Below are positions 1 through 64,000 of a DNA stretch of 64,000 nucleotides, one piece after another (position 1 is the stretch's first letter; each line of letters starts with the position of its first letter). The notes under the pieces are model-generated. The model saw only the letters and a list, made by a program, of their open reading frames with translations, ran no database searches and was not told where the DNA came from. Position numbers and translations under genes: made by a program. Source of the stretch: an uncultured virus (IMG/VR IMGVR_UViG_3300025108_000034) (Duplodnaviria; Heunggongvirae; Uroviricota; Caudoviricetes); IMG/VR virus record IMGVR_UViG_3300025108_000034; one strand, written 5' to 3'.

Positions 1-96
1 ACGACGCAAAGGCCTTTTTGAATTCTGTAATTTGAAAACTTTTTTTCTAAAACTTTTTTTTGTAAAACTTTTTTCTTTGCCATCAGCGGTGAATCA

Positions 97-230
97 TCTT
101 CAATTTGAAGACCTTACAGTAAAAAAATCATCTTCAATTTGAAGACCAAACATCTTCATGGTGAAGAACATCGATCTTCAATTTGAAGAACTATACTTAT
201 ATATAAAGATTCTAATACAACTACAAATAT
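97..230. repeat. Iteron-like cluster (4x TCTTCA-N3-TGAAGA) plus AT-rich tract; putative origin copy 1
   Basis: Palindromes start at 97, 131, 153, 175 (last three 22 bp apart), followed by TATATATAAAGATTCTAATACAA. A near-identical arrangement occurs at 39299-39420. Confidence 0.7.
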
Positions 231-590
231 ATGGGTAGTAGAATTTGAGGCTAAATCCGTAAGAATTGACCACTGAAAGCTTTGGATTGCTCTGATGGCC
301 ATAAAGCTTATATCGCACGTCAGAGGCGTCTGTAAGGCTCTGTGTCATGCTCGATGGCCTTGTGTGGTGGAATGTATCATACATATAAGTATAGACGTGT
401 TGTGGGCGATTTTTAAGGGGTGTGTTTTTGTAGTGTTGTGGGCGGGGGGACGGGCTTCGCCCTTCCGATTTGTCAATTCCTTGTAACAATTCTTCACGCC
501 ACAAGTCTTAACATTACGAATTGTTGCGGCCCCAGGCCTGGTGGCTGGCTTCACAAAAAGTTGCAAAAAGTGTAAAAAATTCACATATGA

Positions 591-830
591 TAGTGAACGG
601 AGTTCACTTGTACTAGGTATAAATACCTAGAACAAATGTACTACTCTCAGAAGTGAGAATGATTCTCATTTCGATAGTACACCTGTACTACTTTAGGTAT
701 AAATACCTAGGCAAATATACCTAGGTAAAAATACCTATGCCAATTCTGAACTGTCATAGGTATAAATACCTAGAACAAATGTACTAGGCAAAAATACCTA
801 GGTATAAATACCTAGAACAAATGTACTAGT
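591..830. repeat. Array of interleaved palindromes (TAGGTATAAATACCTA type, LexA-box type, Fur-box type)
   Basis: TAGG(T/C)AwAwATACCTA near 614, 694, 708, 722, 757, 785, 799. TAGwACAnnTGTACTA-like at 600, 628, 675, 771, 813. TGAGAATGATTCTCA at 654-668. Confidence 0.85.
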
Positions 831-889
831 CAAATAGCAAAAAAAATAGCCCAGTTGATTAACAACTAGGCATTTCTACTAAATGTAAC

Positions 890-1189
890 TTAGGAGGTGA
901 TCAAGTAAGCCTCAATTAGTGCGGTTTTAGTTAGCCTCTTTTTAATGCCCGTAATTTCGCGGAGATTCTTAACAGTTAAGGTTTCAAGTTGATTGTGAAG
1001 ATCTAGTAGAGGACTAATGTAAGGTTTAGGTAATTCTACTAAATGTAATTTAGTGGCTGAACTTGAGAGTGAGTCAATTATTTCAAAATAGATGACATAA
1101 AGTAACACGAAAGGGAACGCTACTGATTTTAGAATAGTGGCGAGGTTGAAGGTGTGAATTAGTGAGCAGATTTGGAAGAAAAGTTTCAT
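890..1189 (-). CDS. Hypothetical early protein with C-terminal Rho-N/HeH-like helix pair
   Basis: 99-aa ORF ending LETLTVKNLREITGIKKRLTKTALIEAY; preceded on the minus strand by TGTTATATT. Confidence 0.55.
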   Translation of the reverse strand: MKLFFQICSLIHTFNLATILKSVAFPFVLLYVIYFEIIDSLSSSATKLHLVELPKPYISPLLDLHNQLETLTVKNLREITGIKKRLTKTALIEAYLITS

Positions 1190-1285
1190 TTTGGGTTGTG
1201 GGGTTAAATAACATTTAGCGAGTGTTTTTCTCGCTGAACCTAATATAACAAAAATCCGGCAGTTAAACCGGATTATTGATATATC

Positions 1286-1513
1286 TTAATGTTTCATTCT
1301 GTTACGATTGTGGCGGTTTGGCTTGGTTCGTATCCCGTCAGGACCTCGGTAAGCTTTCTTACTAGGTGGCGGTGGTGATACGAATTTTGATCGTGTTTGT
1401 CTAAGTGATGGATGCTGATAAGGTTCAATTGTTGATCCGAATCCTGATCGCTTGATTGCCAGGATCAGAAGAATAATCGCCAGCAAGAATAATTCAGCCA
1501 TCGTATCAAACAA
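1286..1513 (-). CDS. Hypothetical protein with N-terminal hydrophobic segment
   Basis: 75-aa ORF in the leftward early cassette, followed by a hairpin and T-run. Confidence 0.45.
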   Translation of the reverse strand: MFDTMAELFLLAIILLILAIKRSGFGSTIEPYQHPSLRQTRSKFVSPPPPSKKAYRGPDGIRTKPNRHNRNRMKH

Positions 1514-2102
1514 CGTTATGGATACGACGCCATGTCACCCACGTTATCGCTTGAAGCTCAGATCCTCGGATATTGAGATCTGTTGCGACTGACGCGTAGT
1601 CATTCTTGATCTCTCTTCTCAACTTGATGCCTATTGACGGAATCTTGGCCAGCGTGATTCGCCCACCATCCCATAGCGAGAAAGCATGCCCATCTATGCA
1701 GATCTCAGGTATGCCCATAATGCAGCTATAGAATTCTTTAAGTTTTGGCCCGCTCAGGATCTCCAGGACCCGCTCAGACTTAATTGGATTCTCTGTTAAA
1801 ATTCTTAACGCTTTCTTTTTATTAGCTCCAAATGTGCAGGCCTTGTAGGCAGCTGCCGATTCAGGATCTGCCTTGAAAAGGCTTAACATTGCTTCACAAT
1901 CCGTGCAGTTCCGCGCCCATTTATTCCTAGGGCTCAAAGCAGCCAGGACGCCAGCTGAACATTCCAGAGAGACGTAATACCGAGCAGCCAAGCCACGAGC
2001 GATTCGGAGGGCTTGCGGATACCATAGGCGGCCATCTTCTCTCTCTTTGATTGTCGCGAGATCGTAGATCGATTTGATGTTGAGTCGATTCTGATAAGAC
2101 AT
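1506..2102 (-). CDS. Conserved phage early protein, possibly DNA-glycosylase-like fold
   Basis: Motifs WY..A, AALSPRNKW..N, GPKL..FY, CIDGHA, LQAITWVTWRR resemble a recurrent phage protein family; function is inferred. Confidence 0.6.
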   Translation of the reverse strand: MSYQNRLNIKSIYDLATIKEREDGRLWYPQALRIARGLAARYYVSLECSAGVLAALSPRNKWARNCTDCEAMLSLFKADPESAAAYKACTFGANKKKALRILTENPIKSERVLEILSGPKLKEFYSCIMGIPEICIDGHAFSLWDGGRITLAKIPSIGIKLRREIKNDYASVATDLNIRGSELQAITWVTWRRIHNVV

Positions 2103-2175
2103 GGATAGAATCCTTTGAGTGTTCGGTTTGAATCTAGTTGATGATCGGGGCCAGAATCCGGCCCGTTAACATTTC

Positions 2176-2340
2176 TCAATCGTTGGCCATATCGTCACCG
2201 ATGCATTTGATCGCGAGATTGTAGACCTGCTCATTGTCCATTTCAGTAATGCCCTCGAGGCCTGCTAGGTCTAACTGCTCCCTGATCTCGTCAAAGGTCA
2301 GTTGCGCGAGGATGGCGGCGGCTTTCGAAAATGAGTGCAT
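2176..2340 (-). CDS. Small hypothetical protein (54 aa, MHSFSKAAAIL...)
   Basis: Translated by hand; preceded by a hairpin and TATATT on the minus strand. Confidence 0.5.
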   Translation of the reverse strand: MHSFSKAAAILAQLTFDEIREQLDLAGLEGITEMDNEQVYNLAIKCIGDDMAND

Positions 2341-2411
2341 GGCTGGTTCCTGTTGATGTCTTGGTCAATATAGAAAGAAACGGGATCGATTAGCGACCCC
2401 GTCAACAAGGC

Positions 2412-2609
2412 TTAATACTCGGTTTGATGTGAGCGGTGATGCATTGCGCGATGGATCTGGTCGATCTGCGCGGCCTTATTGTTGTAACCGGTAGCAGGGA
2501 GGCCTTGACCCTTCAGGACGCGAACCGCAAGAGCACAGCGCTCGACGGCATTTGATCCGCAGAGCAGCACGGTGGCGAAATCTGAAGCAGACTGACGATA
2601 GGTGAACAT
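2412..2609 (-). CDS. Small hypothetical early protein
   Basis: 65-aa ORF with AAGGA-like RBS upstream on the minus strand. Confidence 0.5.
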   Translation of the reverse strand: MFTYRQSASDFATVLLCGSNAVERCALAVRVLKGQGLPATGYNNKAAQIDQIHRAMHHRSHQTEY

Positions 2610-2829
2610 TGGATTGATTCCTTTTGGACTCCCTAATCCTACAAAGGAGGGCTGGCCTCTTGCGACTCAGCATGGTCGATTGTTATATAACTTAACATTG
2701 AGTAGGATTGCCTAGGTATAAATACCTACCCACCCCCACCCCGATTTCTGCGAAAGCCCCGGCAGGCACACCCCTCAGAAAATCTGTAGAAAATTCCAAA
2801 ACAGGTATACTAGCTGGACATAGGGTTTA

Positions 2830-3741
2830 GTGGTTTCAATGACCTGGAGTTTAACGTATACGCAAGCTGCAGATGCGACTTACGGGTCGTCTGTGGATGC
2901 ATTCACGACGTATTTTTTCGATACATATTTAAGTGGGAAGACAGGGTTTACGGTTGGAGCTGGTAGTGATTCATATGAGAGGGTATTAAAGTTAACGTTT
3001 AATGACATCAAGGGCAGTACATCGAGTAGTTATTTATGGTATAACTGGTCATCTTCAAGTAGCGCGACTTGTATTCAGTATGAGAACGAGAGATATTCAA
3101 CAACACCTGGGGACAGTGGAGATTTAAGTACAGGTAACGCTATGGGGCAAAGTACTGCTCCAACTCTAGGTAGTTGGAGGATATGGGAGAGTGATGAGAA
3201 GGCTGATGCATTTCTTGTTACGAAAGGAAAGGTTGGCCAATGGTTTTGGCCTGGTGTAGGTAGTGGGAAGTGGAATTTATATCGTGGGCTATCATGGGCA
3301 GCTGGGGCAGACAATCCGAATACGTGTGTAGGATTTGCAACTCAGTCTTCTGACGGGATACCTTTTTGTAATGCTCCGCTTGCTACTGCCGGCAGTTCTG
3401 CCGAGTATAGTTTATTTCCTAATATTAGTAACGTTGGAGACGCTACTTACGGAGGATTAGAGGGTTCGTTTCTTTTCGAGGGAGCAGGATTTAACTATAG
3501 TAGGACTGGCTATGGTAGTTCTGGTATAGCTTATCCTACGCCTTGTATTCCCGGTGGAGCGAGTGATCAAGGAGTGATAATGCCATCCAACGGCACTGTT
3601 GATTCCGCAAACTGTGACATAGGAAATGGTCAATTAATTCAGAATAGTACTGATAATAAGTATTATTATTACATGTCAGGGAGCTTAGTCAAACCTACTT
3701 TTGTGCTTGACTTTGGCACTACCGAACCTATTTTTACTTGA
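2830..3741 (+). CDS. Putative virion structural / receptor-binding protein
   Basis: 303 aa, rich in S/T/G/Y and beta-strand-like segments; late motif at 2804. Confidence 0.55.
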   Translation: MVSMTWSLTYTQAADATYGSSVDAFTTYFFDTYLSGKTGFTVGAGSDSYERVLKLTFNDIKGSTSSSYLWYNWSSSSSATCIQYENERYSTTPGDSGDLSTGNAMGQSTAPTLGSWRIWESDEKADAFLVTKGKVGQWFWPGVGSGKWNLYRGLSWAAGADNPNTCVGFATQSSDGIPFCNAPLATAGSSAEYSLFPNISNVGDATYGGLEGSFLFEGAGFNYSRTGYGSSGIAYPTPCIPGGASDQGVIMPSNGTVDSANCDIGNGQLIQNSTDNKYYYYMSGSLVKPTFVLDFGTTEPIFT

Positions 3742-3742
3742 T

Positions 3743-3943
3743 ATGGCAGCCGACAACACTTTGACTTTCACGAATATTTCACTTGCAGGCGTGAATATGG
3801 ATTCAAGTGCCTTCACTGTAACGTCAGTAGCCGCAATTAAGATTGGCTCTTCGGTTCTCAGTCAGAGTGAATGGGCTGGAGGAGGGGGAGGAGGATCTAG
3901 CAGGCCAAGTACTGGATTTTTGTATCCAAGGGGGCAGGGATAA
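3743..3943 (+). CDS. Small structural protein with Gly linker and C-terminal RPSTGFLYPRG
   Basis: ATG directly after the previous stop. Confidence 0.5.
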   Translation: MAADNTLTFTNISLAGVNMDSSAFTVTSVAAIKIGSSVLSQSEWAGGGGGGSSRPSTGFLYPRGQG

Positions 3944-3949
3944 ATAAAA

Positions 3950-4165
3950 TCAAGCTAAATCCCTTAACCAATCTCGTTCTTGTGGTTCAAGGAGGTAAAT
4001 AAGTCGATTCATAGTATTTTTTGCTTGATCCTCTTCCATAAAATGATAGATTTTAGTTAGTATTTGCAATACTGCGTCTTTTTGTCGGCATCTAACAGCT
4101 AACAGTAATCCTAATGAAAGATTTAGCACGGTTTTAGAATTTAGCGCAGGTCCCGTTTGCTTCAT
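3950..4165 (-). CDS. Hypothetical protein
   Basis: 71-aa ORF filling an intergenic gap; start uncertain. Confidence 0.45.
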   Translation of the reverse strand: MKQTGPALNSKTVLNLSLGLLLAVRCRQKDAVLQILTKIYHFMEEDQAKNTMNRLIYLLEPQERDWLRDLA

Positions 4166-4206
4166 TATACCGCTGGAACCCTAGCTTTGACCGCATAGTG
4201 TGCCAA

Positions 4207-4611
4207 ATGGCTGTTCTTGATACGACCGGACTTTGGAGTTCTGGTGATGATTATAAAGTTATCAAGGCTTTAGGTCTTCCTTTTGGCAGTTATGTTCAGG
4301 ATTGCACTATTACGTGTATGAATGACCTGCAAACGATGTCTACGCAGGCACAACAGGATGTTATAGACCTTTTAGTTGATTATGACGCAGCCGATGCGGC
4401 TCAAAGTACTCAAAATCTTAGTAATACCGAAGGTAAAACCCTTATTGAAGCCGATGTCCTTAAGTGGGAGGTTACTAGTAGTGGATTGACCGGTCCAGAG
4501 TCAGAGAAGAATCGTGTTCAATATGAATTATCTCAAATCTTTGCATTCTGCACTTGTTTGAGTGCCTATCTGGGTGGCGTAGGATCGACTACAGCCTTGA
4601 TTCGCTCTTAA
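4207..4611 (+). CDS. Putative head-tail adaptor/completion protein
   Basis: First gene of the neck/tail cluster, about 134 aa, 'EADVLKW' motif; late motif at 4175. Confidence 0.5.
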   Translation: MAVLDTTGLWSSGDDYKVIKALGLPFGSYVQDCTITCMNDLQTMSTQAQQDVIDLLVDYDAADAAQSTQNLSNTEGKTLIEADVLKWEVTSSGLTGPESEKNRVQYELSQIFAFCTCLSAYLGGVGSTTALIRS

Positions 4612-4651
4612 ATGGCTCTCTGGTAACCTGTAATCAACTTAGATCTTCCCT

Positions 4652-4831
4652 ATGGACATTCACCCTGAGATGAACGAAGGTCCCATAGGAGAGCTTATGC
4701 GATCAGTTGGAAAAACTGACACTGTTGACGCTTGGTGTACGGGTTGCAATAGTTTTACTAAGATGAATGCAGCTTATGCTGTGTATCTTCAAGGCGAAAT
4801 CAGTTCGTGTTCAAAATGTAGAAAACAATAA
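4652..4831 (+). CDS. Small zinc-ribbon protein (CTGC...CSKC, 59 aa)
   Basis: Translated by hand; late-type motif at 4622, 30 nt before the ATG. Confidence 0.55.
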   Translation: MDIHPEMNEGPIGELMRSVGKTDTVDAWCTGCNSFTKMNAAYAVYLQGEISSCSKCRKQ

Positions 4832-4877
4832 TTAACGGAGTTATACTGGAAGACTAGGTGGACTAAGTCAGAGACGC

Positions 4878-5387
4878 ATGGCATCCCCGCTATTGGTTTA
4901 TGAGAACGGGCGGCTGCTGGTCCCAGATGAGGGCACAGTCACGCAAGTCGGTGGCCGGTGGGTAACTTCCCAAGCGAACGCCTACTTAGTCAAACTATTT
5001 ATCAAAAGGTCTCAGGGGACTGGCGTCTCGTCAGGAGGTAAAAAGTTACCACTGGAGTCTCAGTTAAATGGTGAGATGTTACCGGGAGCAAGTGGAGATT
5101 CTTTCTTTTATCGTGGGTATGCCCTTGAATATGCTCCGGTGGCTGCAGACTGGGATCTGACAACATCAGACGAGACTGGGTTAGCATGGGCTCAAGTGAC
5201 GACACAGTTTCCATGGCTTTCTGCAGGCCGTAGCTGCCAGTTTCGCTTTGGACAGGACCAAATTATGCCCAGCACGAAGATTCAACGCTCTAGCGGCGTT
5301 TTTGGAGGAGAAGGCGTCGATCAAATAATCTATCAAGAGATTGGCGGCGTTCAGATACAGTTAACAGGTGGAGAGGTACAAAACTAA
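4878..5387 (+). CDS. Putative head-closure/neck protein
   Basis: Position in the neck cluster; late motif at 4848. Confidence 0.45.
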   Translation: MASPLLVYENGRLLVPDEGTVTQVGGRWVTSQANAYLVKLFIKRSQGTGVSSGGKKLPLESQLNGEMLPGASGDSFFYRGYALEYAPVAADWDLTTSDETGLAWAQVTTQFPWLSAGRSCQFRFGQDQIMPSTKIQRSSGVFGGEGVDQIIYQEIGGVQIQLTGGEVQN

Positions 5388-5899
5388 TGGATGGATTTAA
5401 AGCTTCTCTTCAACTTTTGCCTCCTAAGGTAAAAGTCAGTTGGAAAAACCCTGTGCTGAGAGCTAAGGCTGACATGGCATTACTAAAAGGCATGCGCCAG
5501 GGAGCTAGGGCCGTAACCACTAAGCTAGAAATAGCTTTAGACCAAGCGATGGATTCAAGGATTTGGAACTGGACTGGAATGACCTTAAGAGATAATGGTT
5601 CGCAAGTATTTACTCCGCGTAATATTGTAGACATGGGAGACTTGAAAGCTTCTAGAGATGTCAGGTATGCTCATTACCCTAACATGACAGCTTGGACTAT
5701 TAAGTACAATTCTCCCTATGCTAATATGACTCATTACGGAGGATATATACAGCCTTATGGTAATAAAAGTGCAAGAGCTGTTTATCTTCCTCCTAGACCA
5801 TGGATTGAGTCAGTACTAAAAGGCGGAAACGGTATAACAAAAGTAGATCTCCGTACTCCGTATGGAGAAGCCATTAGAGATGCTTGGGCCAGTATGTAG
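5387..5899 (+). CDS. Neck / tail-completion protein (HK97 gp10-like)
   Basis: 'RNIVDMGDLKAS ... SPYA..HYGG ... PPRPW' matches the pattern of this family. Confidence 0.65.
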   Translation: MDGFKASLQLLPPKVKVSWKNPVLRAKADMALLKGMRQGARAVTTKLEIALDQAMDSRIWNWTGMTLRDNGSQVFTPRNIVDMGDLKASRDVRYAHYPNMTAWTIKYNSPYANMTHYGGYIQPYGNKSARAVYLPPRPWIESVLKGGNGITKVDLRTPYGEAIRDAWASM

Positions 5900-5934
5900 G
5901 TGAGTAGGTACAATACATCAGACTTAAAAGAAAG

Positions 5935-6456
5935 ATGGCCAAAAAGAAAGTTACGCTGCCTTTTCTTGTTGCTCCTCGGCGTGCTCCTGTTTTGGAGACC
6001 TTAGGTGATGAAGACTCAGGCCAGATTGAAATTGAACGAAAAGGTTACTTAACTGTAGCAGAAAAAAGTTTCATGCAACAGGCTGGCGCTTCTGACGAGA
6101 CAGTAGGTCGTTTGCAGCGATTATCTGGCAAAATTTCAAGAGAAAACGGAGTCCAAGCTCAAGAGGTTATTCAAAAACTCGGCGAGGGAGACCTCGGTGC
6201 AGATTGTTTTATTGGTTATGAGGAAGAAGTAGACGAACTTATCAGTGTCTTAAGCGTATATGAGCAACGCCGCAAGGCGATTGCTGCTAGCTGCTTGATC
6301 TTGTTTCGTCTCTCTCAAGACTGGACTATCGATCAAACAATGAATTTACATCCTGATCTAGTCGAAGAATTGTATGACCTTTTTTTAGACGAAGACAATA
6401 GATCGACGGAAGCTTTTGAGAAAAACGAAGAGGAGCTCGTTACTGAGGGAAAATAG
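5935..6456 (+). CDS. Tail assembly chaperone (gpG-like)
   Basis: Ends GAG GGA AAA TAG, containing the slippery heptamer GGGAAAA at 6447-6453. Confidence 0.7.
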   Translation: MAKKKVTLPFLVAPRRAPVLETLGDEDSGQIEIERKGYLTVAEKSFMQQAGASDETVGRLQRLSGKISRENGVQAQEVIQKLGEGDLGADCFIGYEEEVDELISVLSVYEQRRKAIAASCLILFRLSQDWTIDQTMNLHPDLVEELYDLFLDEDNRSTEAFEKNEEELVTEGK

Positions 6457-7073
6457 CAGCGGGAGAGCAAAATATTCCATTTGAAACGTTCTACTGGCGT
6501 CTCAAATGGCTCTTTCCTGGTGATCCAGACTTTACAGTAGGTAAATATGGAGAGCTCTCATATGGCTATGTCCTGAATGCTATCAAAAGAGGCATGGAAA
6601 TGCATCAGACTGGTCTGTATGAGAGCGAACTCCCCGTCGCTCAGCAGACCGTCTTACTGGCCAATCAGCAAAGGGATCCGAAGAAGAAAGCGGAAGCGTA
6701 CAAGATAGAAGACTTTTCTTTCTTCAAACCAAAAGATTCAAGCAAATTACCTTCTTCTAAGTACGGTTCAGCTGCACTTGCTATGGTCAAAGATGGGAGT
6801 TTCCCCCCGTGGGCTTTGTTCTGCTTTAAAGAGCTTTCTTCAATAGCTGATCCTGGGTACGTTCCTGGGATCTCTGGATTCGTATCAGAAGATGCTATCT
6901 TGCTGCATCCAGTCAAAGCCGAGGCAGGATATAAAGGCCTTCTGATTGCAAAAGAAAGCGCGAGCAATCAAGTAAGGCGATTTAACGATGGGAGAGGAAG
7001 CAGCTTAATGCTGAGTGTGCCCTTTATTCACACTAAAATTATAGCAGAAGAAGATATTACTCTTTACCCGTAG
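6447..7073 (+). CDS. -1 frameshift extension of the tail assembly chaperone (gpGT-like)
   Basis: The -1 frame is open from 6447 and in frame with the 6594..7073 ORF. Confidence 0.65.
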   Translation, partial: GKIAAGEQNIPFETFYWRLKWLFPGDPDFTVGKYGELSYGYVLNAIKRGMEMHQTGLYESELPVAQQTVLLANQQRDPKKKAEAYKIEDFSFFKPKDSSKLPSSKYGSAALAMVKDGSFPPWALFCFKELSSIADPGYVPGISGFVSEDAILLHPVKAEAGYKGLLIAKESASNQVRRFNDGRGSSLMLSVPFIHTKIIAEEDITLYP

Positions 7074-7521
7074 GCCATGACCCCATTATCTTATTAGCAT
7101 AATCATCGACAATACGAGAGTCTTCTTCATCGTATGGACCAAAGTCAGACAGCCCGCGAGAAAGCCATTGCTTGATTCTCCATTCTCCTGCAATAGAATA
7201 GAAGGGTTGCATTTTGTACCATGCTATCCACTCCTGACTCGATTTATTCTGGTTGCATTCCATACAAGCGGGGATACAATTACTGGTGCGGTCTTCACCG
7301 CCTGCCGACTTAGGCCTTACATGATCTACGGTTAGGCTTTCGTCGTCGATAGGAGTTCGACCACAGTAGGCACACCGATTGTTCCAGCATTCTTTGATAG
7401 CATTGCGCCATTGATGACGCGCCTCTCTTCGGGTTAAAGCAGACATGTTGAATAAGTAATCTGACATTCGCTCATAAACGGGAGCGTGATCCTGCGGATG
7501 AAACATCAGATTATTATCCAA
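7057..7521 (-). CDS. HNH endonuclease
   Basis: CAYCG...LTVDHVRPKSAGG...NCIPACMECNQNK. Confidence 0.9.
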   Translation of the reverse strand: MDNNLMFHPQDHAPVYERMSDYLFNMSALTRREARHQWRNAIKECWNNRCAYCGRTPIDDESLTVDHVRPKSAGGEDRTSNCIPACMECNQNKSSQEWIAWYKMQPFYSIAGEWRIKQWLSRGLSDFGPYDEEDSRIVDDYANKIMGSWPTGKE

Positions 7522-7634
7522 ACATAGCCACTGAGAACGAGTTCTTTAATCTTTGGCTGCACGGGGCCTCCAGTGGTATGTCTTGCCTTTATTCTACCGG
7601 TAGCGGCATACTAGGAACGACGATTACAAGCTCT

Positions 7635-8072
7635 ATGACTCAGCAATTTCCCGTTACGGCTCAGGTTGTTTATGATGCGCTGGCTGCTGATTCAGTTTTC
7701 ACAAGTCTTCTTGGCACCTATAACTTTGAATCAGGCAGTGGTACAACTACGGCATTATCTGTCGTAAGCGCTGGAGAAGACTTGCCAGAGATTAGAAATG
7801 TACAAGGAATAGAATGCGTTATTCAAGATGCCGGAACAGCAGTTCTGCAGTCTTACCTCACAGATGTCTCAGATATAGTTATTACTTGGAACGTTTTTTT
7901 GATTGCTTGGGAACCTTCGAAGGGCAGAGATTTGCAAGAGGCTTCAAATAGAATAATGAGTCGCTTTGTTGGATCTGAAGCTGTTCAAACAGTCGCCACT
8001 CCTGATGGATTGGGTTCTCTTGTGCAAACAAAAATCTTCATCAAGTCAAATATGCCTATCAATCCACTCTGA
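7635..8072 (+). CDS. Putative tail terminator protein
   Basis: Immediately before the major tail gene; late motif at 7605 places the start at ATG 7635. Confidence 0.55.
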   Translation: MTQQFPVTAQVVYDALAADSVFTSLLGTYNFESGSGTTTALSVVSAGEDLPEIRNVQGIECVIQDAGTAVLQSYLTDVSDIVITWNVFLIAWEPSKGRDLQEASNRIMSRFVGSEAVQTVATPDGLGSLVQTKIFIKSNMPINPL

Positions 8073-8154
8073 AAAATGTTTTGATTGGAAATATAAGATA
8101 ACGGGCCGAGAAGGTCCGAGCTACCTTCACTCGGGCTAAGCCCGTTCCCTATAT

Positions 8155-8748
8155 ATGGCAAATTTTTCTGCTGCCTTCGGGTACGATTTCTTCATTGTTC
8201 CTTTGGCCTCAGCTTCTATTGATGTAACTTTCGCTGGAATCACATCTGCTGATTCACCTACAAACGGTTTTATCGACACTACCACTTTGGCCTCTGGGGC
8301 CGTCACCTATTCCGCCGGTGTTTTTACAGTAGGAGGCACTACTTTTGCTATGGACGGAACAGACGATCCCGTCCGTCTGGCTGGTTTGACTGCCGCATCT
8401 TTGGAAACCGACACGGGCTCTGAAGACATCTATACTTATGATAACAGCACTAAAGGTTTCAATCAGGCTGTTGCTACCACCAAGAGCTTCTCTATCTCCC
8501 TTTCTGGTGTTGCTGATTTCAAAGATGTAGGATATCAAATCCTTCGCTTGACCGAAGCTAATACCGTGGCTGACAGTCTTCGAGTTAAGCTCGTGCGCAA
8601 GGGCCCTACGGGAACCGTTGAAACCGTTTACGGTTACGGCACCCTTTCGGGCTACACAGAAAGCAACGAGGTTTCGTCAATCGTTTCCTGGGAATGCTCT
8701 ATCACAGGATATGCAGCTTACCAGCTTGAGCTTGACCCGATCTCTTGA
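8155..8748 (+). CDS. Major tail (tube) protein
   Basis: 197 aa with 'TTKSFSISLSG ... YGYGTLSGYTES ... VSWECSITGY' tube-protein pattern; followed by a terminator and the tape measure gene. Confidence 0.8.
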   Translation: MANFSAAFGYDFFIVPLASASIDVTFAGITSADSPTNGFIDTTTLASGAVTYSAGVFTVGGTTFAMDGTDDPVRLAGLTAASLETDTGSEDIYTYDNSTKGFNQAVATTKSFSISLSGVADFKDVGYQILRLTEANTVADSLRVKLVRKGPTGTVETVYGYGTLSGYTESNEVSSIVSWECSITGYAAYQLELDPIS

Positions 8749-8776
8749 TCGGCTTAAAGCTTCTTTTTATCATACA

Positions 8777-8800
8777 AGACCCCATTTGGGGTCTTTTTAT
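8777..8800 (+). terminator. Rho-independent terminator
   Basis: AGACCCCA-TT-TGGGGTCT followed by TTTT. Confidence 0.8.
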
Positions 8801-8830
8801 TGGGAAGACTAGGCCAGCTCTGGGTTCGAC

Positions 8831-11647
8831 GTGGCTGAAAATTTAGTATTTAACCTTGACGTCGACAATAGTAAGGCTGTAGAAGCTGTAAATAACTTTT
8901 TTGAAAGTTTCGATAAAGGTTCGCTGCAAGCGAAGTCAAAATTAAATGCGGCTTTTAACCAGAAACTTGAAACTCAAGTTAAGGTAGAATTTAAAAATGG
9001 CAAACTCGTAACAAAAGAAATACAGAAGATCAGACAAGAATCAAACAGGCTAGGTGAGATACATAAAGCCGTGAATGGCGAGTTGGGCAAAACTCCAAAT
9101 CAACTTAAAAAACAAAGTCAAATTCTTAAAGCACTTTTAGGTGATACTCAAAAGTTCAAGAATGGAACAAAACAAGTTACGGAAGAATTTAAGACTTTAA
9201 CGGCCAGGATCAAGAAAGTTGGCAAGGAGATGGAAAAGGTTGGACAGTCTTCTGGAGTGATTGACAAGATTGGTGCCAGGTTTGCTCTTATTCAGACTGC
9301 CGCAAATTTGGCTACTACCGGCGTCTTGAAGATCGTTCAAGGTATTGGTCAGTTTGCGGCGTCAGCCGTGGAAATGGAGACATTGACTCTTCAGTTAGAA
9401 GGTTTTACGGGAGGCGCAAAACAAGCCGACGCAGCATTTGCTCAATTCATTGAGATCGCAGCAGCTAGCCCGTTTGACCTTAAGCAGGTAGCCAATGCAG
9501 CCAAGATCATGATGGCTTTCGGTATGTCGACTGAAGAAGCCGTACAGGCAACAGAGCAGCTGGCTGTTGTCTCAGCGGCTACTGGTGGAGATATTAATTT
9601 ACTGGGAAGAAACATGGGGCAAATTGTGGCTCAGGGTCGAGCTTATACTCGTGACTTGACTCAATTTGCTATCCAGGGTGTTCCTATCTGGGACTCACTT
9701 GCTGACGTAACAGGAAAAAGTGTTGTAGCACTCAAGGAGATGGCTGCAGAAGGAAAAATAACTGGAACAGAAGTTACAGCTGCCCTTAAAAGCATGACAG
9801 CAGAAGGCACAAGCTTTCGTGAAATTGCCGACAGAATGCAAGAGACTTTTGCTGGTCGTTTAGCCAAAATTGCTGCTTCTTTCCAAGCTCTGGCCAAAGA
9901 AATTATCGATGCTTTTAACGAAATAGATGATTCTATGGGTGGAGCTCTTTCGGAACCTATGGAGGCTTTTTCAGAATTAATATTCGATCTGAGTGATGGA
10001 ATAAAAAAAATGGCTAAAGATATAACTGACAATATGGTTGTGATCAAAGGAGCCATAGAAGGGGCTGCATTAGCTTTGGGAGGGCTTATTACGGCCACAG
10101 GAATATATTATGGCCTTCAGAATGCGGGCGCGATTTTGGCAATCGTAAAAGCTCTTGGCGGGATTAGGCATGTAATGAAGCTAATAACAATGCAAACTTG
10201 GTTTGCTGTTAAGGCTAAAGCGGCCCTATTGGGGCTTAGCGGCCCGAAGGGCTGGGCCATCCTGGCGGTAGGAGTAGGCGCGGCAGCTGGAGCGATGGCT
10301 GCGCTCAAGGCTAAGACGGACGAGGAAACAGCGGCGGCAAAAGAACTAGAGGGAAGCGTTGATGGAGTAAAGGAAGGCTTCGAAGAGGCTAACGAAGCAG
10401 CCTCTCAGGGCGGCATGAAAGAGGCCTTGAAAGCGTCTCGAGATGCAGCTCAAGGCGCTAAAGAGGCTCTTGATCAAGGTGTCGAAACTCTAAAAAGCCA
10501 AAAGGAAGCTATCAAGGAGCGATATGAAAAGGAAAGGACAGAGATCCAATCAACCAGGGAAAAAGTAAAAGAAAGGATGGATGGCGAAAAGGCTGCCTAC
10601 GATACAGCCGTAGCTAATGTGAACGCACGCTACGACGCCGAGGATTCTCGCCTTAACAGTATTCTCGCAAAAGTAAGAGAACGTTATGACTTAGAGATTG
10701 GACAGCTAAGTCAGAGAGGGCCCGCCGAGCAACAACTTTATAACTTTCAAAAACAACAGCTTGCGCAAAAAATAAGTAGTGGGAAGCTTGATAACGAAGC
10801 GTTGCTAAGTGCTAGAGCGCGTTTAGAAAGAATGAATAGGCAAGAACAGATTGAGCGATTAAGGATCGAAAAGAAAAAAGAGGAGAGCGTAATAATGGAT
10901 CGACAGAAGAGACTAGAGAAGGACAGAGAAGATATTTTAACTAGGACAAAAAAAATGCATGAGGACATGATGGCAAAGCTTCAAGAAGATTACGACAGCC
11001 TGTCGAAAAAATTAAAGAGAAACAAAAAGGAACAGGCCGAAGTAGTCGACGAGATAGACAACGCTATGAAGGGAGCTAAAAGGCTCGGGGTTACTGTAGA
11101 TATTACCAACTCGGCGGTTAGCACACAGATAAGCCTGGTAAACAATCTTGCAGACAGTTACGCCACTGCAGCAGAGCAGGCTGAAAGGCTAGCAAGGGCT
11201 GCGCAAAATGCATCCGCATTAGAGGGTGACGGAACGCAAGCATTTAATAATGCATTGAATAGCAGGTTTGCAGGAGGGCCTGTATCGGGCGGAAGCTCTT
11301 ACACTGTCAACGAATTAGGCAAAGAAGCATTTCTGTCCGCCAGTGGTCGGCTAAGCATGATCAACGCTCCTTCTTACGGGAAATGGAAAGCTCCTTCGTC
11401 AGGGACAGTCATCCCGGCTCACATGACAAGAAGGCTTAACGTGCCAAGTGGCGGCGTCAATTTAAACAAGGTTTCAAGCACGCCTAGCGGTGGAACAAGC
11501 ACGAACAGACTGATTTCCGCACTTCTGGGAGCTGTAGGCGGAGACACTGTTACTAACAATGTCACGATAGAGTCAGCTAATACTACACAAGCTGCCAGCG
11601 ACATAATGGTTCAACTGGCTAAACTCAAGAGACTTCGGTATAATTGA
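8831..11647 (+). CDS. Tape measure protein
   Basis: 938 aa, helical/coiled-coil; 'IAAASPFDL...' tape-measure domain and C-terminal 'RFAGGPV...YTVNELGKEAF'. Confidence 0.92.
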   Translation: MAENLVFNLDVDNSKAVEAVNNFFESFDKGSLQAKSKLNAAFNQKLETQVKVEFKNGKLVTKEIQKIRQESNRLGEIHKAVNGELGKTPNQLKKQSQILKALLGDTQKFKNGTKQVTEEFKTLTARIKKVGKEMEKVGQSSGVIDKIGARFALIQTAANLATTGVLKIVQGIGQFAASAVEMETLTLQLEGFTGGAKQADAAFAQFIEIAAASPFDLKQVANAAKIMMAFGMSTEEAVQATEQLAVVSAATGGDINLLGRNMGQIVAQGRAYTRDLTQFAIQGVPIWDSLADVTGKSVVALKEMAAEGKITGTEVTAALKSMTAEGTSFREIADRMQETFAGRLAKIAASFQALAKEIIDAFNEIDDSMGGALSEPMEAFSELIFDLSDGIKKMAKDITDNMVVIKGAIEGAALALGGLITATGIYYGLQNAGAILAIVKALGGIRHVMKLITMQTWFAVKAKAALLGLSGPKGWAILAVGVGAAAGAMAALKAKTDEETAAAKELEGSVDGVKEGFEEANEAASQGGMKEALKASRDAAQGAKEALDQGVETLKSQKEAIKERYEKERTEIQSTREKVKERMDGEKAAYDTAVANVNARYDAEDSRLNSILAKVRERYDLEIGQLSQRGPAEQQLYNFQKQQLAQKISSGKLDNEALLSARARLERMNRQEQIERLRIEKKKEESVIMDRQKRLEKDREDILTRTKKMHEDMMAKLQEDYDSLSKKLKRNKKEQAEVVDEIDNAMKGAKRLGVTVDITNSAVSTQISLVNNLADSYATAAEQAERLARAAQNASALEGDGTQAFNNALNSRFAGGPVSGGSSYTVNELGKEAFLSASGRLSMINAPSYGKWKAPSSGTVIPAHMTRRLNVPSGGVNLNKVSSTPSGGTSTNRLISALLGAVGGDTVTNNVTIESANTTQAASDIMVQLAKLKRLRYN

Positions 11648-11664
11648 TCAGACAGGGACCTTTT

Positions 11665-12021
11665 ATGTTTGACTTTGGCAAGCCAGAAGACACTGCTACT
11701 CTATTTCGTGAAAGTGCTCTCAGGATGAAAGGCCCTGCCTTGCCGGACTGTTCCTTGAATGAAATGGAAGAGCAAGACTTGCGAAATACATTGACTTATC
11801 TGTATTCAGCCGTCAGGAACGCCCTTGAAGAGGGTATTGAAGAGGAAGCCCTTGAAATACTCGTAGCAGAGTACGACGAGGTCTTCGTGGCTCTAGCAGA
11901 GGCCTCTGACAGGTTTAGGAGCATGGTAAAGAATGGCAAGCATCAGGTTGTCTTGGGCGTGACAAGAGAAAACGTTGACAAATATAGGAAGCTAGCTGGC
12001 GTCTGGAGTTCGGAATCCTAG
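11665..12021 (+). CDS. Hypothetical acidic protein between tape measure and tail-tip genes
   Basis: TATAAT at about 11639 upstream; probable start MFDFGKP. Confidence 0.55.
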   Translation: MFDFGKPEDTATLFRESALRMKGPALPDCSLNEMEEQDLRNTLTYLYSAVRNALEEGIEEEALEILVAEYDEVFVALAEASDRFRSMVKNGKHQVVLGVTRENVDKYRKLAGVWSSES

Positions 12022-12040
12022 CACCAGCTAGGCCCCTGAG

Positions 12041-12442
12041 ATGTCGCAGATCGGAGTATCGTACACGCCATCGGGTGGGACGCCCGTTTATAGCTTTACT
12101 TTTGAGAATTTTACAGACAATGCGTTGCCAAGGACCTATCAAGCAAACGCTTCTTTTAGCCAGTCTGCGAATGGAACATCTATAATTTCAGGTCCGGCAT
12201 ACAGACAGAAATACATTTGGGCTATTTCTGCCCTAGTCCCTACGGCTGAAGCTACCTCATTCGATACTATGTTCCAAGCTTGGGACACAGACCGCTCCAA
12301 TGGGTTAGCGGCGGCCTGTGGGGTCACTGATGAGACTTTCGGTTCAACTGTTAGCAGTAGCGCTGTTTTCTCAACTCCACCTTCTTATCTAAGGATGGGT
12401 CCCGGATTCACTTTGGTCGCTTTCGGATTAACGGAGGTTTGA
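12041..12442 (+). CDS. Putative distal tail (Dit-like) protein
   Basis: 133 aa beta-rich protein following the tape measure gene; late motif at 12012. Confidence 0.55.
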   Translation: MSQIGVSYTPSGGTPVYSFTFENFTDNALPRTYQANASFSQSANGTSIISGPAYRQKYIWAISALVPTAEATSFDTMFQAWDTDRSNGLAAACGVTDETFGSTVSSSAVFSTPPSYLRMGPGFTLVAFGLTEV

Positions 12443-12443
12443 T

Positions 12444-14714
12444 ATGTCATTTTTAGCTAATAACACTAGAGTATCTTCCTTAACTATTAATGGAGTTGAT
12501 TATACTTCAGCGTTCTTAGAGTGGCAGGTATCTGATCTGAGCGCCTATAAAAACGGATGTATTCAGACGACTGGCAGATTGACATTAGGAACTTATCGCG
12601 GAGGTCCGATCATTGAGGATTATGATCGGGATAATTTTCGCAGAGGTGTTCCAGTTGTCTTAGACCTAGTAGAGCCAGGAGGTTCTACTTATAGGCATCC
12701 GCGTGGATACTTGCACGTTATTTCAGTTAATTATGACGTAGAATCAGAACAGCTTCAGGTCGAGCTCGGATGTCGCCTTGTTCTAATGGCATTGACGGAA
12801 AGGATTGATGACTTGCTGTCAATTGTTCCTATACCTTTAGATGTCGCTCAGGAAACTTATCCGAATTGTTCAGCGGCCTTCGCTTCTGCCGGTAAATACG
12901 TTTATCAGACAAACACTGGAACGCTGGCTATTGGGACTCTCTTTGATGGTGATAGCTATAACAGCTTCGCGAGTGGAGAGTGGATATCCGTTCTTGGCGT
13001 CACAACAGAAAGCGTCGCTCCTCTAGCTGGAACAGAAGCGATACCAGATGAGATTAAACTTTCATATCAAGTTCCAGAAGGGTTGGCGAACACAGATAAC
13101 AGAGGACAAGTAGATACTGTTGAGGAGACGTCTTATTACTTTGTTCGATATCCTGCCACTATATATGTTCGGAAAAACAGTGATGCTACTTCTGCGAACC
13201 CGAATGGAACTCTTGGCAATATTACTACAGTAGCCACTGGCTCGGCAACTGGCAGCGGTGATAACGCTTGTGGAAACAGTCCTGACCAGCCTGCAGACAA
13301 CGGAAGTGACGGGACTACTAACGACTCTTGCAACGACGGATATCGATTAACGCAAGAGTCTCTCTATCTTCCTGCGACAAGAACAACAACCACTGTGACT
13401 ACTTACGATGCTCCAGGAGCTCAAGTCTCTAAAGTACAGTCCGAGTTGAGGGGCCCTGCTGTTGAAGCGAACAATCAGTATTTCGCTGACAAGTTTGCTT
13501 ATTGTCGAAGTGTCTGGGCTACTGCTTGTCAGCCAAACGCTAGCTGTCCATATGAAGGGATGAACGAAATATTACTGGGTTACCAAAGTGTCAATAATTA
13601 CTATGGAGAAGCTAACGAGTTAGTCAAAACTGTTTTAGAGCAGTGGGTTCCAACTCTTTCGGCAGCACAGCCCAGTAACTGGAGGTCTGGGGTTAGTAAT
13701 GGAGTTCCCCAAGATTTCAATCAAAATGTTAGCCTTACTGATATGTACAGAGACAGTAGGGTCGAAACGACTTATTATCGTGAGAACAATGTTAATGTTC
13801 AAAAAGTAGAGACTTATAGAAGCATCGCCTCTAGAGGGTCTGGCATATCAACTTCGATAGATGCACTTCAGGGAATAAAGACCACAAACATCAGAAAGTC
13901 ATCATCAAACACCACCGTTGACTCGGCTCCTGACAGGGTCAATGGAGCGACAACAAGTTTAAAAGAAAAAGAAGCTTCTTTGCCACTTTTTTCAGGAAGA
14001 TACAGGACTCCTCCTACTGAATCTGGTCCTTACATTTTAAAAGAGCAAATTCCAATCCCTCTCCTTTTGGGCTCTGACACTGAGATCAGTGCAGCGTTAG
14101 CTACATATGAAAACTATATCGAAAGATGCGTTAAAGGAGATGCTTTTGGATTGCAGCTGGGCGAATCTCTTAGATCTGAGATAGTAACAAACTGGAGGCC
14201 GGGAATGCCTTTTCGTTACTGCGATCCCTCTAAGAACAAGATCGTAGCAATGCGCATGGATGCTACAACTTGGGGGGTTAGCAGAGATGAATCTGCTTTT
14301 GTTACGAACGGTTTGTGGATAGGCTTCTCTAACGGAACATTAACGATTCCCAGTAACCTTGTTGGGGACTCGCGGCCAGACATGGGCAGTGGTACTCAGC
14401 CACCGGTTGCGCCAGTCTCTTCAGCGATAGTCAATGAAACATCCATTGACAGCGGAAGCTTTTCTTGGAATGTTGATGTTGAGCTTCAATTCAGTTGTGA
14501 GTTGAAGGCTTATGGGAATGATGGAATTGTTCCTGTCATACCTTTAGACCTTTCTTACAATGCATACGCCACCATGACCTGTTTTGCAGAGGGAGCTGTT
14601 GTAGCAGCTGGAGATCTTCTTGCGACAGACGGAACAGGTAGTGTTCCCTTGGAATATGCTGGAAGCCTTGTCGTAACAGACGCTACGGTAGTAGATGCTG
14701 ACTTGTTTAGTTGA
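12444..14714 (+). CDS. Putative tail tip/hub protein
   Basis: 756 aa, follows the Dit-like gene. Confidence 0.6.
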   Translation: MSFLANNTRVSSLTINGVDYTSAFLEWQVSDLSAYKNGCIQTTGRLTLGTYRGGPIIEDYDRDNFRRGVPVVLDLVEPGGSTYRHPRGYLHVISVNYDVESEQLQVELGCRLVLMALTERIDDLLSIVPIPLDVAQETYPNCSAAFASAGKYVYQTNTGTLAIGTLFDGDSYNSFASGEWISVLGVTTESVAPLAGTEAIPDEIKLSYQVPEGLANTDNRGQVDTVEETSYYFVRYPATIYVRKNSDATSANPNGTLGNITTVATGSATGSGDNACGNSPDQPADNGSDGTTNDSCNDGYRLTQESLYLPATRTTTTVTTYDAPGAQVSKVQSELRGPAVEANNQYFADKFAYCRSVWATACQPNASCPYEGMNEILLGYQSVNNYYGEANELVKTVLEQWVPTLSAAQPSNWRSGVSNGVPQDFNQNVSLTDMYRDSRVETTYYRENNVNVQKVETYRSIASRGSGISTSIDALQGIKTTNIRKSSSNTTVDSAPDRVNGATTSLKEKEASLPLFSGRYRTPPTESGPYILKEQIPIPLLLGSDTEISAALATYENYIERCVKGDAFGLQLGESLRSEIVTNWRPGMPFRYCDPSKNKIVAMRMDATTWGVSRDESAFVTNGLWIGFSNGTLTIPSNLVGDSRPDMGSGTQPPVAPVSSAIVNETSIDSGSFSWNVDVELQFSCELKAYGNDGIVPVIPLDLSYNAYATMTCFAEGAVVAAGDLLATDGTGSVPLEYAGSLVVTDATVVDADLFS

Positions 14715-14746
14715 TAGGAATCCTACATCGATTCTACTGATGTGCC

Positions 14747-15484
14747 ATGGCAATCGCGGCTAAGATATCAAGCACTGAACTCACGGCTCAGGTTACTGAT
14801 CGATTTTCAGGCAAATACCTAGAGGCTCGCTTGATTGATGCCAGCGGCACTACTTACGAGCCAGGGATCACAGTTGACGCAACCTTCTTGGGTTTCGAGG
14901 TAACGGCTGGCACTGGTGGATATAAACGTAAGGTTATAAATTACATCCCAAGCGATGTTAGTAACTATTCTGATGACGGAGTAGGACTGACGACAAAGGC
15001 TACTATTTTTGCTCATGATGGAGGTAGTACAAGTATTGACTTTTCTCATGCGGCACTCGTGTGGAGCCTTGGCAACGTTCTAACCCTTGGGTCTGTTGGA
15101 ACTGCTCCTTCTGCTGGAGTCGACGGCACTTATACGAATATACCCATTGACACAACTGACAACTCTGGGATTGGGCTGACTGTAGACTTGACGATTACGA
15201 ATAGTGGTGCAAGTGCTTCTGATTACGCATTGACAGTGAATTATCCCGGATACAATTATGCAGCCGCTGATGTCCTGACTATATTAGAGGGCACCTTGAG
15301 CGGACTCGGAGCAGTCGTAGCAGGAGCAGGCAATCTTGCCCTTACCGTTGCGACTGCCAACACTCCCACCAACGCCGGAAATATTCTCGCCGTAGCGCAA
15401 ACATCTTCTGACGTTGTTCTTACAGCTGGAAACGAAGCTGTCTTTTACTGGAATTTAAAACAATTCGGATATTACTCTGTGTAA
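14747..15484 (+). CDS. Tail structural protein
   Basis: T/G/A-rich; late motif at 14717. Confidence 0.6.
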   Translation: MAIAAKISSTELTAQVTDRFSGKYLEARLIDASGTTYEPGITVDATFLGFEVTAGTGGYKRKVINYIPSDVSNYSDDGVGLTTKATIFAHDGGSTSIDFSHAALVWSLGNVLTLGSVGTAPSAGVDGTYTNIPIDTTDNSGIGLTVDLTITNSGASASDYALTVNYPGYNYAAADVLTILEGTLSGLGAVVAGAGNLALTVATANTPTNAGNILAVAQTSSDVVLTAGNEAVFYWNLKQFGYYSV

Positions 15485-15486
15485 TA

Positions 15487-15750
15487 ATGGCACTACTCGA
15501 TTCTCTAAAACAAACCAATCTGGCCAGCAGGATGGCGGAACTTGAGTTCCGCGCTTCTGACATCACGATTGTCGGTGATTTTCTTGGTAGTGTGACCGGT
15601 TTTTGGTTAAAGCTGGGTGACAGAGGAGAAGGATTGGTATTGTATAACAATAAAACTTACATTACGAAGCCTATCGGATTCACATCAGTTCCTAGAGGGA
15701 CAGAGGTTGAGCTTAGCTATGCTAACGGTATTTACTACAGCAAATTTTAA
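15487..15750 (+). CDS. Small tail-associated protein
   Basis: Tightly coupled ORF in the tail operon. Confidence 0.55.
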   Translation: MALLDSLKQTNLASRMAELEFRASDITIVGDFLGSVTGFWLKLGDRGEGLVLYNNKTYITKPIGFTSVPRGTEVELSYANGIYYSKF

Positions 15751-15752
15751 TT

Positions 15753-15965
15753 ATGGCAATCAATCGACTATCAATATCATCACAGTCAATCAAGACCAAC
15801 ACAGAGGCTGTTATAGAGGTTCTTTACACAGAGCCTCCGGCTGCAGATGAACTCCTTAGTCCAGCTCAAACGCCGGGCAAACTTGTAGCCTACTACAATG
15901 GCAGCAATGATACGACGAAGCTTTATATCGTAAGCCGTTCTGGACTTCGAATGCTTCCAATGTAA
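15753..15965 (+). CDS. Small tail-associated protein
   Basis: Tightly coupled ORF; starts MAIN like the next gene. Confidence 0.55.
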   Translation: MAINRLSISSQSIKTNTEAVIEVLYTEPPAADELLSPAQTPGKLVAYYNGSNDTTKLYIVSRSGLRMLPM

Positions 15966-16306
15966 TGGCCATAAACAACCCTATAATTGCAGCTAATTCT
16001 ACGGTCTCAAGGGCCGAGGTAAAAACAGTTATTGGCTTACTATCGCCTGTTGCGCCTCCCGAACCTTTTACCACTGTCGTAGATGGGACTATCACGACAG
16101 TAACATTTGAAGGTGCGGTAGAAGGACAAATGGTTTTTGTGTTATCAGGTGATCAGCTTTACACAACTCCCTATGTATTCGTCAATACAACTAGTGGGAC
16201 TGGCGTTGATACTCTTGAATGGAAGAGAGTGTTTACATCAGGAGTAATTGAAGACCCAAGGACAGGACAGCCTAAAGATTCCCTGTCTGGTTTCTATACA
16301 AACTAG
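15965..16306 (+). CDS. Small tail-associated protein
   Basis: TAATG stop/start overlap. Confidence 0.55.
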   Translation: MAINNPIIAANSTVSRAEVKTVIGLLSPVAPPEPFTTVVDGTITTVTFEGAVEGQMVFVLSGDQLYTTPYVFVNTTSGTGVDTLEWKRVFTSGVIEDPRTGQPKDSLSGFYTN

Positions 16307-16333
16307 GTATACTATCGCAGTTCAGGATTCGAA

Positions 16334-18067
16334 ATGTCGGATTCTTTTTATAGCAAAAGTAATAATAACAAACGTCAAGATGCTGCTTGGGATTTTATAA
16401 ATGGTGGCAACGTAGGTAATCGGCTTCAGATAGTAGGATCCAATCATCAGGGCTGCATAGATAGCAGTGACTGTGGATCGGGGTGGCGATGTAGCGGCGG
16501 AATCTGTCGGCAGAAAGGCGCTAGCGCTGGCTCTCGTAGTTATGGAGACGATACGGGTTGCGGAACCGGTAGCAGCGGAGGTAGTTCTGGAGGGGGTGGA
16601 GGGCTTTGTGGGACTGGAACGGATCAATATATTTTTACAGGAGAAGAAGAGTTTATTGAATTTTACAACGAGCTCACAGTAGATCAAAATGATCCTTCCT
16701 CTGGACAAGTAAGAGCCGGAGATGTTGTCAAGCGCGAGCTTTTGAAAAAGGCTGAGGGCAATTCCGGATGGGGACTCTGGGGAGTATCTCTTAACGGCAA
16801 ATGCTTGAAGACTGGATGCGGAGGTTATGGAAAAATCGGAAACAACGATCCTGATATTTGTTGTGGTCAGGGGCGCTGTTGCAGGTTCGGGGGAGGAGGA
16901 TTTGTTCAATGTTTTTGCGGAGACTGTCCTCCTCCTCCTGGCGATTGCAACAAATGGTGTGCTGATTATTTATCTGCTAATGGTGAACTAGGCGCAGGGT
17001 GCCATGACGGAAACAGTTGTAGTGAATGTGAAGATTGTCGCGAGGGTGACAACGGAGCATACAATTGTAAAAAATCATATGATGCTCCTTGTCATTGCGA
17101 AGGAAATCGATGCCATCTAAAGTGTGACGTATGTGGTGACGACGGAGTTTGTAGAGATGACTGCAGTTCGTGTCAGACTTGTTACACAACATTTGCACCT
17201 TGCGATTGTGGCACTATTAAGGTAGTATGCTGCTATTCTGCGTGTGATCAAACAAAAGGATTTACCGAATGTCGCGATAGCGTAGATTGTGCCAAGGAAT
17301 GTGGAACTCCGCCAGGAGCTGATCCTTGTGAAGGGAAATGTACAGGCGTTACTTGGTGCGAAGGTGATCAGCCAGAGCCGCCTTGTCCAGCTAAAAGTAC
17401 TTGTACGGGTAATGGATTTATCACGGCAGGAGGCAAGACCTGCCACATCAGGACAGACTGTGATAAGTCAGGTGTTCCTGATACCTGTGGATTCTGTGAT
17501 TGCAACTGCGACAACGATTGCCCCGATTGCCAGATCTGTAATGAAACTACAGGAAAGTGTGTTCCTGATCCAAAATGCAATAAATACTATCGCGCAATTT
17601 TGGTGCAATTGGTTTTGGAAGCCACCTCAAATCCATCGGCCATAGGTGGGTGCTCTATCGGGCCAATCACTAAAGGCAGTACCATACCTGGGCAATGGAG
17701 TGGAAATTTAGCGGACCCGAACGACCTTGGGCTGGCTTATCAATGGGTGAAAGCAGGATCTAATGGCCCTTGGAGTCAGTGTTCTTCGTATTATGCCGGT
17801 TGTGAGCCTGCTCTCGGCTGTTTTAACGACGCAGGCTACGATTTTTTTAATCCGCTCAGAAGAGATGGTAGCCCTATTGGAGGTAGGCACGGGCGGCAAA
17901 GATTCGAAGGAAGCTACAGCTATAGTAGACAACATGACAACTCAATAAGGACTACCGTACCTCTCGGAACTTTTCTCATTGTCGGGTATGGAGATACCTC
18001 CTCCGATGCAGCCGCTGACGCCAACGCGAAGTTGGTTGCATTTAAAGCAGCTGAGGGTCACACTTGA
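16334..18067 (+). CDS. Very cysteine-rich late protein
   Basis: 577 aa with dozens of Cys in CxxC/CxC/CC clusters; late motif at 16306. Confidence 0.75.
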   Translation: MSDSFYSKSNNNKRQDAAWDFINGGNVGNRLQIVGSNHQGCIDSSDCGSGWRCSGGICRQKGASAGSRSYGDDTGCGTGSSGGSSGGGGGLCGTGTDQYIFTGEEEFIEFYNELTVDQNDPSSGQVRAGDVVKRELLKKAEGNSGWGLWGVSLNGKCLKTGCGGYGKIGNNDPDICCGQGRCCRFGGGGFVQCFCGDCPPPPGDCNKWCADYLSANGELGAGCHDGNSCSECEDCREGDNGAYNCKKSYDAPCHCEGNRCHLKCDVCGDDGVCRDDCSSCQTCYTTFAPCDCGTIKVVCCYSACDQTKGFTECRDSVDCAKECGTPPGADPCEGKCTGVTWCEGDQPEPPCPAKSTCTGNGFITAGGKTCHIRTDCDKSGVPDTCGFCDCNCDNDCPDCQICNETTGKCVPDPKCNKYYRAILVQLVLEATSNPSAIGGCSIGPITKGSTIPGQWSGNLADPNDLGLAYQWVKAGSNGPWSQCSSYYAGCEPALGCFNDAGYDFFNPLRRDGSPIGGRHGRQRFEGSYSYSRQHDNSIRTTVPLGTFLIVGYGDTSSDAAADANAKLVAFKAAEGHT

Positions 18068-18126
18068 CGTAGTCAGGTAGCTAATGCCTGCATTTTTTGG
18101 AATCCTAGCCTAGTTTTAGTTCTGCT

Positions 18127-18408
18127 GTGGCTGTATTTCCTGATCGCATAGTACTAAAGAATTCCAGCGACGCTGCAGCTGATATTGTTTCAGCTATTGA
18201 AAACGGAGGAACTGACGAGATCACTCAGGGAGAGATCGTTTTAGGTCTTGAAGCTTCTGTTGTAAGCCTGTACACACTCGACTCTCTCGGAAATATTGTA
18301 ACAATTAGCGGTGGAGGAGGTTCTGGCGGATTGGTCTTTTGGGGTGGCGGTGACTTTACCACTGGAACATCTGATGGAGCCGTACCTGATGGTGGTGAAT
18401 TCACGTAG
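18127..18408 (+). CDS. Fibre adaptor (chain A, part 1)
   Basis: N-terminal 'IVLKNS...QGEI'; C-terminal GGGDFTTGTSD...DGGEFT. Confidence 0.6.
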   Translation: MAVFPDRIVLKNSSDAAADIVSAIENGGTDEITQGEIVLGLEASVVSLYTLDSLGNIVTISGGGGSGGLVFWGGGDFTTGTSDGAVPDGGEFT

Positions 18409-18441
18409 TCTTCGGCATTCTAGTCCAGGCAGAATCTTGTT

Positions 18442-19605
18442 ATGACAGTCCCTTCTTATCGCGTACCTGTACGAGTAGCTCGCGGTACGTTGTCTGCTCT
18501 GACGGCGGGATTAGCGAGTCTTGAAGAAGGTGAGCTGTGTTACGCGACAGACCTTGACGTATTATACATAATAGAAGGTGGAGCTCTTACCGCAACAGTA
18601 ACTCAAGTTAATTTAGTAAGTGATACAAGTCCTCAGCTTGGTGGTTCTTTAGACACTAATAGTTTTGAAATTATAACTACCAGTGCAGGCAACGTTCAAA
18701 TAGCACCTGACACTACAGGTGTTCTTGAACTAAGAGGGAACACTGGTAATGATGCGGCCATTCAGTTAAACTGCGAAGCAAATACTCACGGCGTTAAGAT
18801 TAAAGCGCCTCCTCATAGTGCTGGCGCAACATACACTCTTGTTCTTCCTGGCGATACTGGGTCAAGTGGACAAGCCCTTACTACAGACGGCAGTGGAGGC
18901 TTGTCGTGGGCAACTCCAAGCACGGTTGGCTCTATTGGTGATCTGTCCGATGTAGACACTACTACAAATCCGCCTACAGACGGGCAAGTTCTGACCTGGG
19001 TTAATGCGGATTCAGAGTGGCAACCGATCAATTCGGCTGGAGGTGGAGGTTACACTGATCCACTAACGACTAATGGCGATGTCGTAATAAGGTCTGGAGG
19101 ATCAACAATAAGGCTGGGCATCGGGAATGAGTCTCAAGTATTGACATGTTCTAGTGGGCTCCCTGTATGGGCTGACGCTACTGGTGGCGGTGGCGGTGGA
19201 TCTACAACTACTCGACTAACAGAGACTCAAACGGCTTCTTCTGGTGTAGCTACTTTTGTCGGGCTCGGACACTCTGGGACTATCTTAAAAGTTACATCAT
19301 CTTTAGACGCTTGGATTGTTCTTTACGGTTCTGCTGCAGAAAGAACATCAGACTCCAGTAGATCTTATTCTGCTGATCCTTCTACAGGTTCTGGTGTTTT
19401 GGCGGAATTTTATATTACTGCTGGGAGCACTTTAGTAGCGACTCCAAGTACTTCCTATTTTAATAATGACACTTCCGTTACTGAGGCTATTTACGCAGCG
19501 GTCAGGAGTCAGGCTGGGAATGATGTAAATTCAGCTATAGGCATTACAACCTATGGGAATCAAGCAATCACTTCTGTTTCTGGGGGGACCTTTGGCAGCG
19601 GCTAG
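18442..19605 (+). CDS. Tail fibre protein (chain A, part 2)
   Basis: 'VRVARG...LEEGELCYATD', 'DTSPQLGG', 'GQALTTDGSGGLSW' fibre motifs. Confidence 0.8.
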   Translation: MTVPSYRVPVRVARGTLSALTAGLASLEEGELCYATDLDVLYIIEGGALTATVTQVNLVSDTSPQLGGSLDTNSFEIITTSAGNVQIAPDTTGVLELRGNTGNDAAIQLNCEANTHGVKIKAPPHSAGATYTLVLPGDTGSSGQALTTDGSGGLSWATPSTVGSIGDLSDVDTTTNPPTDGQVLTWVNADSEWQPINSAGGGGYTDPLTTNGDVVIRSGGSTIRLGIGNESQVLTCSSGLPVWADATGGGGGGSTTTRLTETQTASSGVATFVGLGHSGTILKVTSSLDAWIVLYGSAAERTSDSSRSYSADPSTGSGVLAEFYITAGSTLVATPSTSYFNNDTSVTEAIYAAVRSQAGNDVNSAIGITTYGNQAITSVSGGTFGSG

Positions 19606-19633
19606 GAATACTAGCCCAGACTAAATTACTCGA

Positions 19634-21166
19634 ATGGCTGATCTTACTGCTCCCATCAAGCCCAAGAAAAGCAGTGTAGCTAGTGAGGTTCCATCGTCCT
19701 CTGATCTTGAAGTTGCAGAACTTGCTGTAAATACAGCCGATGGAAAACTTTTTGTTAAGCATACTGATAATTCCATAAGAGAGATTAGTGGTGGTGGTGG
19801 CGCTGCCACTCTAGGCGCTCTAAATGACGTCAATACAACAAATCCCTCGCCAGCTTTCTCGGCTGATTTCGAGGGGCTTTACCCGTATGTTACAAAAACA
19901 GGCAGCGCGAGCACAGATCAAGCCAAGACTGGTACTACTTCATTCAAAGGAACCGATTCTTATGGGTCCCTAGATTTTGGAACAGTTCTTCAGTCTACTA
20001 CGAAACGATATGACTGTTGGTCCTTTTGGGTCTATAACACCAATGCTCTTGATTCAACCTATAGAGTTTCACTAGGCGGCACGTTGCCATCTCTTAGTTC
20101 CGGTGCTGGCTACAGTATTTATACTAGAGATACTGGCTTTGGCCTATACAGTAACAATACTTTTAATGAAGTCGGAACTCGCCCTACCATAGCAGCAAAC
20201 CAGTGGCATCATTTTGCAGTGCAAGTTGACTTTGGGTCATCGAGTGGATTGACTAGAGTTCCGGCCTCGGTGTCTGTTTGGGTTGACGGCAGTATTGCTG
20301 TGATCAACGAGACGTGGCCTCAAGCATTGGCTGCTTATTCAACAGAGTCTCAGGTCTTGAAATATGCTTGGGCTAGTTCGAGCTCGGGTACGAGTCACAA
20401 CAAATACTATGACGATTTAAGGATTTGCCAGACAGATAGTCCGATTACTTCGATGACTACTTCAACAATTGTAGAAGCAGATTATGACGCAGCTGTTGAC
20501 GCAGTCCAAGTAGATCTTCTTCCTCTTATGGGGTTAGTATATAATGGGAACAAATGGGTGCCTGGATGGCCAAGATTCTATCCTCCAGCCGATGGAAGTC
20601 TTGCCTATAGCGTACTCGAAGGAACAAGTTATTCTTCGGGATCTCTTGAAATTACTGATTTAGATCAGATTCCTTTTTCTAGTGCAGACGTCCCATCGGG
20701 AGAAGAGTGGAAGGTTTATGCTAGCTCTACATATGGAGCGGGAGTTTACACTACGGATAGTTCAGACTCCTGTTATTTCAATGTACATCCTACGAAAGGA
20801 GCCGGAGTAACTGCTACTAGCGGGGTCTGCTTGCGTATAGGAGGTGTGAACTCGGCTACTGACAACACTCCTGAAGTGCGATTTGAATCTGGTGACGGTA
20901 GAGCATCTACCCCTACAGGTAATTATTTAGGCTTTAAACTCCCCTCATCATACAGCGTCGATCAGACTTACACACTGCCTTTAGTCGACGGCTCTTCAGA
21001 TGAGGTATTGACGACTAATGGCAGTGGAGTCTTGTCATGGTCAAACCCTAGAGCAGCTTTGGGGATTGGAGAATATGCAGACGATGCAGCGGCTGGCACT
21101 GGCGGCGTCACTTCTGGTGCTATGTATTACAACACCACATCATCAGATTATCGCCTCAAATCCTGA
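19634..21166 (+). CDS. Tail fibre protein with LamG/concanavalin-like domain (chain A, part 3)
   Basis: 'ELAVNTADGKLF'; 'NQWHHFAV...VWVDG...YYDDLRI' LamG-like pattern. Confidence 0.8.
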   Translation: MADLTAPIKPKKSSVASEVPSSSDLEVAELAVNTADGKLFVKHTDNSIREISGGGGAATLGALNDVNTTNPSPAFSADFEGLYPYVTKTGSASTDQAKTGTTSFKGTDSYGSLDFGTVLQSTTKRYDCWSFWVYNTNALDSTYRVSLGGTLPSLSSGAGYSIYTRDTGFGLYSNNTFNEVGTRPTIAANQWHHFAVQVDFGSSSGLTRVPASVSVWVDGSIAVINETWPQALAAYSTESQVLKYAWASSSSGTSHNKYYDDLRICQTDSPITSMTTSTIVEADYDAAVDAVQVDLLPLMGLVYNGNKWVPGWPRFYPPADGSLAYSVLEGTSYSSGSLEITDLDQIPFSSADVPSGEEWKVYASSTYGAGVYTTDSSDSCYFNVHPTKGAGVTATSGVCLRIGGVNSATDNTPEVRFESGDGRASTPTGNYLGFKLPSSYSVDQTYTLPLVDGSSDEVLTTNGSGVLSWSNPRAALGIGEYADDAAAGTGGVTSGAMYYNTTSSDYRLKS

Positions 21167-21196
21167 TCGGTACACTAGCCCAGGTTGCTGTTAGGA

Positions 21197-21553
21197 ATGA
21201 ACATCAGGGAAGAGCTGAAATCAGCTGAAGTATATCCTACTGGTCCGGTCTCTGCCTGGCCAAAGGAGCGCCATGACGATCTTCTGGTCCGAATGAATGG
21301 TAAGACGTCTAAGCCCGTAAAGGCTACCTTCAATGATATGGCTAAAGGTCTCATGAAAACGACCGGCCAAGCCATTCGCCATGGTAAAGTTAGCGGTAAA
21401 ATCAGGGAAGAACGTTACGCCACCTGTAAGGAATGCCCTTACTTTTTAGAAGAAAGCAAGCGCTGCTCTGAATGTGGCTGTTTCATGGAAGCAAAGACTT
21501 GGGTTGGTGGTAATCCTGACGAGCTATGCCCCAAGAAGAAGTGGAGCAGGTAG
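21197..21553 (+). CDS. Zinc-binding protein (CxxC...CxxCGC...CP..KW)
   Basis: 'RYATCKECP...RCSECGCFM..K...CPKKKW'; late motif at 21169. Confidence 0.65.
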   Translation: MNIREELKSAEVYPTGPVSAWPKERHDDLLVRMNGKTSKPVKATFNDMAKGLMKTTGQAIRHGKVSGKIREERYATCKECPYFLEESKRCSECGCFMEAKTWVGGNPDELCPKKKWSR

Positions 21554-21730
21554 ATGACTGCTATCTGTCCAAATACTGGTGACATGACAACTTGCAATAA
21601 AAAGCCTCGTTGCAAGTGGGGTGAATGTGAAGGGCAAAGTTTGCCAGCTGATCCAGCAGACTACTGCCCAGCTGGTTATACCTTTAGGGAGGATTACTGC
21701 GATTGCCTTTCTGATGGGATTGGGCCTTGA
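21554..21730 (+). CDS. Small cysteine-rich protein (58 aa, MTAICPNT...)
   Basis: Translated by hand; ATG directly follows the previous stop. Confidence 0.55.
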   Translation: MTAICPNTGDMTTCNKKPRCKWGECEGQSLPADPADYCPAGYTFREDYCDCLSDGIGP

Positions 21731-21781
21731 TTGGCATACTACGTCGAACTATTCAATCAGGCGTGATGCCTGGCTTTCGAC

Positions 21782-22507
21782 ATGGCTGACGAGAACACGA
21801 CTCCCGAGACGGAAGTTAGCACTCCTCAAAACTCTAACACCAATGACGACATGATGCCTCGTTCGGAGGCTGAGAATCTTTTGAAGGCTCTCAAGGCTGA
21901 GCGTGAGTCAAGAAAACAATACGAAAAGCAGGTTAAAGAGCAAGCTGCTCAACTAGAGCGTTTCGCCGACGTAAATCCAGATGAGTGGACTTCAATGCAA
22001 GCCGAAGCTGCTAAAGGTGCTCAGTTGCAAGCTCAATTCGGTGAGGCCAAAGAGGCTATCGAATTAAAATACAGTAAACAGGCTGAGGCAGCTGCAATCG
22101 AAGCTACTGCAGCAAAAAATGCCCTTGCTGATTATCAGAAGAAGTACGCTTTGGAAAAAGTGTTTCACGAAGCAGGTGGCCGTACAGATGCAGCTGATGG
22201 CGTAAGTTTCTTTGACATGATGGCCCAGCAGATCGGTGGTAACTTCCGCCAAGAGGCTGACGGTTCGTTGACAGTCATCGATGCAGCTGGCGATCCAGTT
22301 CTTGACAAAGAGTCTGGCAAGCGTATCTCAGCAGCGGACTTCATCGGATCGTACAAAGTGCATCCTATCTATGGCACTTTTTTTAAAGGCACTAAAGGAG
22401 CTGGAGCTGGCATCGGCTATGGCGGCACAGACGCTAACGGAATGCCTTCCGAAGACCTGTCAAGCTTGTCTTCGACGGAGCTGTTCCAGCGTGCATTCGG
22501 CAGTTAA
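21782..22507 (+). CDS. Capsid scaffolding protein
   Basis: Coiled-coil, acidic, 'LLKALKAERE', Gly-rich tail; directly upstream of the major capsid gene. Confidence 0.8.
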   Translation: MADENTTPETEVSTPQNSNTNDDMMPRSEAENLLKALKAERESRKQYEKQVKEQAAQLERFADVNPDEWTSMQAEAAKGAQLQAQFGEAKEAIELKYSKQAEAAAIEATAAKNALADYQKKYALEKVFHEAGGRTDAADGVSFFDMMAQQIGGNFRQEADGSLTVIDAAGDPVLDKESGKRISAADFIGSYKVHPIYGTFFKGTKGAGAGIGYGGTDANGMPSEDLSSLSSTELFQRAFGS

Positions 22508-22532
22508 GTATTGAGGTCTTAAGTGAATATTC

Positions 22533-22560
22533 AACGGAGTCTTTTTGGCTCCGTTTTTAT
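22533..22560 (+). terminator. Rho-independent terminator
   Basis: AACGGAGT...GCTCCGTT followed by TTT. Confidence 0.7.
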
Positions 22561-22580
22561 TGATATCGGTACTCTAGTAT

Positions 22581-22665
22581 TAGCAGCCCAGAAAGGAAAC
22601 TCTGAGATGGAGTGGACTGGAAGGGTGCGATTGCCGAAGCTACTGTGACAGTATCTGAAGCGCTA
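22581..22665 (+). promoter_or_regulatory. Structured 5' leader of the major capsid gene with three GNGAY-loop hairpins
   Basis: ACTCT-GAGAT-GGAGT, GGT-GCGAT(T)-GCC, TACT-GTGAC-AGTA, enclosed by TAGC(A)GC/GCGCTA. Confidence 0.6.
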
Positions 22666-22702
22666 ACACCCAATCTTTGTTCAATCATCTTTAGGAAACA
22701 AA

Positions 22703-23584
22703 ATGGCACTTACTCTGCTTGAAGCTCAGAAACACGCCTCTACTCCACAAGAGTTGGCTGTTGTGACTGAACTGGCCGCTGGTCAGCTCATGTCCGTACT
22801 CCCCTTCCGCTCTATTGAAGGCAATGGCCTTTTCTGGAAGCGTGAAGAGAGTCTCCCTAACGTGGGATTCCGCAATTATAATGGCGCTCTTGCCGAAAGT
22901 TATGGCGAAGTCAGTCAGCAATCTGAGAGCCTAAAGCTCTTTGGTGGTGACATCAAAGTTGACCGCGCTATCGTCGAGCTTGAAGGAGCCGAAGCAAAGG
23001 CTTATCAAATTCAGTCTCGTGTTCGCGCTATGCGCATGGCCTGGGAAGGCTTGTTCATCAACGGCGACTCCAATCAGTCTCCTTCCGAATTCGACGGCCT
23101 TGCCGCTCGTCTCGGCACAGGCTCTAGTCAGTACAAGGCTGTCGGCGGTGCTTTGACTGAAGGCGTTCTTGACGAAGCCCTTGACAACGTTGACGCTCAA
23201 GGTGGCTCTAAGTACATCATTATGTCCAAGTCCATGCGTCGCAAGCTTAGCAGCTTGGCTCGTGGCAACGGCCAAATCGAGATCTCTCGTAATGAGTACG
23301 GCTATCAGCAGACCAGCTACATGGGCGTACCTGTCCTTGAGTTGGACCGCGATCATCAGAACGTCGCTATCCTCGATGGCAACATTGCCAGCCAGGACGT
23401 CTACGTCGTTTCTTTCGGCCCTGACCAGTTGACCGGTATCCAGAACGGCGCAGTAGGCGTCCGTGAGCTCGGCGAGTCATTTGATCAGCCTCAGCTCGTG
23501 ACTCGCGTTGAATGGTATTGCGGATTGGCCCTTATCAATGGTCGCGCAGCCTATCGTCTCGCAACTGTTGACGCAACTATCTGA
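22703..23584 (+). CDS. Major capsid protein (HK97 fold)
   Basis: 293 aa, 'LPFRSIEGN...FRNYN...GGDIKVDRAI...EFDGL...RVEWYCGLA'; codon usage typical of high expression; strong terminator follows. Confidence 0.9.
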   Translation: MALTLLEAQKHASTPQELAVVTELAAGQLMSVLPFRSIEGNGLFWKREESLPNVGFRNYNGALAESYGEVSQQSESLKLFGGDIKVDRAIVELEGAEAKAYQIQSRVRAMRMAWEGLFINGDSNQSPSEFDGLAARLGTGSSQYKAVGGALTEGVLDEALDNVDAQGGSKYIIMSKSMRRKLSSLARGNGQIEISRNEYGYQQTSYMGVPVLELDRDHQNVAILDGNIASQDVYVVSFGPDQLTGIQNGAVGVRELGESFDQPQLVTRVEWYCGLALINGRAAYRLATVDATI

Positions 23585-23611
23585 TTCCGATCAGGTGGCA
23601 CCCCGCGATAT

Positions 23612-23632
23612 AGCCCCTACGGGGGCTTTTTT
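23612..23632 (+). terminator. Rho-independent terminator
   Basis: AGCCCC-TACG-GGGGCT followed by TTTT. Confidence 0.8.
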
Positions 23633-23730
23633 ATTGCAAGTAGGTAACCTAATCTGTAAGTTGAGCAGCTACCGTTCCTTCGTAGCATGATTCAACATTT
23701 CTTCACCTCTAATCTCTAAGGAGTTCAACA

Positions 23731-24084
23731 ATGGCACAACGTTCTACAGGTGTATTTCCACGCGAAGGTTTTAACCTTGACAGCAGCACCGAAATCACCA
23801 CTTCTGCCGTAGCAGCTGCAACTACTCTTGCTAACGCTAAGACAATCCGCGTTATCGTTCTTGGAGCCGCTAGCATCGACGACGCTGGCACCAACAAAGT
23901 AACCGTGGACCTTGGCAATCAAGTGGTCACATTCAATCTTGCCGACCTCGACAAAAATGGTGTTGGCATCGCTCACGTTCGCGGTGCTCTTTGCGACGGC
24001 GACAACAATGTTCAGTACACTCTTGGCGGAACCGCTACAGTGGCTGGCGTCTTCTACGAGCTCGTCGACGGGCCTCGTCGCTGA
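23731..24084 (+). CDS. Putative capsid decoration/cement protein
   Basis: 117 aa after the capsid gene, with AAGGAG RBS, own late motif (23643) and a terminator at 24108-24130. Confidence 0.6.
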   Translation: MAQRSTGVFPREGFNLDSSTEITTSAVAAATTLANAKTIRVIVLGAASIDDAGTNKVTVDLGNQVVTFNLADLDKNGVGIAHVRGALCDGDNNVQYTLGGTATVAGVFYELVDGPRR

Positions 24085-24164
24085 TCCCCGTTTTAACGGA
24101 AAGACATAAAGGGCTTCGGCCCTTTTTTTTATGCTTGGAAACCTATTTGGAATCAGGGGCAATT

Positions 24165-24524
24165 ATGCATCTCAAGAAGTTACCTACTTACTTTGTTAAA
24201 GGGCAAGAACGATTGGCTGCGTATTATACCGTTCAAGCTCGTGAATTGCTTCAGGCTGGATACGTGGAAGAAGGCGAAAAGGCTGAACCCCGGAAGCCCA
24301 TTGAAAGGCAGCCAGAGATCTTGGTAGAAGTTGGCGGAACTGCCTACGACCCTATCAGCTCACAACAAGAGCCTCAAGCCGAGGAAGGGGACCTTGACGG
24401 CATGACGAAAGCCGAGCTCCTCGACTGGGCTGAAGCCGAAGGCCAAGATGTCAAGAGTACTTTGTCAAAAGCTGAGATCCTCAAGGCCTGTAAGGAAATC
24501 CAATTTAACGGTAACGTACTTTAG
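24165..24524 (+). CDS. Protein with C-terminal HeH/Rho-N-like motif
   Basis: 'LDGMTKAELLDWAEAEG..VKSTLSKAEIL'; late motif at 24137. Confidence 0.65.
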   Translation: MHLKKLPTYFVKGQERLAAYYTVQARELLQAGYVEEGEKAEPRKPIERQPEILVEVGGTAYDPISSQQEPQAEEGDLDGMTKAELLDWAEAEGQDVKSTLSKAEILKACKEIQFNGNVL

Positions 24525-24536
24525 ACCCTTAGTCTT

Positions 24537-24710
24537 ATGGAAGTAGTCTATTCATCAGGCCCTCGCTATCTAGACGGCGTCAATATCGACGCTGACGTTA
24601 ACGCGGCTCATGCCAAAGGGCAAGAGATCAAGATTTCGGACCCGGTCACTGGCCTCTCTGGCCTTGGATACGAACCTGGCCAGAAAAACAGAGACGAGAG
24701 TGAATTGTGA
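24537..24710 (+). CDS. Small hypothetical protein (57 aa, MEVVYSSGPRY...)
   Basis: Translated by hand; motif variant at 24510. Confidence 0.5.
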   Translation: MEVVYSSGPRYLDGVNIDADVNAAHAKGQEIKISDPVTGLSGLGYEPGQKNRDESEL

Positions 24711-24900
24711 ATTCTATTTCCAGCCACGAAAGGCTCACGGCTAGATTAACTCTTCTGAGTTGGGGTTCTGTATGTTTTTTCGCTGGAATGAGTACATCGA
24801 TGTTTCTTATTTGGGGATTTCACGGAAATCTTATGCATAACTCGGAGACACGAAGCAAGCAAAGTTTACAGGTAATCTATTCTCAGGGAGAGGTTTTACC

Positions 24901-25281
24901 GTGCCAGAATCGATTCTAGTAATGCTGGCAACCACTCTTGTGGGATGGGGGACATTCACTTGGAAAAGGGCGGAAGAAGCTTTAGTCGTAGCTCAACGAG
25001 CTGTTGTCTCAACCGACAGGCTTGAGGTAAAACTTGCTGAAAAATATGTAACAAAAGAAGACTTCAGATCTTCTATTAATGCCGTAATGCAAGAGTTCAC
25101 TCGGACACGAGAAGATATCAAAGATGGTTTTTCTCAGATTAGGGGAGAATACAAAGAATCATACGATCAGCTTGGCGAGTCTTTAAATCGTCTTGAAGAT
25201 AAAGTAGTTTATCATGTAGACGTACAAGCAAAAGAAGCTAGCGACCTTCGTAGAAAACTTGAGCAAAGAGGTCAAAACTAA
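24901..25281 (+). CDS. Membrane-anchored coiled-coil protein (possibly lysis-related)
   Basis: N-terminal TM segment, then 'LAEKYVTKEDF...LNRLEDKV'. Confidence 0.6.
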   Translation: MPESILVMLATTLVGWGTFTWKRAEEALVVAQRAVVSTDRLEVKLAEKYVTKEDFRSSINAVMQEFTRTREDIKDGFSQIRGEYKESYDQLGESLNRLEDKVVYHVDVQAKEASDLRRKLEQRGQN

Positions 25282-25544
25282 TGGCAGCAAATTCTCGTAC
25301 TGCAAAGTATTACGCGAGCAGTTCTAGAGCTCGTGCCAAGAAGAAAAAGTATGACACTGTTTATCATTCGACAACTGAAAGGAAGAGGTATAGAGCAGCA
25401 TTAAACGCTGCCCGAAAGAAGCGCAAGATATACGGGAAAGGGGGCAAAGATTTGTCTCATACAAAGTCTGGAAAGCTAGTAAGAGAATCTGCTTCGAGAA
25501 ACCGTGCTCGACAGGGTTCAAACGGCAAATCTACCTTAAAGTAG
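25281..25544 (+). CDS. Basic protein with degenerate HNH-like C-terminus
   Basis: K/R-rich; 'GKDLSHTK...ESASRNRAR'. Confidence 0.6.
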   Translation: MAANSRTAKYYASSSRARAKKKKYDTVYHSTTERKRYRAALNAARKKRKIYGKGGKDLSHTKSGKLVRESASRNRARQGSNGKSTLK

Positions 25545-25545
25545 C

Positions 25546-25929
25546 ATGAGTGTAGCAAAGAAAACGAAGCCAGCCCTTTGGCAATCCAAGGTTTCTGCAG
25601 CAAAGAGTAAGTTTGGCAAATGGTCTGCTCGCGCTGCTCAGTGGGCTACCAGCGAATACAAGAAGGCTGGCGGCGGATACAAAGGAGCAAAGTCTTCTGG
25701 CAACTCTCTGAGGAAATGGACGAAACAAAAATGGCGCACTCGTGATGGCAAGCCTGCCAAGAGGAGTGGAGGCACGGCTCGTTACCTGCCTGACAAGGCT
25801 TGGAAGGGCTTAAGTAAGTCCGAAGCAAGAGCTACTGATGCTAAAAAACGTCAAGGTGGTCGCAAAGGCAAGGGAACAGTACCTAACACTCGGAAAGCTA
25901 TGAAAGCTAGCAAACGCGCAAGGAGCTAA
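25546..25929 (+). CDS. Highly basic conserved phage protein
   Basis: 'GKWSARAAQ...YKKAGGGY...LRKWTKQKWRT...RYLPDKA'. Confidence 0.7.
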   Translation: MSVAKKTKPALWQSKVSAAKSKFGKWSARAAQWATSEYKKAGGGYKGAKSSGNSLRKWTKQKWRTRDGKPAKRSGGTARYLPDKAWKGLSKSEARATDAKKRQGGRKGKGTVPNTRKAMKASKRARS

Positions 25930-25933
25930 TTTC

Positions 25934-26053
25934 ATGCCTCTGATCAATGGTAAGCAGTTTCCCTACACCAAGAAGGGCAAAGCCGCAGCTAAAAAAGCCG
26001 CAGCTAAGAAAAATTCAACAAAGAAAGGTTCAACAAAAAAAGGCAAAAAGTAA
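25934..26053 (+). CDS. Tiny Lys/Ala-rich (histone H1-like) protein, 39 aa
   Basis: MPLINGKQFPYTKKGKAAAKKAAAKKNSTKKGSTKKGKK, translated by hand. Confidence 0.6.
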   Translation: MPLINGKQFPYTKKGKAAAKKAAAKKNSTKKGSTKKGKK

Positions 26054-26346
26054 TGGCTGGCAACAAAAAAGACGCTAGGCTTGTCAAGAACAACCTATCT
26101 AGCTTTAACAAGCCAAAAAGAACCCCAGGACATCCAACGAAAAGTCACGTCGTTCTTGCGAAAGAAGGCAACCGGACCAAACTAATTCGTTTTGGAGAAC
26201 AGGGAGCCAAGACAGCAGGCAAGCCTAGGGCTGGTGAGTCTGCGAAAAACAAGGCCAAGCGGAAAAGCTTTAAAGCTCGCCATGCCAAGAACATTGCCAA
26301 AGGCAAGATGTCAGCGGCTTACTGGGCTAACAGGGAAAAATGGTGA
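26053..26346 (+). CDS. Highly basic conserved phage protein
   Basis: 'NKPKRTPGHPTKSHVVLAKEG...IRFG...SFKARH...SAAYWA...KW'. Confidence 0.7.
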   Translation: MAGNKKDARLVKNNLSSFNKPKRTPGHPTKSHVVLAKEGNRTKLIRFGEQGAKTAGKPRAGESAKNKAKRKSFKARHAKNIAKGKMSAAYWANREKW

Positions 26347-26353
26347 GCTCTTA

Positions 26354-26548
26354 TTAGTTCCCACTATATGGCCAAGAAAGCTCAATGTCTCCTTGCCATA
26401 TATCAGGATCTATAGGGGTTTTTGCTACGTATTCACGAAAAAGCTGCTTCATTTCTGACAAAGAAATACCCGTCTCCTCTGCTATAGTTCTGACGTTCGA
26501 TTGACCTCGGAACAAAACAATCAAAGCCTCGTCAATCGTCGTCTTCAT
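26354..26548 (-). CDS. Small HTH-like protein
   Basis: 'NVRTIAEETGISLSEMKQLF'. Confidence 0.55.
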   Translation of the reverse strand: MKTTIDEALIVLFRGQSNVRTIAEETGISLSEMKQLFREYVAKTPIDPDIWQGDIELSWPYSGN

Positions 26549-26813
26549 CCAGCCAGGGGGCGCGTAACTCTATTTTACCACCAAGGAGTGTTTCTCCTGC
26601 TTTATCTTCATTAAACACAGGTGGAAATATTTCAGATTCTTCAAACATGCCTTGAATCTGTCGGTCCACATCTTTCATCGTTTTCTGGGTCTTCCACTCG
26701 ACCCAAAAGGAAAGCCAATTTTCGTGAATCTTACGCAAGATTGGATTTTGCCTATAAAGACCTTCTTCCCATAGAAGTCTAATAAGCTCTACGGAAAGGG
26801 CCTTCCAGACCAT
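26532..26813 (-). CDS. Hypothetical protein
   Basis: Start MVWKAL is coupled to the upstream small gene. Confidence 0.5.
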   Translation of the reverse strand: MVWKALSVELIRLLWEEGLYRQNPILRKIHENWLSFWVEWKTQKTMKDVDRQIQGMFEESEIFPPVFNEDKAGETLLGGKIELRAPWLDEDDD

Positions 26814-26814
26814 T

Positions 26815-26961
26815 TTACTTGTCAGTGTCACTTTTATGAGGGAACGCAATACGAAGAGCTTTTAGGATTGCGTCAGCTACACCGTTACCAGCAAGTGGAG
26901 TAAAGGGTAGAACCTCTGAGGCGATGAATAGCACAAGGCCAAGGATAAGAGTCGCTTCCAT
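26815..26961 (-). CDS. Small membrane protein, holin-like (48 aa)
   Basis: MEATLILGLVLFIASEVLPFTPLAGNGVADAILKAL..., translated by hand. Confidence 0.55.
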   Translation of the reverse strand: MEATLILGLVLFIASEVLPFTPLAGNGVADAILKALRIAFPHKSDTDK

Positions 26962-27023
26962 GATTAGTTTTTGTAGACACTAATATTCTGCCTATCGGCA
27001 TCCTAGCTGGAGACAAAGACGCT

Positions 27024-28244
27024 ATGATCCTTTCATCTGCTGATATTCTGCGTATTCTTCAAAGAAGTACGATCATCAGTGGTTCGGCTCGGATCTCTAT
27101 AGTCGACAACAATCCTGCTTTAAGCGGTAAAGAAGGACTTTTTGTTTATATCGAAAGATTTCCATCTGTCGAAGAGTTTGAAGTTACCTGGCGAATTTGG
27201 ATAGAGTCAGACGGAAGTGAACCAGACGATCTTGTCATCGAAGAGATGAAAAGATTACTTCCTAGATTTAAGATTCGACCGGGCTTGTTGATAGAAGCTT
27301 CCGTTACTGATTTTAAATCTAGAAATACGGAAGTCAGGCCTGAAGCCCCTAGTACACAGCCCTCTGTTGAGCTTGCGAACAAGGTTGAAAAGCGCTTTGC
27401 TGATCTGACTCAAGAGATACAAGACAGAATGCTGCTCGTTAATTCGGGTAGAAGTGGATCCGATGGTATTGATGGGAAGGACGGGTTACCGGGTCCAGCG
27501 GGACCTCCTGGTCGTGACGGCAAGGACTTGCTTGTCACTGATGCGGTCCTTAACGATCTCAATGACGTTGAGATTGCGGACACAATACCGCTCAAGAAAA
27601 GTCAAGTACTCACATATGATGGCTCTCGATGGACCAATCTATACATTCCTCGGCTAACATCTTCCTCTGGAGGCGGGGGGTCTTCCACGGTAATAACTGG
27701 CGGGAGCGGTACAACGATTGCCTGGATTGAGCATGACGAAACGGGGGAGCCACATAACCGCAAGTTTCACGTAAACAACACAGATATAACGCTGGTCACT
27801 GAAATACATGTTAGCAAAACAAATCAAGCAGGAAATGACGTTGAATTGCTCCTTGAAGCAATACTGCCTATAAGCGGACAGATCTATCTAACGCAAGTCA
27901 GTGATCCTTCTCAGGCTCATCTTTTTTCAATCACTAGTTATTCTGAAACGACTGATGGCTTCCTTCTAGTTGTAGCTCATGTCGAGACTCCCGGACCTGA
28001 ATCAGCTCTAATAGAAAACCAAGCATACAATTTTCTTTTCCTTTCGTCTTCAAGCGTATCAGGAGGTATCCCAGAGGCTCCTCAAGACGGCGGCTACTAC
28101 GTTCGAAGAAATGGGCAATGGGTTAATCTTAGCGTTGCATTGGGTGCATTTGACAACCGCGACTTCGATGGAGGTAACTTGACTACCGGTACATCTGACT
28201 CGATTGATAATGCACCGTTAGATGGCGGAGACTTTACGACCTAA
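27024..28244 (+). CDS. Collagen-repeat fibre/adaptor protein (chain B, part 1)
   Basis: G-X-Y run (GIDGKDGLPGPAGPPGRDGKD), 'IPEAPQDGGYYVRRNGQW', C-terminal DGG motifs. Confidence 0.75.
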   Translation: MILSSADILRILQRSTIISGSARISIVDNNPALSGKEGLFVYIERFPSVEEFEVTWRIWIESDGSEPDDLVIEEMKRLLPRFKIRPGLLIEASVTDFKSRNTEVRPEAPSTQPSVELANKVEKRFADLTQEIQDRMLLVNSGRSGSDGIDGKDGLPGPAGPPGRDGKDLLVTDAVLNDLNDVEIADTIPLKKSQVLTYDGSRWTNLYIPRLTSSSGGGGSSTVITGGSGTTIAWIEHDETGEPHNRKFHVNNTDITLVTEIHVSKTNQAGNDVELLLEAILPISGQIYLTQVSDPSQAHLFSITSYSETTDGFLLVVAHVETPGPESALIENQAYNFLFLSSSSVSGGIPEAPQDGGYYVRRNGQWVNLSVALGAFDNRDFDGGNLTTGTSDSIDNAPLDGGDFTT

Positions 28245-28273
28245 GGAATACTAATGAGATCAACGGAGTAGTC

Positions 28274-29662
28274 ATGCCAGTCCCTTCACCCAGGAATGCA
28301 GTAAAACCGGCAAGGGGCGATTACAGTGACTTGTCGACCAATATTTCGTCTTTAAAAGATGGAGAGATATGCTACGCAATTGATCAAGATCAGCTATATA
28401 TAAATGAAAGCGGAACACTTGTTCCGGCTGGTGTTACTGTGTCTGGCGTTCAGACTGTTACTGGTAACAAAACTTTTTCAGGTGACGTAGACCTGACTGG
28501 AGTTTTTAAAGTAGATTCTACAGCTGTTACTGCTACCGCTATTGAGTTAAACTACACTGGTGACCTTGGAACTTTCACTGGTTCTACAATTGCTGACAAT
28601 TCTAATGTAAAAGTTGCTTTACAAGCGATAGAAACAGCGGTCGAAAGTGGCGGTGGCGGAGGCGGTGGATCTTTGACTGCCGACGATGCCGGAACAGCTA
28701 ACTATTCGTCCGGGACTATCAACATCTCTGGGGATACTGGTATTAGCACTACGGCCAGTGGTAATACTTTAACTATTGACTTAGACGATACTGCGGTTAC
28801 TGCGGCGTCTTACGGAGCAGCTGGGACTGTTGGAACTTTTACTGTTGACGAACAGGGTCGACTGACAAGTGCTTCTGACGTTTCAATTAGCATTGCTCAC
28901 AGTCAGGTCTCTGACTTTGACTCCGGGGTCCAGGCTAACAGATTGGATCAAATGGCCGTGCCTACCGCCTCGGTAAACATGAATAGCCAAAAGATAACTG
29001 GCTTAGCTGATCCGGTATCCGATCAAGATGCGGCGACAAAATCTTATGCAGATGCTCTTGTTTCAGGGCTTGATATTAAAAAATCAACAAGAGTTGCCAC
29101 TACAGCTAATATCACATTAAGCAATACTCAAACTGTCGACAATGTATCTCTAGTTGCTGGAAACAGGGTGCTGGTCAAAGATCAGACAGATGCATCTGAG
29201 AATGGTATTTATGACGTAGTCTCAGGAGGAGGCTGGACTCGTTCTTCCGATGCAGACAATACCCCTTCAGGAGAAGTAACGTCCGGCATGTTTACGTTTG
29301 TAGAGGATGGTGATACAAGTGCTGGCATTGGCTATGTATTGGTCACATCGGATCCTATAACTCTTGGAACAACCGATCTTACTTTCACTCAGTTTTCTGA
29401 GATTGGTGCTGTAACAGCAGGCAATGGTCTTACCAAGACGGGTCAAACTCTGGATGTGGGTACTGCTGACAGTGGCCGAATTGTAGTCAATGCCGACAAT
29501 ATAGACTTAGCGGTTAGTGGAGTTACTGCTGGAACTTACAACGGTTTCACCGTTGATACCTACGGTCGAGCTACGGCATTCTCTCAGCCCACTACACTGG
29601 CTGGATATGGCATTACGGACGCTCTGAGCTCAGACTCTACGATAGACGGCGGAACTTATTGA
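28274..29662 (+). CDS. Tail fibre protein (chain B, part 2)
   Basis: 'DAATKSYAD...RVATTANITLS...RVLVKDQTDASENGIY', 'PTTLAGYGITDA'. Confidence 0.85.
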   Translation: MPVPSPRNAVKPARGDYSDLSTNISSLKDGEICYAIDQDQLYINESGTLVPAGVTVSGVQTVTGNKTFSGDVDLTGVFKVDSTAVTATAIELNYTGDLGTFTGSTIADNSNVKVALQAIETAVESGGGGGGGSLTADDAGTANYSSGTINISGDTGISTTASGNTLTIDLDDTAVTAASYGAAGTVGTFTVDEQGRLTSASDVSISIAHSQVSDFDSGVQANRLDQMAVPTASVNMNSQKITGLADPVSDQDAATKSYADALVSGLDIKKSTRVATTANITLSNTQTVDNVSLVAGNRVLVKDQTDASENGIYDVVSGGGWTRSSDADNTPSGEVTSGMFTFVEDGDTSAGIGYVLVTSDPITLGTTDLTFTQFSEIGAVTAGNGLTKTGQTLDVGTADSGRIVVNADNIDLAVSGVTAGTYNGFTVDTYGRATAFSQPTTLAGYGITDALSSDSTIDGGTY

Positions 29663-29710
29663 TTAGGAAGACTAGCGGGATCGCCTAGATAGGCACGACA
29701 GGATCGCCAC

Positions 29711-32700
29711 ATGGCAAACACCGTTAAGTTGAAGCGTTCAGCAGTACAAGGCAACGCTCCGTCTACAACAGATTTAGCGCTAGGAGAACTTGGCCTAAAC
29801 ACCTATGACGGTAAGCTTTTCATGAAGAAAGACGATGGCACAGAGGCCATTGTGGAGATTGGAGCTGGTGGCACAGATGGAGAGCGAGACTTCATCGCAA
29901 GCGGTACGATAGCCAATGGAAACAGAGTAGTTCTTAATGCAGATGGAACAGTAAGCACCATCACTGGTCCTGCTAGCACCCAGGAGGTTGGGACTGCTGC
30001 TCAATTCGCTACCAGCGCAGTTGGAGTAGGGTCCGCATATGATAGCGTCAATCAGAAGGTTGTTGTTGTTTATCCTAATGGAGGCAGCTCTCAGAGGCCC
30101 ACTGCAGTCGTTGGGACAGTAAGCGGAACATCTATCAGTTTTGGTACTCCTGTTCAACTTGATACGAACAGTTGCTGGGACGTTCGGGCTGTTTACGATG
30201 TAGCCAGCGGGAAGGTGGTTGTTATTTATAGAGACAGTGGTGATAGCTTTAAGGGTAAAGCATTTGTTGGTACAGTAAGCGGAACATCTATTAGTTTTGG
30301 TAGTAAAGTTACATATTCAGCTTCTGGCCTTAGTTATCACTCTATTGTGTATGACGAAACTAACGAAAAAGTAGTAATTGCTTTTAACGGAGGTACTAAC
30401 TCTTCTGGACGCGCTGTTGTTGGTACAGTTTCAGGAACCAGTATAAGCTTTGGATCTGAAGTTTCCCTTACTGGCGAAAACAAAGAGGCAAATTTTATTG
30501 TGGCTGCATATGACAGCACTAACGGTAAGATTGTCGTTGCCTATGAAGACGATGGTAATTCTGGAGATTATGGAAAAGCTGTAGTCGGCACAGTCTCGGG
30601 AACTAGTATAAGTTTTGGCACTCCTGTCACCTTCGAGTCTGCTCAAACTAAACAAATAGCAATTACTTTTGACAGTTTTCAAGATAAAGTAGTCATAAGT
30701 TACCGTGACAACGGAAATAGTAAATATGGAACGGCAATCGTAGGCACGGTCTCTGGTACATCGATTAGCTTTGGCACCCCTGTTGTATTTGAAAATACGC
30801 ATGAGGTGTCTATGACGTCAATGTGTTTTGATAGCGACGAAAACAAGGTAATCATTGCTTATAGGGCTTATTCTGGAAGTGCTGAACAAGGAGGTTATGT
30901 AATAGCTGGCGAGGTGTCTGGAACGTCAATATCGTTTGGCTCTTCCCTTCAGTTTGAGTCAACTGCAGTTGGTACTTACGGTACAAGTCTGTCTTACGAT
31001 AGTGCCAACAGAAGATCAGTCATTTCTTACCGAAACGGGACTCCAGGTCCAGGTAAATCTGTTGTTTACAAGTCGGCAGGTGGCGGAAAAGAGCTAACTT
31101 CTACTAATTATATTGGCTTGGCGGCGGAGTCTATTGCGCATCAAGCTACCGGCAAGATAACTGTTACGGGCGGCATAAACGAAAGCCAGTCTGGGCTAAC
31201 AGTCGCAGAATCATATTACGTCCAATCAGACGGTAGCTTGTCTACGACTGCAGGTACGCCTGCTGTTTTTGCTGGAACCGCTCTGTCAAGCACAAAAATT
31301 CTTGCCAATATACCAGAAGCCAGTAGTAATTCAGAACTGGTTTTGGACACTTCGCCTCAGTTAGGGGGTGACTTGGATATGAATTCCAACTCTATTTCCA
31401 GTGGTGTTCTTGGTGTTAAAAACGAGGGGACTCAGTCAGAGATTCGTCTTTATTGCGAATCAGGAAACGCACATTATGCTGCTATCAAAGCTCCTCTTCA
31501 CAGTGACTTTAGTGGCAATATTGCGTTTACGATGCCTGGAGTGGATGGCACCGCAAATCAAGTCCTTAAAACTGACGGCAGCGGAAATCTTGGCTGGGTA
31601 AGTCAAAGCAGCGGTGGCGGTGGAAGTGGAGGTGGCGCTGCTAGCTCTGTTAGTAATGACACTGGACATCTTTATATCGTCAATGCCACTGGAAACGACG
31701 ACAGTAACATTTATATTCAAGCGGTGTCTGGCGAGAATTCTATCGTTTGTAATGATGATTCAGGTGTCGAACTTTACTATAATGCTAGTTGGAGATTAAC
31801 AACAAGTTCTACTGGGTTTACTGTTAATGGAACTGGCCTGGGCAATTTCAAAGCAAACGACAGCCAATATCTAACAGTAGGAACTGGTGATGATTTTCAA
31901 ATCTACCATGATGAAACTAATACTTATTTAGATAACAATACAGGTCATATTTATATCAGAAATAATGTAAACGACGATGATGGCGGTAATATCTACATCC
32001 AGGCAAAGTCCGGTGAAAACTCTATTGCTTGTAATGATGATTCAAGTGTTAGTCTCTACTATGATGACAGTTGGAGATTCGCTACAAGTTCTAGTGGATT
32101 TACTGTTAATGGAACCGGATTAGGTAATTTTAAAGCAGATGATAATCAATACTTGACAGTAGGAGCTGACAATGATTTCCAGGTTTATCACGACGCAACC
32201 AATACCTACTTAGATAATGATACTGGTTCGATTTACATCCGTAATAACGTTGCCGGTGATGTAGGCGGCAATATTTACATCCAAGCTAAGTCAGGTGAGG
32301 ATTCTATCGTTTGCTACGATGATGCAAGTGTTGTTCTTTACTATGATGGTTCTTGGAGATTTAAAACAACATCCTCTGGAGTTGAAATTCCAGGCACCTT
32401 AACCGTAGGCGTTCTTAATTTCCCAGATGGCAATCAGTTAACTTTTGGAGACAGCAATGACCTCCAGATTTACCATGACGGTGGAGATGGAAGTGAAACT
32501 AACGACACCTTTATCGATAATAATGTTGGTTCTATTTATATCCGAAATAACGTTGACGGGGACGTAAACGCAGATATTTATATTCAGGCCAGGTCAGGTG
32601 AAAATTCCATTGCTTGTTATGATGATTCAAGTGTTGCTCTTTATTATGATGGTTCTTGGAAGTTCCAAACAAGTACTAGTGGATTTACTGTCAATGGAAC

Positions 32701-33949
32701 AGGGCTAGGTAACTTTAAGGCAGGTGATAACCAATATTTAACGGCAGGAACGGGTGATGATTTCCAAATTTACCATAATGAAACTAACACTTATTTAGAT
32801 AATGACACTGGTTCTGTTTATATCCGTAATAACGTTTCTACGGATGTAGGCGGAGATATTTACATCCAAGCTAAGTCCGGCGAGCATTCTATTACTTGTA
32901 ACGATGATTCAAGTGTCGCTCTTTATTATGATGGTTCTTGGAGGCTTCAGACATCATCTTCTGGTTTCACTGTTAACGGGACTGGACTAGGCAACTTTAA
33001 AGCAAATGACAATAATTATTTAACGGCTGGTACTGGTGATGATTTCCAAATTTACCATGATGAAACTAATACCTACTTAGATAATGATACAGGTCATATT
33101 TATATCAGAAACAATGTCGCTGCAGACGTAGGTGGTAATATTTACATCCAAGCTAAGTCAGGTGAAAATTCCATTACTTGTAACGATGATTCAAGTGTCG
33201 CTCTTTATTATGATAACGTTGCAAAGTTACAGACAACCACAAGTGGAGTTGCTGTTAATGGAAATCTTGATATGTCTGCGGACAATTACAAGATATTACT
33301 TGGAACTGATGATGACTTTGAAGTTTATCATGATGGAACCAATACCTACTTAGATAACGACACTGGTGATGTTTATATCAGAAACAATGTCGCTGCAGAT
33401 GTGAGCGGAGACATTCATATTCAAGCTAAGTCTGGTGAAGAAAGTATTGTTTGTAATGATGATAGTAGTGTACAACTTTATTACAATAATGTTCTAAAGT
33501 TGAATACATCAACAAGTGGAGTTAATGTTGCTGGAACAGTAAGTGCTACTGGGTTAGACCTTTCTGGGATGTTGTCTGAGGGGGCTAATATAACTGCAGG
33601 AAAGTTAAGTGCTAATACTAACATTGATCTTGAGGATGGGATGGTTCATTTGTTTACTACGACAGAAACTACAACCTCAACACCAAATATAAGATTTAGT
33701 TCTAGTTCTTCTCTTAATAGTAGTATGTCGATTGGTGATGCAGTTACTGTTGCCTTGATATCAAAAACAGCAGCTGCAGGGTACTCTGCTCAATTACAAA
33801 TTGATGGTACCAACGTAACTGAAGAATGGCTAGGTGGATCTGCTCCAAGTGCTGGTGGGTCAGGTGGATACGATGTTTACACGTATAATATAATCAAAAC
33901 AGCCGATGCAAGCTTTCTTGTGCTGGCAAACTTAGTTAACTTTGCTTAG
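29711..33949 (+). CDS. Long repetitive tail fibre / receptor-binding protein (chain B, part 3)
   Basis: 'LALGELGLNTYDGKLF'; GTVSGTSISFG repeats; about 100-aa DFQIYHD/IYIQAKSGE repeats. Confidence 0.9.
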   Translation: MANTVKLKRSAVQGNAPSTTDLALGELGLNTYDGKLFMKKDDGTEAIVEIGAGGTDGERDFIASGTIANGNRVVLNADGTVSTITGPASTQEVGTAAQFATSAVGVGSAYDSVNQKVVVVYPNGGSSQRPTAVVGTVSGTSISFGTPVQLDTNSCWDVRAVYDVASGKVVVIYRDSGDSFKGKAFVGTVSGTSISFGSKVTYSASGLSYHSIVYDETNEKVVIAFNGGTNSSGRAVVGTVSGTSISFGSEVSLTGENKEANFIVAAYDSTNGKIVVAYEDDGNSGDYGKAVVGTVSGTSISFGTPVTFESAQTKQIAITFDSFQDKVVISYRDNGNSKYGTAIVGTVSGTSISFGTPVVFENTHEVSMTSMCFDSDENKVIIAYRAYSGSAEQGGYVIAGEVSGTSISFGSSLQFESTAVGTYGTSLSYDSANRRSVISYRNGTPGPGKSVVYKSAGGGKELTSTNYIGLAAESIAHQATGKITVTGGINESQSGLTVAESYYVQSDGSLSTTAGTPAVFAGTALSSTKILANIPEASSNSELVLDTSPQLGGDLDMNSNSISSGVLGVKNEGTQSEIRLYCESGNAHYAAIKAPLHSDFSGNIAFTMPGVDGTANQVLKTDGSGNLGWVSQSSGGGGSGGGAASSVSNDTGHLYIVNATGNDDSNIYIQAVSGENSIVCNDDSGVELYYNASWRLTTSSTGFTVNGTGLGNFKANDSQYLTVGTGDDFQIYHDETNTYLDNNTGHIYIRNNVNDDDGGNIYIQAKSGENSIACNDDSSVSLYYDDSWRFATSSSGFTVNGTGLGNFKADDNQYLTVGADNDFQVYHDATNTYLDNDTGSIYIRNNVAGDVGGNIYIQAKSGEDSIVCYDDASVVLYYDGSWRFKTTSSGVEIPGTLTVGVLNFPDGNQLTFGDSNDLQIYHDGGDGSETNDTFIDNNVGSIYIRNNVDGDVNADIYIQARSGENSIACYDDSSVALYYDGSWKFQTSTSGFTVNGTGLGNFKAGDNQYLTAGTGDDFQIYHNETNTYLDNDTGSVYIRNNVSTDVGGDIYIQAKSGEHSITCNDDSSVALYYDGSWRLQTSSSGFTVNGTGLGNFKANDNNYLTAGTGDDFQIYHDETNTYLDNDTGHIYIRNNVAADVGGNIYIQAKSGENSITCNDDSSVALYYDNVAKLQTTTSGVAVNGNLDMSADNYKILLGTDDDFEVYHDGTNTYLDNDTGDVYIRNNVAADVSGDIHIQAKSGEESIVCNDDSSVQLYYNNVLKLNTSTSGVNVAGTVSATGLDLSGMLSEGANITAGKLSANTNIDLEDGMVHLFTTTETTTSTPNIRFSSSSSLNSSMSIGDAVTVALISKTAAAGYSAQLQIDGTNVTEEWLGGSAPSAGGSGGYDVYTYNIIKTADASFLVLANLVNFA
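31650..33500 (+). repeat. Tandem intragenic repeats of roughly 300 bp in the long fibre gene
   Basis: Recurrent nucleotide blocks such as GATGATTTCCAAATTTACCAT, TTAGATAATGA, ATTTACATCCAAGCTAAGTC; boundaries approximate. Confidence 0.8.
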
Positions 33950-33957
33950 AGGTAGCC

Positions 33958-34608
33958 ATGTCACCACCGCTTACAATGCTAGGGATGTCTGGTCCCGTCA
34001 ATACGCTTTCTTCCGCAGTGGCCGGAGAAGGAGGAGGAACAGCTCAGATCAGTTTTAGATATCACATGTACGGAGCCGACATGGGTACTGTTTATCTCTA
34101 CTGGGAAAGCGGTGGTACTTACACATTGCTTTGGTCGAAGACCGGTCAACAGCATTCGGGTCAAACTTACGCCTGGACCTTAGGAGATAGCAGCACTACC
34201 TTAGATGGAAGGGCGGGAGAAACGGGAAACTTTGTTTTTGTCTATTTTAAGGGTGCGAATAAAGGGTATAGAGGTGATGCAGCTTTTTGCGAAATCAGCC
34301 TATCAAGAAGCACTGGTTCCACGGTCAATATTAGTGCCTCTAGTTTTTGGAGAACCACTGCTTCGAATTCATCGGTAAGCAGTTTGACTTCCGCTAGATC
34401 CAGGAGTACCTCAAATTCAGTCCCAACTAACTCCAATAGTACTTGGTGTTATGACGGCGGCGGACCCACTCCAAGCAGTAATACTGGACCAGATAAACAC
34501 CACAACAATATCAGTTACTATGATTACATTTATTTTGAAGCCTCAGGCAGCTCGTCTAGTGCTAACAGGTACTATACTATGAGAACTGCGAACTCTTACA
34601 CTCTTTAG
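33958..34608 (+). CDS. MAM-domain-like protein, apparently circularly permuted
   Basis: 'FRYHMYGADMG...LWS..GQQ...YRGDAA' precedes 'PTPSSNTGP..H...YIYFEASG'. Confidence 0.65.
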   Translation: MSPPLTMLGMSGPVNTLSSAVAGEGGGTAQISFRYHMYGADMGTVYLYWESGGTYTLLWSKTGQQHSGQTYAWTLGDSSTTLDGRAGETGNFVFVYFKGANKGYRGDAAFCEISLSRSTGSTVNISASSFWRTTASNSSVSSLTSARSRSTSNSVPTNSNSTWCYDGGGPTPSSNTGPDKHHNNISYYDYIYFEASGSSSSANRYYTMRTANSYTL

Positions 34609-34612
34609 GAAT

Positions 34613-34798
34613 ATGTCATTCGATACTCTATTCAATCTAAATCACAAGCTGGGTGATGAAAACCCACAAGATGATTTTGAAGTCATTCAGTCAATGACAA
34701 AAGAAGAATCGCTTGCCTATATTGATGCAGAAGGAACGATCACAACAGAAGAGATCCTTGCTCTAGCAGACCAGTTGAGGCAAAATGAGCGAGTCTGA
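34613..34798 (+). CDS. Small acidic hypothetical protein
   Basis: 61 aa, coupled ORF. Confidence 0.45.
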   Translation: MSFDTLFNLNHKLGDENPQDDFEVIQSMTKEESLAYIDAEGTITTEEILALADQLRQNERV

Positions 34799-35909
34799 TT
34801 TTTGGGAAACCTTTTCAAACTATGGGGAAGCAGCTGGGGCTGTCTTTCCTGACTGTGTGGCAGCTCAAGCGGCTTTAGAATCTGGATTCGGGGCACACCT
34901 GTCCGGCGAAAATAATTACTTTGGAATCAAGGGGACTCCAGGAACGACTGTTTCAACTATGGAGCACATCGGTGGAAAATGGATAACCATTAAAGACACG
35001 TTTAAAGATTTTGATTCTCCTTTTGATTGTGTCAAACATCTTGTAAACGAATGGTACAAAGATTATGCAAGTTACAAAGGAGTAAATAGAGCAAAAAGTC
35101 GCGAAGACTGTGCAAAACTATTGATCTTGGAAGGATATGCTACGGATCCAAGGTATTCCGAAAAGTTAATCAAACTAATGGATAAGTACGTGGACAAAGA
35201 CAATCTAACAACAAGCGAGAGTTTTCTCGAAAAGGCTGCCATTTATTACGCAGGAGAAAGGCATCAGACGGCGGCCTGGAGGGCCTTAGAGTCAAGGATT
35301 GACCCAGAGGATCTAAAAGCCTTTAAGACCTCTTACAGAAGCAAGAAAGAGTCTCTGACGGTCACCGGCCTAGGTCATTACCCGCTGGATGTTCCTTACT
35401 TCTATCAAAGAGACAGCAAGACAGGTCATGGGGAAAGAATGTGCTTCTCTAGCAGCATGGCCATGGCTATGGATTTTCTTGATCCGCAGGCTATCGAAGG
35501 AGACGACGATTGGTATTTGAATGAAGTGTTCAAATTTGGCGACAGTGTGTCTTCCTCGGCACAAGTAGCGGCAGCCGAATCTTTGGGCTTTGATGTAGTC
35601 TTTAGAACCGACTTGAGGTTGCGAGACCTTGAGAATCAATTGGATAAGGGAATCCCTGTTCCCATTGGGATCCTGCACAAAGGGACGGTGGAGCATCCTG
35701 CGGGAGGAGGCCATTGGATTTGCGCCATTGGCTATGACGATACGCATTTCTACGTTCACGACCCATTCGGAGAGCTTTCGCTTATTGATGGCGGCTATCC
35801 TTTGTCTGGTCCCAATGACGGCAAATTTCAAAAGTATAGCAAAAAGAACTTAAGCAAAAGATGGGAAGTCGAAGGCTCTGGATCAGGCTGGGGCATGATT
35901 TTCAGTTAG
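34785..35909 (+). CDS. Endolysin: GH73 glucosaminidase plus C39-like peptidase domain
   Basis: 'AAQAALESGFG...NNYFGIKG...GYATDPRYSEKL'; 'VPYFYQRD...MCFSSSMAM...GHWICAIGYD...VHDPFG'. Confidence 0.85.
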   Translation: MSESDFWETFSNYGEAAGAVFPDCVAAQAALESGFGAHLSGENNYFGIKGTPGTTVSTMEHIGGKWITIKDTFKDFDSPFDCVKHLVNEWYKDYASYKGVNRAKSREDCAKLLILEGYATDPRYSEKLIKLMDKYVDKDNLTTSESFLEKAAIYYAGERHQTAAWRALESRIDPEDLKAFKTSYRSKKESLTVTGLGHYPLDVPYFYQRDSKTGHGERMCFSSSMAMAMDFLDPQAIEGDDDWYLNEVFKFGDSVSSSAQVAAAESLGFDVVFRTDLRLRDLENQLDKGIPVPIGILHKGTVEHPAGGGHWICAIGYDDTHFYVHDPFGELSLIDGGYPLSGPNDGKFQKYSKKNLSKRWEVEGSGSGWGMIFS

Positions 35910-35937
35910 GTATCCTTCTGGCAAGACGAATAAAACA

Positions 35938-36150
35938 GTGCGATTATTATTATCCTGGCTGCCAGGCTACTATTATGATGGCCGACAGCTGAAAAGTATG
36001 GGAGAGGCCTTGCCTCCAAGCATGCATGTCAACCCAGAGAACGGTGAGATCCGATACTATTGCCGTCCTTTGTTTGAGGACGGGCCAAGCGTCGGGCTAT
36101 TCATTAGGCATCAAGGGATTGTTGATGCTATTGCTCGCGGTGAAAAGTAA
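35938..36150 (+). CDS. Hypothetical protein
   Basis: Late motif variant at 35909, 29 nt before the GTG. Confidence 0.5.
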   Translation: MRLLLSWLPGYYYDGRQLKSMGEALPPSMHVNPENGEIRYYCRPLFEDGPSVGLFIRHQGIVDAIARGEK

Positions 36151-36212
36151 AAAGCAGCTCCGAAAGGCTGCTTGCTGACCTCACGACTCCAGGCCCATCT
36201 TAGCATATCATA

Positions 36213-36656
36213 TCAATCGTCTTCGAAATCATTTTCATATTCGAGACCGTCAATAGATTCAACAATTGATTTAAGGTGAGAATGCACAAACCTCTCGTCC
36301 CATCCTATTTCTATCAAAAGAGCGTTACCAATCGCCTCGATGGCCTCTGTATGATGATCGGTCCAGTCGCCTGTTTCTATAGCGTGATCTCGAACTTTAT
36401 ACGCGGAGTGTAGTAATTTCAGTTCCATACCCTGAGAAGCCAGCTCTTCTGGTCCATTCTCTGCTTCCGTTTCAGCTTGCTTTGCTTGCACTGGATCGAT
36501 TCGTCTCATAATATAAAAGCCTAAAGTTGCTACTGGCATGCGAATAAATTGCGCTATCCAAATAAGCAAGGCAGCGGGAGTTCCAAATATCCTATCAATT
36601 AGCCAAATAATGCTATAAGTTATTTTTGCTACTGTTTCGAATAAAAAATTTCTCAT
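36213..36656 (-). CDS. Hypothetical membrane-associated protein
   Basis: Hydrophobic N-terminus; GGTAAACTGT 28 nt upstream on the minus strand. Confidence 0.6.
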   Translation of the reverse strand: MRNFLFETVAKITYSIIWLIDRIFGTPAALLIWIAQFIRMPVATLGFYIMRRIDPVQAKQAETEAENGPEELASQGMELKLLHSAYKVRDHAIETGDWTDHHTEAIEAIGNALLIEIGWDERFVHSHLKSIVESIDGLEYENDFEDD

Positions 36657-36684
36657 GATTTTAGCTATTCTCTTACAGTTTACC

Positions 36685-38373
36685 TTAAACTTTACTTATG
36701 GTGTCATCTCTCTGAATTGAACAATGAGAATAGTCCATCACGAGATCAGAGCAGTCAACAAAATTAGCGACTCCGCTCATCCCTCCGTTTCTCCATACGG
36801 CTTGACGTCCGCGAGTTTTAGCATGCCAAAATTCTAAGTCCCGACTAGCATTCGGATCATCTTCGCTAGCTGCTTTCTTCCTGACGATCCATACGGCATG
36901 GGAAACATGAGATAGAGCATCTGTGCCTCTGATCTGGTCCATGCTCGGAGCTGGTCGTTTTCCTCCTTGAAGCCTCTCCTCGTTCATCCCCACTCGATTC
37001 ATTTGAGCTAATACGATCAGGTCAATACCTAATTCTTTTGCGGCAGTCATAAGTTTGTAAGCACGTTCTTCTAGCATTGAAGCTTCTCCGCTAGGAGCGT
37101 TGCGATGACGAGCCAAGCAGTGAAAATGATCTACAACCGCTGCACGCATCTCAGGATGTTTTGCTTTCATTGAACGCAGATTGTTAATAACTGCGCAAAC
37201 ATCAGCTCCCCAAGGAGCCTCGACAAGGATCTCCCCGCCCCTCTCTTGTAAAGCCCCACAAGCGTTTTGTATGTTTTCAGCAATAGCGGCTTTCTTGTGT
37301 GATTCAGGCTGTTTAATGTCTCCAACACTTGCCCAGGAAGTATTTTCATTAAATTTTTTGGTAGCACATGACCAAATGCGTACCCATATCTCGTCTTCAT
37401 CAAGTTCAGCAGATATAAAGCCGACCTTGAGACCACCTGAAGCAAGGCCCACAGCTGCTTGAGCTCCTAAAATGGTCTTGCCTACGCCTGTTCTTGCTGC
37501 AAGAGTAAACAAGCGACCACCGCAGAAGTCGCCTCCAGGAGGATAGACACCTCCTTCCATGTCTAAGTCCATTGCTTGAATGCCGGTACTAACTGGCCTA
37601 ACCTGTTCTTTGGCATTCAAGATCTTATCTATCATCCCAGGTTTTCCGTTTACGCCGTAAAGGATATCAGTAGAGCCTTTAGCATTACCCTGCTGCCCCA
37701 CAGAGCCTCTGAGCATTCCTAAACATTGCATAAGCCTAGTCTGCTGAAACTCAATAGCTTTTTCTAGTTTTGTGTCAGCTTTTTGTACTTGATTAATAGC
37801 TTGAATCATCTCATGGTATATGGCTTTCACACGAGCCTGCCTCAAAAGATCAAGAGCGACAGCCCACTCGGACTCGCCATTCCCGTAAGCAGACATCGCG
37901 TCCGGTGCAGTCAAGTGACTAACAGTCTGATTGAAATCAATAATAGAAACAGACCTACTGCCAGGCTCTAGCAATTGATATCCGCTGATTAGAGCCTCAC
38001 GGCTAATTAGTTTGACAGTGCGGTCTCCAAGATAGGTTCGATCGATTTCATTGCTAATTGCCTTGAATTCAGGAGTTGACCAAAGAGTCATGGGAACAGC
38101 TTGATCATGAGCAACGCCAAAAGCAACTCTCAGCGTAGACCAAAGCTCTCTAGCAAGTCCCGATGGAGAACTTAAAACGCGACACAAAACGATCGCCTCC
38201 TGATCTGTCGTGTCATCAATCTCAGCAGTAGTTGTAGGCTGAATTTTTTCTATGACCCGAGCTGTTCCAATAATTGTCTCAACCTCTTCTTTTGCGCAAC
38301 CAACAATCTTGCCCTCTTCTACCGTCAAGAGCCCAAGATCTGCTGCTTTTTGAATGTAAACAGGAAGAGTCAT
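36685..38373 (-). CDS. dnaB: DnaB-like replicative helicase
   Basis: Walker A 'AARTGVGKT', 'VVDHFH', 'LAQMNR', 'QIRGTD'; ATGA overlap with the upstream gene. Confidence 0.9.
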   Translation of the reverse strand: MTLPVYIQKAADLGLLTVEEGKIVGCAKEEVETIIGTARVIEKIQPTTTAEIDDTTDQEAIVLCRVLSSPSGLARELWSTLRVAFGVAHDQAVPMTLWSTPEFKAISNEIDRTYLGDRTVKLISREALISGYQLLEPGSRSVSIIDFNQTVSHLTAPDAMSAYGNGESEWAVALDLLRQARVKAIYHEMIQAINQVQKADTKLEKAIEFQQTRLMQCLGMLRGSVGQQGNAKGSTDILYGVNGKPGMIDKILNAKEQVRPVSTGIQAMDLDMEGGVYPPGGDFCGGRLFTLAARTGVGKTILGAQAAVGLASGGLKVGFISAELDEDEIWVRIWSCATKKFNENTSWASVGDIKQPESHKKAAIAENIQNACGALQERGGEILVEAPWGADVCAVINNLRSMKAKHPEMRAAVVDHFHCLARHRNAPSGEASMLEERAYKLMTAAKELGIDLIVLAQMNRVGMNEERLQGGKRPAPSMDQIRGTDALSHVSHAVWIVRKKAASEDDPNASRDLEFWHAKTRGRQAVWRNGGMSGVANFVDCSDLVMDYSHCSIQRDDTISKV

Positions 38374-39263
38374 GGTAAGTAGCGAAATTTGCGGGTTGTT
38401 TGATCGTTGTGGCCTGTCCAGTGATGAGGCTTCTGAGAACCTTCTCGATACCAAATGTATGCTGTTTTACTATCCACCTCTTCCTCTACTCTGTCAAGAG
38501 CTTCCCAATAGTCATCTGCAATCTTGAATACAATCTTATTGAGATCCTTGTATCCATCATACCACTTGAGCCAAAAGGACCTGTCAAAATAATCAAATAA
38601 CAGTTTTGCTTTATTTGGAGACTTGTAAAGTTTCTCAATACTCTTAAACTTTTTGTCATCTATATCTGCAGACCAACCGAATAGGCTTGTGGCTTTCAAG
38701 GTTTTGTCAGACCACCAGGGATCAACATTTGCAGCCCTAAGGACGTCAGTCACAAAAGCTGCATATTCGGGACGTTCTATACCTAGACGCTTGGCATGCG
38801 TTTCGATAGCAATAAATAAAGGGAGAGGAAACCCGCCATCAAGACGATGATAGGTTTCAGGCTTGTGGTGATTCCATACCTCTTTGATCTCGGCCATTAC
38901 GTCTTTCTGCTTGATCCCGCTAGGTTTTCTATTGGGTTGCTCTTGCACTTCGTTCGCAATATCAAGGTCTTGAGCCACTCGCTTTTCCCCTCCCTCAGGG
39001 ATGACGAGCCTGCACTTGTTTTGATCTCCAACCAGGCCCCCAGATGCCTTTAGTCGTCGAACACGAGTCATGAAGGTCTTGTAAGGAACTCCGTAGCTCT
39101 CAGAGATAGCAGACATTCCTCTGCTGTCATGGAATAATCCGTCTCTCGTGACACTAGCAATCATCAGCCAAGTCTCTTTGTCAGAGGGGCTTAAAGCGCT
39201 TTGCAACAGCTCGTTTGGGACAATCGTGAAGTCTTTCAGGGGTTGAGGCACTCTTAGCTGCAT
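38370..39263 (-). CDS. Putative replication initiator with N-terminal HTH
   Basis: 'FTIVPNELL...LSPSDK' initiator-like start; next to the iteron cluster and coupled to the helicase. Confidence 0.7.
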   Translation of the reverse strand: MQLRVPQPLKDFTIVPNELLQSALSPSDKETWLMIASVTRDGLFHDSRGMSAISESYGVPYKTFMTRVRRLKASGGLVGDQNKCRLVIPEGGEKRVAQDLDIANEVQEQPNRKPSGIKQKDVMAEIKEVWNHHKPETYHRLDGGFPLPLFIAIETHAKRLGIERPEYAAFVTDVLRAANVDPWWSDKTLKATSLFGWSADIDDKKFKSIEKLYKSPNKAKLLFDYFDRSFWLKWYDGYKDLNKIVFKIADDYWEALDRVEEEVDSKTAYIWYREGSQKPHHWTGHNDQTTRKFRYLP

Positions 39264-39298
39264 AGAGGTTGCTTGGGTGTAGGAAATATACCACAAGG

Positions 39299-39420
39299 TC
39301 TTCAAATTGAAGATGATTTCGATCTTCACCATGAAGACTGAACATCTTCACCATGAAGAACATGGGTCTTCAAATTGAAGACCCCTCTATATATAAAGAC
39401 TCTAATACAAATCAAATACA
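39299..39420. repeat. Iteron cluster (4x TCTTCA-N3-TGAAGA) plus AT-rich tract; putative replication origin
   Basis: Starts at 39299, 39323, 39345, 39367, followed by TATATATAAAGACTCTAATACAA; directly upstream of the initiator gene. Confidence 0.75.
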
Positions 39421-39728
39421 TGGGGACCTTGAAAAGACCAAAAAACTGGAGGGACGAGGTGGGCCCTGTCTACGCTCAGGAGGGCAAGGCCATAGGACGG
39501 CTCATCATGCATGATCGAGAGCAAGAGGCTTACCTGTGGTCTTTGTTGGGTGGAACAGGGTTGTGGCCTCGCTGGTACTTGTATGCATTTGCTACGCTGT
39601 ATCGCGAGGAAAACATTCGAGAGTACAACGCTCAAAAAGCAATCAAGCATTCCAGGCGCAAGCGCAAGAAGGAAAGTCGCCTAAAATGCGAAGAGAAACA
39701 GCAAGAGGCCTTTGAAAAAGCTTCTTAG
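39420..39728 (+). CDS. Hypothetical protein
   Basis: Probable start MGTLKRP. Confidence 0.45.
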   Translation: MGTLKRPKNWRDEVGPVYAQEGKAIGRLIMHDREQEAYLWSLLGGTGLWPRWYLYAFATLYREENIREYNAQKAIKHSRRKRKKESRLKCEEKQQEAFEKAS

Positions 39729-39769
39729 CCAAAGTGTGATAGGCTGAATGCCTGCCCCTTAGGACTTCC

Positions 39770-40477
39770 ATGAACACTGTCCCAAACCTCGCTGGCGTTG
39801 CGACTAGAGACTTAGTTGAAAAGATTGGCACTGGCAAATTTAGTGCTGCTTATATCAATTGGTCTCGAACCATGAACCTGCTTCGAACGCACGCACCTAA
39901 TTGGTTAGTTGATTATGTGCCGACGAAGGAGGGCAGCTTGATTCACGCAGCTCCTGTAGGCGCGTATCTTCTTATTCGTTTTCTGAATATGGAGACAGGC
40001 TTTTCTACGCCAGCTTTGCCTCAGGCGGTAATGGATCACAGAAACAAAAGCATTCCTTTTGATCAAATCACTTCTCGCGATATCACAGACACTCAACGGC
40101 GTGGTATGTGCATGGCGGCTGCGATGCATTTTGGGTTAGCTTATGAGCTGTGGGCGAAAATGCCGTTAGAGTCCGGCTACTCTGCCCCTGACTCTGCCCC
40201 AAAGTCCGAAAGCACCTCTACTCCAGTACAGGTCCGCTCTGCGGCGGATGTCAAGGCGTCTGAGGGAGAGAGTGTTGAGGACACGGCTGAGGCATCGGAA
40301 GCGACCTTTCGCGAATCGGCCCTTGAGAAGGGAGTCGAAACTTTCGCTATTGATGCCCTCGTCAAGATCGTTACAGACAAGCTGGAAGGAGACTGGGACA
40401 AAGGCCTTAAGACCCTCCAGATCAAGTCAGCAGCGGAACTTAACGAAAAATACGCACCAGACAAAGATGGTTGGTGA
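39770..40477 (+). CDS. Single-strand annealing protein (Sak3/Rad52-like)
   Basis: 'YINWS...AVMDHRNKSI...RDITDTQRRG...FGLAYELW'. Confidence 0.7.
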   Translation: MNTVPNLAGVATRDLVEKIGTGKFSAAYINWSRTMNLLRTHAPNWLVDYVPTKEGSLIHAAPVGAYLLIRFLNMETGFSTPALPQAVMDHRNKSIPFDQITSRDITDTQRRGMCMAAAMHFGLAYELWAKMPLESGYSAPDSAPKSESTSTPVQVRSAADVKASEGESVEDTAEASEATFRESALEKGVETFAIDALVKIVTDKLEGDWDKGLKTLQIKSAAELNEKYAPDKDGW

Positions 40478-40579
40478 TTGTATTGAAGGGTTTGTTGATT
40501 TCTTCAAGGGCGTAGAAGTTGTTTTGTAAAGGGGCCTTGGCTCCTTTTTTTTTGCATGCTATAGTAGCCGTATCTCAAC

Positions 40580-41371
40580 TTGGTCTCAACTTTGACAGAT
40601 TCAGTTACGACGTGGCTTGACGCTGCAGGAAAAAGAGCAATTAGCACAGAACTAACCAGTGAGCTTCTGATGTCCCTGTCTAAGACAGAAGTTGATTCCA
40701 AAAGATACGTTAAAATTTTAAATCGAATTTGCGAAGGAAATCTTTTGTTAGCTTACAAAGCCACCAAGTCATATTCTGACAAGCGACAGCTGCGCTGGGG
40801 AACAGAGCTTAGTGAAGATCTTTTGCAGGTTGGGTATTTTGGTCTTCGTGTTGCAACAAAGTATTACGACTTTAAGCGTGGGTGCAGGTTTTCAACTTGC
40901 GCAGTCCCTTGGATTCGTCAAAGATTAGGGCGTCATTTAATGCAAAAAGAAGCATTTATCTATGTTCCAGAGAATCTTGTGATGGAAGTCTACTATCGGC
41001 GAAACAATGATGGCAAGCCTAGCGGAAGGAAAGGCGTATCAAAGTCTGCCGCCATCTACAACGCTGCGGAAGCAGCCATGTCGTCTTATGCGTCGCTAGA
41101 CGTTAAGTATGGAGAGAAAGGGTGTACGTCCCTGTCTGATCTCATAGAAACTCCTGATAGCTCTAATAGACAAGAAAGAATGGATGAAAAACTTTTAAAA
41201 GCTAAGGAGATAATGACAAAAGCTGGTCTCGAACCAAAGGTTCAAGATTTTTTGATTGAGTATGCGAACAGAGGGAATCTTGAAGTTTCAGCAGCTAAAA
41301 CTGGAGTCTCAACAAGCAGAGCGAGTAAAATTTATCGTCAGGCCCTTGATCGCTGCCACAGCGTGATATAA
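40580..41371 (+). CDS. Sigma-70 family sigma factor (RpoD/RpoS-like region 2)
   Basis: 'NLLLA...EDLLQVGYFGL....YDFKRGCRFSTCAVPWIRQ...IYVP'. Confidence 0.85.
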   Translation: MVSTLTDSVTTWLDAAGKRAISTELTSELLMSLSKTEVDSKRYVKILNRICEGNLLLAYKATKSYSDKRQLRWGTELSEDLLQVGYFGLRVATKYYDFKRGCRFSTCAVPWIRQRLGRHLMQKEAFIYVPENLVMEVYYRRNNDGKPSGRKGVSKSAAIYNAAEAAMSSYASLDVKYGEKGCTSLSDLIETPDSSNRQERMDEKLLKAKEIMTKAGLEPKVQDFLIEYANRGNLEVSAAKTGVSTSRASKIYRQALDRCHSVI

Positions 41372-41401
41372 TGGACAGGTATTGAATAAAAAGTCTTAAG
41401 C

Positions 41402-41749
41402 ATGGCGCAAGTAAATCTTTCAGGGACAGTCTGCGGTAAGGAAGGAGAGCCTCCAGTCACAGTAAAGACGCTTGGAGAGTCGTATACCATCGCAGAGTTT
41501 TCAATTCGAGACAGTGAGTATTTTTACTACAAAGGAGAGGACAGGCCAGGTCAATTTTACAATGTTCAGGTTGGAGGTAAAGCGGCTCAGCTTGTAGCTG
41601 ATCGCCTTAGTCGCGGCGATTTTATTAGCGTGACAGGCCAACTAGTTCAACGACTGTACGAGGGCAAAACTTATCTTGACGTAAAAGACGCAAGAGTGAA
41701 CCAAGCTTACAAAGCTCCTGACGATCAACCTAAAAACGATCCTTTTTGA
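41402..41749 (+). CDS. ssb: Single-stranded DNA-binding protein
   Basis: OB-fold pattern 'LSRGDFISVTGQL' and acidic C-terminus 'NDPF'. Confidence 0.85.
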   Translation: MAQVNLSGTVCGKEGEPPVTVKTLGESYTIAEFSIRDSEYFYYKGEDRPGQFYNVQVGGKAAQLVADRLSRGDFISVTGQLVQRLYEGKTYLDVKDARVNQAYKAPDDQPKNDPF

Positions 41750-41780
41750 TATACTTTAAGAGCCGCATGGCTCTTTTTTT

Positions 41781-42218
41781 ATGACACCGCCTGGCCTTCA
41801 GGTCGAAGATTCGGAAATTTGCCCAGGATCGACAGGGCTGCTTATTGATGAGTCACCAAAACTTACGACAGCTTCAATACGTCCTTTCGTTTGGGCGGCA
41901 CTATTATTTCGAACAGGAGTAAAGCCCTCTGAGATAGTGGGGATGGTTGCTTGTGTTTGCAATCACGAAGACTTAAAAGTAGCCAATTGGGAAGACGCCG
42001 AAGAAGGAGAATCTCGATCCTGGGCTGAACTTTGCGCTGAAGAAGTATTGGGAGACATGCTCGCTTCTGGCCTCTGCCGCTACAACGCAGAGAAAGATCT
42101 TTGGGTCCTTTCCGTAGGAGAAAATCGGCGCAACGTCCCCGAGGTTATCGCAGCTGTTTCAAGCCTGAATGCTGAGCTCCCCAAGCACTTCTTGCTAGAT
42201 ATGAGTAAAGAACAATGA
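41781..42218 (+). CDS. Hypothetical protein
   Basis: 145 aa; TGATATACT upstream. Confidence 0.55.
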   Translation: MTPPGLQVEDSEICPGSTGLLIDESPKLTTASIRPFVWAALLFRTGVKPSEIVGMVACVCNHEDLKVANWEDAEEGESRSWAELCAEEVLGDMLASGLCRYNAEKDLWVLSVGENRRNVPEVIAAVSSLNAELPKHFLLDMSKEQ

Positions 42219-42469
42219 GAATACTGCGCGATGGAACATTTAAAATGAAACCTTCTGCCATCAAGGCAGCTGAATGGATGGCTCAAGAGCCGTTGCCAAT
42301 GCGCTCAATGAGAAAGAACACGAGTGTTAAGGTATTTATGGGCGCTGGATGGGAGAAAGGACGCGTGGTAAGCTGGGCGAAGGAGGGGATAACCGTACAC
42401 CTTCCTCGAAAAAAGAAAAATGTCTGTGTACGAGACAATCGAAACATTAAGGAGGATTCTTCTAAATGA
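42215..42469 (+). CDS. Hypothetical protein
   Basis: ATGA overlaps with both neighbours. Confidence 0.55.
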   Translation: MRILRDGTFKMKPSAIKAAEWMAQEPLPMRSMRKNTSVKVFMGAGWEKGRVVSWAKEGITVHLPRKKKNVCVRDNRNIKEDSSK

Positions 42470-43080
42470 CTTATGACTCAATCAACCCCTCCCATTACAG
42501 GGGTAACAGGAAGTATGAGCCAATTGATGTAATCGAAGACTGGGAACTGAATTACCATCTTGGGAATGCCCTTAAATACATCTCTCGCAGTGGCCGCAAA
42601 CCAGGGGAAGACCCGCAGGAAGGGCTTTCAAAAGCTATCTGGTATCTTGAGCGTTTAAAGGATAAGCTTAGTGAAGAGTCAAAAAGGGGCTCCAGCCACC
42701 CCACGATTAGTTACGAAGAGTTTTTAGTAGATGCAGCGGCTTCTTCAGCAGAAGGCGAGGACTTCGTTGACGAATATGGTAACGAAGAAGCTGCTCAAAG
42801 TGATTTTGTTAAACTTTGGGGAACTGGTGACAACTCGTCTTGGGATCCTCAGAAAGATCCTATGTGGGAGTGGACCTCAGACGATGACATTTTATGGGAT
42901 CCTACGACAGGCCCTGTTGAAGTTTCTCAAGAAGAAATCCAAGAGATCTTATCGTCCAAAAATCTTAAAACTTATGATAAGGATGAAATTGTTAGCATCG
43001 TTGAGCGTCGAGGGCTTCTTATGGGCTTTAAGAAGGATGGAAGCTCATGTTTACTCAATAGCCAGGGGCGCTGTGACTGA
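42466..43080 (+). CDS. DUF3310-type protein with acidic extension
   Basis: 'INPSHY...EPIDVIE...LGNALKYISR.G.K...LSKAIWYL'. Confidence 0.8.
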   Translation: MTYDSINPSHYRGNRKYEPIDVIEDWELNYHLGNALKYISRSGRKPGEDPQEGLSKAIWYLERLKDKLSEESKRGSSHPTISYEEFLVDAAASSAEGEDFVDEYGNEEAAQSDFVKLWGTGDNSSWDPQKDPMWEWTSDDDILWDPTTGPVEVSQEEIQEILSSKNLKTYDKDEIVSIVERRGLLMGFKKDGSSCLLNSQGRCD

Positions 43081-43083
43081 TAA

Positions 43084-43242
43084 GTGAGCCTTTCGGTTCG
43101 CTGCATAGGTACTCCGGTCGAATACTGTACGGTTGAGCTTTACAGAATCGTCGTACCGGAGCCATCGACTCAAGGGATGTTGCTGGTAACCTTTGCTGTT
43201 ACCGTAGTCGTTGGGATTATTATCTGTGCAACTAGTAATTGA
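43084..43242 (+). CDS. 52-aa membrane protein with VPEPST (PEP-CTERM-like) motif
   Basis: Translated by hand from GTG: ...RIVVPEPSTQGMLLVTFAVTVVVGIIICATSN. Confidence 0.45.
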   Translation: MSLSVRCIGTPVEYCTVELYRIVVPEPSTQGMLLVTFAVTVVVGIIICATSN

Positions 43243-43582
43243 ATTAACAATCTATCAGCCAATATTCAGCAAAGCCAGGCCAAGAGTGACACGCAATGGC
43301 ACTTTTATGCCAAAGGCATATCAAGACAAACGAAAGCAAATGCTGTCATGTATTAAAGAGCAATACAAAGGAGCTCCTCTAGAAGGCCCTCTTCGTGTTG
43401 AAGTCGACGTATCCGGCGAGGGCCGTGCCGATGCGGATAATATCGCTGGAGCCCTTATGGACTGCGCCAACGGGGTCTTGTGGGTTGACGATAGGGTGAA
43501 CATTATCCCAGAGCTTCAGGTGCGTTGGCAGAAGAGTCAGAAGAAGGACTCGACTTGGCTAGTGAGGATATACGAGATATAA
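43226..43582 (+). CDS. rusA: RusA-like Holliday junction resolvase
   Basis: 'SKARPRV...PLEGPLRV...DADN...MD..NG.LWVDD'; the canonical Lys after DN appears substituted. Confidence 0.75.
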   Translation: MQLVIELTIYQPIFSKARPRVTRNGTFMPKAYQDKRKQMLSCIKEQYKGAPLEGPLRVEVDVSGEGRADADNIAGALMDCANGVLWVDDRVNIIPELQVRWQKSQKKDSTWLVRIYEI

Positions 43583-43604
43583 TAAAGTAGATAGAGGAGT
43601 CATT

Positions 43605-44444
43605 TTGGCAGAAGTCTGTTACAACCAAAGTGACTGGGACTACCGCAGAGAAGAGGGCGTTAATCAATCATCTCTCAAGAAAATTCTTGACAGTCCCGCT
43701 CATTATCAATCTGCTATCAAAAACAAGCTGATCCCTACTCCTGCGATGGAGATGGGAACGGCTCTTCATTGTCTATCTCTTGACGGAGAAGACGCTTTCA
43801 ACGCTCAATACATAAAGAAGCCTGCTGGAATAAAGCTAAATACCAAAGAAGGCAGGGAATGGAAGGAAGGAGTGGGCCGCAAGAGAATCCTTGCAGTAGG
43901 GGGTAAAGATGATCCGTGGGGGAGCGTCCAAGGGATGGCTAGTTCTCTTTCACGTCTTGAGTACTATAACAACACTGGCCCGGAATACATCAAGCGGAAT
44001 GAAGTGTCAATTTACTGGGAATGGGAAGGTGTCAAATGTAAAGCTCGCCTAGACAGCGTACTGGTAGACGAGGGTATCGTTCTCGACCTAAAAACTACCG
44101 ATAGCGTAGACGTCGACCTGTTTACCAAAAAAGTATTAGGGCTTGGGTACGATTTTCAGGCTGCTTACTATGCCAAAGCAGCTCAAACAGCCTACGGGAA
44201 GTCGTTCAAGTTTATCTTTGCTTGTGTAGAGAGAAGAGATCCCTTTTCTGTCGATCTGTTCGAAGTGGACGAGGAAATGATGACAGAAGCTACTGCTAAA
44301 TGCATAGCTGCGTTGCGCCTTTACAAGACCTGCTCAATGATGGGAGATTGGCCCAATAGAGAGCCCAGACTGTACAGTCTTTCCTATCCTTCCTGGTATA
44401 AGCCTTACAGCTTACAGGAAGAACCTGTAGAAGACGTGTTTTAG
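43605..44444 (+). CDS. RecE / exonuclease VIII-like PD-(D/E)XK nuclease
   Basis: 'NQSSLK...SPAHY...GTALH...CKARLD...DLKTT...YDFQAAYY'. Confidence 0.85.
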   Translation: MAEVCYNQSDWDYRREEGVNQSSLKKILDSPAHYQSAIKNKLIPTPAMEMGTALHCLSLDGEDAFNAQYIKKPAGIKLNTKEGREWKEGVGRKRILAVGGKDDPWGSVQGMASSLSRLEYYNNTGPEYIKRNEVSIYWEWEGVKCKARLDSVLVDEGIVLDLKTTDSVDVDLFTKKVLGLGYDFQAAYYAKAAQTAYGKSFKFIFACVERRDPFSVDLFEVDEEMMTEATAKCIAALRLYKTCSMMGDWPNREPRLYSLSYPSWYKPYSLQEEPVEDVF

Positions 44445-44487
44445 TTAAGATGCTAGTGCTAAAATCAAAATCATCATTCCTGGATTC

Positions 44488-45210
44488 ATGAACGCAGAGA
44501 CCCATTCCGTCAAGCTAATCAGCGTGTCACGCCTTGCCGATCACGATTTAATTGACCTTTTCGAGAACGCTCGATGTCATTGCAAAGAAGATGTTGAAGA
44601 GCTTGCTGAGTCCGAGTTCATCACAACCTATTGTGCTCGTGTTTCTAATCCTAAAAATCAAGAAAACACGAAAACGGCTCCTCGACTTTTGCGTTATCTC
44701 ATGAAGCACAAGCATTGGTCCCCTTTCGAGATGGCCAATATGGTTGTAGAGATTGATACAACCAGAGCAATTGCAGCTCAAATCTTGCGTCACAGAAGCT
44801 TTTCGTTTCAGGAATTTAGTCAGCGTTACAGCGATATCTCTGACTTGCCGTCTATAGGACTTCCTTTTCTCCGTACTCAAGACGCAAAGAACAAACAAGC
44901 AAGTCACGATGACTTGTCCTTAGAACTGAAAGCTCGCTATGAAGGATATATTCAAGAGCTTTATGCTGGAGCCATGGACCTTTATCACAACATGCTTAGC
45001 AATGGTGTCGCAAAAGAATGCGCGAGGTCAATCCTACCTCTTGGCACGCCTACTAGATTGCTAATGAATGGAACACTCCGCAGCTGGCTGCATTATATGC
45101 AAATCAGAGGAGGAGAAGAAACGCAATTAGAACATCGCATGATAGCACTAGCTGTTAAGGATATATTTAAGGAGGAATTTCCAACTATCTACGAAGCCGC
45201 TTTTTTGTGA
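44488..45210 (+). CDS. thyX: Flavin-dependent thymidylate synthase
   Basis: 'HWSPFE...QILRHRSFSFQEFSQRY...KECAR..LP...TQLEHR'. Confidence 0.97.
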   Translation: MNAETHSVKLISVSRLADHDLIDLFENARCHCKEDVEELAESEFITTYCARVSNPKNQENTKTAPRLLRYLMKHKHWSPFEMANMVVEIDTTRAIAAQILRHRSFSFQEFSQRYSDISDLPSIGLPFLRTQDAKNKQASHDDLSLELKARYEGYIQELYAGAMDLYHNMLSNGVAKECARSILPLGTPTRLLMNGTLRSWLHYMQIRGGEETQLEHRMIALAVKDIFKEEFPTIYEAAFL

Positions 45211-45233
45211 ATTGTTATGGTATACTGACATCG

Positions 45234-45274
45234 GGTTGAATAGGACAAAGCGGGTGCAAATCCCGCTACAGCCA
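45234..45274 (+). ncRNA. Minimal tRNA-like element (acceptor stem plus T-arm only) in the psbA leader
   Basis: GGTTGAA/TACAGCC stem, GCGGG-TGCAAAT-CCCGC T-arm, discriminator A; begins about 8 nt after TGGTATACT. Confidence 0.5.
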
Positions 45275-45338
45275 TTAGACAGCCAAGTCTTTAAACCGGC
45301 CTTACTTATCGCTTCAAAAAACATGCATTCTTACTCTC

Positions 45339-46418
45339 ATGATCGCTTCATCTCAATTACAACAGCAGAAAACAGGCTGGCAACAGTTCTGTGAGTGGGT
45401 CACCTCCACCAACAACCGTCTTTATGTTGGCTGGTTCGGTGTGTTGATGATCCCCACACTGCTTGCCGCAACCACCTGTTTCATCGTCGCTTTCATCGCC
45501 GCACCTCCGGTTGACATCGACGGCATCCGCGAACCTGTTGCAGGAGCTTTGCTCTATGGAAACAACATCATCTCAGGTGCGGTCGTACCTAGCAGTAATG
45601 CAATCGGTCTCCATTTCTACCCAATCTGGGAAGCTGCCTCACTCGACGAGTGGCTCTACAACGGCGGTCCTTTTCAGTTGGTTGTGTTTCACTTCCTGAT
45701 CGGCATCTACGCCTATATGGGACGTGAGTGGGAACTTTCCTACCGCTTGGGCATGCGCCCCTGGATCTGTGTTGCATACAGCGCCCCTGTTGCTGCAGCT
45801 TCTGCAGTGTTTCTCGTCTATCCTTTCGGTCAGGGTTCATTCTCTGACGCAATGCCCCTCGGAATCAGTGGAACCTTCAACTACATGCTTGTCTTTCAGG
45901 CAGAACATAATATCCTTATGCACCCGTTTCATATGCTGGGTGTCGCCGGTATCTTTGGTGGTAGTCTTTTTTCTGCTATGCACGGAAGTTTGGTTACAAG
46001 TTCACTCGTTCGCGAGACAACCGAAACAGTATCTCAAAATTATGGCTACAAGTTTGGGCAAGAAGAAGAAACGTATAACATTGTGGCTGCTCATGGCTAC
46101 TTTGGTCGCCTTATCTTTCAGTACGCTTCCTTTAATAACAGCCGTAGCCTGCACTTCTTTCTCGCTGCCTGGCCTGTGGTTGGTATCTGGTTTGCTGCTT
46201 TAGGAGTAAGCACAATGGCGTTTAACCTTAATGGATTTAACTTCAATCAATCAATCGTCGAATCACAAGGACATGTTGTTAGCACCTGGGCAGACATTCT
46301 TAACCGAGCAGGACTCGGAATGGAAGTCATGCACGAAAGAAACGCGCACAACTTCCCGCTGGATCTTGCAGCAGCTAGCACCACATCTGTGGCCTTAACT
46401 GCGCCTTTGATCGGATGA
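45339..46418 (+). CDS. psbA: Photosystem II D1 protein
   Basis: Full-length 359 aa with '[15 protein letters not shown]...[13 protein letters not shown]'. Confidence 0.99.
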
Positions 46419-46633
46419 CTATTATCAAAGAAGATGGTGGAAGGTTAAACACTTACGCTGTCGAACCTATCATGTATTATGACCAAGCAACTAAGGACGA
46501 ACTTATGAGCAACAACTATGAAAGCCACAACACCAAAGCAGAACGCCTTAATGGTCGACTAGCTATGCTGGGATTTATCGCAGCCATTGGAGCTTATGCC
46601 CTCACTGGCCAAATTATTCCAGGAGTTTTCTAA
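46415..46633 (+). CDS. hli: High-light inducible protein
   Basis: '[31 protein letters not shown]'. Confidence 0.95.
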
Positions 46634-46800
46634 GGTGCGTAGCCAATAACTCTGAATTCCCTACAAGAACTTTGGAGTTATTAACTACCGATTTACTCAT
46701 CAGACGCCTCCTGATTGCTTCCCAGTCAGGAGGTATAAACAAGTTAAGTTACATTAGGTTTCTCATGGCTCGGCATACTACAGCGACGAGATGTCAGGCT

Positions 46801-47415
46801 ATGACTCAAGAGTGGCGTGAAGCCAAAGCAAAAGTCAATCCTGGTCCCATCTGGAATTATCAGAGGGGTTACAGGGTCCGCGAAGCCGGAAGGCACGAGG
46901 ACGAAAAAGCGTATCGAGCTTTTCAGTTTTACTTGAATTCTGGCAGTAGTAGAGCGCTGTCTCACACTGCTGAGGCGTGTGGCAATAGTGCTACGACTGT
47001 GGCTAAATGGTACGACACCTATGGCTGGGCTAAGCGTTGCGCGGCCTACGACAAACAGCAAATGGCGATTACTTTTAAGGAGGCAAATGCTGTCGAACGT
47101 AAACGTCATCGTCGAAATATTCAAGAGTTTCGGCAGGCCAACGAAGATCAAGCTCGAATGATGATGGATGTCAGCTCTGACTTGATGGACGTCGTTCAGA
47201 AGCGAATAGAGAAGGCAAGAGAAGAGGATGAGAATATTCCCATGGGCTTGCTCTCTGGTCTTATGAGAGCGGCGGCAAACCTCTCTGACGCTGGTAGGCA
47301 GTCTTGGGCCACGTCTCTCGGCGTATCCGAATTAATGCAGGTGGTAGATCAGGAGCTAGAAGAAGCGGCTCAGATAGAAGACGTTGATGTTTACGAAATT
47401 CCCATCGACGAATAA
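46801..47415 (+). CDS. Terminase small subunit
   Basis: 'KAYRAFQFYL..G..R.L...W...YGW..R..AYD' HTH type, directly before terL; late motif at 46772 supports the ATG at 46801. Confidence 0.75.
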   Translation: MTQEWREAKAKVNPGPIWNYQRGYRVREAGRHEDEKAYRAFQFYLNSGSSRALSHTAEACGNSATTVAKWYDTYGWAKRCAAYDKQQMAITFKEANAVERKRHRRNIQEFRQANEDQARMMMDVSSDLMDVVQKRIEKAREEDENIPMGLLSGLMRAAANLSDAGRQSWATSLGVSELMQVVDQELEEAAQIEDVDVYEIPIDE

Positions 47416-47418
47416 TTT

Positions 47419-48939
47419 ATGGCAGTCAAGAAAGGTAACGACTACCTCGAAAGAGCGTCCTTAGGTCAAGGCCTCGTAAAAGAGATCAAACACAAGAAAG
47501 CTGAGAAAGGACCGGGAAAAAATGTCGTCTTGTGGAAATTTATTCGCAAAGTATTTCCTCAGTATAAATTTTACAAATTTCATGCTAAAGTCATCGAACA
47601 ACTGCAGAGAGTCATTGACGGAGAATGCAATCGACTTATACTTCAGGTCCCGCCGAGACATGGAAAGAGCCTCCTTGCATCGCAATTACTTCCTGCTGCT
47701 TATCTTCTTGCTCATCCCGACCGTCATGTGGGTATCAGCTCTTACTCCGCAGAGCTTGCCGAAGGGTTCTCCCGTAAGGCAAGGGGCTATTTCAAGGAAG
47801 GCGGTGGTCTGCTAAGCGAGGAAAGCAAAGCTGTCAATGCTTGGGGAACAGAAGGAGGAGGCGGTTTGTGGGCGGCAGGTGTTGGCGGTGCCGTAACTGG
47901 CCGATCTGGACATCTTCTCATCGTTGACGATCCTGTAAAAAACAGAGAAGATGCTGAGTCTTCTAGGATAATGGAAAAACTTAATGACTGGTACACTTCA
48001 ACGCTCTACACAAGACTGGAGCCTCACGTTGGCGCGATCGTCATTATTCAGACGAGATGGTCCGAGAATGACATGATTGGCCAATTATTGGACAATGAAA
48101 AGAATGTTTCCGAGAAAGGCCGAGAAGGATGGACGATCGTTGATCTTCCAGCATTATATGAAGACAAAGATGATCGACCAAAGCTGCCTGAACACTGTCC
48201 TGTCATAGAAGATTGGCGATCGGAGATAGGAGAAGCCTTGTGTCCCCAGCGATATGATACAGACGCATTAGAGAGAATCAGAGAAGCTATTGGATCAAGA
48301 GATTTCGCTTCTCTGTATCAGCAAAGGCCAGCCCCAGAAGGCGGAAACCTGTTCGCTCCTGAATGGTGGCAATATTACAGCTGGGATAGTAATCTGCCCG
48401 ATTTTCAAAGAGTGATGCTTTCAGTTGACTGTACTTTTACGAACGCTAAAAACAGTGACTATGTCGTAGGCACAGTCGTTGGGCAAGCTGGAAATTCTTT
48501 TTATGTTCTGGACTTAGTAAGGGAGAAGCTTGACGTAGTGGGAACGATGGCAATGATTGCCAGGATGTACAAAAGGCATGCTCTGTCTGGTTGTGTTATT
48601 GAGCTCGCTGCGTCGGGTTATGCTGTTTATCAAATGATGCAAAAACGAATACCAGGCCTGATTGGCTTTAAGCCTGAGAAAAGCAAAGAGGCAAGGGCTT
48701 CTGGAATCGTGCCTTTAGTGGAAGCAGGTAATGTTTATTTACCTGTCAGCGCAACTTGGCTGGATGCTTTTTTAAATGAGTTTGCTTTGTTTCCAGCATC
48801 TAAGAACGACGACATGGTCGATAGCTTGACGATGGCTTTGAATTATTGTGCTCAGCGATCAGCCCCTCAGGCAACTTCGGTGACCTGGGGTAGAGGAGAT
48901 CGCGTATTACCAAACGCTTCAAAATATAACGCATGGTAA
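47419..48939 (+). CDS. Terminase large subunit
   Basis: Walker A 'PPRHGKS', 'LIVDDPVK', 'QTRW', nuclease 'SVD...SDY...NDDMVDS'. Confidence 0.97.
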   Translation: MAVKKGNDYLERASLGQGLVKEIKHKKAEKGPGKNVVLWKFIRKVFPQYKFYKFHAKVIEQLQRVIDGECNRLILQVPPRHGKSLLASQLLPAAYLLAHPDRHVGISSYSAELAEGFSRKARGYFKEGGGLLSEESKAVNAWGTEGGGGLWAAGVGGAVTGRSGHLLIVDDPVKNREDAESSRIMEKLNDWYTSTLYTRLEPHVGAIVIIQTRWSENDMIGQLLDNEKNVSEKGREGWTIVDLPALYEDKDDRPKLPEHCPVIEDWRSEIGEALCPQRYDTDALERIREAIGSRDFASLYQQRPAPEGGNLFAPEWWQYYSWDSNLPDFQRVMLSVDCTFTNAKNSDYVVGTVVGQAGNSFYVLDLVREKLDVVGTMAMIARMYKRHALSGCVIELAASGYAVYQMMQKRIPGLIGFKPEKSKEARASGIVPLVEAGNVYLPVSATWLDAFLNEFALFPASKNDDMVDSLTMALNYCAQRSAPQATSVTWGRGDRVLPNASKYNAW

Positions 48940-48961
48940 ACTGAAGATAAAGAAGGTTTAC

Positions 48962-49693
48962 ATGGCACGTCGCCCTGCTAAGTTTACAATGAATAACGAG
49001 CAGCGTAAGCTTGCTGCAGACAATCTAAACCTAGCAAGGAGAGAAGCTTGGAGACTTCAAAGAACTACTGAGATCGATTATCACACCTTGGAATCAGTAG
49101 CATTCGAGGGGTTATGCAAAGCGGCTTATCGTTATGACGCCTCAAGGCCTCATCCTATTACGGGAAAGAGCATGAAGTTCTCCAGTCTGGCGACACCAAC
49201 AATTCGCGGGGAGTTACTTCATTGGATAAGAGATAGGACTTACGCACTTAGACTGTCGCATAAAATGAGAGAGCGATGGGTCAAGGGGCGAAAGCTCCTT
49301 TACAGAGGAGCAAGTGATATCGAGGTGGCTGAAGAGCTTGGGATCGATCGTCAGGAGTGGCAAGAAATCCGCAAGGTTTGTTCTGGTCCTCCCCTTGAGC
49401 TAAAGGAGCAGGCGAAGCCCTCAGAGCCTTTGACGGCTAGTGAAATCGATTTCGGTGCCATGTATCTAGAGTTAGCGTCGTCAGCCATGGAAGAGCTAGA
49501 GGATCAATCTGAGGTCCTTGATCGATTGGAGATATATCTAAGCGGAACAGGATCTCGTCTCCCTACAGAAGCTATCGACAGGTTGCTTTCCATCGCAGGC
49601 TGCAGAGAGACTGATTGGTCCGAAGCAGGGATCGAACTGATTGATGGCTGTCAGAAACTGGCCAACAACCGCTATCAGCCAAATCTTTTCTGA
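48962..49693 (+). CDS. SigF/SigB-like alternative sigma factor
   Basis: 'AFEGLCKAAYRYD...FSSLATPTIRGELLHWIRDR...LRLS' matches group-3 sigma region 2. Confidence 0.85.
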   Translation: MARRPAKFTMNNEQRKLAADNLNLARREAWRLQRTTEIDYHTLESVAFEGLCKAAYRYDASRPHPITGKSMKFSSLATPTIRGELLHWIRDRTYALRLSHKMRERWVKGRKLLYRGASDIEVAEELGIDRQEWQEIRKVCSGPPLELKEQAKPSEPLTASEIDFGAMYLELASSAMEELEDQSEVLDRLEIYLSGTGSRLPTEAIDRLLSIAGCRETDWSEAGIELIDGCQKLANNRYQPNLF

Positions 49694-49725
49694 TACACTG
49701 GCTAGAGCCTTGCGGGCAATGGTCT

Positions 49726-51318
49726 ATGGCAATTACTCAAAAGACGCTTCAGGCTATAAAAGCAGCGCCATTGTCTACCGTTGTGGAAGCGACAGGAGGC
49801 TTGCTGAAGAAGGTAGGGCATGAATTCGTGACTCAATGCCTCTGGCATGAAGATACCAACCCCTCGTTGACGATTAGTGATCAAAAGGGGTTTTGTTTCT
49901 GTCATGTTTGCAGGGGGGGCGGAGATGTTCTTGACTATGTACAGAAAAGGAAAGGGCTAAATCTGAGGGACGCCGCTGAGCTAGTCGCTAGCGTTCATGG
50001 CATAGCTTTTGAAACGGATGACGAAGATTCGGAGCATGCAAGAGCAAGACGTGCCGCTTTTGCTCAGAATCTTGCGAAGATTGGCAGCATCCAAGAAACG
50101 TTTAGAAGTAACTGGACGGATCCTAGGGCGAGTAGAGTCCATGAGATATGGCTCGCGAGAGGATTGACTAAAGAGGCTTCTAAAGAGTTTGAAATAGGAT
50201 ACGCGCCTAATGGAGAATTTGCCGGAAGGATTACTATCCCGATCTATGATTACAAAAACCGACTTGTTGGATGGACTGGTCGAGCCACGAAAGAGGGCCA
50301 AAGCGCGAAATACAAGAACAGTGCAGATAGTGACATCTTTCACAAAAAGCTTCTTGTATTTAACGAACCACGGGGACTGGAAGCAGCTAGAGAAGCGGGA
50401 TGTCTTATTTTTGTTGAGGGACATCTAGATGTTCTTAGTATGTGGCAGGCTGGAATTCGCAACGTGGTTGCCATGCAAGGCACTGGAGCTCCTGACGTTT
50501 CGGTTCTAAAAAGGTTGTCTCGTAGTGTAAAGAATTTTGTGTTATGTTTTGATGGAGACGCCGGAGGTAGAAAAGCGGCTGAGCAGTTCCTTTCTGTAGG
50601 TGGCCCTATGGCTATGTCTGGTGAGATAAATATCAACATATCAACTTTGCCAGAAAAGAAAGATCCCGACGATATACTTAAAGAAGGTGGAGACTTGTAC
50701 AGCTTAATAGCTAGCGCTCCGTCATGGCTTGATTGGGTCATAGATACTTGGGCCGTAGATCTGGACAAAGAGAATACGTCTATGGTTACAGAAGTAGAAA
50801 AGAGATTAAGGCAATTGATAAATGGATTACATTCCAAAGCGCTTCGAACTCATTACATAGACAAAGCCTCACGGATTTTATCTATTAACGAAAAAGAAGC
50901 AGAAAAGATCAGCAAAGAATGGGGCAGTGCAGAGTATCGTCAACAAGTAAAGGCTTGGGAGCCAAGAGCTCCACATGAGATTCGATTAGCAGCAGAGCGT
51001 CGACTGTTGAGGATCTTCATTCACTGCGAAGACCAACGGGTAAGACTAGCTCCACTAGTTGAGCAAATAACAAACCCAGCTTTGCGGTGGCTCTGGGAGC
51101 GTCTTAAAGAGCTGGACAATTGTTCTTCGATAGATCTTACTCCTCATAGTGCAATGGCTGTTGTCGCTGTAGCCGAGCCGCACTACATGCAGCAACTACG
51201 GGCTTTGATTAGGCCGAATGTTTTTGTCGATACTAGTGAAGGAGTGATAGAGCATCTTAATGATATACTGGAAAGGGAAGCTCTGATCAAAGAAAGGAAT
51301 GAGTCTGACACCGATTAG
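49726..51318 (+). CDS. dnaG: DNA primase (DnaG type)
   Basis: CHC2 zinc finger 'CLWHEDTNPS...CHVC', 'AKYKNS', TOPRIM 'VEGHLDV...FDGDAGG'. Confidence 0.95.
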   Translation: MAITQKTLQAIKAAPLSTVVEATGGLLKKVGHEFVTQCLWHEDTNPSLTISDQKGFCFCHVCRGGGDVLDYVQKRKGLNLRDAAELVASVHGIAFETDDEDSEHARARRAAFAQNLAKIGSIQETFRSNWTDPRASRVHEIWLARGLTKEASKEFEIGYAPNGEFAGRITIPIYDYKNRLVGWTGRATKEGQSAKYKNSADSDIFHKKLLVFNEPRGLEAAREAGCLIFVEGHLDVLSMWQAGIRNVVAMQGTGAPDVSVLKRLSRSVKNFVLCFDGDAGGRKAAEQFLSVGGPMAMSGEININISTLPEKKDPDDILKEGGDLYSLIASAPSWLDWVIDTWAVDLDKENTSMVTEVEKRLRQLINGLHSKALRTHYIDKASRILSINEKEAEKISKEWGSAEYRQQVKAWEPRAPHEIRLAAERRLLRIFIHCEDQRVRLAPLVEQITNPALRWLWERLKELDNCSSIDLTPHSAMAVVAVAEPHYMQQLRALIRPNVFVDTSEGVIEHLNDILEREALIKERNESDTD

Positions 51319-52567
51319 TCACCTAAGAGAAGAAATCCTTGACCTTTACGAAGTCCATGGGTCCTATCTCGGAGCAGCAACTGCTCTTTACGAGAAATAT
51401 CCATATTTGGCAAAGCCCAACCAATTAAGGTCTTATATAAAAACAGAGATTCAAGCTATCGAGCCTGATGTCGAGATGCTTACGGAGACAGTCCGATTAG
51501 CAAAAAAGAATCAAGAACTACAAGACTTGAGTCGCATTCAAAACAAATCATTCAGAGATTATGCTCGAATCGAAAACTCGGTCCATGCTTACAGTGAGTC
51601 AATCCTTGCCGAGCTTCAGCTCCATGGTTCTAGGCTTAGTGATCTCCCTCGGCGTAATGGGCCTCTTGACCCTTCCTCTGCTGTTATCGTCGTCCATCTC
51701 TCAGACAACCACTGGAACGAATTAGTTAATCTACCTAGTAATCAGTTTGACTTCGAGATTGGATCTAAACGATTGCAATTATTTGCTCAAAAGATAAAGC
51801 TTCAGGGCAAAGCGTATGGAGCACAGCGGATCGTGGTGTTTTTTGGGGGAGATCTCATGAATAGCGATCGTCGGCTAGACGAACTACTTGCTATGAGCAC
51901 AAACCGTGCTCGTGCAACGCTGTTAGCTGTACACCTTTACAAACAGTTTTTAATGGACTTACGAGCAGATTTTTTCGTCGACTGTTTTGGAGTTACAGGC
52001 AATGAGTCACGAGCAAAAGAAGATCTAGGATGGGTCGATATTGTCGCTACCGATAGTTATGATTTCACGATTTACAGTATGCTTCAAGCTGTTTTTGATG
52101 CAACAAAGGATAGGGGAATGAGATTTCACGATTTTCAAGCTAACGAAGTTGTTTTTCAAATTCACAATCAAACGTTCTTAGGTCTTCACGGGCATCAAAT
52201 CTCTGCAACAGATCAGAAGAAAGTTCAAGCCATGATTGGGAAATATGCAGCCAAGGGCATTAATGTTACTCACATTCTCTGCGGTCACATCCATAGCACT
52301 ATCGTTTCGGACTACGTTTCTCGAAACGCCAGTCTCGTGGGTTCTAACGCCTATTCTGAGGAGGCACTGGGATTTGTCTCGAAAGCCGCGCAAAATTGTC
52401 ATGTTGTCACGCCTCAGGGGCTTGACGGAATCAAATGTGACCTGCAAAAAGTCGAGAATATTGAGGGTTATGAAATTATTGACAAGCTTGTTGAGTACAA
52501 TGCTAAGTCAGCCGGAAAAACGGGAGAAGCTGTTCTCAACGCTAGACCTGTGGTTCGAGTGATTTAA
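51299..52567 (+). CDS. Calcineurin-like metallophosphoesterase
   Basis: 'LSDNH...GGDL...GNE...HGH...GHIH'. Confidence 0.8.
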   Translation: MSLTPISHLREEILDLYEVHGSYLGAATALYEKYPYLAKPNQLRSYIKTEIQAIEPDVEMLTETVRLAKKNQELQDLSRIQNKSFRDYARIENSVHAYSESILAELQLHGSRLSDLPRRNGPLDPSSAVIVVHLSDNHWNELVNLPSNQFDFEIGSKRLQLFAQKIKLQGKAYGAQRIVVFFGGDLMNSDRRLDELLAMSTNRARATLLAVHLYKQFLMDLRADFFVDCFGVTGNESRAKEDLGWVDIVATDSYDFTIYSMLQAVFDATKDRGMRFHDFQANEVVFQIHNQTFLGLHGHQISATDQKKVQAMIGKYAAKGINVTHILCGHIHSTIVSDYVSRNASLVGSNAYSEEALGFVSKAAQNCHVVTPQGLDGIKCDLQKVENIEGYEIIDKLVEYNAKSAGKTGEAVLNARPVVRVI

Positions 52568-52614
52568 GAGATGCCAAGGTACTGTGCTTAATCCTGCGAA
52601 ATTGCTAACGAACT

Positions 52615-52812
52615 ATGAAAAACGTCACCATCTATACTCTTTCGAACTGTAAGTGGTGTCTTAAGGCTAAGAGGCTTCTTGAACTCCTCAAGGTATCCTA
52701 CACAGAAGTCAATGAAAAATTTGACGGTTACCCTACCGTTCCTTATATTGTCGTAGACGGTAAGCCCATAGGTGGCTTTACCGAATTCGCGGCTTATTGT
52801 CGTAAGCTTTAA
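52615..52812 (+). CDS. Glutaredoxin
   Basis: CKWC active site, 'TVP', 'IGGF'. Confidence 0.9.
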   Translation: MKNVTIYTLSNCKWCLKAKRLLELLKVSYTEVNEKFDGYPTVPYIVVDGKPIGGFTEFAAYCRKL

Positions 52813-52818
52813 ATTACT

Positions 52819-53454
52819 ATGAATTTCCGATCTATCTTGACCCCTGCCCTTTTCGCTTCTTTAGCTTTTGGGGGGCTGGGGTCTTTTCCTGTTCAGGCAG
52901 CAAGTTCCAAAAACTTTTGCCTAAATCCTCACCACAGAACTGTCCGCGACCGTCTAAAGCCTTTGGCAGACCTAATCGCAAGAGGAGAAGGAAACTACAA
53001 CTCTGTGAATCGTGGGTATGCTGGCGACACCCCTGGAGGTATTCAGTCTTTAACTGGGATGACCTTCGAGAACTACACAGTTGGTCAGATAGTATCGTAT
53101 CAGCACAGTTGGCTTCATGCTGTTGGTCGCTATCAGTTGATTCCTTCTACATTTCGTTTTGCTGTAGCCAATTCAGACGTCAGCCCTCTGGACATGTTCA
53201 CTCCCGAGGTTCAGGACAAGCTGATGGTGGCCTTGGTCCTGAACAAGAGACCTGCTGTTGGTGATTACCTTAAGGACCGACACGACTCACTGGGACTAGC
53301 CATGGATGAAATGGCTAGAGAGTGGGCTTCTATTGAATACAGAAGCGGGAGAGGCTACTATGATCACACTGGAGGAAATCGCGCTCACATTTCCAGGTCT
53401 CACCTTGCAAAAGTATTACGCAAAATTAAAACTGATTGGTACTTCATTACTTAG
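52819..53454 (+). CDS. Lysozyme-like protein with signal peptide
   Basis: 'LIARGEG.YNS.N...HAVGRYQLIPST...FTPEVQD...EWAS'. Confidence 0.75.
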   Translation: MNFRSILTPALFASLAFGGLGSFPVQAASSKNFCLNPHHRTVRDRLKPLADLIARGEGNYNSVNRGYAGDTPGGIQSLTGMTFENYTVGQIVSYQHSWLHAVGRYQLIPSTFRFAVANSDVSPLDMFTPEVQDKLMVALVLNKRPAVGDYLKDRHDSLGLAMDEMAREWASIEYRSGRGYYDHTGGNRAHISRSHLAKVLRKIKTDWYFIT

Positions 53455-53652
53455 TTTTGAACTAAATCATTATCAAAAGGATACTCCATGATTTCTAACT
53501 ACACAGTCATCTACGAGGATGGAGCTGGACACAGAAGAGAGTTCTACCTTAAAGCTAAATCAATAGCTCATGCTACTGTTTCGGCTAGAGAATTACTACC
53601 TGATTGTGTCACCATTGTCCGCGCTTATCACAATCCGTCTTGGGATTAATCC

Positions 53653-53892
53653 ATGCAAATAACTTATTCTTTTTTAGTCGTTTTAGTTTGTTGCTTTTAC
53701 CTGTGGCCACAAGAAACAAGTAATAGTATTGCAGCTGTCTCCCTAAAACTTCAGATTTATTACATAAATTACAGAACGAAATGGATGGCGTGGAAAATGT
53801 ACTGTCAGTTAAAGAAACTATGCAAAGAGTCTGGGTTCCCAGATCCCGGCCCGTTTACATTTGTAAACATATGGGAAAGAGATGTACGGTAA
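53653..53892 (+). CDS. Hypothetical membrane protein
   Basis: 79 aa, hydrophobic N-terminus. Confidence 0.5.
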   Translation: MQITYSFLVVLVCCFYLWPQETSNSIAAVSLKLQIYYINYRTKWMAWKMYCQLKKLCKESGFPDPGPFTFVNIWERDVR

Positions 53893-53931
53893 CCTGATAT
53901 ACTTGCAAAGTCTCCAGTTAGACTGCTTACG

Positions 53932-54066
53932 ATGGCCTTTTTCGTCAAAACAAACTCTCAAAAGCCTGGACCCAAGAAACGCACTTCTATTGGAAACGGC
54001 TTACGCAAACTTGGTAGCTACAAAAAGAAAAGCCAAAAGCCTTCAAGGGGCCAAGGCAGAAAATGA
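53932..54066 (+). CDS. Small basic protein (44 aa, ...PKKRTSIGNG...RGQGRK)
   Basis: Translated by hand; motif GGTAACCTGA at 53888. Confidence 0.55.
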   Translation: MAFFVKTNSQKPGPKKRTSIGNGLRKLGSYKKKSQKPSRGQGRK

Positions 54067-54252
54067 TTCAGCCCTTGCTTTGCACAGACCAAACTCTTTA
54101 TGCCTTATGACTTGCGAACCACCCTGCAAGAAATGCCAATGCGTCAAAGTCTGCGATCACTTAGAGCTCGACGACGACTTCTACTTTGAGTATGACTACA
54201 GTGCCTTAGCATCTGAAACACTTAGGTTCTTCAAAAAACAAGGTTACGACTA

Positions 54253-54462
54253 ATGTTTAATCTTTTCCGTAAACAGAACTATTTTCATTACGAAGTAATT
54301 TATCGTTACGGCAGTCGTCCATTTTTCTCTCGCGCAGTAATTAAGGCTTCAAGTCGTCACAAAGCTCATCGAAGCTTTGACACTGATCCTAATTTCGAGG
54401 GGTGTACTCGCGTCTGTGACGCCATCATCCTTGACAGTCGGCGTTTAGCAGAGAGAGGCTAA
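54253..54462 (+). CDS. Hypothetical protein
   Basis: TAATG-coupled 69-aa ORF. Confidence 0.45.
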   Translation: MFNLFRKQNYFHYEVIYRYGSRPFFSRAVIKASSRHKAHRSFDTDPNFEGCTRVCDAIILDSRRLAERG

Positions 54463-54518
54463 GTCGCTTGTGTATTATCGCGTGCGAATTTTGACCAACC
54501 CTCTCTTGCCTGCAGGTA

Positions 54519-54548
54519 GTGACAAAACGGCATCGATGGTGCATAATG
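54519..54548 (+). promoter_or_regulatory. Sigma70-type early promoter
   Basis: GTGACA ... CATAAT ahead of the GC-rich small genes. Confidence 0.5.
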
Positions 54549-54572
54549 AAGAGGCAGAGGCAGACAACCCCC

Positions 54573-54869
54573 ATGACCGGCTTCAACTACACAACCCGCC
54601 AGGATGTCCTTGACACCGTCACTGTTCACACCCTGATTGACGTCGAGGGCTCCATCAAGAGCTTCAAGCGCAGCTGCCGCCCCGCTGGCCGTGGCCGCCC
54701 CACTCGCCGTGGCACTCGTCTCATCAACTTTGACGGCCTGACCATCGAGGTCAAGATAGGCGAATCCTGCCTGGGTGCTGGCGGCTTCGGAATGACCACC
54801 ACCCTCCTCCTGAACGGGAAGCGCACCACGATCCAGAAGATCGCCAAGGCCCACCTCGCCTGCAGGTAA
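54573..54869 (+). CDS. Hypothetical early protein (GC-rich codons)
   Basis: Start MTGFNY; followed by a GGCCC-TTCG-GGGCC hairpin. Confidence 0.6.
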   Translation: MTGFNYTTRQDVLDTVTVHTLIDVEGSIKSFKRSCRPAGRGRPTRRGTRLINFDGLTIEVKIGESCLGAGGFGMTTTLLLNGKRTTIQKIAKAHLACR

Positions 54870-54920
54870 TTTCCTCGGCCCTTCGGGGCCCTTCTCCTGT
54901 CCTGATTAGAACCCTGACCA

Positions 54921-55376
54921 ATGAGATCCTCCCATCCCACCGGGCTCCACTTCCATCGCCGCAACCCAGACCCCCGCAGGGGGAGCCATGGCGACTGCGT
55001 GGTCCGCGCCATCACCCTGGCCACTGGCGACCCCTACGACTACGTGTTCCAGCAGCTCCACCGGCTGATGGAGGGCTTCAACCGCTCAGGCACGCCAAAC
55101 GGCGGAGTCCCGAACAGCATCTCGAGGCATTGGATGCGCCGCCAGGGCTGGGAGTGGTATCCCCTTCCGGCGGGAACCATCTTCAAGGCTGCGAACATGC
55201 CGGAGCTGTGCATCGCCTCCCAAGCGACTCATCTTGTGCTGGTCGCTAACGGTTCCATCTGGGACACCTGGGACAGCCGGGGCAAGCGCCAGAAAAAACT
55301 CGAGGGTTACCTTGCGCCCCTTGGTGCCGGAGCGACGATCGCCGAGTGGATTAAAACAGAATGTTGCATCGCTTGA
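54921..55376 (+). CDS. Conserved phage protein (GDCVVRAI..A motif)
   Basis: 'NP...GDCVVRAITLATG..Y...HL......DTWDS' suggests a Cys/His/Asp peptidase-like fold. Confidence 0.65.
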   Translation: MRSSHPTGLHFHRRNPDPRRGSHGDCVVRAITLATGDPYDYVFQQLHRLMEGFNRSGTPNGGVPNSISRHWMRRQGWEWYPLPAGTIFKAANMPELCIASQATHLVLVANGSIWDTWDSRGKRQKKLEGYLAPLGAGATIAEWIKTECCIA

Positions 55377-55446
55377 CAGCCTCGGGTAGCTGATTTAGAA
55401 CAGGGACATCAGCAACCCAGACAGACGACCACCCGCACCCAACACC

Positions 55447-55683
55447 ATGACTACCACCACCTACAGCCCTCAGGCGATCAACCTCGCAAACTTTGAAATA
55501 GGAGTTCAGTTTCACCTTCCTACAGATGACCTTCATTGGATCCCTAACGGATTCGAGACAGTCACTTTAGTAGTCGACAGGCAAGACCTGGAAGACGACA
55601 AGTACGACACCTTGAGCTGTGCCGCCGAAGCGTGGTGCGACTCAAAAGGATACTCCTTCTTTCAATTGATCGAAGAGCCATAG
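55447..55683 (+). CDS. Hypothetical protein
   Basis: TTGACA at about 55373 upstream; terminator at about 55710-55738. Confidence 0.55.
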   Translation: MTTTTYSPQAINLANFEIGVQFHLPTDDLHWIPNGFETVTLVVDRQDLEDDKYDTLSCAAEAWCDSKGYSFFQLIEEP

Positions 55684-55785
55684 CCAACGAACGAATAACA
55701 ACCTGCTGAGAAGCCCTCAACCCATCGGGGGCTTTTTAGTGTATGATCTCCTGGTAGACTACCTTCACGCAAAAAAAAACATCAC

Positions 55786-58086
55786 ATGTCAGAATTCCGG
55801 TCAGAAGCTCCATCAGCAGAAACAGTCTTCTATCGCACTTATAGTCGCAGGAAAGCAGACGGCACTAGGGAAAACTTCCAAGAGGCTATGACCCGCACGG
55901 TCAAAGACCTCGCTCGAATTGGCAACTTCACCGAGCAAGAGACCGCGCACGTTACAGAGCAAGCTTTGTCTCAGCACGCTTTTCCTTCTGGTCGTGCTTT
56001 CTGGGTGGCCGGTACTGACTGGAGTAAAAAGGCTGAAAATTTTAGCGGTTACTATAACTGTACCTCCACTCATATTGAAGACCTTGAGGCTTTTGGCTTG
56101 CTCGTCGACTTGGCCATGCAAGGGTCTGGGACTGGAGCTGTTTTAGAGGAAAACGTTGTTTCAAAATTGCCTCCAATTCTTCGAACATTGCATTTAGAAA
56201 GTGTTTCAGAGATAGGAACCGGACTTGGACTAGAAGAAACCAAGATTATTTGGGATAACAAGAACGTTCATATTCGCGTAGGAGATTCCCGAAAAGGTTG
56301 GAAGGATGCGTATATGGCTCTTCTTTCTCAGGCGACTAGAAACTTAGCCGACAAAGATTGTTACGTTTATATAGACCTAGGACAAGTCAGGCCTAGTGGC
56401 AGGAGACTAAAAGGGTTCGGAGGAACCGCCAATCCGATTAAGCTCCCTAGTTTATTCGGTAAGGTCATCGATGTCTTGAATGGAGCCACTGGCCGTCAAC
56501 TGACGACCATTGAAGCCTGCCTTCTAATTGATGAGGCAGCTACTTGTATTGTGGCTGGCAACATTCGTCGTTCTGCTGGCATGCGTCAGTTTTCGGAAGG
56601 TGATTCGGAAGCAGCTACTGCAAAGCTAGGACTTTACTCTCAGGACGAATCAGGTAATTGGCGGGTGGATCCGAAGAAAGAAGCTCTTCGCATGGCTAAC
56701 CACACCAGATGCTATCATCGCAAACCCTCTTACGAGGAGGTCGAGGCTGCGGTTCGCATGCAATTCGAGTCTGGAGAAGGCGCTATTCAGTACGTTCCTG
56801 AGGCTATCGCTAGAGCTAATGCTGATCTCCTGAATACAAACACTCGCAAGAACACTTTCCTGAGGGCTTATGCGCTTGAGGGAGGTCGTCGCAGCTATGC
56901 TGAGAACGTGCTCAGGACCTACTCCGCTATCGACGGTCTTAAGTTGACTGATCGCGAGTTTTCACATCGGATGGATCGCTATGGTCTTAATCCCTGTGGA
57001 GAGATTATCGGTCGCGATTTCCACTGCAATTTGGCTGAAGTTCACCTCAACACTATCGATCCTAACGACCATGAAGCACAAGACGCCGCTTTTTATGCCG
57101 CTGGACTTCAGGTCGCTGCGTTATTACAGCATGAGTTCGTCCATGAAAGGTATCGGTACAGTCGGGAGATCGATCCAATCGTTGGTGTTTCTTTCACTGG
57201 CTTTTTTGATTTCATGGTGCATTCTTGCGGCTACGACTGGCTGAAGTGGATGATGGAAGGCCGCGAAGGCAAGAGAGCAACGGACATGTATGAGTCTACT
57301 GAGCGTCGCTTCCTAAAACGCTGGCGCAAGGCAGCACATAAGGGAGTTTGCGATTATTGTGAGAAGCACGATATCCGACTGCCTAACCGAATCACCACTG
57401 TCCAGCCTGCAGGAACCAAGAGCTTGCTTACAGGTGCTAGTAGTGGCTGGCATCCTCCCAAGGCTCAAAGGTTTATTCGTCGCATCACTTTGGGTGTTAA
57501 AGACCCGCTTGTTCCGGCTTTGATCGAAAAAGGATTTAGTATTATTCCAGCACAATCGGCCCGAGACGAAGAAGGAAATCTCCTTGACGATATTGCCGAT
57601 CCTCGTGTGCAAGAGGTATTGGTAGAAATACCTACCGAAGTAAGCTGGGCGAATGTCCCAGGGTGTGACTCATTCGATTTGGCTCAATTGCCAGTAAAGG
57701 CTCAATACGGTCTCTATATGCAAGTACAGCGTCACTACACGGATCACAACACTTCTGCCACTATCGAGCTAAGGGAGAACGAAATTGAGTCCTTAGCTAA
57801 GCTCATTCATGACGACGTCAAAAACGACAATGGCTACATATCTGCCGCTCTTTTAGCAAGGTTCGACGTTGATGGAGGGACGTTCCCTCGGCTCCCCTTC
57901 GAACCAATCGATAAAGAGACTTATCAACGACTCGTCGCCATTCAACAAGCAACAGAGTCTGAAGAGCCTTTCCTTGATATACTGAATAAGTATGACTCAG
58001 AGGAATGGTCAATCGAATCAGTAGCTGGTTGCACGAACGCAAGCTGTATAGCCAAAGCAGAAGCGGATGAACGGCAAGGCAAATGA
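55786..58086 (+). CDS. nrdJ: Class II (B12-dependent, monomeric) ribonucleotide reductase
   Basis: 'VFYRTYSR', 'PSGR', 'YYNC', 'VAGNIRRSA', 'NPCGEI', 'TVQPAGT', C-terminal 'GCTNASC'. Confidence 0.95.
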   Translation: MSEFRSEAPSAETVFYRTYSRRKADGTRENFQEAMTRTVKDLARIGNFTEQETAHVTEQALSQHAFPSGRAFWVAGTDWSKKAENFSGYYNCTSTHIEDLEAFGLLVDLAMQGSGTGAVLEENVVSKLPPILRTLHLESVSEIGTGLGLEETKIIWDNKNVHIRVGDSRKGWKDAYMALLSQATRNLADKDCYVYIDLGQVRPSGRRLKGFGGTANPIKLPSLFGKVIDVLNGATGRQLTTIEACLLIDEAATCIVAGNIRRSAGMRQFSEGDSEAATAKLGLYSQDESGNWRVDPKKEALRMANHTRCYHRKPSYEEVEAAVRMQFESGEGAIQYVPEAIARANADLLNTNTRKNTFLRAYALEGGRRSYAENVLRTYSAIDGLKLTDREFSHRMDRYGLNPCGEIIGRDFHCNLAEVHLNTIDPNDHEAQDAAFYAAGLQVAALLQHEFVHERYRYSREIDPIVGVSFTGFFDFMVHSCGYDWLKWMMEGREGKRATDMYESTERRFLKRWRKAAHKGVCDYCEKHDIRLPNRITTVQPAGTKSLLTGASSGWHPPKAQRFIRRITLGVKDPLVPALIEKGFSIIPAQSARDEEGNLLDDIADPRVQEVLVEIPTEVSWANVPGCDSFDLAQLPVKAQYGLYMQVQRHYTDHNTSATIELRENEIESLAKLIHDDVKNDNGYISAALLARFDVDGGTFPRLPFEPIDKETYQRLVAIQQATESEEPFLDILNKYDSEEWSIESVAGCTNASCIAKAEADERQGK

Positions 58087-58286
58087 GTTGGAACAACGCT
58101 CATGTCAACAAGGTCACGTATCCAGATCATCCCGATCTGGAGCAGGCTTTGGGTAATTTCAGGAACCAATACATTTGGTATCAACAGCAGATCAAGTATC
58201 GCAAAACGAGAGGGGTCGATTCGGCTCCAGTCGAAAGCGCTTGGTCTTCTTTTCTTAAGCTTCGCAAAAAGTACTTCTCCGTTTAA
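58083..58286 (+). CDS. Hypothetical protein
   Basis: ATGA overlap with nrdJ. Confidence 0.5.
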   Translation: MSWNNAHVNKVTYPDHPDLEQALGNFRNQYIWYQQQIKYRKTRGVDSAPVESAWSSFLKLRKKYFSV

Positions 58287-58295
58287 GGTAAAACC

Positions 58296-58796
58296 GTGGC
58301 AACCATTGTTGACTATCAGATCAGAAGACTTTGTCGCACACATGGCATCGTTGAACCTTTTGATCCAGAAATGGTAAATCCAGCTTCAATAGATGTAGTC
58401 CTTGGCCCTATTGTCAAGGTTGAAAACGACAGCGGAGAGTTTACTCCATTCAACATCGAAAAAGAAACTTTCTACATGCCCCCTGGATCATTTGTTCTCG
58501 CAAGTACTGCTGAATGGATAAGAGTTCCTAATCACATGGAATGTATCTTTCATCTCAAGTCATCTCGTGCCAGAGAAGGTTATGAGCACGCTTTCGCTGG
58601 CTACTGTGACGCAGGGTTCCAAGGAAATGTCACACTCGAACTCAGCAATTTGCGACGTTTTAAAGAGCTCCCATTGAGAGCGGGGATGAGAATGGGACAG
58701 CTTCGGTTTATGAAGCTAGATAGTACTCCCTTACGCCCTTATTCTCTCACTGGCCGTTACCAGAACGACGAGGGAGTGCAGGAGAGTAAGGGTTAA
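58296..58796 (+). CDS. dcd: dCTP deaminase
   Basis: 'NPASID...FVLAST.E...KSSRAREG...DAGFQGNVTLEL...YQ'. Confidence 0.92.
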   Translation: MATIVDYQIRRLCRTHGIVEPFDPEMVNPASIDVVLGPIVKVENDSGEFTPFNIEKETFYMPPGSFVLASTAEWIRVPNHMECIFHLKSSRAREGYEHAFAGYCDAGFQGNVTLELSNLRRFKELPLRAGMRMGQLRFMKLDSTPLRPYSLTGRYQNDEGVQESKG

Positions 58797-58811
58797 GGAA
58801 TCCTAGTAAGG

Positions 58812-58878
58812 CTAGGTAGCGAGACGCGCCTGGGTTAAACATCACTTATGGCGCGACGCCTACCATCGCAGCGATTGC
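58812..58878 (+). promoter_or_regulatory. Portal 5' leader with three GNGAY-loop hairpins
   Basis: CTAGGT(A)GC-GAGAC-GCGCCTGG, GGC-GCGAC-GCC, GCA-GCGAT-TGC abutting the ATG. Confidence 0.6.
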
Positions 58879-58879
58879 T

Positions 58880-60367
58880 ATGTCTCACGGAATCCAACAT
58901 CCCATCAATGATCCATCACTGGTCAGTTATCATCGTCCAGAACTTGTCAAGCTGCTTCCTCAACTAGAACAGGCCCATGACTGCTGGACACTTCTCAATG
59001 CGGATGGACTCGGAAAATCAAAAGAAAAATACTTGCAACGAGAGCCAGCAGAACCCAATGCCGCTTATTTGGCTCGCTTGGATCGATCTACCTACACTCC
59101 GATCTATCGTGATTCTATCCGTTCTTATGCTGGTTTGCTGAGTCGCTTCCAAATCATCGACGCTCCCCCTAGTATGGAGGCGAATGACGACAACGTTGAC
59201 CTGCAAGGCTCCAGCATGCAGAGCTTTCTCACTATGGTTGACGAGGCCGTACTTCGTGACGGAGGCAGCTTTGTCATGGTGGACATTATGCCAGAAGGCG
59301 AGGCTGAAAACTTCTTTGATCAGATGAGCGATGGCCGTCATCCTTATCTCGTAAGCATTAAACGTGCTGATGTAATTAATTGGAGTATTAGTTATGAGCG
59401 AGGATCCGAATCGGTAAATCATGCAACCATTCGACAATTGAGATCCATCCCAGACCCCGAGGGTCGCTTTGGCTCAAGGATCGAACCTGTTTACTATGTC
59501 CTGACGCCTGGAAAAGTAGAGACTTACAAGCTTGTCAAGACTGACGTCAATCGCTGGGCCAATCAAAAGATAGACGAAGTGTCTACGAGTCTGCCTATTG
59601 TCCCTGTCGTTTGGTACGGAGCCACAACTAATAGATTTGCTCAAGGGGATCTGCCCATGGATGGCTTAGCTGATCTCAGCATTCAACACTTTCAGATGCG
59701 CTCCGATCTGGCCGAGTTGCTTCATAAGTGCGCTATGCCTGTTCCTGTAAGGAAAGGTGCTCCTATAGGCCCTGACGGCAGGCCTGCGCCACTGGTTCTT
59801 GGGCCGAACACTGCCGTTGACTTGAACACCGAAGGTGGTGACTTTAGCTTCGCCGAACCTACAGGCAAATCGCTTGAGCGTCACCAGTCAGAGATTAGAC
59901 ATGTAGAAGAGCTTATGGATCGCAGTTCCTTGAACTTTCTCTATGGGGCTAATGTCAAGACAGCCACTGAAGCGTCCCTGAGGGCCTCTCAGGTCACTTC
60001 TAGCGTTGCTGCTCTGGTACGGAACAAAAGTGCCATCTTCGGCGTCATCATGAGGCTCTGGGCGTGGTATGCGGGGGAACGTTCAGCCATTACGAACGAG
60101 TCAGGACTTGCTATTAACGACTCTCTGATTAGCAAGCCCCTGGAAGCCTCTGAAATGGCACAACTTGTAAATCTTTATTCGAATCAATTGCTTTGCAGAA
60201 AGACAGTTCTTGACGAATTGCAGCGTGGTGGAGTCCTTGATCCCGACCTAGTTATTGACGAAGAGATTCAGCGTATCGAAAATGATCAGGAAGACGTGGC
60301 CAATCGTGTGGTTAAAACCGAACCACAGGAGCCTGAACCTCTTTCTCCAGATGGTATACTGGCATAG
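58880..60367 (+). CDS. Portal protein (DUF4055/SPP1-like)
   Basis: 'YL.REPAEP..AY.ARL...NVDLQG...HF...DL..LLH.CA.P...KTATEA...ELQRGGVL'. Confidence 0.85.
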   Translation: MSHGIQHPINDPSLVSYHRPELVKLLPQLEQAHDCWTLLNADGLGKSKEKYLQREPAEPNAAYLARLDRSTYTPIYRDSIRSYAGLLSRFQIIDAPPSMEANDDNVDLQGSSMQSFLTMVDEAVLRDGGSFVMVDIMPEGEAENFFDQMSDGRHPYLVSIKRADVINWSISYERGSESVNHATIRQLRSIPDPEGRFGSRIEPVYYVLTPGKVETYKLVKTDVNRWANQKIDEVSTSLPIVPVVWYGATTNRFAQGDLPMDGLADLSIQHFQMRSDLAELLHKCAMPVPVRKGAPIGPDGRPAPLVLGPNTAVDLNTEGGDFSFAEPTGKSLERHQSEIRHVEELMDRSSLNFLYGANVKTATEASLRASQVTSSVAALVRNKSAIFGVIMRLWAWYAGERSAITNESGLAINDSLISKPLEASEMAQLVNLYSNQLLCRKTVLDELQRGGVLDPDLVIDEEIQRIENDQEDVANRVVKTEPQEPEPLSPDGILA

Positions 60368-60385
60368 GCTAGTAAAGACTCGAAG

Positions 60386-60634
60386 ATGAAAGGACCTGAA
60401 ACACCAGAAGTTGTAGCTCGTTTTTCTTTCAAAAAAGATCGAGCTCACGAATTTAATGAAGATGGTCGCCAAGTAGTAGAAATGGATAATCTCACTATTG
60501 AGGAAGTCATAAAATTCAGCAAAGAGTTCTGTGATTCCCTTGATAACATATGCATCTTGATTGATGGCAGCGAGGTTGTTTACATGACAGACTATTTATA
60601 TGAAAGTTCTCAGGAAGGCCTTGAAGGAGTTTAG
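60386..60634 (+). CDS. Hypothetical protein
   Basis: GGTATACTGG at 60353. Confidence 0.55.
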   Translation: MKGPETPEVVARFSFKKDRAHEFNEDGRQVVEMDNLTIEEVIKFSKEFCDSLDNICILIDGSEVVYMTDYLYESSQEGLEGV

Positions 60635-60664
60635 CTGCTACAATCCTGCTGACTCATCCTTGCT

Positions 60665-61009
60665 ATGCTTAAAATCAGTAAAAAAGTGCGCTCTCATGGG
60701 GGTAGCTTCGTTTACGAAATAATGGCCCCTGTCTGTGTACTTTATGACAGAGAGGAGCTTCCATGGCCTTCCTGTTCCTTGAGATGGAAAGGGAAACAGC
60801 CTTCTTGGAACAGACAAGGTCGGCGATTTGTCCCTGATCTTGCGGCTTCAAGGTGTCCAGCTTACGCTGTTAAAGCGACTGACTTATGGGGATGTTGCTG
60901 GGAGCAAATCCTGATTATGTACGATCAAAGGCTAAGCCGTCAGGAAAAAGATTTTTGGTACTGGCGGTACAAACCAAACCAACAACCACCCAATTATGTT
61001 GAATTATAA
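60665..61009 (+). CDS. Hypothetical Trp-rich protein
   Basis: 114-aa ORF; true start may be downstream. Confidence 0.5.
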   Translation: MLKISKKVRSHGGSFVYEIMAPVCVLYDREELPWPSCSLRWKGKQPSWNRQGRRFVPDLAASRCPAYAVKATDLWGCCWEQILIMYDQRLSRQEKDFWYWRYKPNQQPPNYVEL

Positions 61010-61116
61010 CAAGCCTCTTAGAGGGATTGACTGGTCTGCTATCTTTAAGAAGAGGCCAAGCCTCAATCCTCCAGGCTACAATCAACTACTAGAACAAATC
61101 CGACAGGAAAAGTCCA

Positions 61117-61299
61117 ATGGAAAAGATGTTTAACGCTTGCAGGCTTTTGGCTGATTACATTCAGCAGCTTGAATTGGATGAAGATCTTTACAAAGAGCTA
61201 GAATTTCTTCGCAATGAATTCGTGGTCATGCTAAGAGAAGAAGGTAATCAGCAGGAACTTTTCTCTGATTTCAATCAATCAAATGATTTTACGGCTTGA
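61117..61299 (+). CDS. Hypothetical protein
   Basis: 60 aa, AGGA RBS. Confidence 0.45.
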   Translation: MEKMFNACRLLADYIQQLELDEDLYKELEFLRNEFVVMLREEGNQQELFSDFNQSNDFTA

Positions 61300-61359
61300 C
61301 GAAAACTTTTTTTTTACAACCAAGATACACGTTCCAATCGCGCCCTCACTCAATTCGCT

Positions 61360-61773
61360 GTGGATAAGCTTATTGAGTTCAATAACAATCCAAAGCCCGA
61401 GCCTTTTACCGAGACCCAAGGCAATACTACTGTTTCGGTACACATTGACAGGTTCAATGACGAAGTGACTTTTCAAGTCTTTTTATTCGGTCTTTCAATG
61501 TTTGAAGTTTCAGAGCAATGTTTAATTGTACGAAATGGTGGATTCTTTGACTCAAAAGGTCGTCCGTCTAGAACGACTCGTGAGCGACTAAATGGGCTGC
61601 TCGACGCTGCGGGCACTCTTGGGCTTATCCCAGAGGGTGTCCGTGCCTTCTTGGCTAACAACGGTCAAAAAGACACATGCCTGGTAGGCAAGGCCAGCAA
61701 TGTTGGCGTCTTAGATGCTCAGTCATCCGATCGAGTGATTGCTCGAAACAAAGATCAGCTTTTGATTTTTTAG
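61360..61773 (+). CDS. Hypothetical protein
   Basis: 137 aa, 'SRTTRERLNGLL'. Confidence 0.55.
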   Translation: MDKLIEFNNNPKPEPFTETQGNTTVSVHIDRFNDEVTFQVFLFGLSMFEVSEQCLIVRNGGFFDSKGRPSRTTRERLNGLLDAAGTLGLIPEGVRAFLANNGQKDTCLVGKASNVGVLDAQSSDRVIARNKDQLLIF

Positions 61774-61796
61774 TAATCAGGTATCCTGAAGGTAAG

Positions 61797-61852
61797 CGTT
61801 GAGCTGTAGTGCATACTATTGCTGCAGACCGATCTGGAGGGAGCAACGGACC
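61797..61852 (+). ncRNA. Probable glutamine riboswitch (Downstream-peptide / glnA-like)
   Basis: P1 CGTTG/CAACG closing a hairpin plus GCTGCA..CCGA core; lies between the promoter motif at 61780 and a YRG-motif ORF. Confidence 0.65.
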
Positions 61853-61876
61853 TTTAGACACTGTGGAGTAATCCCG

Positions 61877-62050
61877 ATGAACACTTTAAATTTGATTCGT
61901 AACGGTCTCAAAAAGAAAATTCGCTTAAACCAAGCTCAGTTTTATTTGAGCAAGGCCTATCGCGGAATCGACTACACGTCAGCCCATCAAGCTCCAACTT
62001 TAGACAATCCGGCTGGCTACAAATACAGGGGGATTGATTATAAAAAGTAG
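61877..62050 (+). CDS. DUF4278-like small protein (two YRG motifs)
   Basis: MNTLNLIR...AYRGIDY...YKYRGIDY; GGAG RBS. Confidence 0.75.
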   Translation: MNTLNLIRNGLKKKIRLNQAQFYLSKAYRGIDYTSAHQAPTLDNPAGYKYRGIDYKK

Positions 62051-62195
62051 GAACCCTGTCCGGTATTGCTAACAAGTGATCCGAAGCACCCAATCAAGAG
62101 GCAAACTGAATAGAGAATGATTCGTCTTATGATTCTTTGTTCTGTCGTTTACCTCTTGATCTGTCTCGCAATCGTCCAAACCTATTGGCTTTTTT

Positions 62196-62462
62196 ATGTC
62201 TGAATCAACCATGAACAACTGCTCTATTACTGTCGAGGCCTACCGAAATGGTCGGGTGACTAGGGGCTTATTTGCTTTGGAAGATCACTGGTCTCTCGAT
62301 GAAGGTTTCATTGTCAACCCTAGAAAAAACAGTTATGATACCGTTGTGTGTACATTAAAGAATCTAGACTTCGGTTTGTACGATGCTCAAGGAATTGATT
62401 ACATTGCTAGTCTTCTCAATTGCCTCTCTAGCGATATTATTTCCGCCTACTTAGAGGAATGA
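62196..62462 (+). CDS. Hypothetical protein
   Basis: 88-aa ORF. Confidence 0.5.
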   Translation: MSESTMNNCSITVEAYRNGRVTRGLFALEDHWSLDEGFIVNPRKNSYDTVVCTLKNLDFGLYDAQGIDYIASLLNCLSSDIISAYLEE

Positions 62463-62959
62463 TCAATGAATAGTATTTATAACGTTACTTACCTTACGAA
62501 GCAAGGAAAACGTGACTCTATGCACATTATAGCTAATGATGCTAATGACGCTAAAGACAAAGTCTCAAAACTTCCTGAACGTTATGCTCCGGTAAAAGTT
62601 GTACTGACTTATGGTATTGATCATGAATGAAGGCATCAATGAAAGCTGGACGACTTATTTAGGTCGTTCTCTTAATGAGATGCAGTCAAGCCAGGCTCCC
62701 GAAGGCCATGTTTTAAGGGTCGAAGGAGCTCTTATTGAAGCCATTCAAAATGTGCGGCACATCCGCCGATGCTACAACAAGTCCAATAAAAAAGAAAATC
62801 AATGAACTTCACTCTTGACATCGAAGATTTCACCATCTTATTGAATGCTCTTCATTACTACAAGCGAATAGAAAAATGTGGGAACTTTCAAGCTTACGAC
62901 GAAAAGCGAATAAACGATCTTCGTGACAAGATGTCACAACAGCTTACAAATCAAAACCT

Positions 62960-63154
62960 ATGACATCCCAAGAAAGCGATTATTCACGTTTTGAAGTGTC
63001 CTTAGACTCCATAGGCTTGAGAATACTTCTCGATGCTGTAACTTACAGGCTTGAACGTTGGCCAGGAGGAGATCCTCAAGAGCAAGAGAACCTGCACAGG
63101 ATGAGGACCGTCTTGCAAGCCATTGTCTTAGAGGCGCACTTTGACTCTTCTTAG
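62960..63154 (+). CDS. Conserved cyanophage-type small protein
   Basis: 'LERWPGGDPQEQE.L' motif. Confidence 0.6.
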   Translation: MTSQESDYSRFEVSLDSIGLRILLDAVTYRLERWPGGDPQEQENLHRMRTVLQAIVLEAHFDSS

Positions 63155-63164
63155 CCGATAGCAC

Positions 63165-63193
63165 TTGACAATTCGCTTCAAAGCCTTTACTGT
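63165..63193 (+). promoter_or_regulatory. Sigma70 promoter
   Basis: TTGACA-17 nt-TACTGT. Confidence 0.65.
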
Positions 63194-63219
63194 TGGGCAT
63201 ACCCAACAAAGGTCTCACA

Positions 63220-63495
63220 GTGAACAACCACGAGCTCGTCAGTCAAATCTTGAATACAGCTGGTTCTCAATTCGTTTCCGTCGTTTTCGAAAAAATTAAC
63301 GGCGAAAAACGTCAATTAACGTTTAATCCAAAGCACATTGGAGAAATCAAAGGTACAGGTTCAAAATGCCAAGACCCTAACATCTTTCGTATTATGGACA
63401 TTAATTTAAAGCAGTGGCGTAGTTTTGACGCTCGCCGTGTTATCTCCATTAAGGTCTCAGGTCAACTGACAGAGCTTAATAAAGAAGCTGCGTAA
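63220..63495 (+). CDS. SH3/WYL-like beta-barrel protein
   Basis: 'FVSVVFEKINGEKRQL...MD....WRSF'; GTG start after the promoter. Confidence 0.65.
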   Translation: MNNHELVSQILNTAGSQFVSVVFEKINGEKRQLTFNPKHIGEIKGTGSKCQDPNIFRIMDINLKQWRSFDARRVISIKVSGQLTELNKEAA

Positions 63496-63783
63496 GCTGT
63501 CCTTTAGCTTTTTACACGGATTTCTACTATGAGTCTTATTGCCTTACTGGTTGGCTCGATTGGAGTCGGCCTATTGTTTACAGTCATACCCTTAAGTCTT
63601 CATTTTTTGTCCGAGAAAGAAAAAGAATGAATAGAATATCCTTGTTTACACTGATTCTTTTTCTTGTAGTGTTTGACGTTTTATTCCTTACGGGTAAAGT
63701 TACTCCAGAGAAAGAGCGACCGCCTTCTTGCTGGAAAGCTTCTCCAGAATTGGTAACATTCTAACAAACAAACCTTGTCAAAA

Positions 63784-64000
63784 ATGAAAGACCATGCCAA
63801 CTCAACAGCCTTGCAATGGTTCCGTCGCAGCTTAGGGGATTGGAAGAGTGATCGACGTTATCTTTTTGCTCCCTCTTTGAAACCTGCAAACATGGTAACT
63901 AATTTCACTGTTAGTGAGGGGTCTAACGGCAATCAGTTCGTCATTCAATGGGAAGGACAGACTTCTGGCACTATGGAAACAGAACTCAACGGACTCGTGC
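63784..64000 (+). CDS. CpcS/CpeS-family phycobiliprotein lyase-like protein (truncated by window end)
   Basis: MKDHANSTALQWFRRSLGDWKSDRRYLF... matches the 'F..S.G.W.S.R.Y' N-terminus of S/U lyases. Confidence 0.65.
   Translation, partial: MKDHANSTALQWFRRSLGDWKSDRRYLFAPSLKPANMVTNFTVSEGSNGNQFVIQWEGQTSGTMETELNGLV

What the first reader, a model, noticed from the sequence alone, without database searches (positions are those of the whole stretch)
18127..33949. Two parallel three-part fibre chains with matching C-terminal and N-terminal docking motifs
Seen: chain A (18127, 18442, 19634) and chain B (27024, 28274, 29711) have different bodies but matching ends. The first members end with a double motif (GGGDFTTGTSD..DGGEFT; DGGNLTTGTSD..DGGDFTT). 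The second members start VPS.R..V+.ARG....L.+GE+CYA.D and end SGGTF / DGGTY. The third members start +K.K+S.V....PS..DL...EL.+NT.DGKLF.K..D. Inference: a plug-and-socket code in which each DGGx(F/Y) tail docks a specific N-terminal cap, possibly branching at the double motif. Modules could then swap between chains to vary receptor binding.
Basis: partly seen in the sequence, partly recalled or inferred. Interest (0 to 1): 0.75.

Follow-up and report, generated by a model that had tools for sequence, protein, structure and literature searches.

The report
End-to-end connectors in phage fibre genes
Two sets of three neighbouring fibre genes in this marine phage seem to snap together end to end through a short tail on one protein and a small cap on the next, and the same joint turns up in many other phages.

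Summary
In this cyanosiphovirus-like window (closest named relative: Synechococcus phage S-CRES3), four proteins end in a ...[D/S]-G-G-x-[F/Y] tail. Each is followed directly by a gene that starts with a ~50-residue cap. The caps are divergent relatives of the Mtd_N domain (Pfam PF18454; Bordetella phage Mtd, streptococcal HylP).

In 310 sources, 201 of 250 tail-ending genes precede a capped gene, against 45 of 1,859 other genes. Tail subtype follows cap class, even where one homologous body carries different caps. Natural fusions place a DGG/DCG motif just before internal caps.

A trimer:trimer model docks the last ~10 residues of P0005 onto residues 1-11 of P0006. It scored 0.86 against 0.03 for the best of 3 controls.

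The best reading is two linear, non-covalent fibre chains joined by class-matched connectors. Distal modules swap behind constant caps. Branching at the double motif is not shown. All double tails pair with the N-terminally extended class-A cap, which suggests a longer interface instead.

I found no description of the tail in print. This scan noted the same joint earlier on other DNA (e1-2789633). There is no experimental evidence.

The parts
16334..18067 (+). 577-aa Cys-rich protein at the end of the tail module. It is a candidate anchor for chain A, it has no tail, and this role is inferred.
   Evidence: Syntenic with S-CRES3 gp92. No PHROG hit and no PDB hit. In 6 of 6 deduplicated relatives the gene upstream of a class-B cap lacks a tail.
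18127..18408 (+). P0001, a 93-aa adapter made of a class-B cap (18127-18312) and a double tail GGGDFTT...DGGEFT (18343-18405).
   Evidence: Class-B-capped proteins carry a class-A tail in 5 of 6 cases, median length 96 aa.
18442..19605 (+). P0002, the middle segment of chain A, with a class-A cap (18442-18588) and the tail VSGGTFGSG (19576-19602).
   Evidence: Homologue of S-CRES3 gp94. In L009-L011 its residues 164-381 are joined directly to a P0001-type cap in one 362-aa protein.
19634..21166 (+). P0003, the distal segment of chain A, with a class-E cap (19634-19798) and no tail.
   Evidence: 70 of 72 BLAST hits cover the cap only. Class-E-capped proteins lack a tail in 77 of 87 cases.
27024..28244 (+). 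P0004, the fibritin-like first member of chain B. It has an unknown N-terminal domain, a collagen-like stretch (27447-27527), a foldon (28062-28142) and a double tail DGGNLTT...DGGDFTT (28167-28241).
   Evidence: phmmer against the PDB matches foldon-bearing chains over residues ~343-376, including fibritin 2ibl_A at E 6.5e-5.
28274..29662 (+). P0005, the middle segment of chain B, with a class-A cap (28274-28420) and the tail SDSTIDGGTY (29630-29659).
   Evidence: Tail residues 74 and 76-85 of the last 85 form the modelled interface. Its body occurs behind other cap classes elsewhere.
29711..33949 (+). P0006, the distal segment of chain B, with a class-E cap (29711-29872), ~52-residue repeats (about 29990-30832) and ~94-residue repeats (about 31589-33595). 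It has no tail.
   Evidence: Cap residues 1-11, 15, 17-18, 21, 23 and 28 form the modelled interface. 73 of 132 hits cover the cap only.

Best explanation
The region encodes two linear, three-protein fibres. Their segments are separate trimers held end to end by a terminal connector.

**The connector.** The proximal partner ends in a short tail: hydrophobic-[D/N/S]-[G/C]-G-x-[F/Y or another small residue], at or within 3 residues of the free C-terminus. The distal partner starts with a ~50-residue cap of the Mtd_N superfamily. This cap has a basic first beta-strand (K/R-x-K/R-R/S), then L..GE, then an aromatic hairpin. In the model, each tail lies parallel to the cap's first strand and sits between two cap subunits (strand augmentation). 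The terminal aromatic residue and the carboxylate lie against the conserved basic strand.

**The classes.** Tails and caps come in matched classes:

| Cap class | Matched tail |
|---|---|
| A ('VPSxR..ARG') | double tail, DGGxFT(T) |
| C ('RIKRR..AELAFNE') | DGGN[F/Y] |
| E ('K.KRS..GELA.N') | DGG[T/S/V][F/Y] or SGGTFGSG |
| D (Mtd/HylP-like) | ...CG[S/T]P, GGGA and similar |
| B | none (starts a chain) |

**The two chains.**
- Chain A is a tail-tip fibre: P0001 (a 93-aa adapter, cap B + tail A), then P0002 (cap A + tail E), then P0003 (cap E, distal).
- Chain B: P0004 (fibritin-like, collagen + foldon + tail A), then P0005 (cap A + tail E), then P0006 (cap E, distal, repeat-rich).

Distal bodies are exchanged behind constant caps, which would vary receptor binding.

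**Shown and inferred.** Shown by computation: the motifs, the adjacency, the class covariation, the fusions and one modelled junction. Inferred: actual binding, strand geometry, class specificity, the anchoring sites of P0001 and P0004, and receptor binding by P0003 and P0006.
For: **Window.** The four tails are the only plausible C-terminal GGx[F/Y] ends among 284 ORFs, and each lies directly upstream of one of the five caps.

**Conservation.** S-CRES3 gp93/94/95 keep chain A's ends.

**Adjacency.**
- First sample (161 sources, 2,016 genes, deduplicated pairs): tail+cap 55, tail only 21, cap only 18, neither 1,133, Fisher p 6.5e-62.
- Full sample (310 sources, 3,558 genes): 201, 49, 45 and 1,814, p 1e-185.

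**Class covariation.**
- Class C: of 73 caps with an upstream ORF, the tail is DGGN[FY] in 61 and never has T at x.
- Class E: of 82 caps with an upstream ORF, 71 follow a [T/S/V/L]-type tail and none has N at x.
- At the level of upstream-body clusters, 9 of 9 tail-bearing class-C clusters have N as the commonest x, and 8 of 8 class-E clusters have T/S/V/L.

**Same body, different caps.** P0005-like bodies behind cap C follow [DNK]GG[NAD][FY] in 36 of 38 cases. Behind cap D they follow DCG[ST]P in 8 of 8. Behind cap A they follow DGGxFTT in 2 of 2. Behind the podovirus-type cap they follow no tail in 7 of 7.

**Distant named phages.** 7 of 8 have ...DGGxx at the end of the gene upstream of the capped gene. 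BPP-1 Bbp9 ends ...LGGIA just before Mtd.

**Fusions.**
- Arthrobacter phage Ranunculus gp34 has '...AIDGGSN' 8 residues before an internal cap.
- In the best 150 library hits, 29 of 72 non-tandem internal cap-like units have [DN][GC]G within 30 residues upstream. The background is 4.7% of windows.

**Protein-level selection.** Tail codons vary synonymously, all three stop codons occur, and the gap runs from -41 to +126 nt.

**Model.**
- Input: P0005 last 85 residues x3 with P0006 first 100 residues x3.
- Score: 0.86 (runs 0.85, 0.90, 0.86), against 0.03 for the best of 3 controls.
- Calibration: the mark was reached by 116 of 157 solved complexes and 2 of 215 mismatched pairs. These counts hold only roughly here, because my own alignments and six chains were used.
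- Quality: the runs agree in at least 97% of contacts, and the partner's pLDDT is at least 70.
- PDB check: profile searches of the PDB found only HylP chains alone. By that test the pass is not a memory of a solved junction.
Against: - There is no experiment, and only one junction was modelled.
- The controls were unrelated proteins, not non-cognate fibre ends. The model therefore does not test specificity, and it may favour stacking of any two beta-rich trimer ends.
- The loci were fetched with fibre and cap queries. They are enriched and related, and duplicates were removed only by exact end strings. The p-values therefore overstate independence.
- 49 of 250 tail-ending genes are not followed by a cap, and 45 caps follow no tail. 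T4-like cyanophage S-RIM50 has a cap with no tail upstream.
- The window's caps do not reach Pfam Mtd_N. Profile-profile support is moderate: 72%, 58% and 41% probability.
- Caps also occur as tandem internal repeats with no DGG between them, in 43 units. The cap therefore does not always need a tail.
- Mutual information between tail residues and cap columns does not single out the modelled interface.
- Conserved gene order alone could produce much of the class correlation.
Confidence: 0.75

Rival explanations
1. Branching or multivalent joint. The double tail of class A (two DGGxFT copies) binds two cap trimers, or several alternative distal fibres compete for one tail. The chains would then be trees rather than lines. 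This is compatible with the connector reading and differs only in topology.
For: In G002, an 87%-complete relative, an 817-aa protein with a double tail is followed by two class-A-capped, tail-less genes of 670 and 572 aa. In L310, two different proteins end in C-type tails (IDGGDF and ADGGNF) but only one class-C cap gene is in view. I recall, without having checked it here, that BPP-1 fibres were reported to carry two Mtd trimers each.
Against: In the window there are two double tails and two class-A caps, one after each. Every class-A tail seen is double, and every class-A cap has about 5 extra N-terminal residues with a second basic mini-strand, 'VPSxR' before 'V+.ARG'. This fits a longer one-to-one interface. 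The first tail copy is internal and has no free carboxylate.
Confidence: 0.15
2. No docking. The tails and caps are each protein's own folding or trimerisation elements, namely a C-terminal beta-strand cap and an N-terminal nucleation domain. They are inherited together because the fibre cassette is conserved, and each protein attaches to the virion on its own.
For: The cap is a trimer-forming domain in solved HylP structures matched by the profile. Gene order is conserved in many loci. Caps exist without tails upstream: 45 pairs, and S-RIM50. Tandem internal caps exist.
Against: The tail changes with the cap when the body stays the same. Tails sit on at least 9-10 unrelated upstream body clusters per class. 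Tail-less variants lack a downstream capped gene (L009). DGG-cap fusions are about 8-fold enriched. The modelled interface consists of exactly these two elements.
Confidence: 0.12
3. The tail is a processing or assembly signal, for example a double-glycine-type cleavage site or a chaperone tag, rather than a docking strand.
For: A Gly-Gly pair close to a terminus recalls double-glycine processing sites. This is a recalled resemblance and no call supports it.
Against: No peptidase or chaperone gene co-occurs in the annotated neighbourhood. The signal correlates with the class of the next gene's N-terminus, which a generic tag would not do. The model places the tail in the interface.
Confidence: 0.04
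4. The conserved gene ends are a nucleotide-level signal for translational coupling or re-initiation between fibre genes.
For: The gaps are short (median 13 nt) and some stop and start codons overlap.
Against: All Gly, Asp and Thr codons are used within the DGGTF and DGGNF tails. All three stop codons occur, and the gaps range from -41 to +126 nt. Conservation is at the peptide level.
Confidence: 0.01

Closest known systems
Mtd (major tropism determinant) of Bordetella phage BPP-1 and Pfam Mtd_N (PF18454)
   Same: A small N-terminal trimer domain at the start of a receptor-binding protein. A passage in PMC10743442 says it presumably attaches Mtd to the tail fibre protein. 14 of the 32 aligned caps match PF18454. 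The gene upstream of mtd (bbp9) ends ...LGGIA.
   Different: The window's own caps (classes A, B, E) do not reach the Pfam model and are linked only at profile level. In my searches the literature names no partner motif. Here a matched C-terminal tail and several matched classes are described.
Streptococcal prophage hyaluronidases HylP (PDB 2c3f, 2dp5, 2yvv, 3eka, 6x3m)
   Same: Their N-termini are the only solved chains matched by the cap profiles (E 2e-6 with A1, E 2.8e-10 with A4). In phage Javan512 the gene upstream of the hyaluronate lyase ends ...ILDGGNQ.
   Different: The solved entries hold HylP alone, so no joint has been seen. The bodies are unrelated to those in the window.
T4 long tail fibre gp34-gp35-gp36-gp37
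   Same: A fibre built in series from products of neighbouring genes, with the distal one binding the receptor (abstract of PMC5537660, seen in a search listing).
   Different: There is no sequence relationship beyond a weak PHROG hit to the first 65 residues of P0003. No short, class-coded terminal motif is known for T4.
Branched receptor-binding protein systems of Klebsiella phages (anchor-branch RBP1 plus a conserved docking peptide on RBP2)
   Same: A conserved N-terminal element of one RBP docks on another RBP, and modules can be exchanged (abstracts of PMC6872550 and PMC13352976, seen in search listings).
   Different: There the socket is a T4 gp10-like branching domain on the side of RBP1, and the plug is the N-terminal peptide. 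Here the plug is the extreme C-terminus, the socket is the N-terminal cap, and the arrangement is end to end. No gp10-like domain was found.
Docking domains of modular polyketide synthases (a working analogy only)
   Same: Matched C-terminal and N-terminal elements on successive proteins set the order of an assembly line (abstract of 10.1101/669291, seen in a search listing).
   Different: The proteins, fold and biology are unrelated.

Membership tests
Mtd_N (Pfam PF18454) | Match to the Pfam model at its curated cut-off (26.3 bits) | tested here: not met
   There is no Mtd_N hit for P0001-P0006 at E<=0.1, none for the P0006 cap alone at E<=1, and none in the relative G002 at E<=0.01. 14 of the 32 caps in A1, from other loci, do match.
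Mtd_N (Pfam PF18454) | Profile-level homology to bona fide Mtd_N domains | tested here: inconclusive
   hhalign gives 72% probability (E 3.4e-5) for class E against class D, and 58% (E 1e-4) for class A against class D. Both are in register over 38-39 columns. The joint profile A1 finds HylP N-termini at E 2e-6.
Mtd_N (Pfam PF18454) | Lies at the N-terminus of a fibre or receptor-binding protein | tested here: met
   In the locus sample, 339 cap hits are N-terminal and there is 1 true internal cap. All five window caps start at residue 1.
Mtd_N (Pfam PF18454) | Intertwined trimeric beta-prism fold | not tested
   Structure prediction was not accepting jobs. The complex model was not compared with Mtd or HylP coordinates.
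T4 fibritin / foldon (Pfam PF07921 Fibritin_C), for P0004 | Match to the Pfam model at its cut-off (21 bits) | tested here: not met
   The score is 19.6 bits (E 0.0011) over residues 341-370.
T4 fibritin / foldon (Pfam PF07921 Fibritin_C), for P0004 | Sequence match to a solved foldon | tested here: met
   phmmer matches residues ~343-376 to foldon-bearing chains. The best is E 3.2e-9, and fibritin 2ibl_A is at E 6.5e-5.
T4 fibritin / foldon (Pfam PF07921 Fibritin_C), for P0004 | Long coiled-coil shaft and attachment at the neck | not tested
   P0004 has a collagen-like stretch instead (Pfam Collagen, E 0.0023). Its position in the virion is unknown.
Klebsiella-type branched RBP system | T4 gp10-like branching domain in the proximal protein | tested here: not met
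   No such domain is among the Pfam or PHROG hits of P0001, P0002, P0004 or P0005. A structural comparison was not done.
T4-type long tail fibre chain | Homology to gp34-gp37 | tested here: inconclusive
   The only hit is residues 1-65 of P0003 to phrog_35830, 'long tail fiber protein distal subunit', at E 3.2e-4.

The most novel reading that the evidence does not exclude
The tail-cap joint is a general assembly grammar for multi-gene fibres of tailed phages, and it can be read from sequence. It appears in cyanophages, actinophages, streptococcal HylP prophages and Bordetella BPP-1. About five residues at a free C-terminus would choose which cap class, and so which next segment, can bind. Adapters of 90-100 residues (cap + tail) would act as class converters, and double tails would allow extended or branched joints. 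Fibre topology could then be read from a genome, and segments re-wired by exchanging a cap or a few terminal residues.
Probability: 0.35. Interest if true: 0.85.

Novelty: new variant of a known kind. Interest (0 to 1): 0.7.

Why it matters
Fibre genes are among the least annotated and most variable phage genes. A rule that reads which neighbouring proteins join, and in what order, would turn strings of 'hypothetical' or 'minor tail' genes into a fibre plan.

It would also give a concrete, testable answer to how Mtd- and HylP-type proteins attach to their fibres. It would explain how distal receptor-binding modules can be exchanged without disturbing assembly.

The cap family is very large. 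45,063 representative clusters match at E<=1e-3 among 1.84 billion representatives, so the rule would apply widely.

Tried and rejected
- **DNA similarity.** Megablast of the region against named phages found nothing.
- **Alignment queries.** I used single caps instead. The genome-contig scan was never run.
- **Own assembly.** It is not held. G001 is the same contig as L002 and added nothing.
- **Literature.**
  - The search for 'Mtd_N' was mis-tokenised to 'mtdn' and returned mtDNA papers.
  - 'C-terminal motif' in PMC13252515 concerns a different baseplate contact.
  - The 'chain-like fibers' of phage A1002 (PMC13730344) are dimers on a rope protein, which is a different arrangement.
  - PMC9437275 and PMC12143355 do not mention Mtd or this joint in the passages searched.
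  - The literal motif strings occur in 35 papers, and none of the 15 listed is about phages.
- **Mutual information.** The analysis of tail residues against cap columns was spread over the whole cap and did not pick out the interface.
- **Body clustering.** Single-linkage clustering of downstream bodies collapsed through Gly-rich segments and was not used.
- **Internal cap in L284.** It was an over-extended ORF.
- **Pfam Mtd_N.** It did not ring in G002 or in the 14 control genomes.
- **Scan notes.** Word and genome look-ups in the scan's notes gave nothing.

Full report
**What the window is.** The 64-kb window is a marine siphovirus-type phage genome segment. PHROG matches give a tail protein, a tape measure (8831-11647), a head scaffold (21782-22507), a major head protein (22703-23584), an endolysin (34785-35909), a terminase and replication genes. 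The closest named relative is Synechococcus phage S-CRES3. Its gp92-gp95 are syntenic with 16334-21166. There is no DNA-level match to named phages. IMG/VR holds near-identical contigs.

**The observation.**
- The paired members share only their ends. P0002 and P0005 align over residues 1-49. P0003 and P0006 align over the first ~55 residues plus one short internal motif. P0001 and P0004 align over the last ~48 residues.
- A C-terminal GGx[F/Y] lies within 12 residues of the end in only 5 of 284 ORFs. These are the four upstream members and one 51-aa ORF that is probably not a gene.
P0001 (93 aa) itself begins with a cap. P0004 is fibritin-like, with a collagen-like stretch and a foldon (residues ~343-376) immediately before its tail. 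The foldon matches the foldon-bearing chains of the PDB, including fibritin 2ibl.

**What the caps are.**
- All five window caps and the caps of other loci align as one domain. It has a basic first strand, then L..GE, then an aromatic hairpin (A1).
- 14 of the 32 aligned caps match Pfam Mtd_N.
- The profile finds only the N-termini of phage hyaluronidases HylP among solved structures.
- The window's own classes do not reach the Pfam model. They are linked to bona fide Mtd_N caps by profile-profile comparison at 72% and 58% probability.
- I therefore call them probable divergent members of the superfamily, not established members.
- The family is huge. 45,063 representative clusters match at E<=1e-3, and 10,723 at E<=1e-10.

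**Adjacency.**
- I called genes in every fetched locus and marked caps with an HMM.
- In the first 161 sources, deduplicated neighbouring pairs gave tail+cap 55, tail only 21, cap only 18 and neither 1,133.
- In all 310 sources the counts were 201, 49, 45 and 1,814. So 80% of tail-ending genes precede a capped gene, against 2.4% of other genes.
- The sample is biased, because the loci were fetched with fibre and cap queries and many are related. The effect size matters more than the p-values.
- Independent support comes from distant named phages. In 7 of 8 fetched, the gene upstream of the capped gene ends in ...DGGxx. These are two Arthrobacter phages and one phage each of Cellulophaga, Streptococcus, Pseudomonas, Microbacterium and Gordonia. 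The miss is the T4-like S-RIM50.
- In BPP-1, Bbp9 ends ...LGGIA before Mtd.

**A class code.** Tail subtype follows cap class.

| Cap class | Caps with an upstream ORF | Upstream tail |
|---|---|---|
| C | 73 | DGGN[FY] in 61; T never at x |
| E | 82 | DGG[T/S/V/L][F/Y], DCGTF or SGGTFGSG in 71; N never at x |
| A | 9 | double tail ending DGGx[F/I]T(x) in 8 |
| D | 33 | mostly ...CG[ST]P, DGGTP, GGGA and similar |
| B | 6 | none |

- Conserved gene order could give this pattern, but two results argue for constraint.
- First, the typical tails sit on 9 (class C) and 8 (class E) separate upstream-body clusters.
- Second, P0005-like bodies occur behind caps A, C, D, E and others, and the upstream tail changes with the cap. 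The counts are 36 of 38 for C, 8 of 8 for D and 2 of 2 for A. The podovirus-type cap that starts a fibre has no tail upstream in 7 of 7.
- A grammar follows. B-capped proteins carry A tails (5 of 6). A-capped proteins carry E tails (6 of 10). D-capped proteins carry C or D tails. C-capped proteins carry E tails (76 of 81). E-capped proteins carry none (77 of 87), which makes them the distal segments.
- In L083 a 91-aa protein with cap A and a C-type tail is inserted before a cap-C version of the P0005 body. It acts as a class converter.
- In L009-L011 the P0001 cap is joined directly to the P0002 body in one protein. That protein has no tail, and no capped gene follows it.

**Fusions.**
- Arthrobacter phage Ranunculus gp34 has '...AIDGGSN' 8 residues before an internal cap.
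- In the best 150 library hits, 135 proteins have an N-terminal cap, and there are 115 internal cap-like units. Of these, 43 are tandem repeats without any DGG.
- Of the other 72, 29 have [DN][GC]G within 30 residues upstream, against 4.7% of random windows.
- So tail and cap also occur as one continuous piece, as expected if they touch. The tandem repeats show that the cap does not always need a tail.

**The model.**
- The last 85 residues of P0005 (alignment A2, 3 copies) and the first 100 of P0006 (A3, 3 copies) scored 0.86, against 0.03 for the best of 3 controls.
- The mark was reached by 116 of 157 solved complexes and 2 of 215 mismatched pairs. These counts hold only roughly here.
- The runs agree in at least 97% of contacts, and the partner's pLDDT is at least 70.
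- The interface is tail residues 74 and 76-85 and cap residues 1-11, 15, 17-18, 21, 23 and 28.
- The closest pairs run in parallel, with tail 79-84 against cap 3-10, and they involve two cap subunits per tail. The terminal Tyr touches Lys8 and Asp21.
- This supports binding but does not show it. The controls were not non-cognate fibre ends.

**Rivals.**
- A nucleotide-level signal is excluded by free synonymous variation, all three stop codons and variable gaps.
- The view that each end serves only its own protein's folding is hard to square.
- Branching at the double motif is open but unsupported in the window. The double tail always goes with the N-terminally extended class-A cap, which suggests a longer one-to-one joint. 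G002 shows one double tail followed by two tail-less class-A genes.

**Novelty.**
- The cap is known, and the literature says it presumably attaches Mtd to the fibre (PMC10743442, passages read).
- I found no description of the tail, of tail-cap classes or of adapters in six searches. These covered open-access papers and bioRxiv only, and I consulted no supplements.
- This scan noted the same joint earlier on another genome (e1-2789633). That note agrees with my reading but is not independent evidence.

**Verdict.** This is a real feature that is probably functional: a new variant of the known principle of modular, serially assembled phage fibres.

Noticed in passing
window 27024-28244: P0004 combines an unknown N-terminal domain (residues 1-140), a collagen-like stretch (142-168) and a T4-fibritin-type foldon (~343-376). 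It is followed by a ~30-residue tail. Where this fibritin-like protein sits on the virion is unknown.
   Followed up: partly
window 16334-18067: A 577-aa Cys-rich protein directly upstream of chain A has no PHROG or PDB match. It is conserved in position in S-CRES3 (gp92) and in IMG/VR relatives. It may be the site to which the P0001 cap binds.
   Followed up: partly
window 29990-30832 and 31589-33595: P0006 contains five ~52-residue repeats ('VGTVSGTSISFG') and seven ~94-residue repeats ('IYIQAKSGE'). The second set matches Pfam DUF2793 and several PHROGs in multiple stretches.
   Followed up: no
L318 (G002:C1) 29643-35938: A relative's tail module has an 817-aa class-A-capped protein with a double tail. 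It is followed by two class-A-capped genes without tails (670 and 572 aa). This could be a branch point or a pair of alternative distal fibres.
   Followed up: partly
L310 1872-5674: A P0004 homologue ends in IDGGDF, but the next gene is uncapped. A 115-aa uncapped protein ends in ADGGNF just before the only class-C-capped gene. So there are two tails and one cap in view.
   Followed up: no
L090, L093, L095, L097, L100, L102: Genes ending '...KYF(T/I)IDGGTP' are followed by uncapped genes that start 'MKNGKIFIVNG...' or similar. This may be a further socket type that the cap profile does not cover.
   Followed up: no
P0007, P0008, P0009, P0017, P0031, P0033 (library proteins): Some proteins consist of 3-6 tandem cap-like units with no DGG between them, so the cap unit can also be stacked as an internal repeat.
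   Followed up: partly
window 18271-18312 versus 28080-28130: BLASTP aligns the last hairpin of the P0001 cap ('LYTLDSLGNIVTIS') with the foldon hairpin of P0004 ('YYVRRNGQWVNLS'). This is a weak hint that the cap's hairpin and the foldon are alike.
   Followed up: no

What the first reader, a model, noticed from the sequence alone, without database searches (positions are those of the whole stretch)
21757..58878. Shared GNGAY-pentaloop hairpins mark the leaders of all dispersed head/packaging genes: a candidate RNA-level head-assembly regulon
Seen: short hairpins with a G-[ACT]-G-A-[CT] loop sit at the 5' ends of four genes. Scaffold: TCAGGC-GTGAT-GCCTGG at 21757-21773, plus CC-GAGAC-GG at about 21804 inside the ORF. 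Major capsid: loops GAGAT 22604, GCGAT 22627, GTGAC 22645. Small terminase: AGC.GAC-GAGAT-GTC.GCT ending just before ATG 46801. Portal: GAGAC 58821, GCGAC 58853, GCGAT 58871, the last abutting the ATG. Stem sequences differ while the loop is conserved, which is what a protein-recognised RNA operator looks like. I did not see these hairpins in tail or fibre leaders, apart from a GAGAA variant before the major tail gene. Known: phage P22 scaffold protein autoregulates its own translation. Inference: one RNA-binding factor, such as free scaffold or a small basic protein, sets stoichiometry across head genes up to 37 kb apart.
Basis: partly seen in the sequence, partly recalled or inferred. Interest (0 to 1): 0.85.

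Follow-up and report, generated by a model that had tools for sequence, protein, structure and literature searches.

The report
Shared RNA hairpins before head genes
Small RNA hairpins with the same five-letter tip sit in front of the scaffold, capsid, terminase and portal genes of this cyanophage, of its relatives and of some very distant phages, so they look like a real, uncatalogued control signal for head-protein production whose reader is still unknown.

Summary
The window is an S-CBS2-like cyanosiphovirus. Hairpins with a G-N-G-A-(U/C) loop lie in the leaders of scaffold, major capsid, small terminase and portal. In 496 nt of leader there are 6 with a stem of 3 bp or more; 5000 shuffles gave mean 0.2, and the other ~4.2 kb of intergenic DNA has none. 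In 26-45 distinct relatives per leader the loop G1, G3 and A4 are invariant or nearly so, while the stems covary and often use G-U pairs, so this is an RNA element on the + strand. One listed loop (22627) is not a hairpin, and the window's first portal hairpin is weak. Each leader starts at a shared -10-like box that also precedes about 17 other late genes at a fixed 26-30 nt. The motif recurs before scaffold or capsid genes of Pseudomonas, Bordetella, Xanthomonas and Gordonia phages. In phage YuA it lies inside a published 5'UTR RNA candidate. No Rfam family matches. Earlier notes of this scan reported the same motif on other DNA.

The parts
21733..21741 (+). -10-like late promoter box GGCATACTA before the scaffold leader
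   Evidence: and for the box family. It is conserved in 42 scaffold leaders (G1, G2, A4 and T8 invariant).
21757..21773 (+). Scaffold 5'UTR hairpin: 6-bp stem, loop GUGAU at 21763-21767, ending 8 nt before ATG 21782
   Evidence: 96.2% of cells paired, 5 of 6 pairs changed on both sides, loop G, G and A invariant in 42 sequences.
21800..21816 (+). Hairpin inside the scaffold ORF (codons 7-12), loop GAGAC at 21806-21810, with a conserved C.A mismatch at the third pair
   Evidence: 75.6% paired, 4 of 6 pairs changed on both sides. The loop-closing pair covaries at synonymous third positions (C-G 28, U-A 6, A-U 1, unpaired 7).
22533..22555 (+). Intrinsic terminator after the scaffold gene; it separates the scaffold and capsid transcription units
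   Evidence: A GC stem plus T run is conserved by position in relatives.
22568..22576 (+). -10-like box GGTACTCTA before the capsid leader
   Evidence: G1, G2, A4 and T8 invariant in 45 sequences.
22599..22613 (+). Capsid leader hairpin 1, loop GAGAU at 22604-22608
   Evidence: 92.4% paired, 5 of 5 pairs changed on both sides. Loop G, G and A invariant in 45 sequences.
22623..22671 (+). Capsid leader long three-tier stem-loop: base GGGUG/CACCC, variable middle helix, apical hairpin 22641-22653 with loop GUGAC at 22645-22649; a U-rich stretch follows
   Evidence: 45 of 45 relatives fold to this shape, 40 of 45 with the full base helix; base helix 97.3% paired with one-sided changes only; apical hairpin 92.4% paired, 5 of 5 pairs changed on both sides. 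One search gives the MFE of the window copy.
46772..46780 (+). -10-like box GGCATACTA, 29 nt before the terS start at ATG 46801
46785..46795 (+). terS leader hairpin: 3-bp stem, loop GAGAU at 46788-46792, 5 nt before ATG 46801; probably at the very 5' end of the mRNA
   Evidence: 72 of 78 stem cells paired, against 46 of 78 at most when slid. Stem types include GAC/GUC, AGA/UCU, AGG/CCU, GGA/UCC and UGC/GCA. Loop is GAGAU in 19, GUGAU in 4 and other in 3 of 26.
58797..58805 (+). -10-like box GGAATCCTA before the portal leader
58819..58827 (+). Portal leader hairpin 1, loop GAGAC at 58821-58825; only 2 bp in this window
   Evidence: the GC..GC core is present in 33 of 33 and the third pair in 26 of 33, with several pair types. 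The rows were picked by best stem, so this count is biased.
58850..58860 (+). Portal leader hairpin 2, loop GCGAC at 58853-58857
   Evidence: 86.4% paired, 4 of 4 pairs changed on both sides. Many relatives have G-N-G-A-A here.
58868..58878 (+). Portal leader hairpin 3, loop GCGAU at 58871-58875, ending 1 nt before ATG 58880
   Evidence: the three inner pairs are kept in 28-29 of 30, and the loop-closing pair is A-U in 13 and U-A in 12.
8087..8154 (+). Tail gene (8155) leader: box at 8087-8095, hairpin 8102-8118 with loop GAGAA, and a second hairpin near 8133-8145; a looser relative of the motif
   Evidence: a conserved two-hairpin leader in 27 distinct relatives. The loop is G[AU]GAA in 15 of 27 and differs in 12.

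Best explanation
The hairpins are cis-acting RNA elements in the 5' leaders of late head-gene messages: scaffold, capsid, terS (with terL translationally coupled behind it) and portal. Each message starts at its own -10-type late promoter box. Most late genes carry the bare box 26-30 nt before the start codon. These four carry one to three inserted hairpins whose loop G-N-G-A-(U/C, sometimes A) is fixed while the stem is free to change.

My best reading is that the loop is a recognition site for one trans-acting factor. That factor acts after transcription, on translation initiation or on mRNA survival, so that the head genes respond together.

Shown:
- The element is real.
- It works at RNA level and is strand-specific.
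- It is conserved and covarying.
- It is shared by the four leaders and by distant phages.

Inferred:
- A factor reads the loop.
- Hairpins abutting the start codon (portal 1 nt, terS 5 nt, scaffold 8 nt upstream plus one at codons 7-12) gate ribosome access.
- The distal capsid hairpins (49 nt upstream, with a normal Shine-Dalgarno sequence) act more on RNA stability or processing.

The identity of the factor is unknown.
For: In-window enrichment.

Loop invariance. G1, G3 and A4 are invariant in 45 capsid leaders and 42 scaffold leaders. In 33 portal leaders (hairpins 2 and 3) and 26 terS leaders one or two of these loop letters are invariant and the rest nearly so.

Covariation:
- Capsid: 94.1% of cells paired, score 0.625 against 0.262 in shuffles, 0 of 500 shuffles as high, slid controls 42-56%.
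- Scaffold UTR hairpin: 96.2% paired.
- Portal hairpins 2 and 3: 79.4% paired, 7 of 8 pairs changed on both sides, 0 of 500.
- terS: 72 of 78 cells paired.

Many G-U pairs would be C.A on the other strand (for example U-G 13 and G-U 10), so the fold is in + strand RNA.

The spacing of the two capsid loops is 37-42 nt in 37 of 41 rows despite divergent sequence between them.

The position next to start codons is conserved.

The same loop on different stems occurs in scaffold or capsid leaders of M6, FP1, Xoo-sp2, PaMx74, Meyran and Ewald. In Meyran, 3 of the genome's 6 hairpins of 5 bp or more lie in one 207-nt leader.

In YuA the capsid 5'UTR holding three such hairpins is transcribed from its own start site and accumulates as a 124-nt RNA (passages of PMC10914365; coordinates checked).
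Against: - No candidate reader was found. No RNA-binding family appears in Pfam or PHROGs.
- Only capsid, portal and a nucleotide kinase are detectably shared with M6 and Meyran.
- Scaffold family does not track the motif.
- The basic zinc-ribbon DUF6171 protein next to the scaffold gene is absent from M6, Meyran, FP1 and Xoo-sp2.
- A factor shared by phages of cyanobacteria, proteobacteria and actinobacteria is hard to name.
- The capsid hairpins are too far from the ribosome site for simple occlusion.
- The single-sequence fold energy of the capsid leader is unremarkable (z = -0.74).
- No transcript data exist for this phage.
Confidence: 0.5

Rival explanations
1. Factor-independent structural elements. 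The hairpins are very stable caps, with a loop that may fold like a GNRA tetraloop plus one extra base. They protect the 5' end from 5'-dependent RNases and frame an unstructured window around start codons that lack a Shine-Dalgarno sequence. No dedicated reader is needed.
For: - The terS hairpin would sit at the very 5' end of its message, given the box-to-hairpin distance.
- The scaffold start codon lies between two hairpins.
- In YuA the structured 5'UTR persists as an abundant fragment.
- The motif crosses host phyla with no shared candidate protein.
Against: A purely structural cap should tolerate ordinary stable tetraloops and either purine at position 3. Instead G1, G3 and A4 are invariant in 45 and 42 sequences, and the fifth base is kept. 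The other roughly 17 late genes with the same box have no hairpin.
Confidence: 0.2
2. Transcription-level control. The hairpins are sites for an antitermination or attenuation system. One form would resemble lambda N/boxB, where a peptide reads a GNRA-like pentaloop in nascent RNA. The other would be an attenuator in the capsid leader, where the long stem-loop plus the U-rich tail ends transcription unless an alternative pairing or a bound factor prevents it.
For: - The capsid leader's base helix GGGUG/CACCC is 97.3% kept and is followed by a U-rich stretch.
- RNAalifold instead pairs the same GGGU with an invariant upstream ACCC, a mutually exclusive fold.
- Real terminators bound the scaffold and capsid units.
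- The YuA paper files its 5'UTR RNAs under premature termination.
- A pentaloop hairpin just downstream of a promoter recalls nut sites; this resemblance is recalled, not tested.
Against: - The terminator scan did not call the capsid-leader stem. The U tract is weak and set 3-4 nt from the stem.
- The scaffold, terS and portal hairpins have no U tract and no terminator before the gene.
- No conserved boxA-like sequence lies beside the hairpins in the alignments.
- No N-like protein was recognised.
- Neither alternative helix shows compensatory change.
Confidence: 0.15
3. The leaders are sources of trans-acting small RNAs. The structured 5'UTR is released by cleavage or termination at the start codon and acts elsewhere, for example as a sponge, a regulator or an assembly cofactor.
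For: The YuA candidate RNA 39396-39519 is exactly the capsid 5'UTR. Its 5' end lies 7 nt after TATACT and its 3' end is the base before the ATG.
Against: The terS and portal leaders are only about 20-80 nt and abut the start codon. One hairpin lies inside the scaffold ORF. No target is evident. The YuA authors call it only a candidate.
Confidence: 0.1
4. The pattern is chance, or a DNA-level palindrome bound by a DNA-binding regulator.
For: Stems of 2-3 bp are individually common: 3651 pentaloop 'hairpins' lie on the + strand. The window's first portal hairpin has 2 bp.
Against: - Shuffle and pattern controls.
- Covariation with a fixed asymmetric loop.
- Frequent G-U pairs that fail on the other strand.
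- A DNA dimer site would conserve the arms, not the centre.
Confidence: 0.03

Closest known systems
YuA 5'UTR-derived ncRNA candidate 39396-39519 before the major head gene gp56 (Putzeys et al. 2024, PMC10914365; passages read)
   Same: It sits in the same place, the 5'UTR of a homologous capsid gene (28% identity to M6). It has its own promoter after a terminator. It holds three hairpins with GUGAU, GCGAC and GUGAU loops.
   Different: The paper describes a transcript, not a motif. It names no loop consensus and makes no link to the scaffold, portal or terminase leaders. The architecture differs from the window's leader, and I did not test sequence homology of the leaders.
Lambda and P22 N protein with the boxB nut-site hairpin (features recalled, no call)
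   Same: A short stem with a purine-rich pentaloop, read in phage RNA through its loop while the stem matters little. G-N-G-A plus one base could adopt a GNRA-like fold.
   Different: The loop sequence differs. No boxA-like neighbour is present and no N-like protein was recognised. The sites lie in late head-gene leaders, some abutting start codons, not after early promoters.
P22 scaffolding protein autoregulation (recalled; my search listed nothing on it by title)
   Same: A head-assembly protein whose synthesis is set post-transcriptionally. The scaffold message here carries two of the hairpins around its start codon.
   Different: To my knowledge no RNA operator is defined for P22. Here scaffold family does not track the motif, and four or more genes share it.
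T4 RegA translational repressor regulon, and the MS2 coat-protein operator hairpin (recalled)
   Same: One phage protein represses several messages at their start sites (RegA). A structural protein binds a hairpin at a start codon through loop bases (MS2).
   Different: No RegA homologue is present. RegA sites are not hairpins. The MS2 operator has a different loop and a bulged base.

Membership tests
Any Rfam family | Match to a curated covariance model | tested here: not met
   0 matches at gathering score in the whole window. (21700-22720, E up to 10): only two chance-level snoRNA hits inside the scaffold ORF.
boxB/N-type nut site | Short hairpin with a pentaloop read through loop bases | tested here: met
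   3-6 bp stems with a 5-nt loop whose positions 1, 3 and 4 are fixed.
boxB/N-type nut site | Loop sequence of the known boxB sites, and a GNRA-like fold | not testable with these tools
   The loop here is G-N-G-A-(U/C/A). Known boxB loops are recalled as different. The fold needs NMR or crystallography.
boxB/N-type nut site | Conserved boxA element next to the hairpin | tested here: not met
   No conserved block beside the hairpins other than the promoter box (alignments).
boxB/N-type nut site | Phage-encoded N-like arginine-rich antiterminator | tested here: inconclusive
   None was named by PHROGs or Pfam. Such peptides are too short and divergent for these profiles.
Intrinsic terminator | GC-rich stem directly followed by a T run | tested here: not met
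   One search finds terminators at 22533-22555 and 23612-23627, not at the GNGAY hairpins. The capsid-leader long stem has only a weak, offset U-rich tail.
Scaffold-protein autoregulatory operator (P22-type) | Scaffold protein binds its own message | not testable with these tools
   This needs EMSA or pull-down. Indirect test: scaffold PHROG family does not correlate with presence of the hairpins.
GNGAY head-leader hairpin (motif defined here and in scan notes e1-6236495 and e1-6288376) | Loop G-N-G-A-(not G) on a covarying stem, in the 5' leader of a head gene | tested here: met
   for this clade; for distant phages.

The most novel reading that the evidence does not exclude
G-N-G-A-(U/C) hairpins are an ancient, cross-phylum RNA 'tag' of head-assembly messages in tailed phages that share this capsid and scaffold module, from cyanobacteria to Pseudomonas to Gordonia. 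A single reader recognises them: either a head-module protein or a universal host machine. This would be a post-transcriptional head-assembly regulon of a kind not yet described for double-stranded DNA phages.
Probability: 0.35. Interest if true: 0.85.

Novelty: new variant of a known kind. Interest (0 to 1): 0.72.

Why it matters
Phage head assembly needs fixed ratios of scaffold, capsid, portal and terminase. Outside a few classic cases, how the ratios are set is unknown. This element is loop-defined and covariation-supported, and it is shared by four separate transcription units 37 kb apart.

It also occurs in phages of three bacterial phyla. That gives a concrete and easily mutated handle: three invariant loop bases. 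With it one can test post-transcriptional co-regulation of head genes and fish for the unknown reader.

The element also gives a function-linked explanation for a published but unexplained 5'UTR RNA in Pseudomonas phage YuA. It adds a candidate family to the RNA catalogues. It exposes the late-promoter box of S-CBS2-type cyanophages, which helps to fix gene starts.

Tried and rejected
- **RNA evidence.** The look-up of sequencing runs listed no RNA holder. No whole genome is held for the window.
- **Outer helix in the scaffold leader.** GTCGAA/TTCGAC around the scaffold hairpin is only 42.4% paired in relatives, so I rejected it.
- **Middle capsid loop at 22627 as a hairpin.** Rejected.
- **Upstream ORF from the AUG formed by the loop plus closing G in capsid hairpin 1.** Rejected, because many relatives have C at loop position 5 and so no AUG.
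- **In-ORF hairpin at 12077 (5 bp, GGGAC).** Not kept in S-CBS2, so I treat it as chance.
- **Loop pairing with the 3' end of 16S rRNA.** I considered this from memory only. Position 2 varies freely and position 5 is U or C, which does not fit one fixed partner. It was not tested by a call.
- **CsrA-type GGA loops.** Position 2 is mostly A, U or C, so I rejected this.
- **Scaffold family as a predictor of the motif.** No correlation.
- **DUF6171 protein as a shared reader.** Found in S-CBS2 only, 1 of 5 records.
- **Gene content shared with M6 and Meyran.** Of 101 window ORFs, only capsid, portal and a nucleotide kinase hit at E of 1e-3 or below.
- **Single-sequence folding of the capsid leader.** Uninformative (z = -0.74).
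- **Literature.** Searches listed nothing on this motif by title or abstract.
- **Not done.** I built no covariance model, so leader homology between the cyanophages and YuA is untested.

Full report
**What the window is.**
PHROG and Pfam scans name the following genes:
- tail tape measure, 8831-11647
- scaffold, 21782-22507
- major capsid, 22703-23584
- endolysin
- psbA, 45339-46418
- small terminase, ORF running to 47415
- large terminase, 47419-48939
- two sigma-like proteins, 40580-41371 and 48962-49693
- ribonucleotide reductase
- portal, 58880-60367

DNA similarity puts the window next to Synechococcus siphoviruses S-CBS2 and S-CRES1-3 at about 70% identity. S-CBS2 has the same gene order. 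The head genes really are dispersed over 37 kb.

**The observation.**
The quoted sequences are at the quoted places. On the + strand there are 482 GNGAY. Of these, 28 have a flanking stem of 3 bp or more with G-U allowed, and six of the 28 lie in the four leaders.

I built an intergenic map of 73 stretches totalling 4724 nt. For it I moved the terS start to ATG 46801 and dropped a 50-codon antisense ORF over the capsid leader.

Pentaloop 'hairpins' of 3 bp are very common: 3651 on the strand, 276 of them intergenic. Stems alone therefore mean little. In the 496 nt of head leaders, 6 of 21 such hairpins carry GNGAY. In all other intergenic DNA, 0 of 255 do.

To control for choosing the motif after the fact, I scored all 7680 loop patterns of equal degeneracy on those 21 loops. 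GNGA[CT] is the unique best at 6. Every pattern with 3-4 hits overlaps it, and unrelated patterns reach 2 at most. In 5000 dinucleotide shuffles of the leaders the mean was 0.20, the maximum 3, and none reached 6.

**Conservation.**
I fetched relatives from IMG/VR with the capsid, portal and large-terminase proteins: 80, 54 and 57 loci. I located the gene starts by tblastn and aligned the distinct leaders.

- *Capsid leader, 45 sequences (alignment A1).* The loop G, G and A of both hairpins are invariant columns. RNAalifold finds both hairpins, with compensatory change in 10 of 16 pairs. With hairpin 1, hairpin 3 and the GGGUG/CACCC helix written in, 94.1% of cells pair. The covariation score is 0.625 against 0.262 in shuffles (0 of 500 as high), and slid controls give 42-56%. 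Both hairpins have 5 of 5 pairs changed on both sides.
- *Scaffold leader, 42 sequences (A2).* The UTR hairpin is 96.2% paired, with 5 of 6 pairs changed on both sides. The hairpin inside the ORF is 75.6% paired. It has a conserved C.A mismatch, and its loop-closing pair covaries at synonymous third positions. An outer helix that I proposed fails at 42.4%.
- *Portal hairpins 2 and 3, 33 sequences (A3).* 79.4% of cells pair, 7 of 8 pairs change on both sides, and 0 of 500 shuffles are as high.
- *Portal hairpin 1.* A GC..GC core is present in 33 of 33 and a varying third pair in 26 of 33. I picked the best stem in each row, which biases this count. The window's own copy has only 2 bp.
- *terS, 26 sequences (A4).* MAFFT misplaced the 5' arm, so I counted from the loop. 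72 of 78 stem cells pair, against 46 of 78 at most when slid. There are at least five stem types. The loop is GAGAU in 19, GUGAU in 4 and other in 3.

G-U pairs are frequent, for example U-G 13 and G-U 10 at single pairs. On the other strand these would be C.A, so the fold is in + strand RNA.

It is the 5' strand of a long stem.

**Anatomy.**
Each leader begins with a box GG[ACT]ANN[CA]TA. Of the 37 boxes on the + strand, 17 stand 26-30 nt before the start codon of an ORF of 50 codons or more. Random positions gave mean 2.1 and maximum 7 in 1000 trials. None of the 15 boxes on the - strand is listed at that distance.

The box reads as a -10 element with the conserved A and T of sigma-70-type promoters. 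This is my reading, not a tool result. In YuA the mapped start site lies 7 nt after a similar TATACT.

Intrinsic terminators follow the scaffold and capsid genes, so these are separate transcription units. Most late genes therefore have leaders of about 14 nt. The head genes have longer leaders, measured from box start to ATG: scaffold 49 nt, capsid 135 nt, portal 83 nt. In these the hairpins are inserted. terS keeps the standard 29 nt and fits a 3-bp hairpin into it, probably at the very 5' end of the RNA.

Distance from the last hairpin to the start codon:

| Gene | Distance |
|---|---|
| portal | 1 nt |
| terS | 5 nt |
| scaffold | 8 nt, with a second hairpin at codons 7-12 |
| capsid | 49 nt, with a normal AGGA before the ATG |

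In the capsid leader the two loops are 37-42 nt apart in 37 of 41 rows. In the other four rows my script took a further downstream hit as the last one.

The second capsid hairpin caps a three-tier stem-loop at 22623-22671. All 45 relatives fold this shape, 40 with the full base helix, and the middle helix differs between clades. The base helix shows only one-sided changes. RNAalifold instead pairs GGGU with an invariant upstream ACCC, and a U-rich stretch follows the stem. This looks like an attenuator, but neither alternative has compensatory support and the terminator scan does not call it. I leave it open.

**Other genes.**
The tail gene at 8155 has a conserved two-hairpin leader. Its first loop is G[AU]GAA in 15 of 27 distinct relatives and something else in 12. 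G-N-G-A-A is also common in portal hairpin 2 of relatives, so this is a looser member of the motif.

The head-decoration-like gene at 28274 and the fibre genes have the bare box. A 5-bp GGGAC hairpin inside ORF 12041 is not kept in S-CBS2.

**Beyond the clade.**
I tested this myself. The window's capsid protein finds 263 phage records, and I read scaffold and capsid leaders in 14 of them.

- *Two or more GNGAY hairpins of 3 bp or more, 6 of 14:* Pseudomonas M6, Bordetella FP1, Xanthomonas Xoo-sp2, Pseudomonas PaMx74, and Gordonia Meyran and Ewald. The stems differ between genera.
- *One hairpin, 3 of 14:* Nesbitt, MD18, Lacusarx.
- *None, 5 of 14:* phiCbK, Unity, SSU5, Cp1R7A-A1, RHph_X66.

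In Meyran, three of the genome's six hairpins of 5 bp or more lie in one 207-nt scaffold leader. The last one holds GGAGG in its 3' arm, 4 nt before the ATG.

In YuA the published ncRNA candidate 39396-39519 (PMC10914365, passages only) is exactly the capsid 5'UTR. It runs from a start site 7 nt after TATACT to the base before the ATG, and it contains the three hairpins.

**Who reads the loop?**
- No RNA-binding family was found.
- Of 101 window ORFs, only capsid, portal and a nucleotide kinase hit M6 or Meyran.
- phrog_206 scaffolds occur both with and without hairpins, and the actinophage scaffolds belong to other families.
- A basic zinc-ribbon-like DUF6171 protein (21197-21553, pI 9.2) sits just upstream of the scaffold gene. 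It is found only in S-CBS2 among five records.

It could be a fast-evolving phage protein, a head protein, or a universal host machine.

**Mechanism and rivals.**
An invariant asymmetric loop on free stems argues for recognition of the loop. Its position at start codons in three of the four genes argues for action on initiation or decay. I put 0.5 on a shared trans-acting reader that works after transcription.

| Rival | Weight | Main point against |
|---|---|---|
| Factor-free stabiliser or insulator hairpins | 0.2 | Loop invariance, and the bare-box genes |
| Antitermination or attenuation | 0.15 | Plausible only for the capsid leader |
| Leader-derived small RNAs as in YuA | 0.1 | Short leaders abutting start codons; no target evident |
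| Chance or DNA-level site | 0.03 | Contradicted |

**Known systems.**
No Rfam family matches. The element works like lambda/P22 boxB or the MS2 operator, which are loop-read hairpins, and like T4 RegA, where one repressor controls many messages. All of these comparisons are recalled. It fails the membership features that I could test, which were a boxA-like neighbour and a recognisable N or RegA homologue.

The nearest published object is the YuA 5'UTR RNA, which was described as a transcript without a motif. My literature searches (listings only) showed nothing on this motif.

**Verdict.**
The motif is uncatalogued. Earlier notes of this scan had already reported it on other DNA (e1-6236495, e1-6288376).

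Noticed in passing
window + strand, e.g. 2804, 4848, 5907, 8803, 12012, 14717, 16306, 18099, 18414, 19605, 21169, 24137, 24871, 26997, 28245: A box GG[ACT]ANN[CA]TA stands 26-30 nt before the start codon of 17 ORFs (17 of 37 boxes; random positions gave mean 2.1). It is probably the late promoter of S-CBS2-type phages. It has no -35 element and may be read by one of the two phage sigma-like proteins.
   Followed up: partly
window 21185/21197, 23991/24165, 46672/46801, 7578/7635: The box spacing suggests that the true starts are the later ATGs (21197, 24165, 46801, 7635), not the longest-ORF TTG, GTG or ATG starts.
   Followed up: partly
L193 (S-CBS2) 26329-26401, record 66329-66401: The annotated S-CBS2 portal start (66329) lies 72 nt upstream of where homology to the window's portal begins (66401). 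The annotated CDS therefore swallows the leader hairpins at 66371 and 66389, so it is probably too long.
   Followed up: partly
window 22586-22589, 22623-22627, 22667-22680: An invariant ACCC upstream and an invariant CACCC downstream can each pair with the same GGGU(G), and a U-rich stretch follows. This is an attenuator-like pair of alternative folds in the capsid leader, without compensatory support.
   Followed up: partly
window 21197-21553: A basic (pI 9.2) protein with CxxC...CxxC motifs matches DUF6171 just below the cut-off. It lies directly upstream of the scaffold unit and is annotated 'RNA polymerase-like' in S-CBS2. It is absent from M6, Meyran, FP1 and Xoo-sp2.
   Followed up: partly
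window 29666-29710: The 45-nt leader of the 1412-aa fibre gene holds a direct repeat of GGATCGCC (twice) instead of a GNGAY hairpin.
   Followed up: no
window 45339-46633: psbA is followed by a small ORF with a weak chlorophyll a/b-binding (hli-like) match, immediately upstream of the terS promoter box. The photosynthesis genes are thus wedged between replication and packaging genes.
   Followed up: no
L232 (phiCbK) 1532-1710: The phiCbK capsid leader has no GNGAY hairpin. Instead it carries the same long hairpin (about 9 bp, tetraloop) twice, at both ends of the leader.
   Followed up: no
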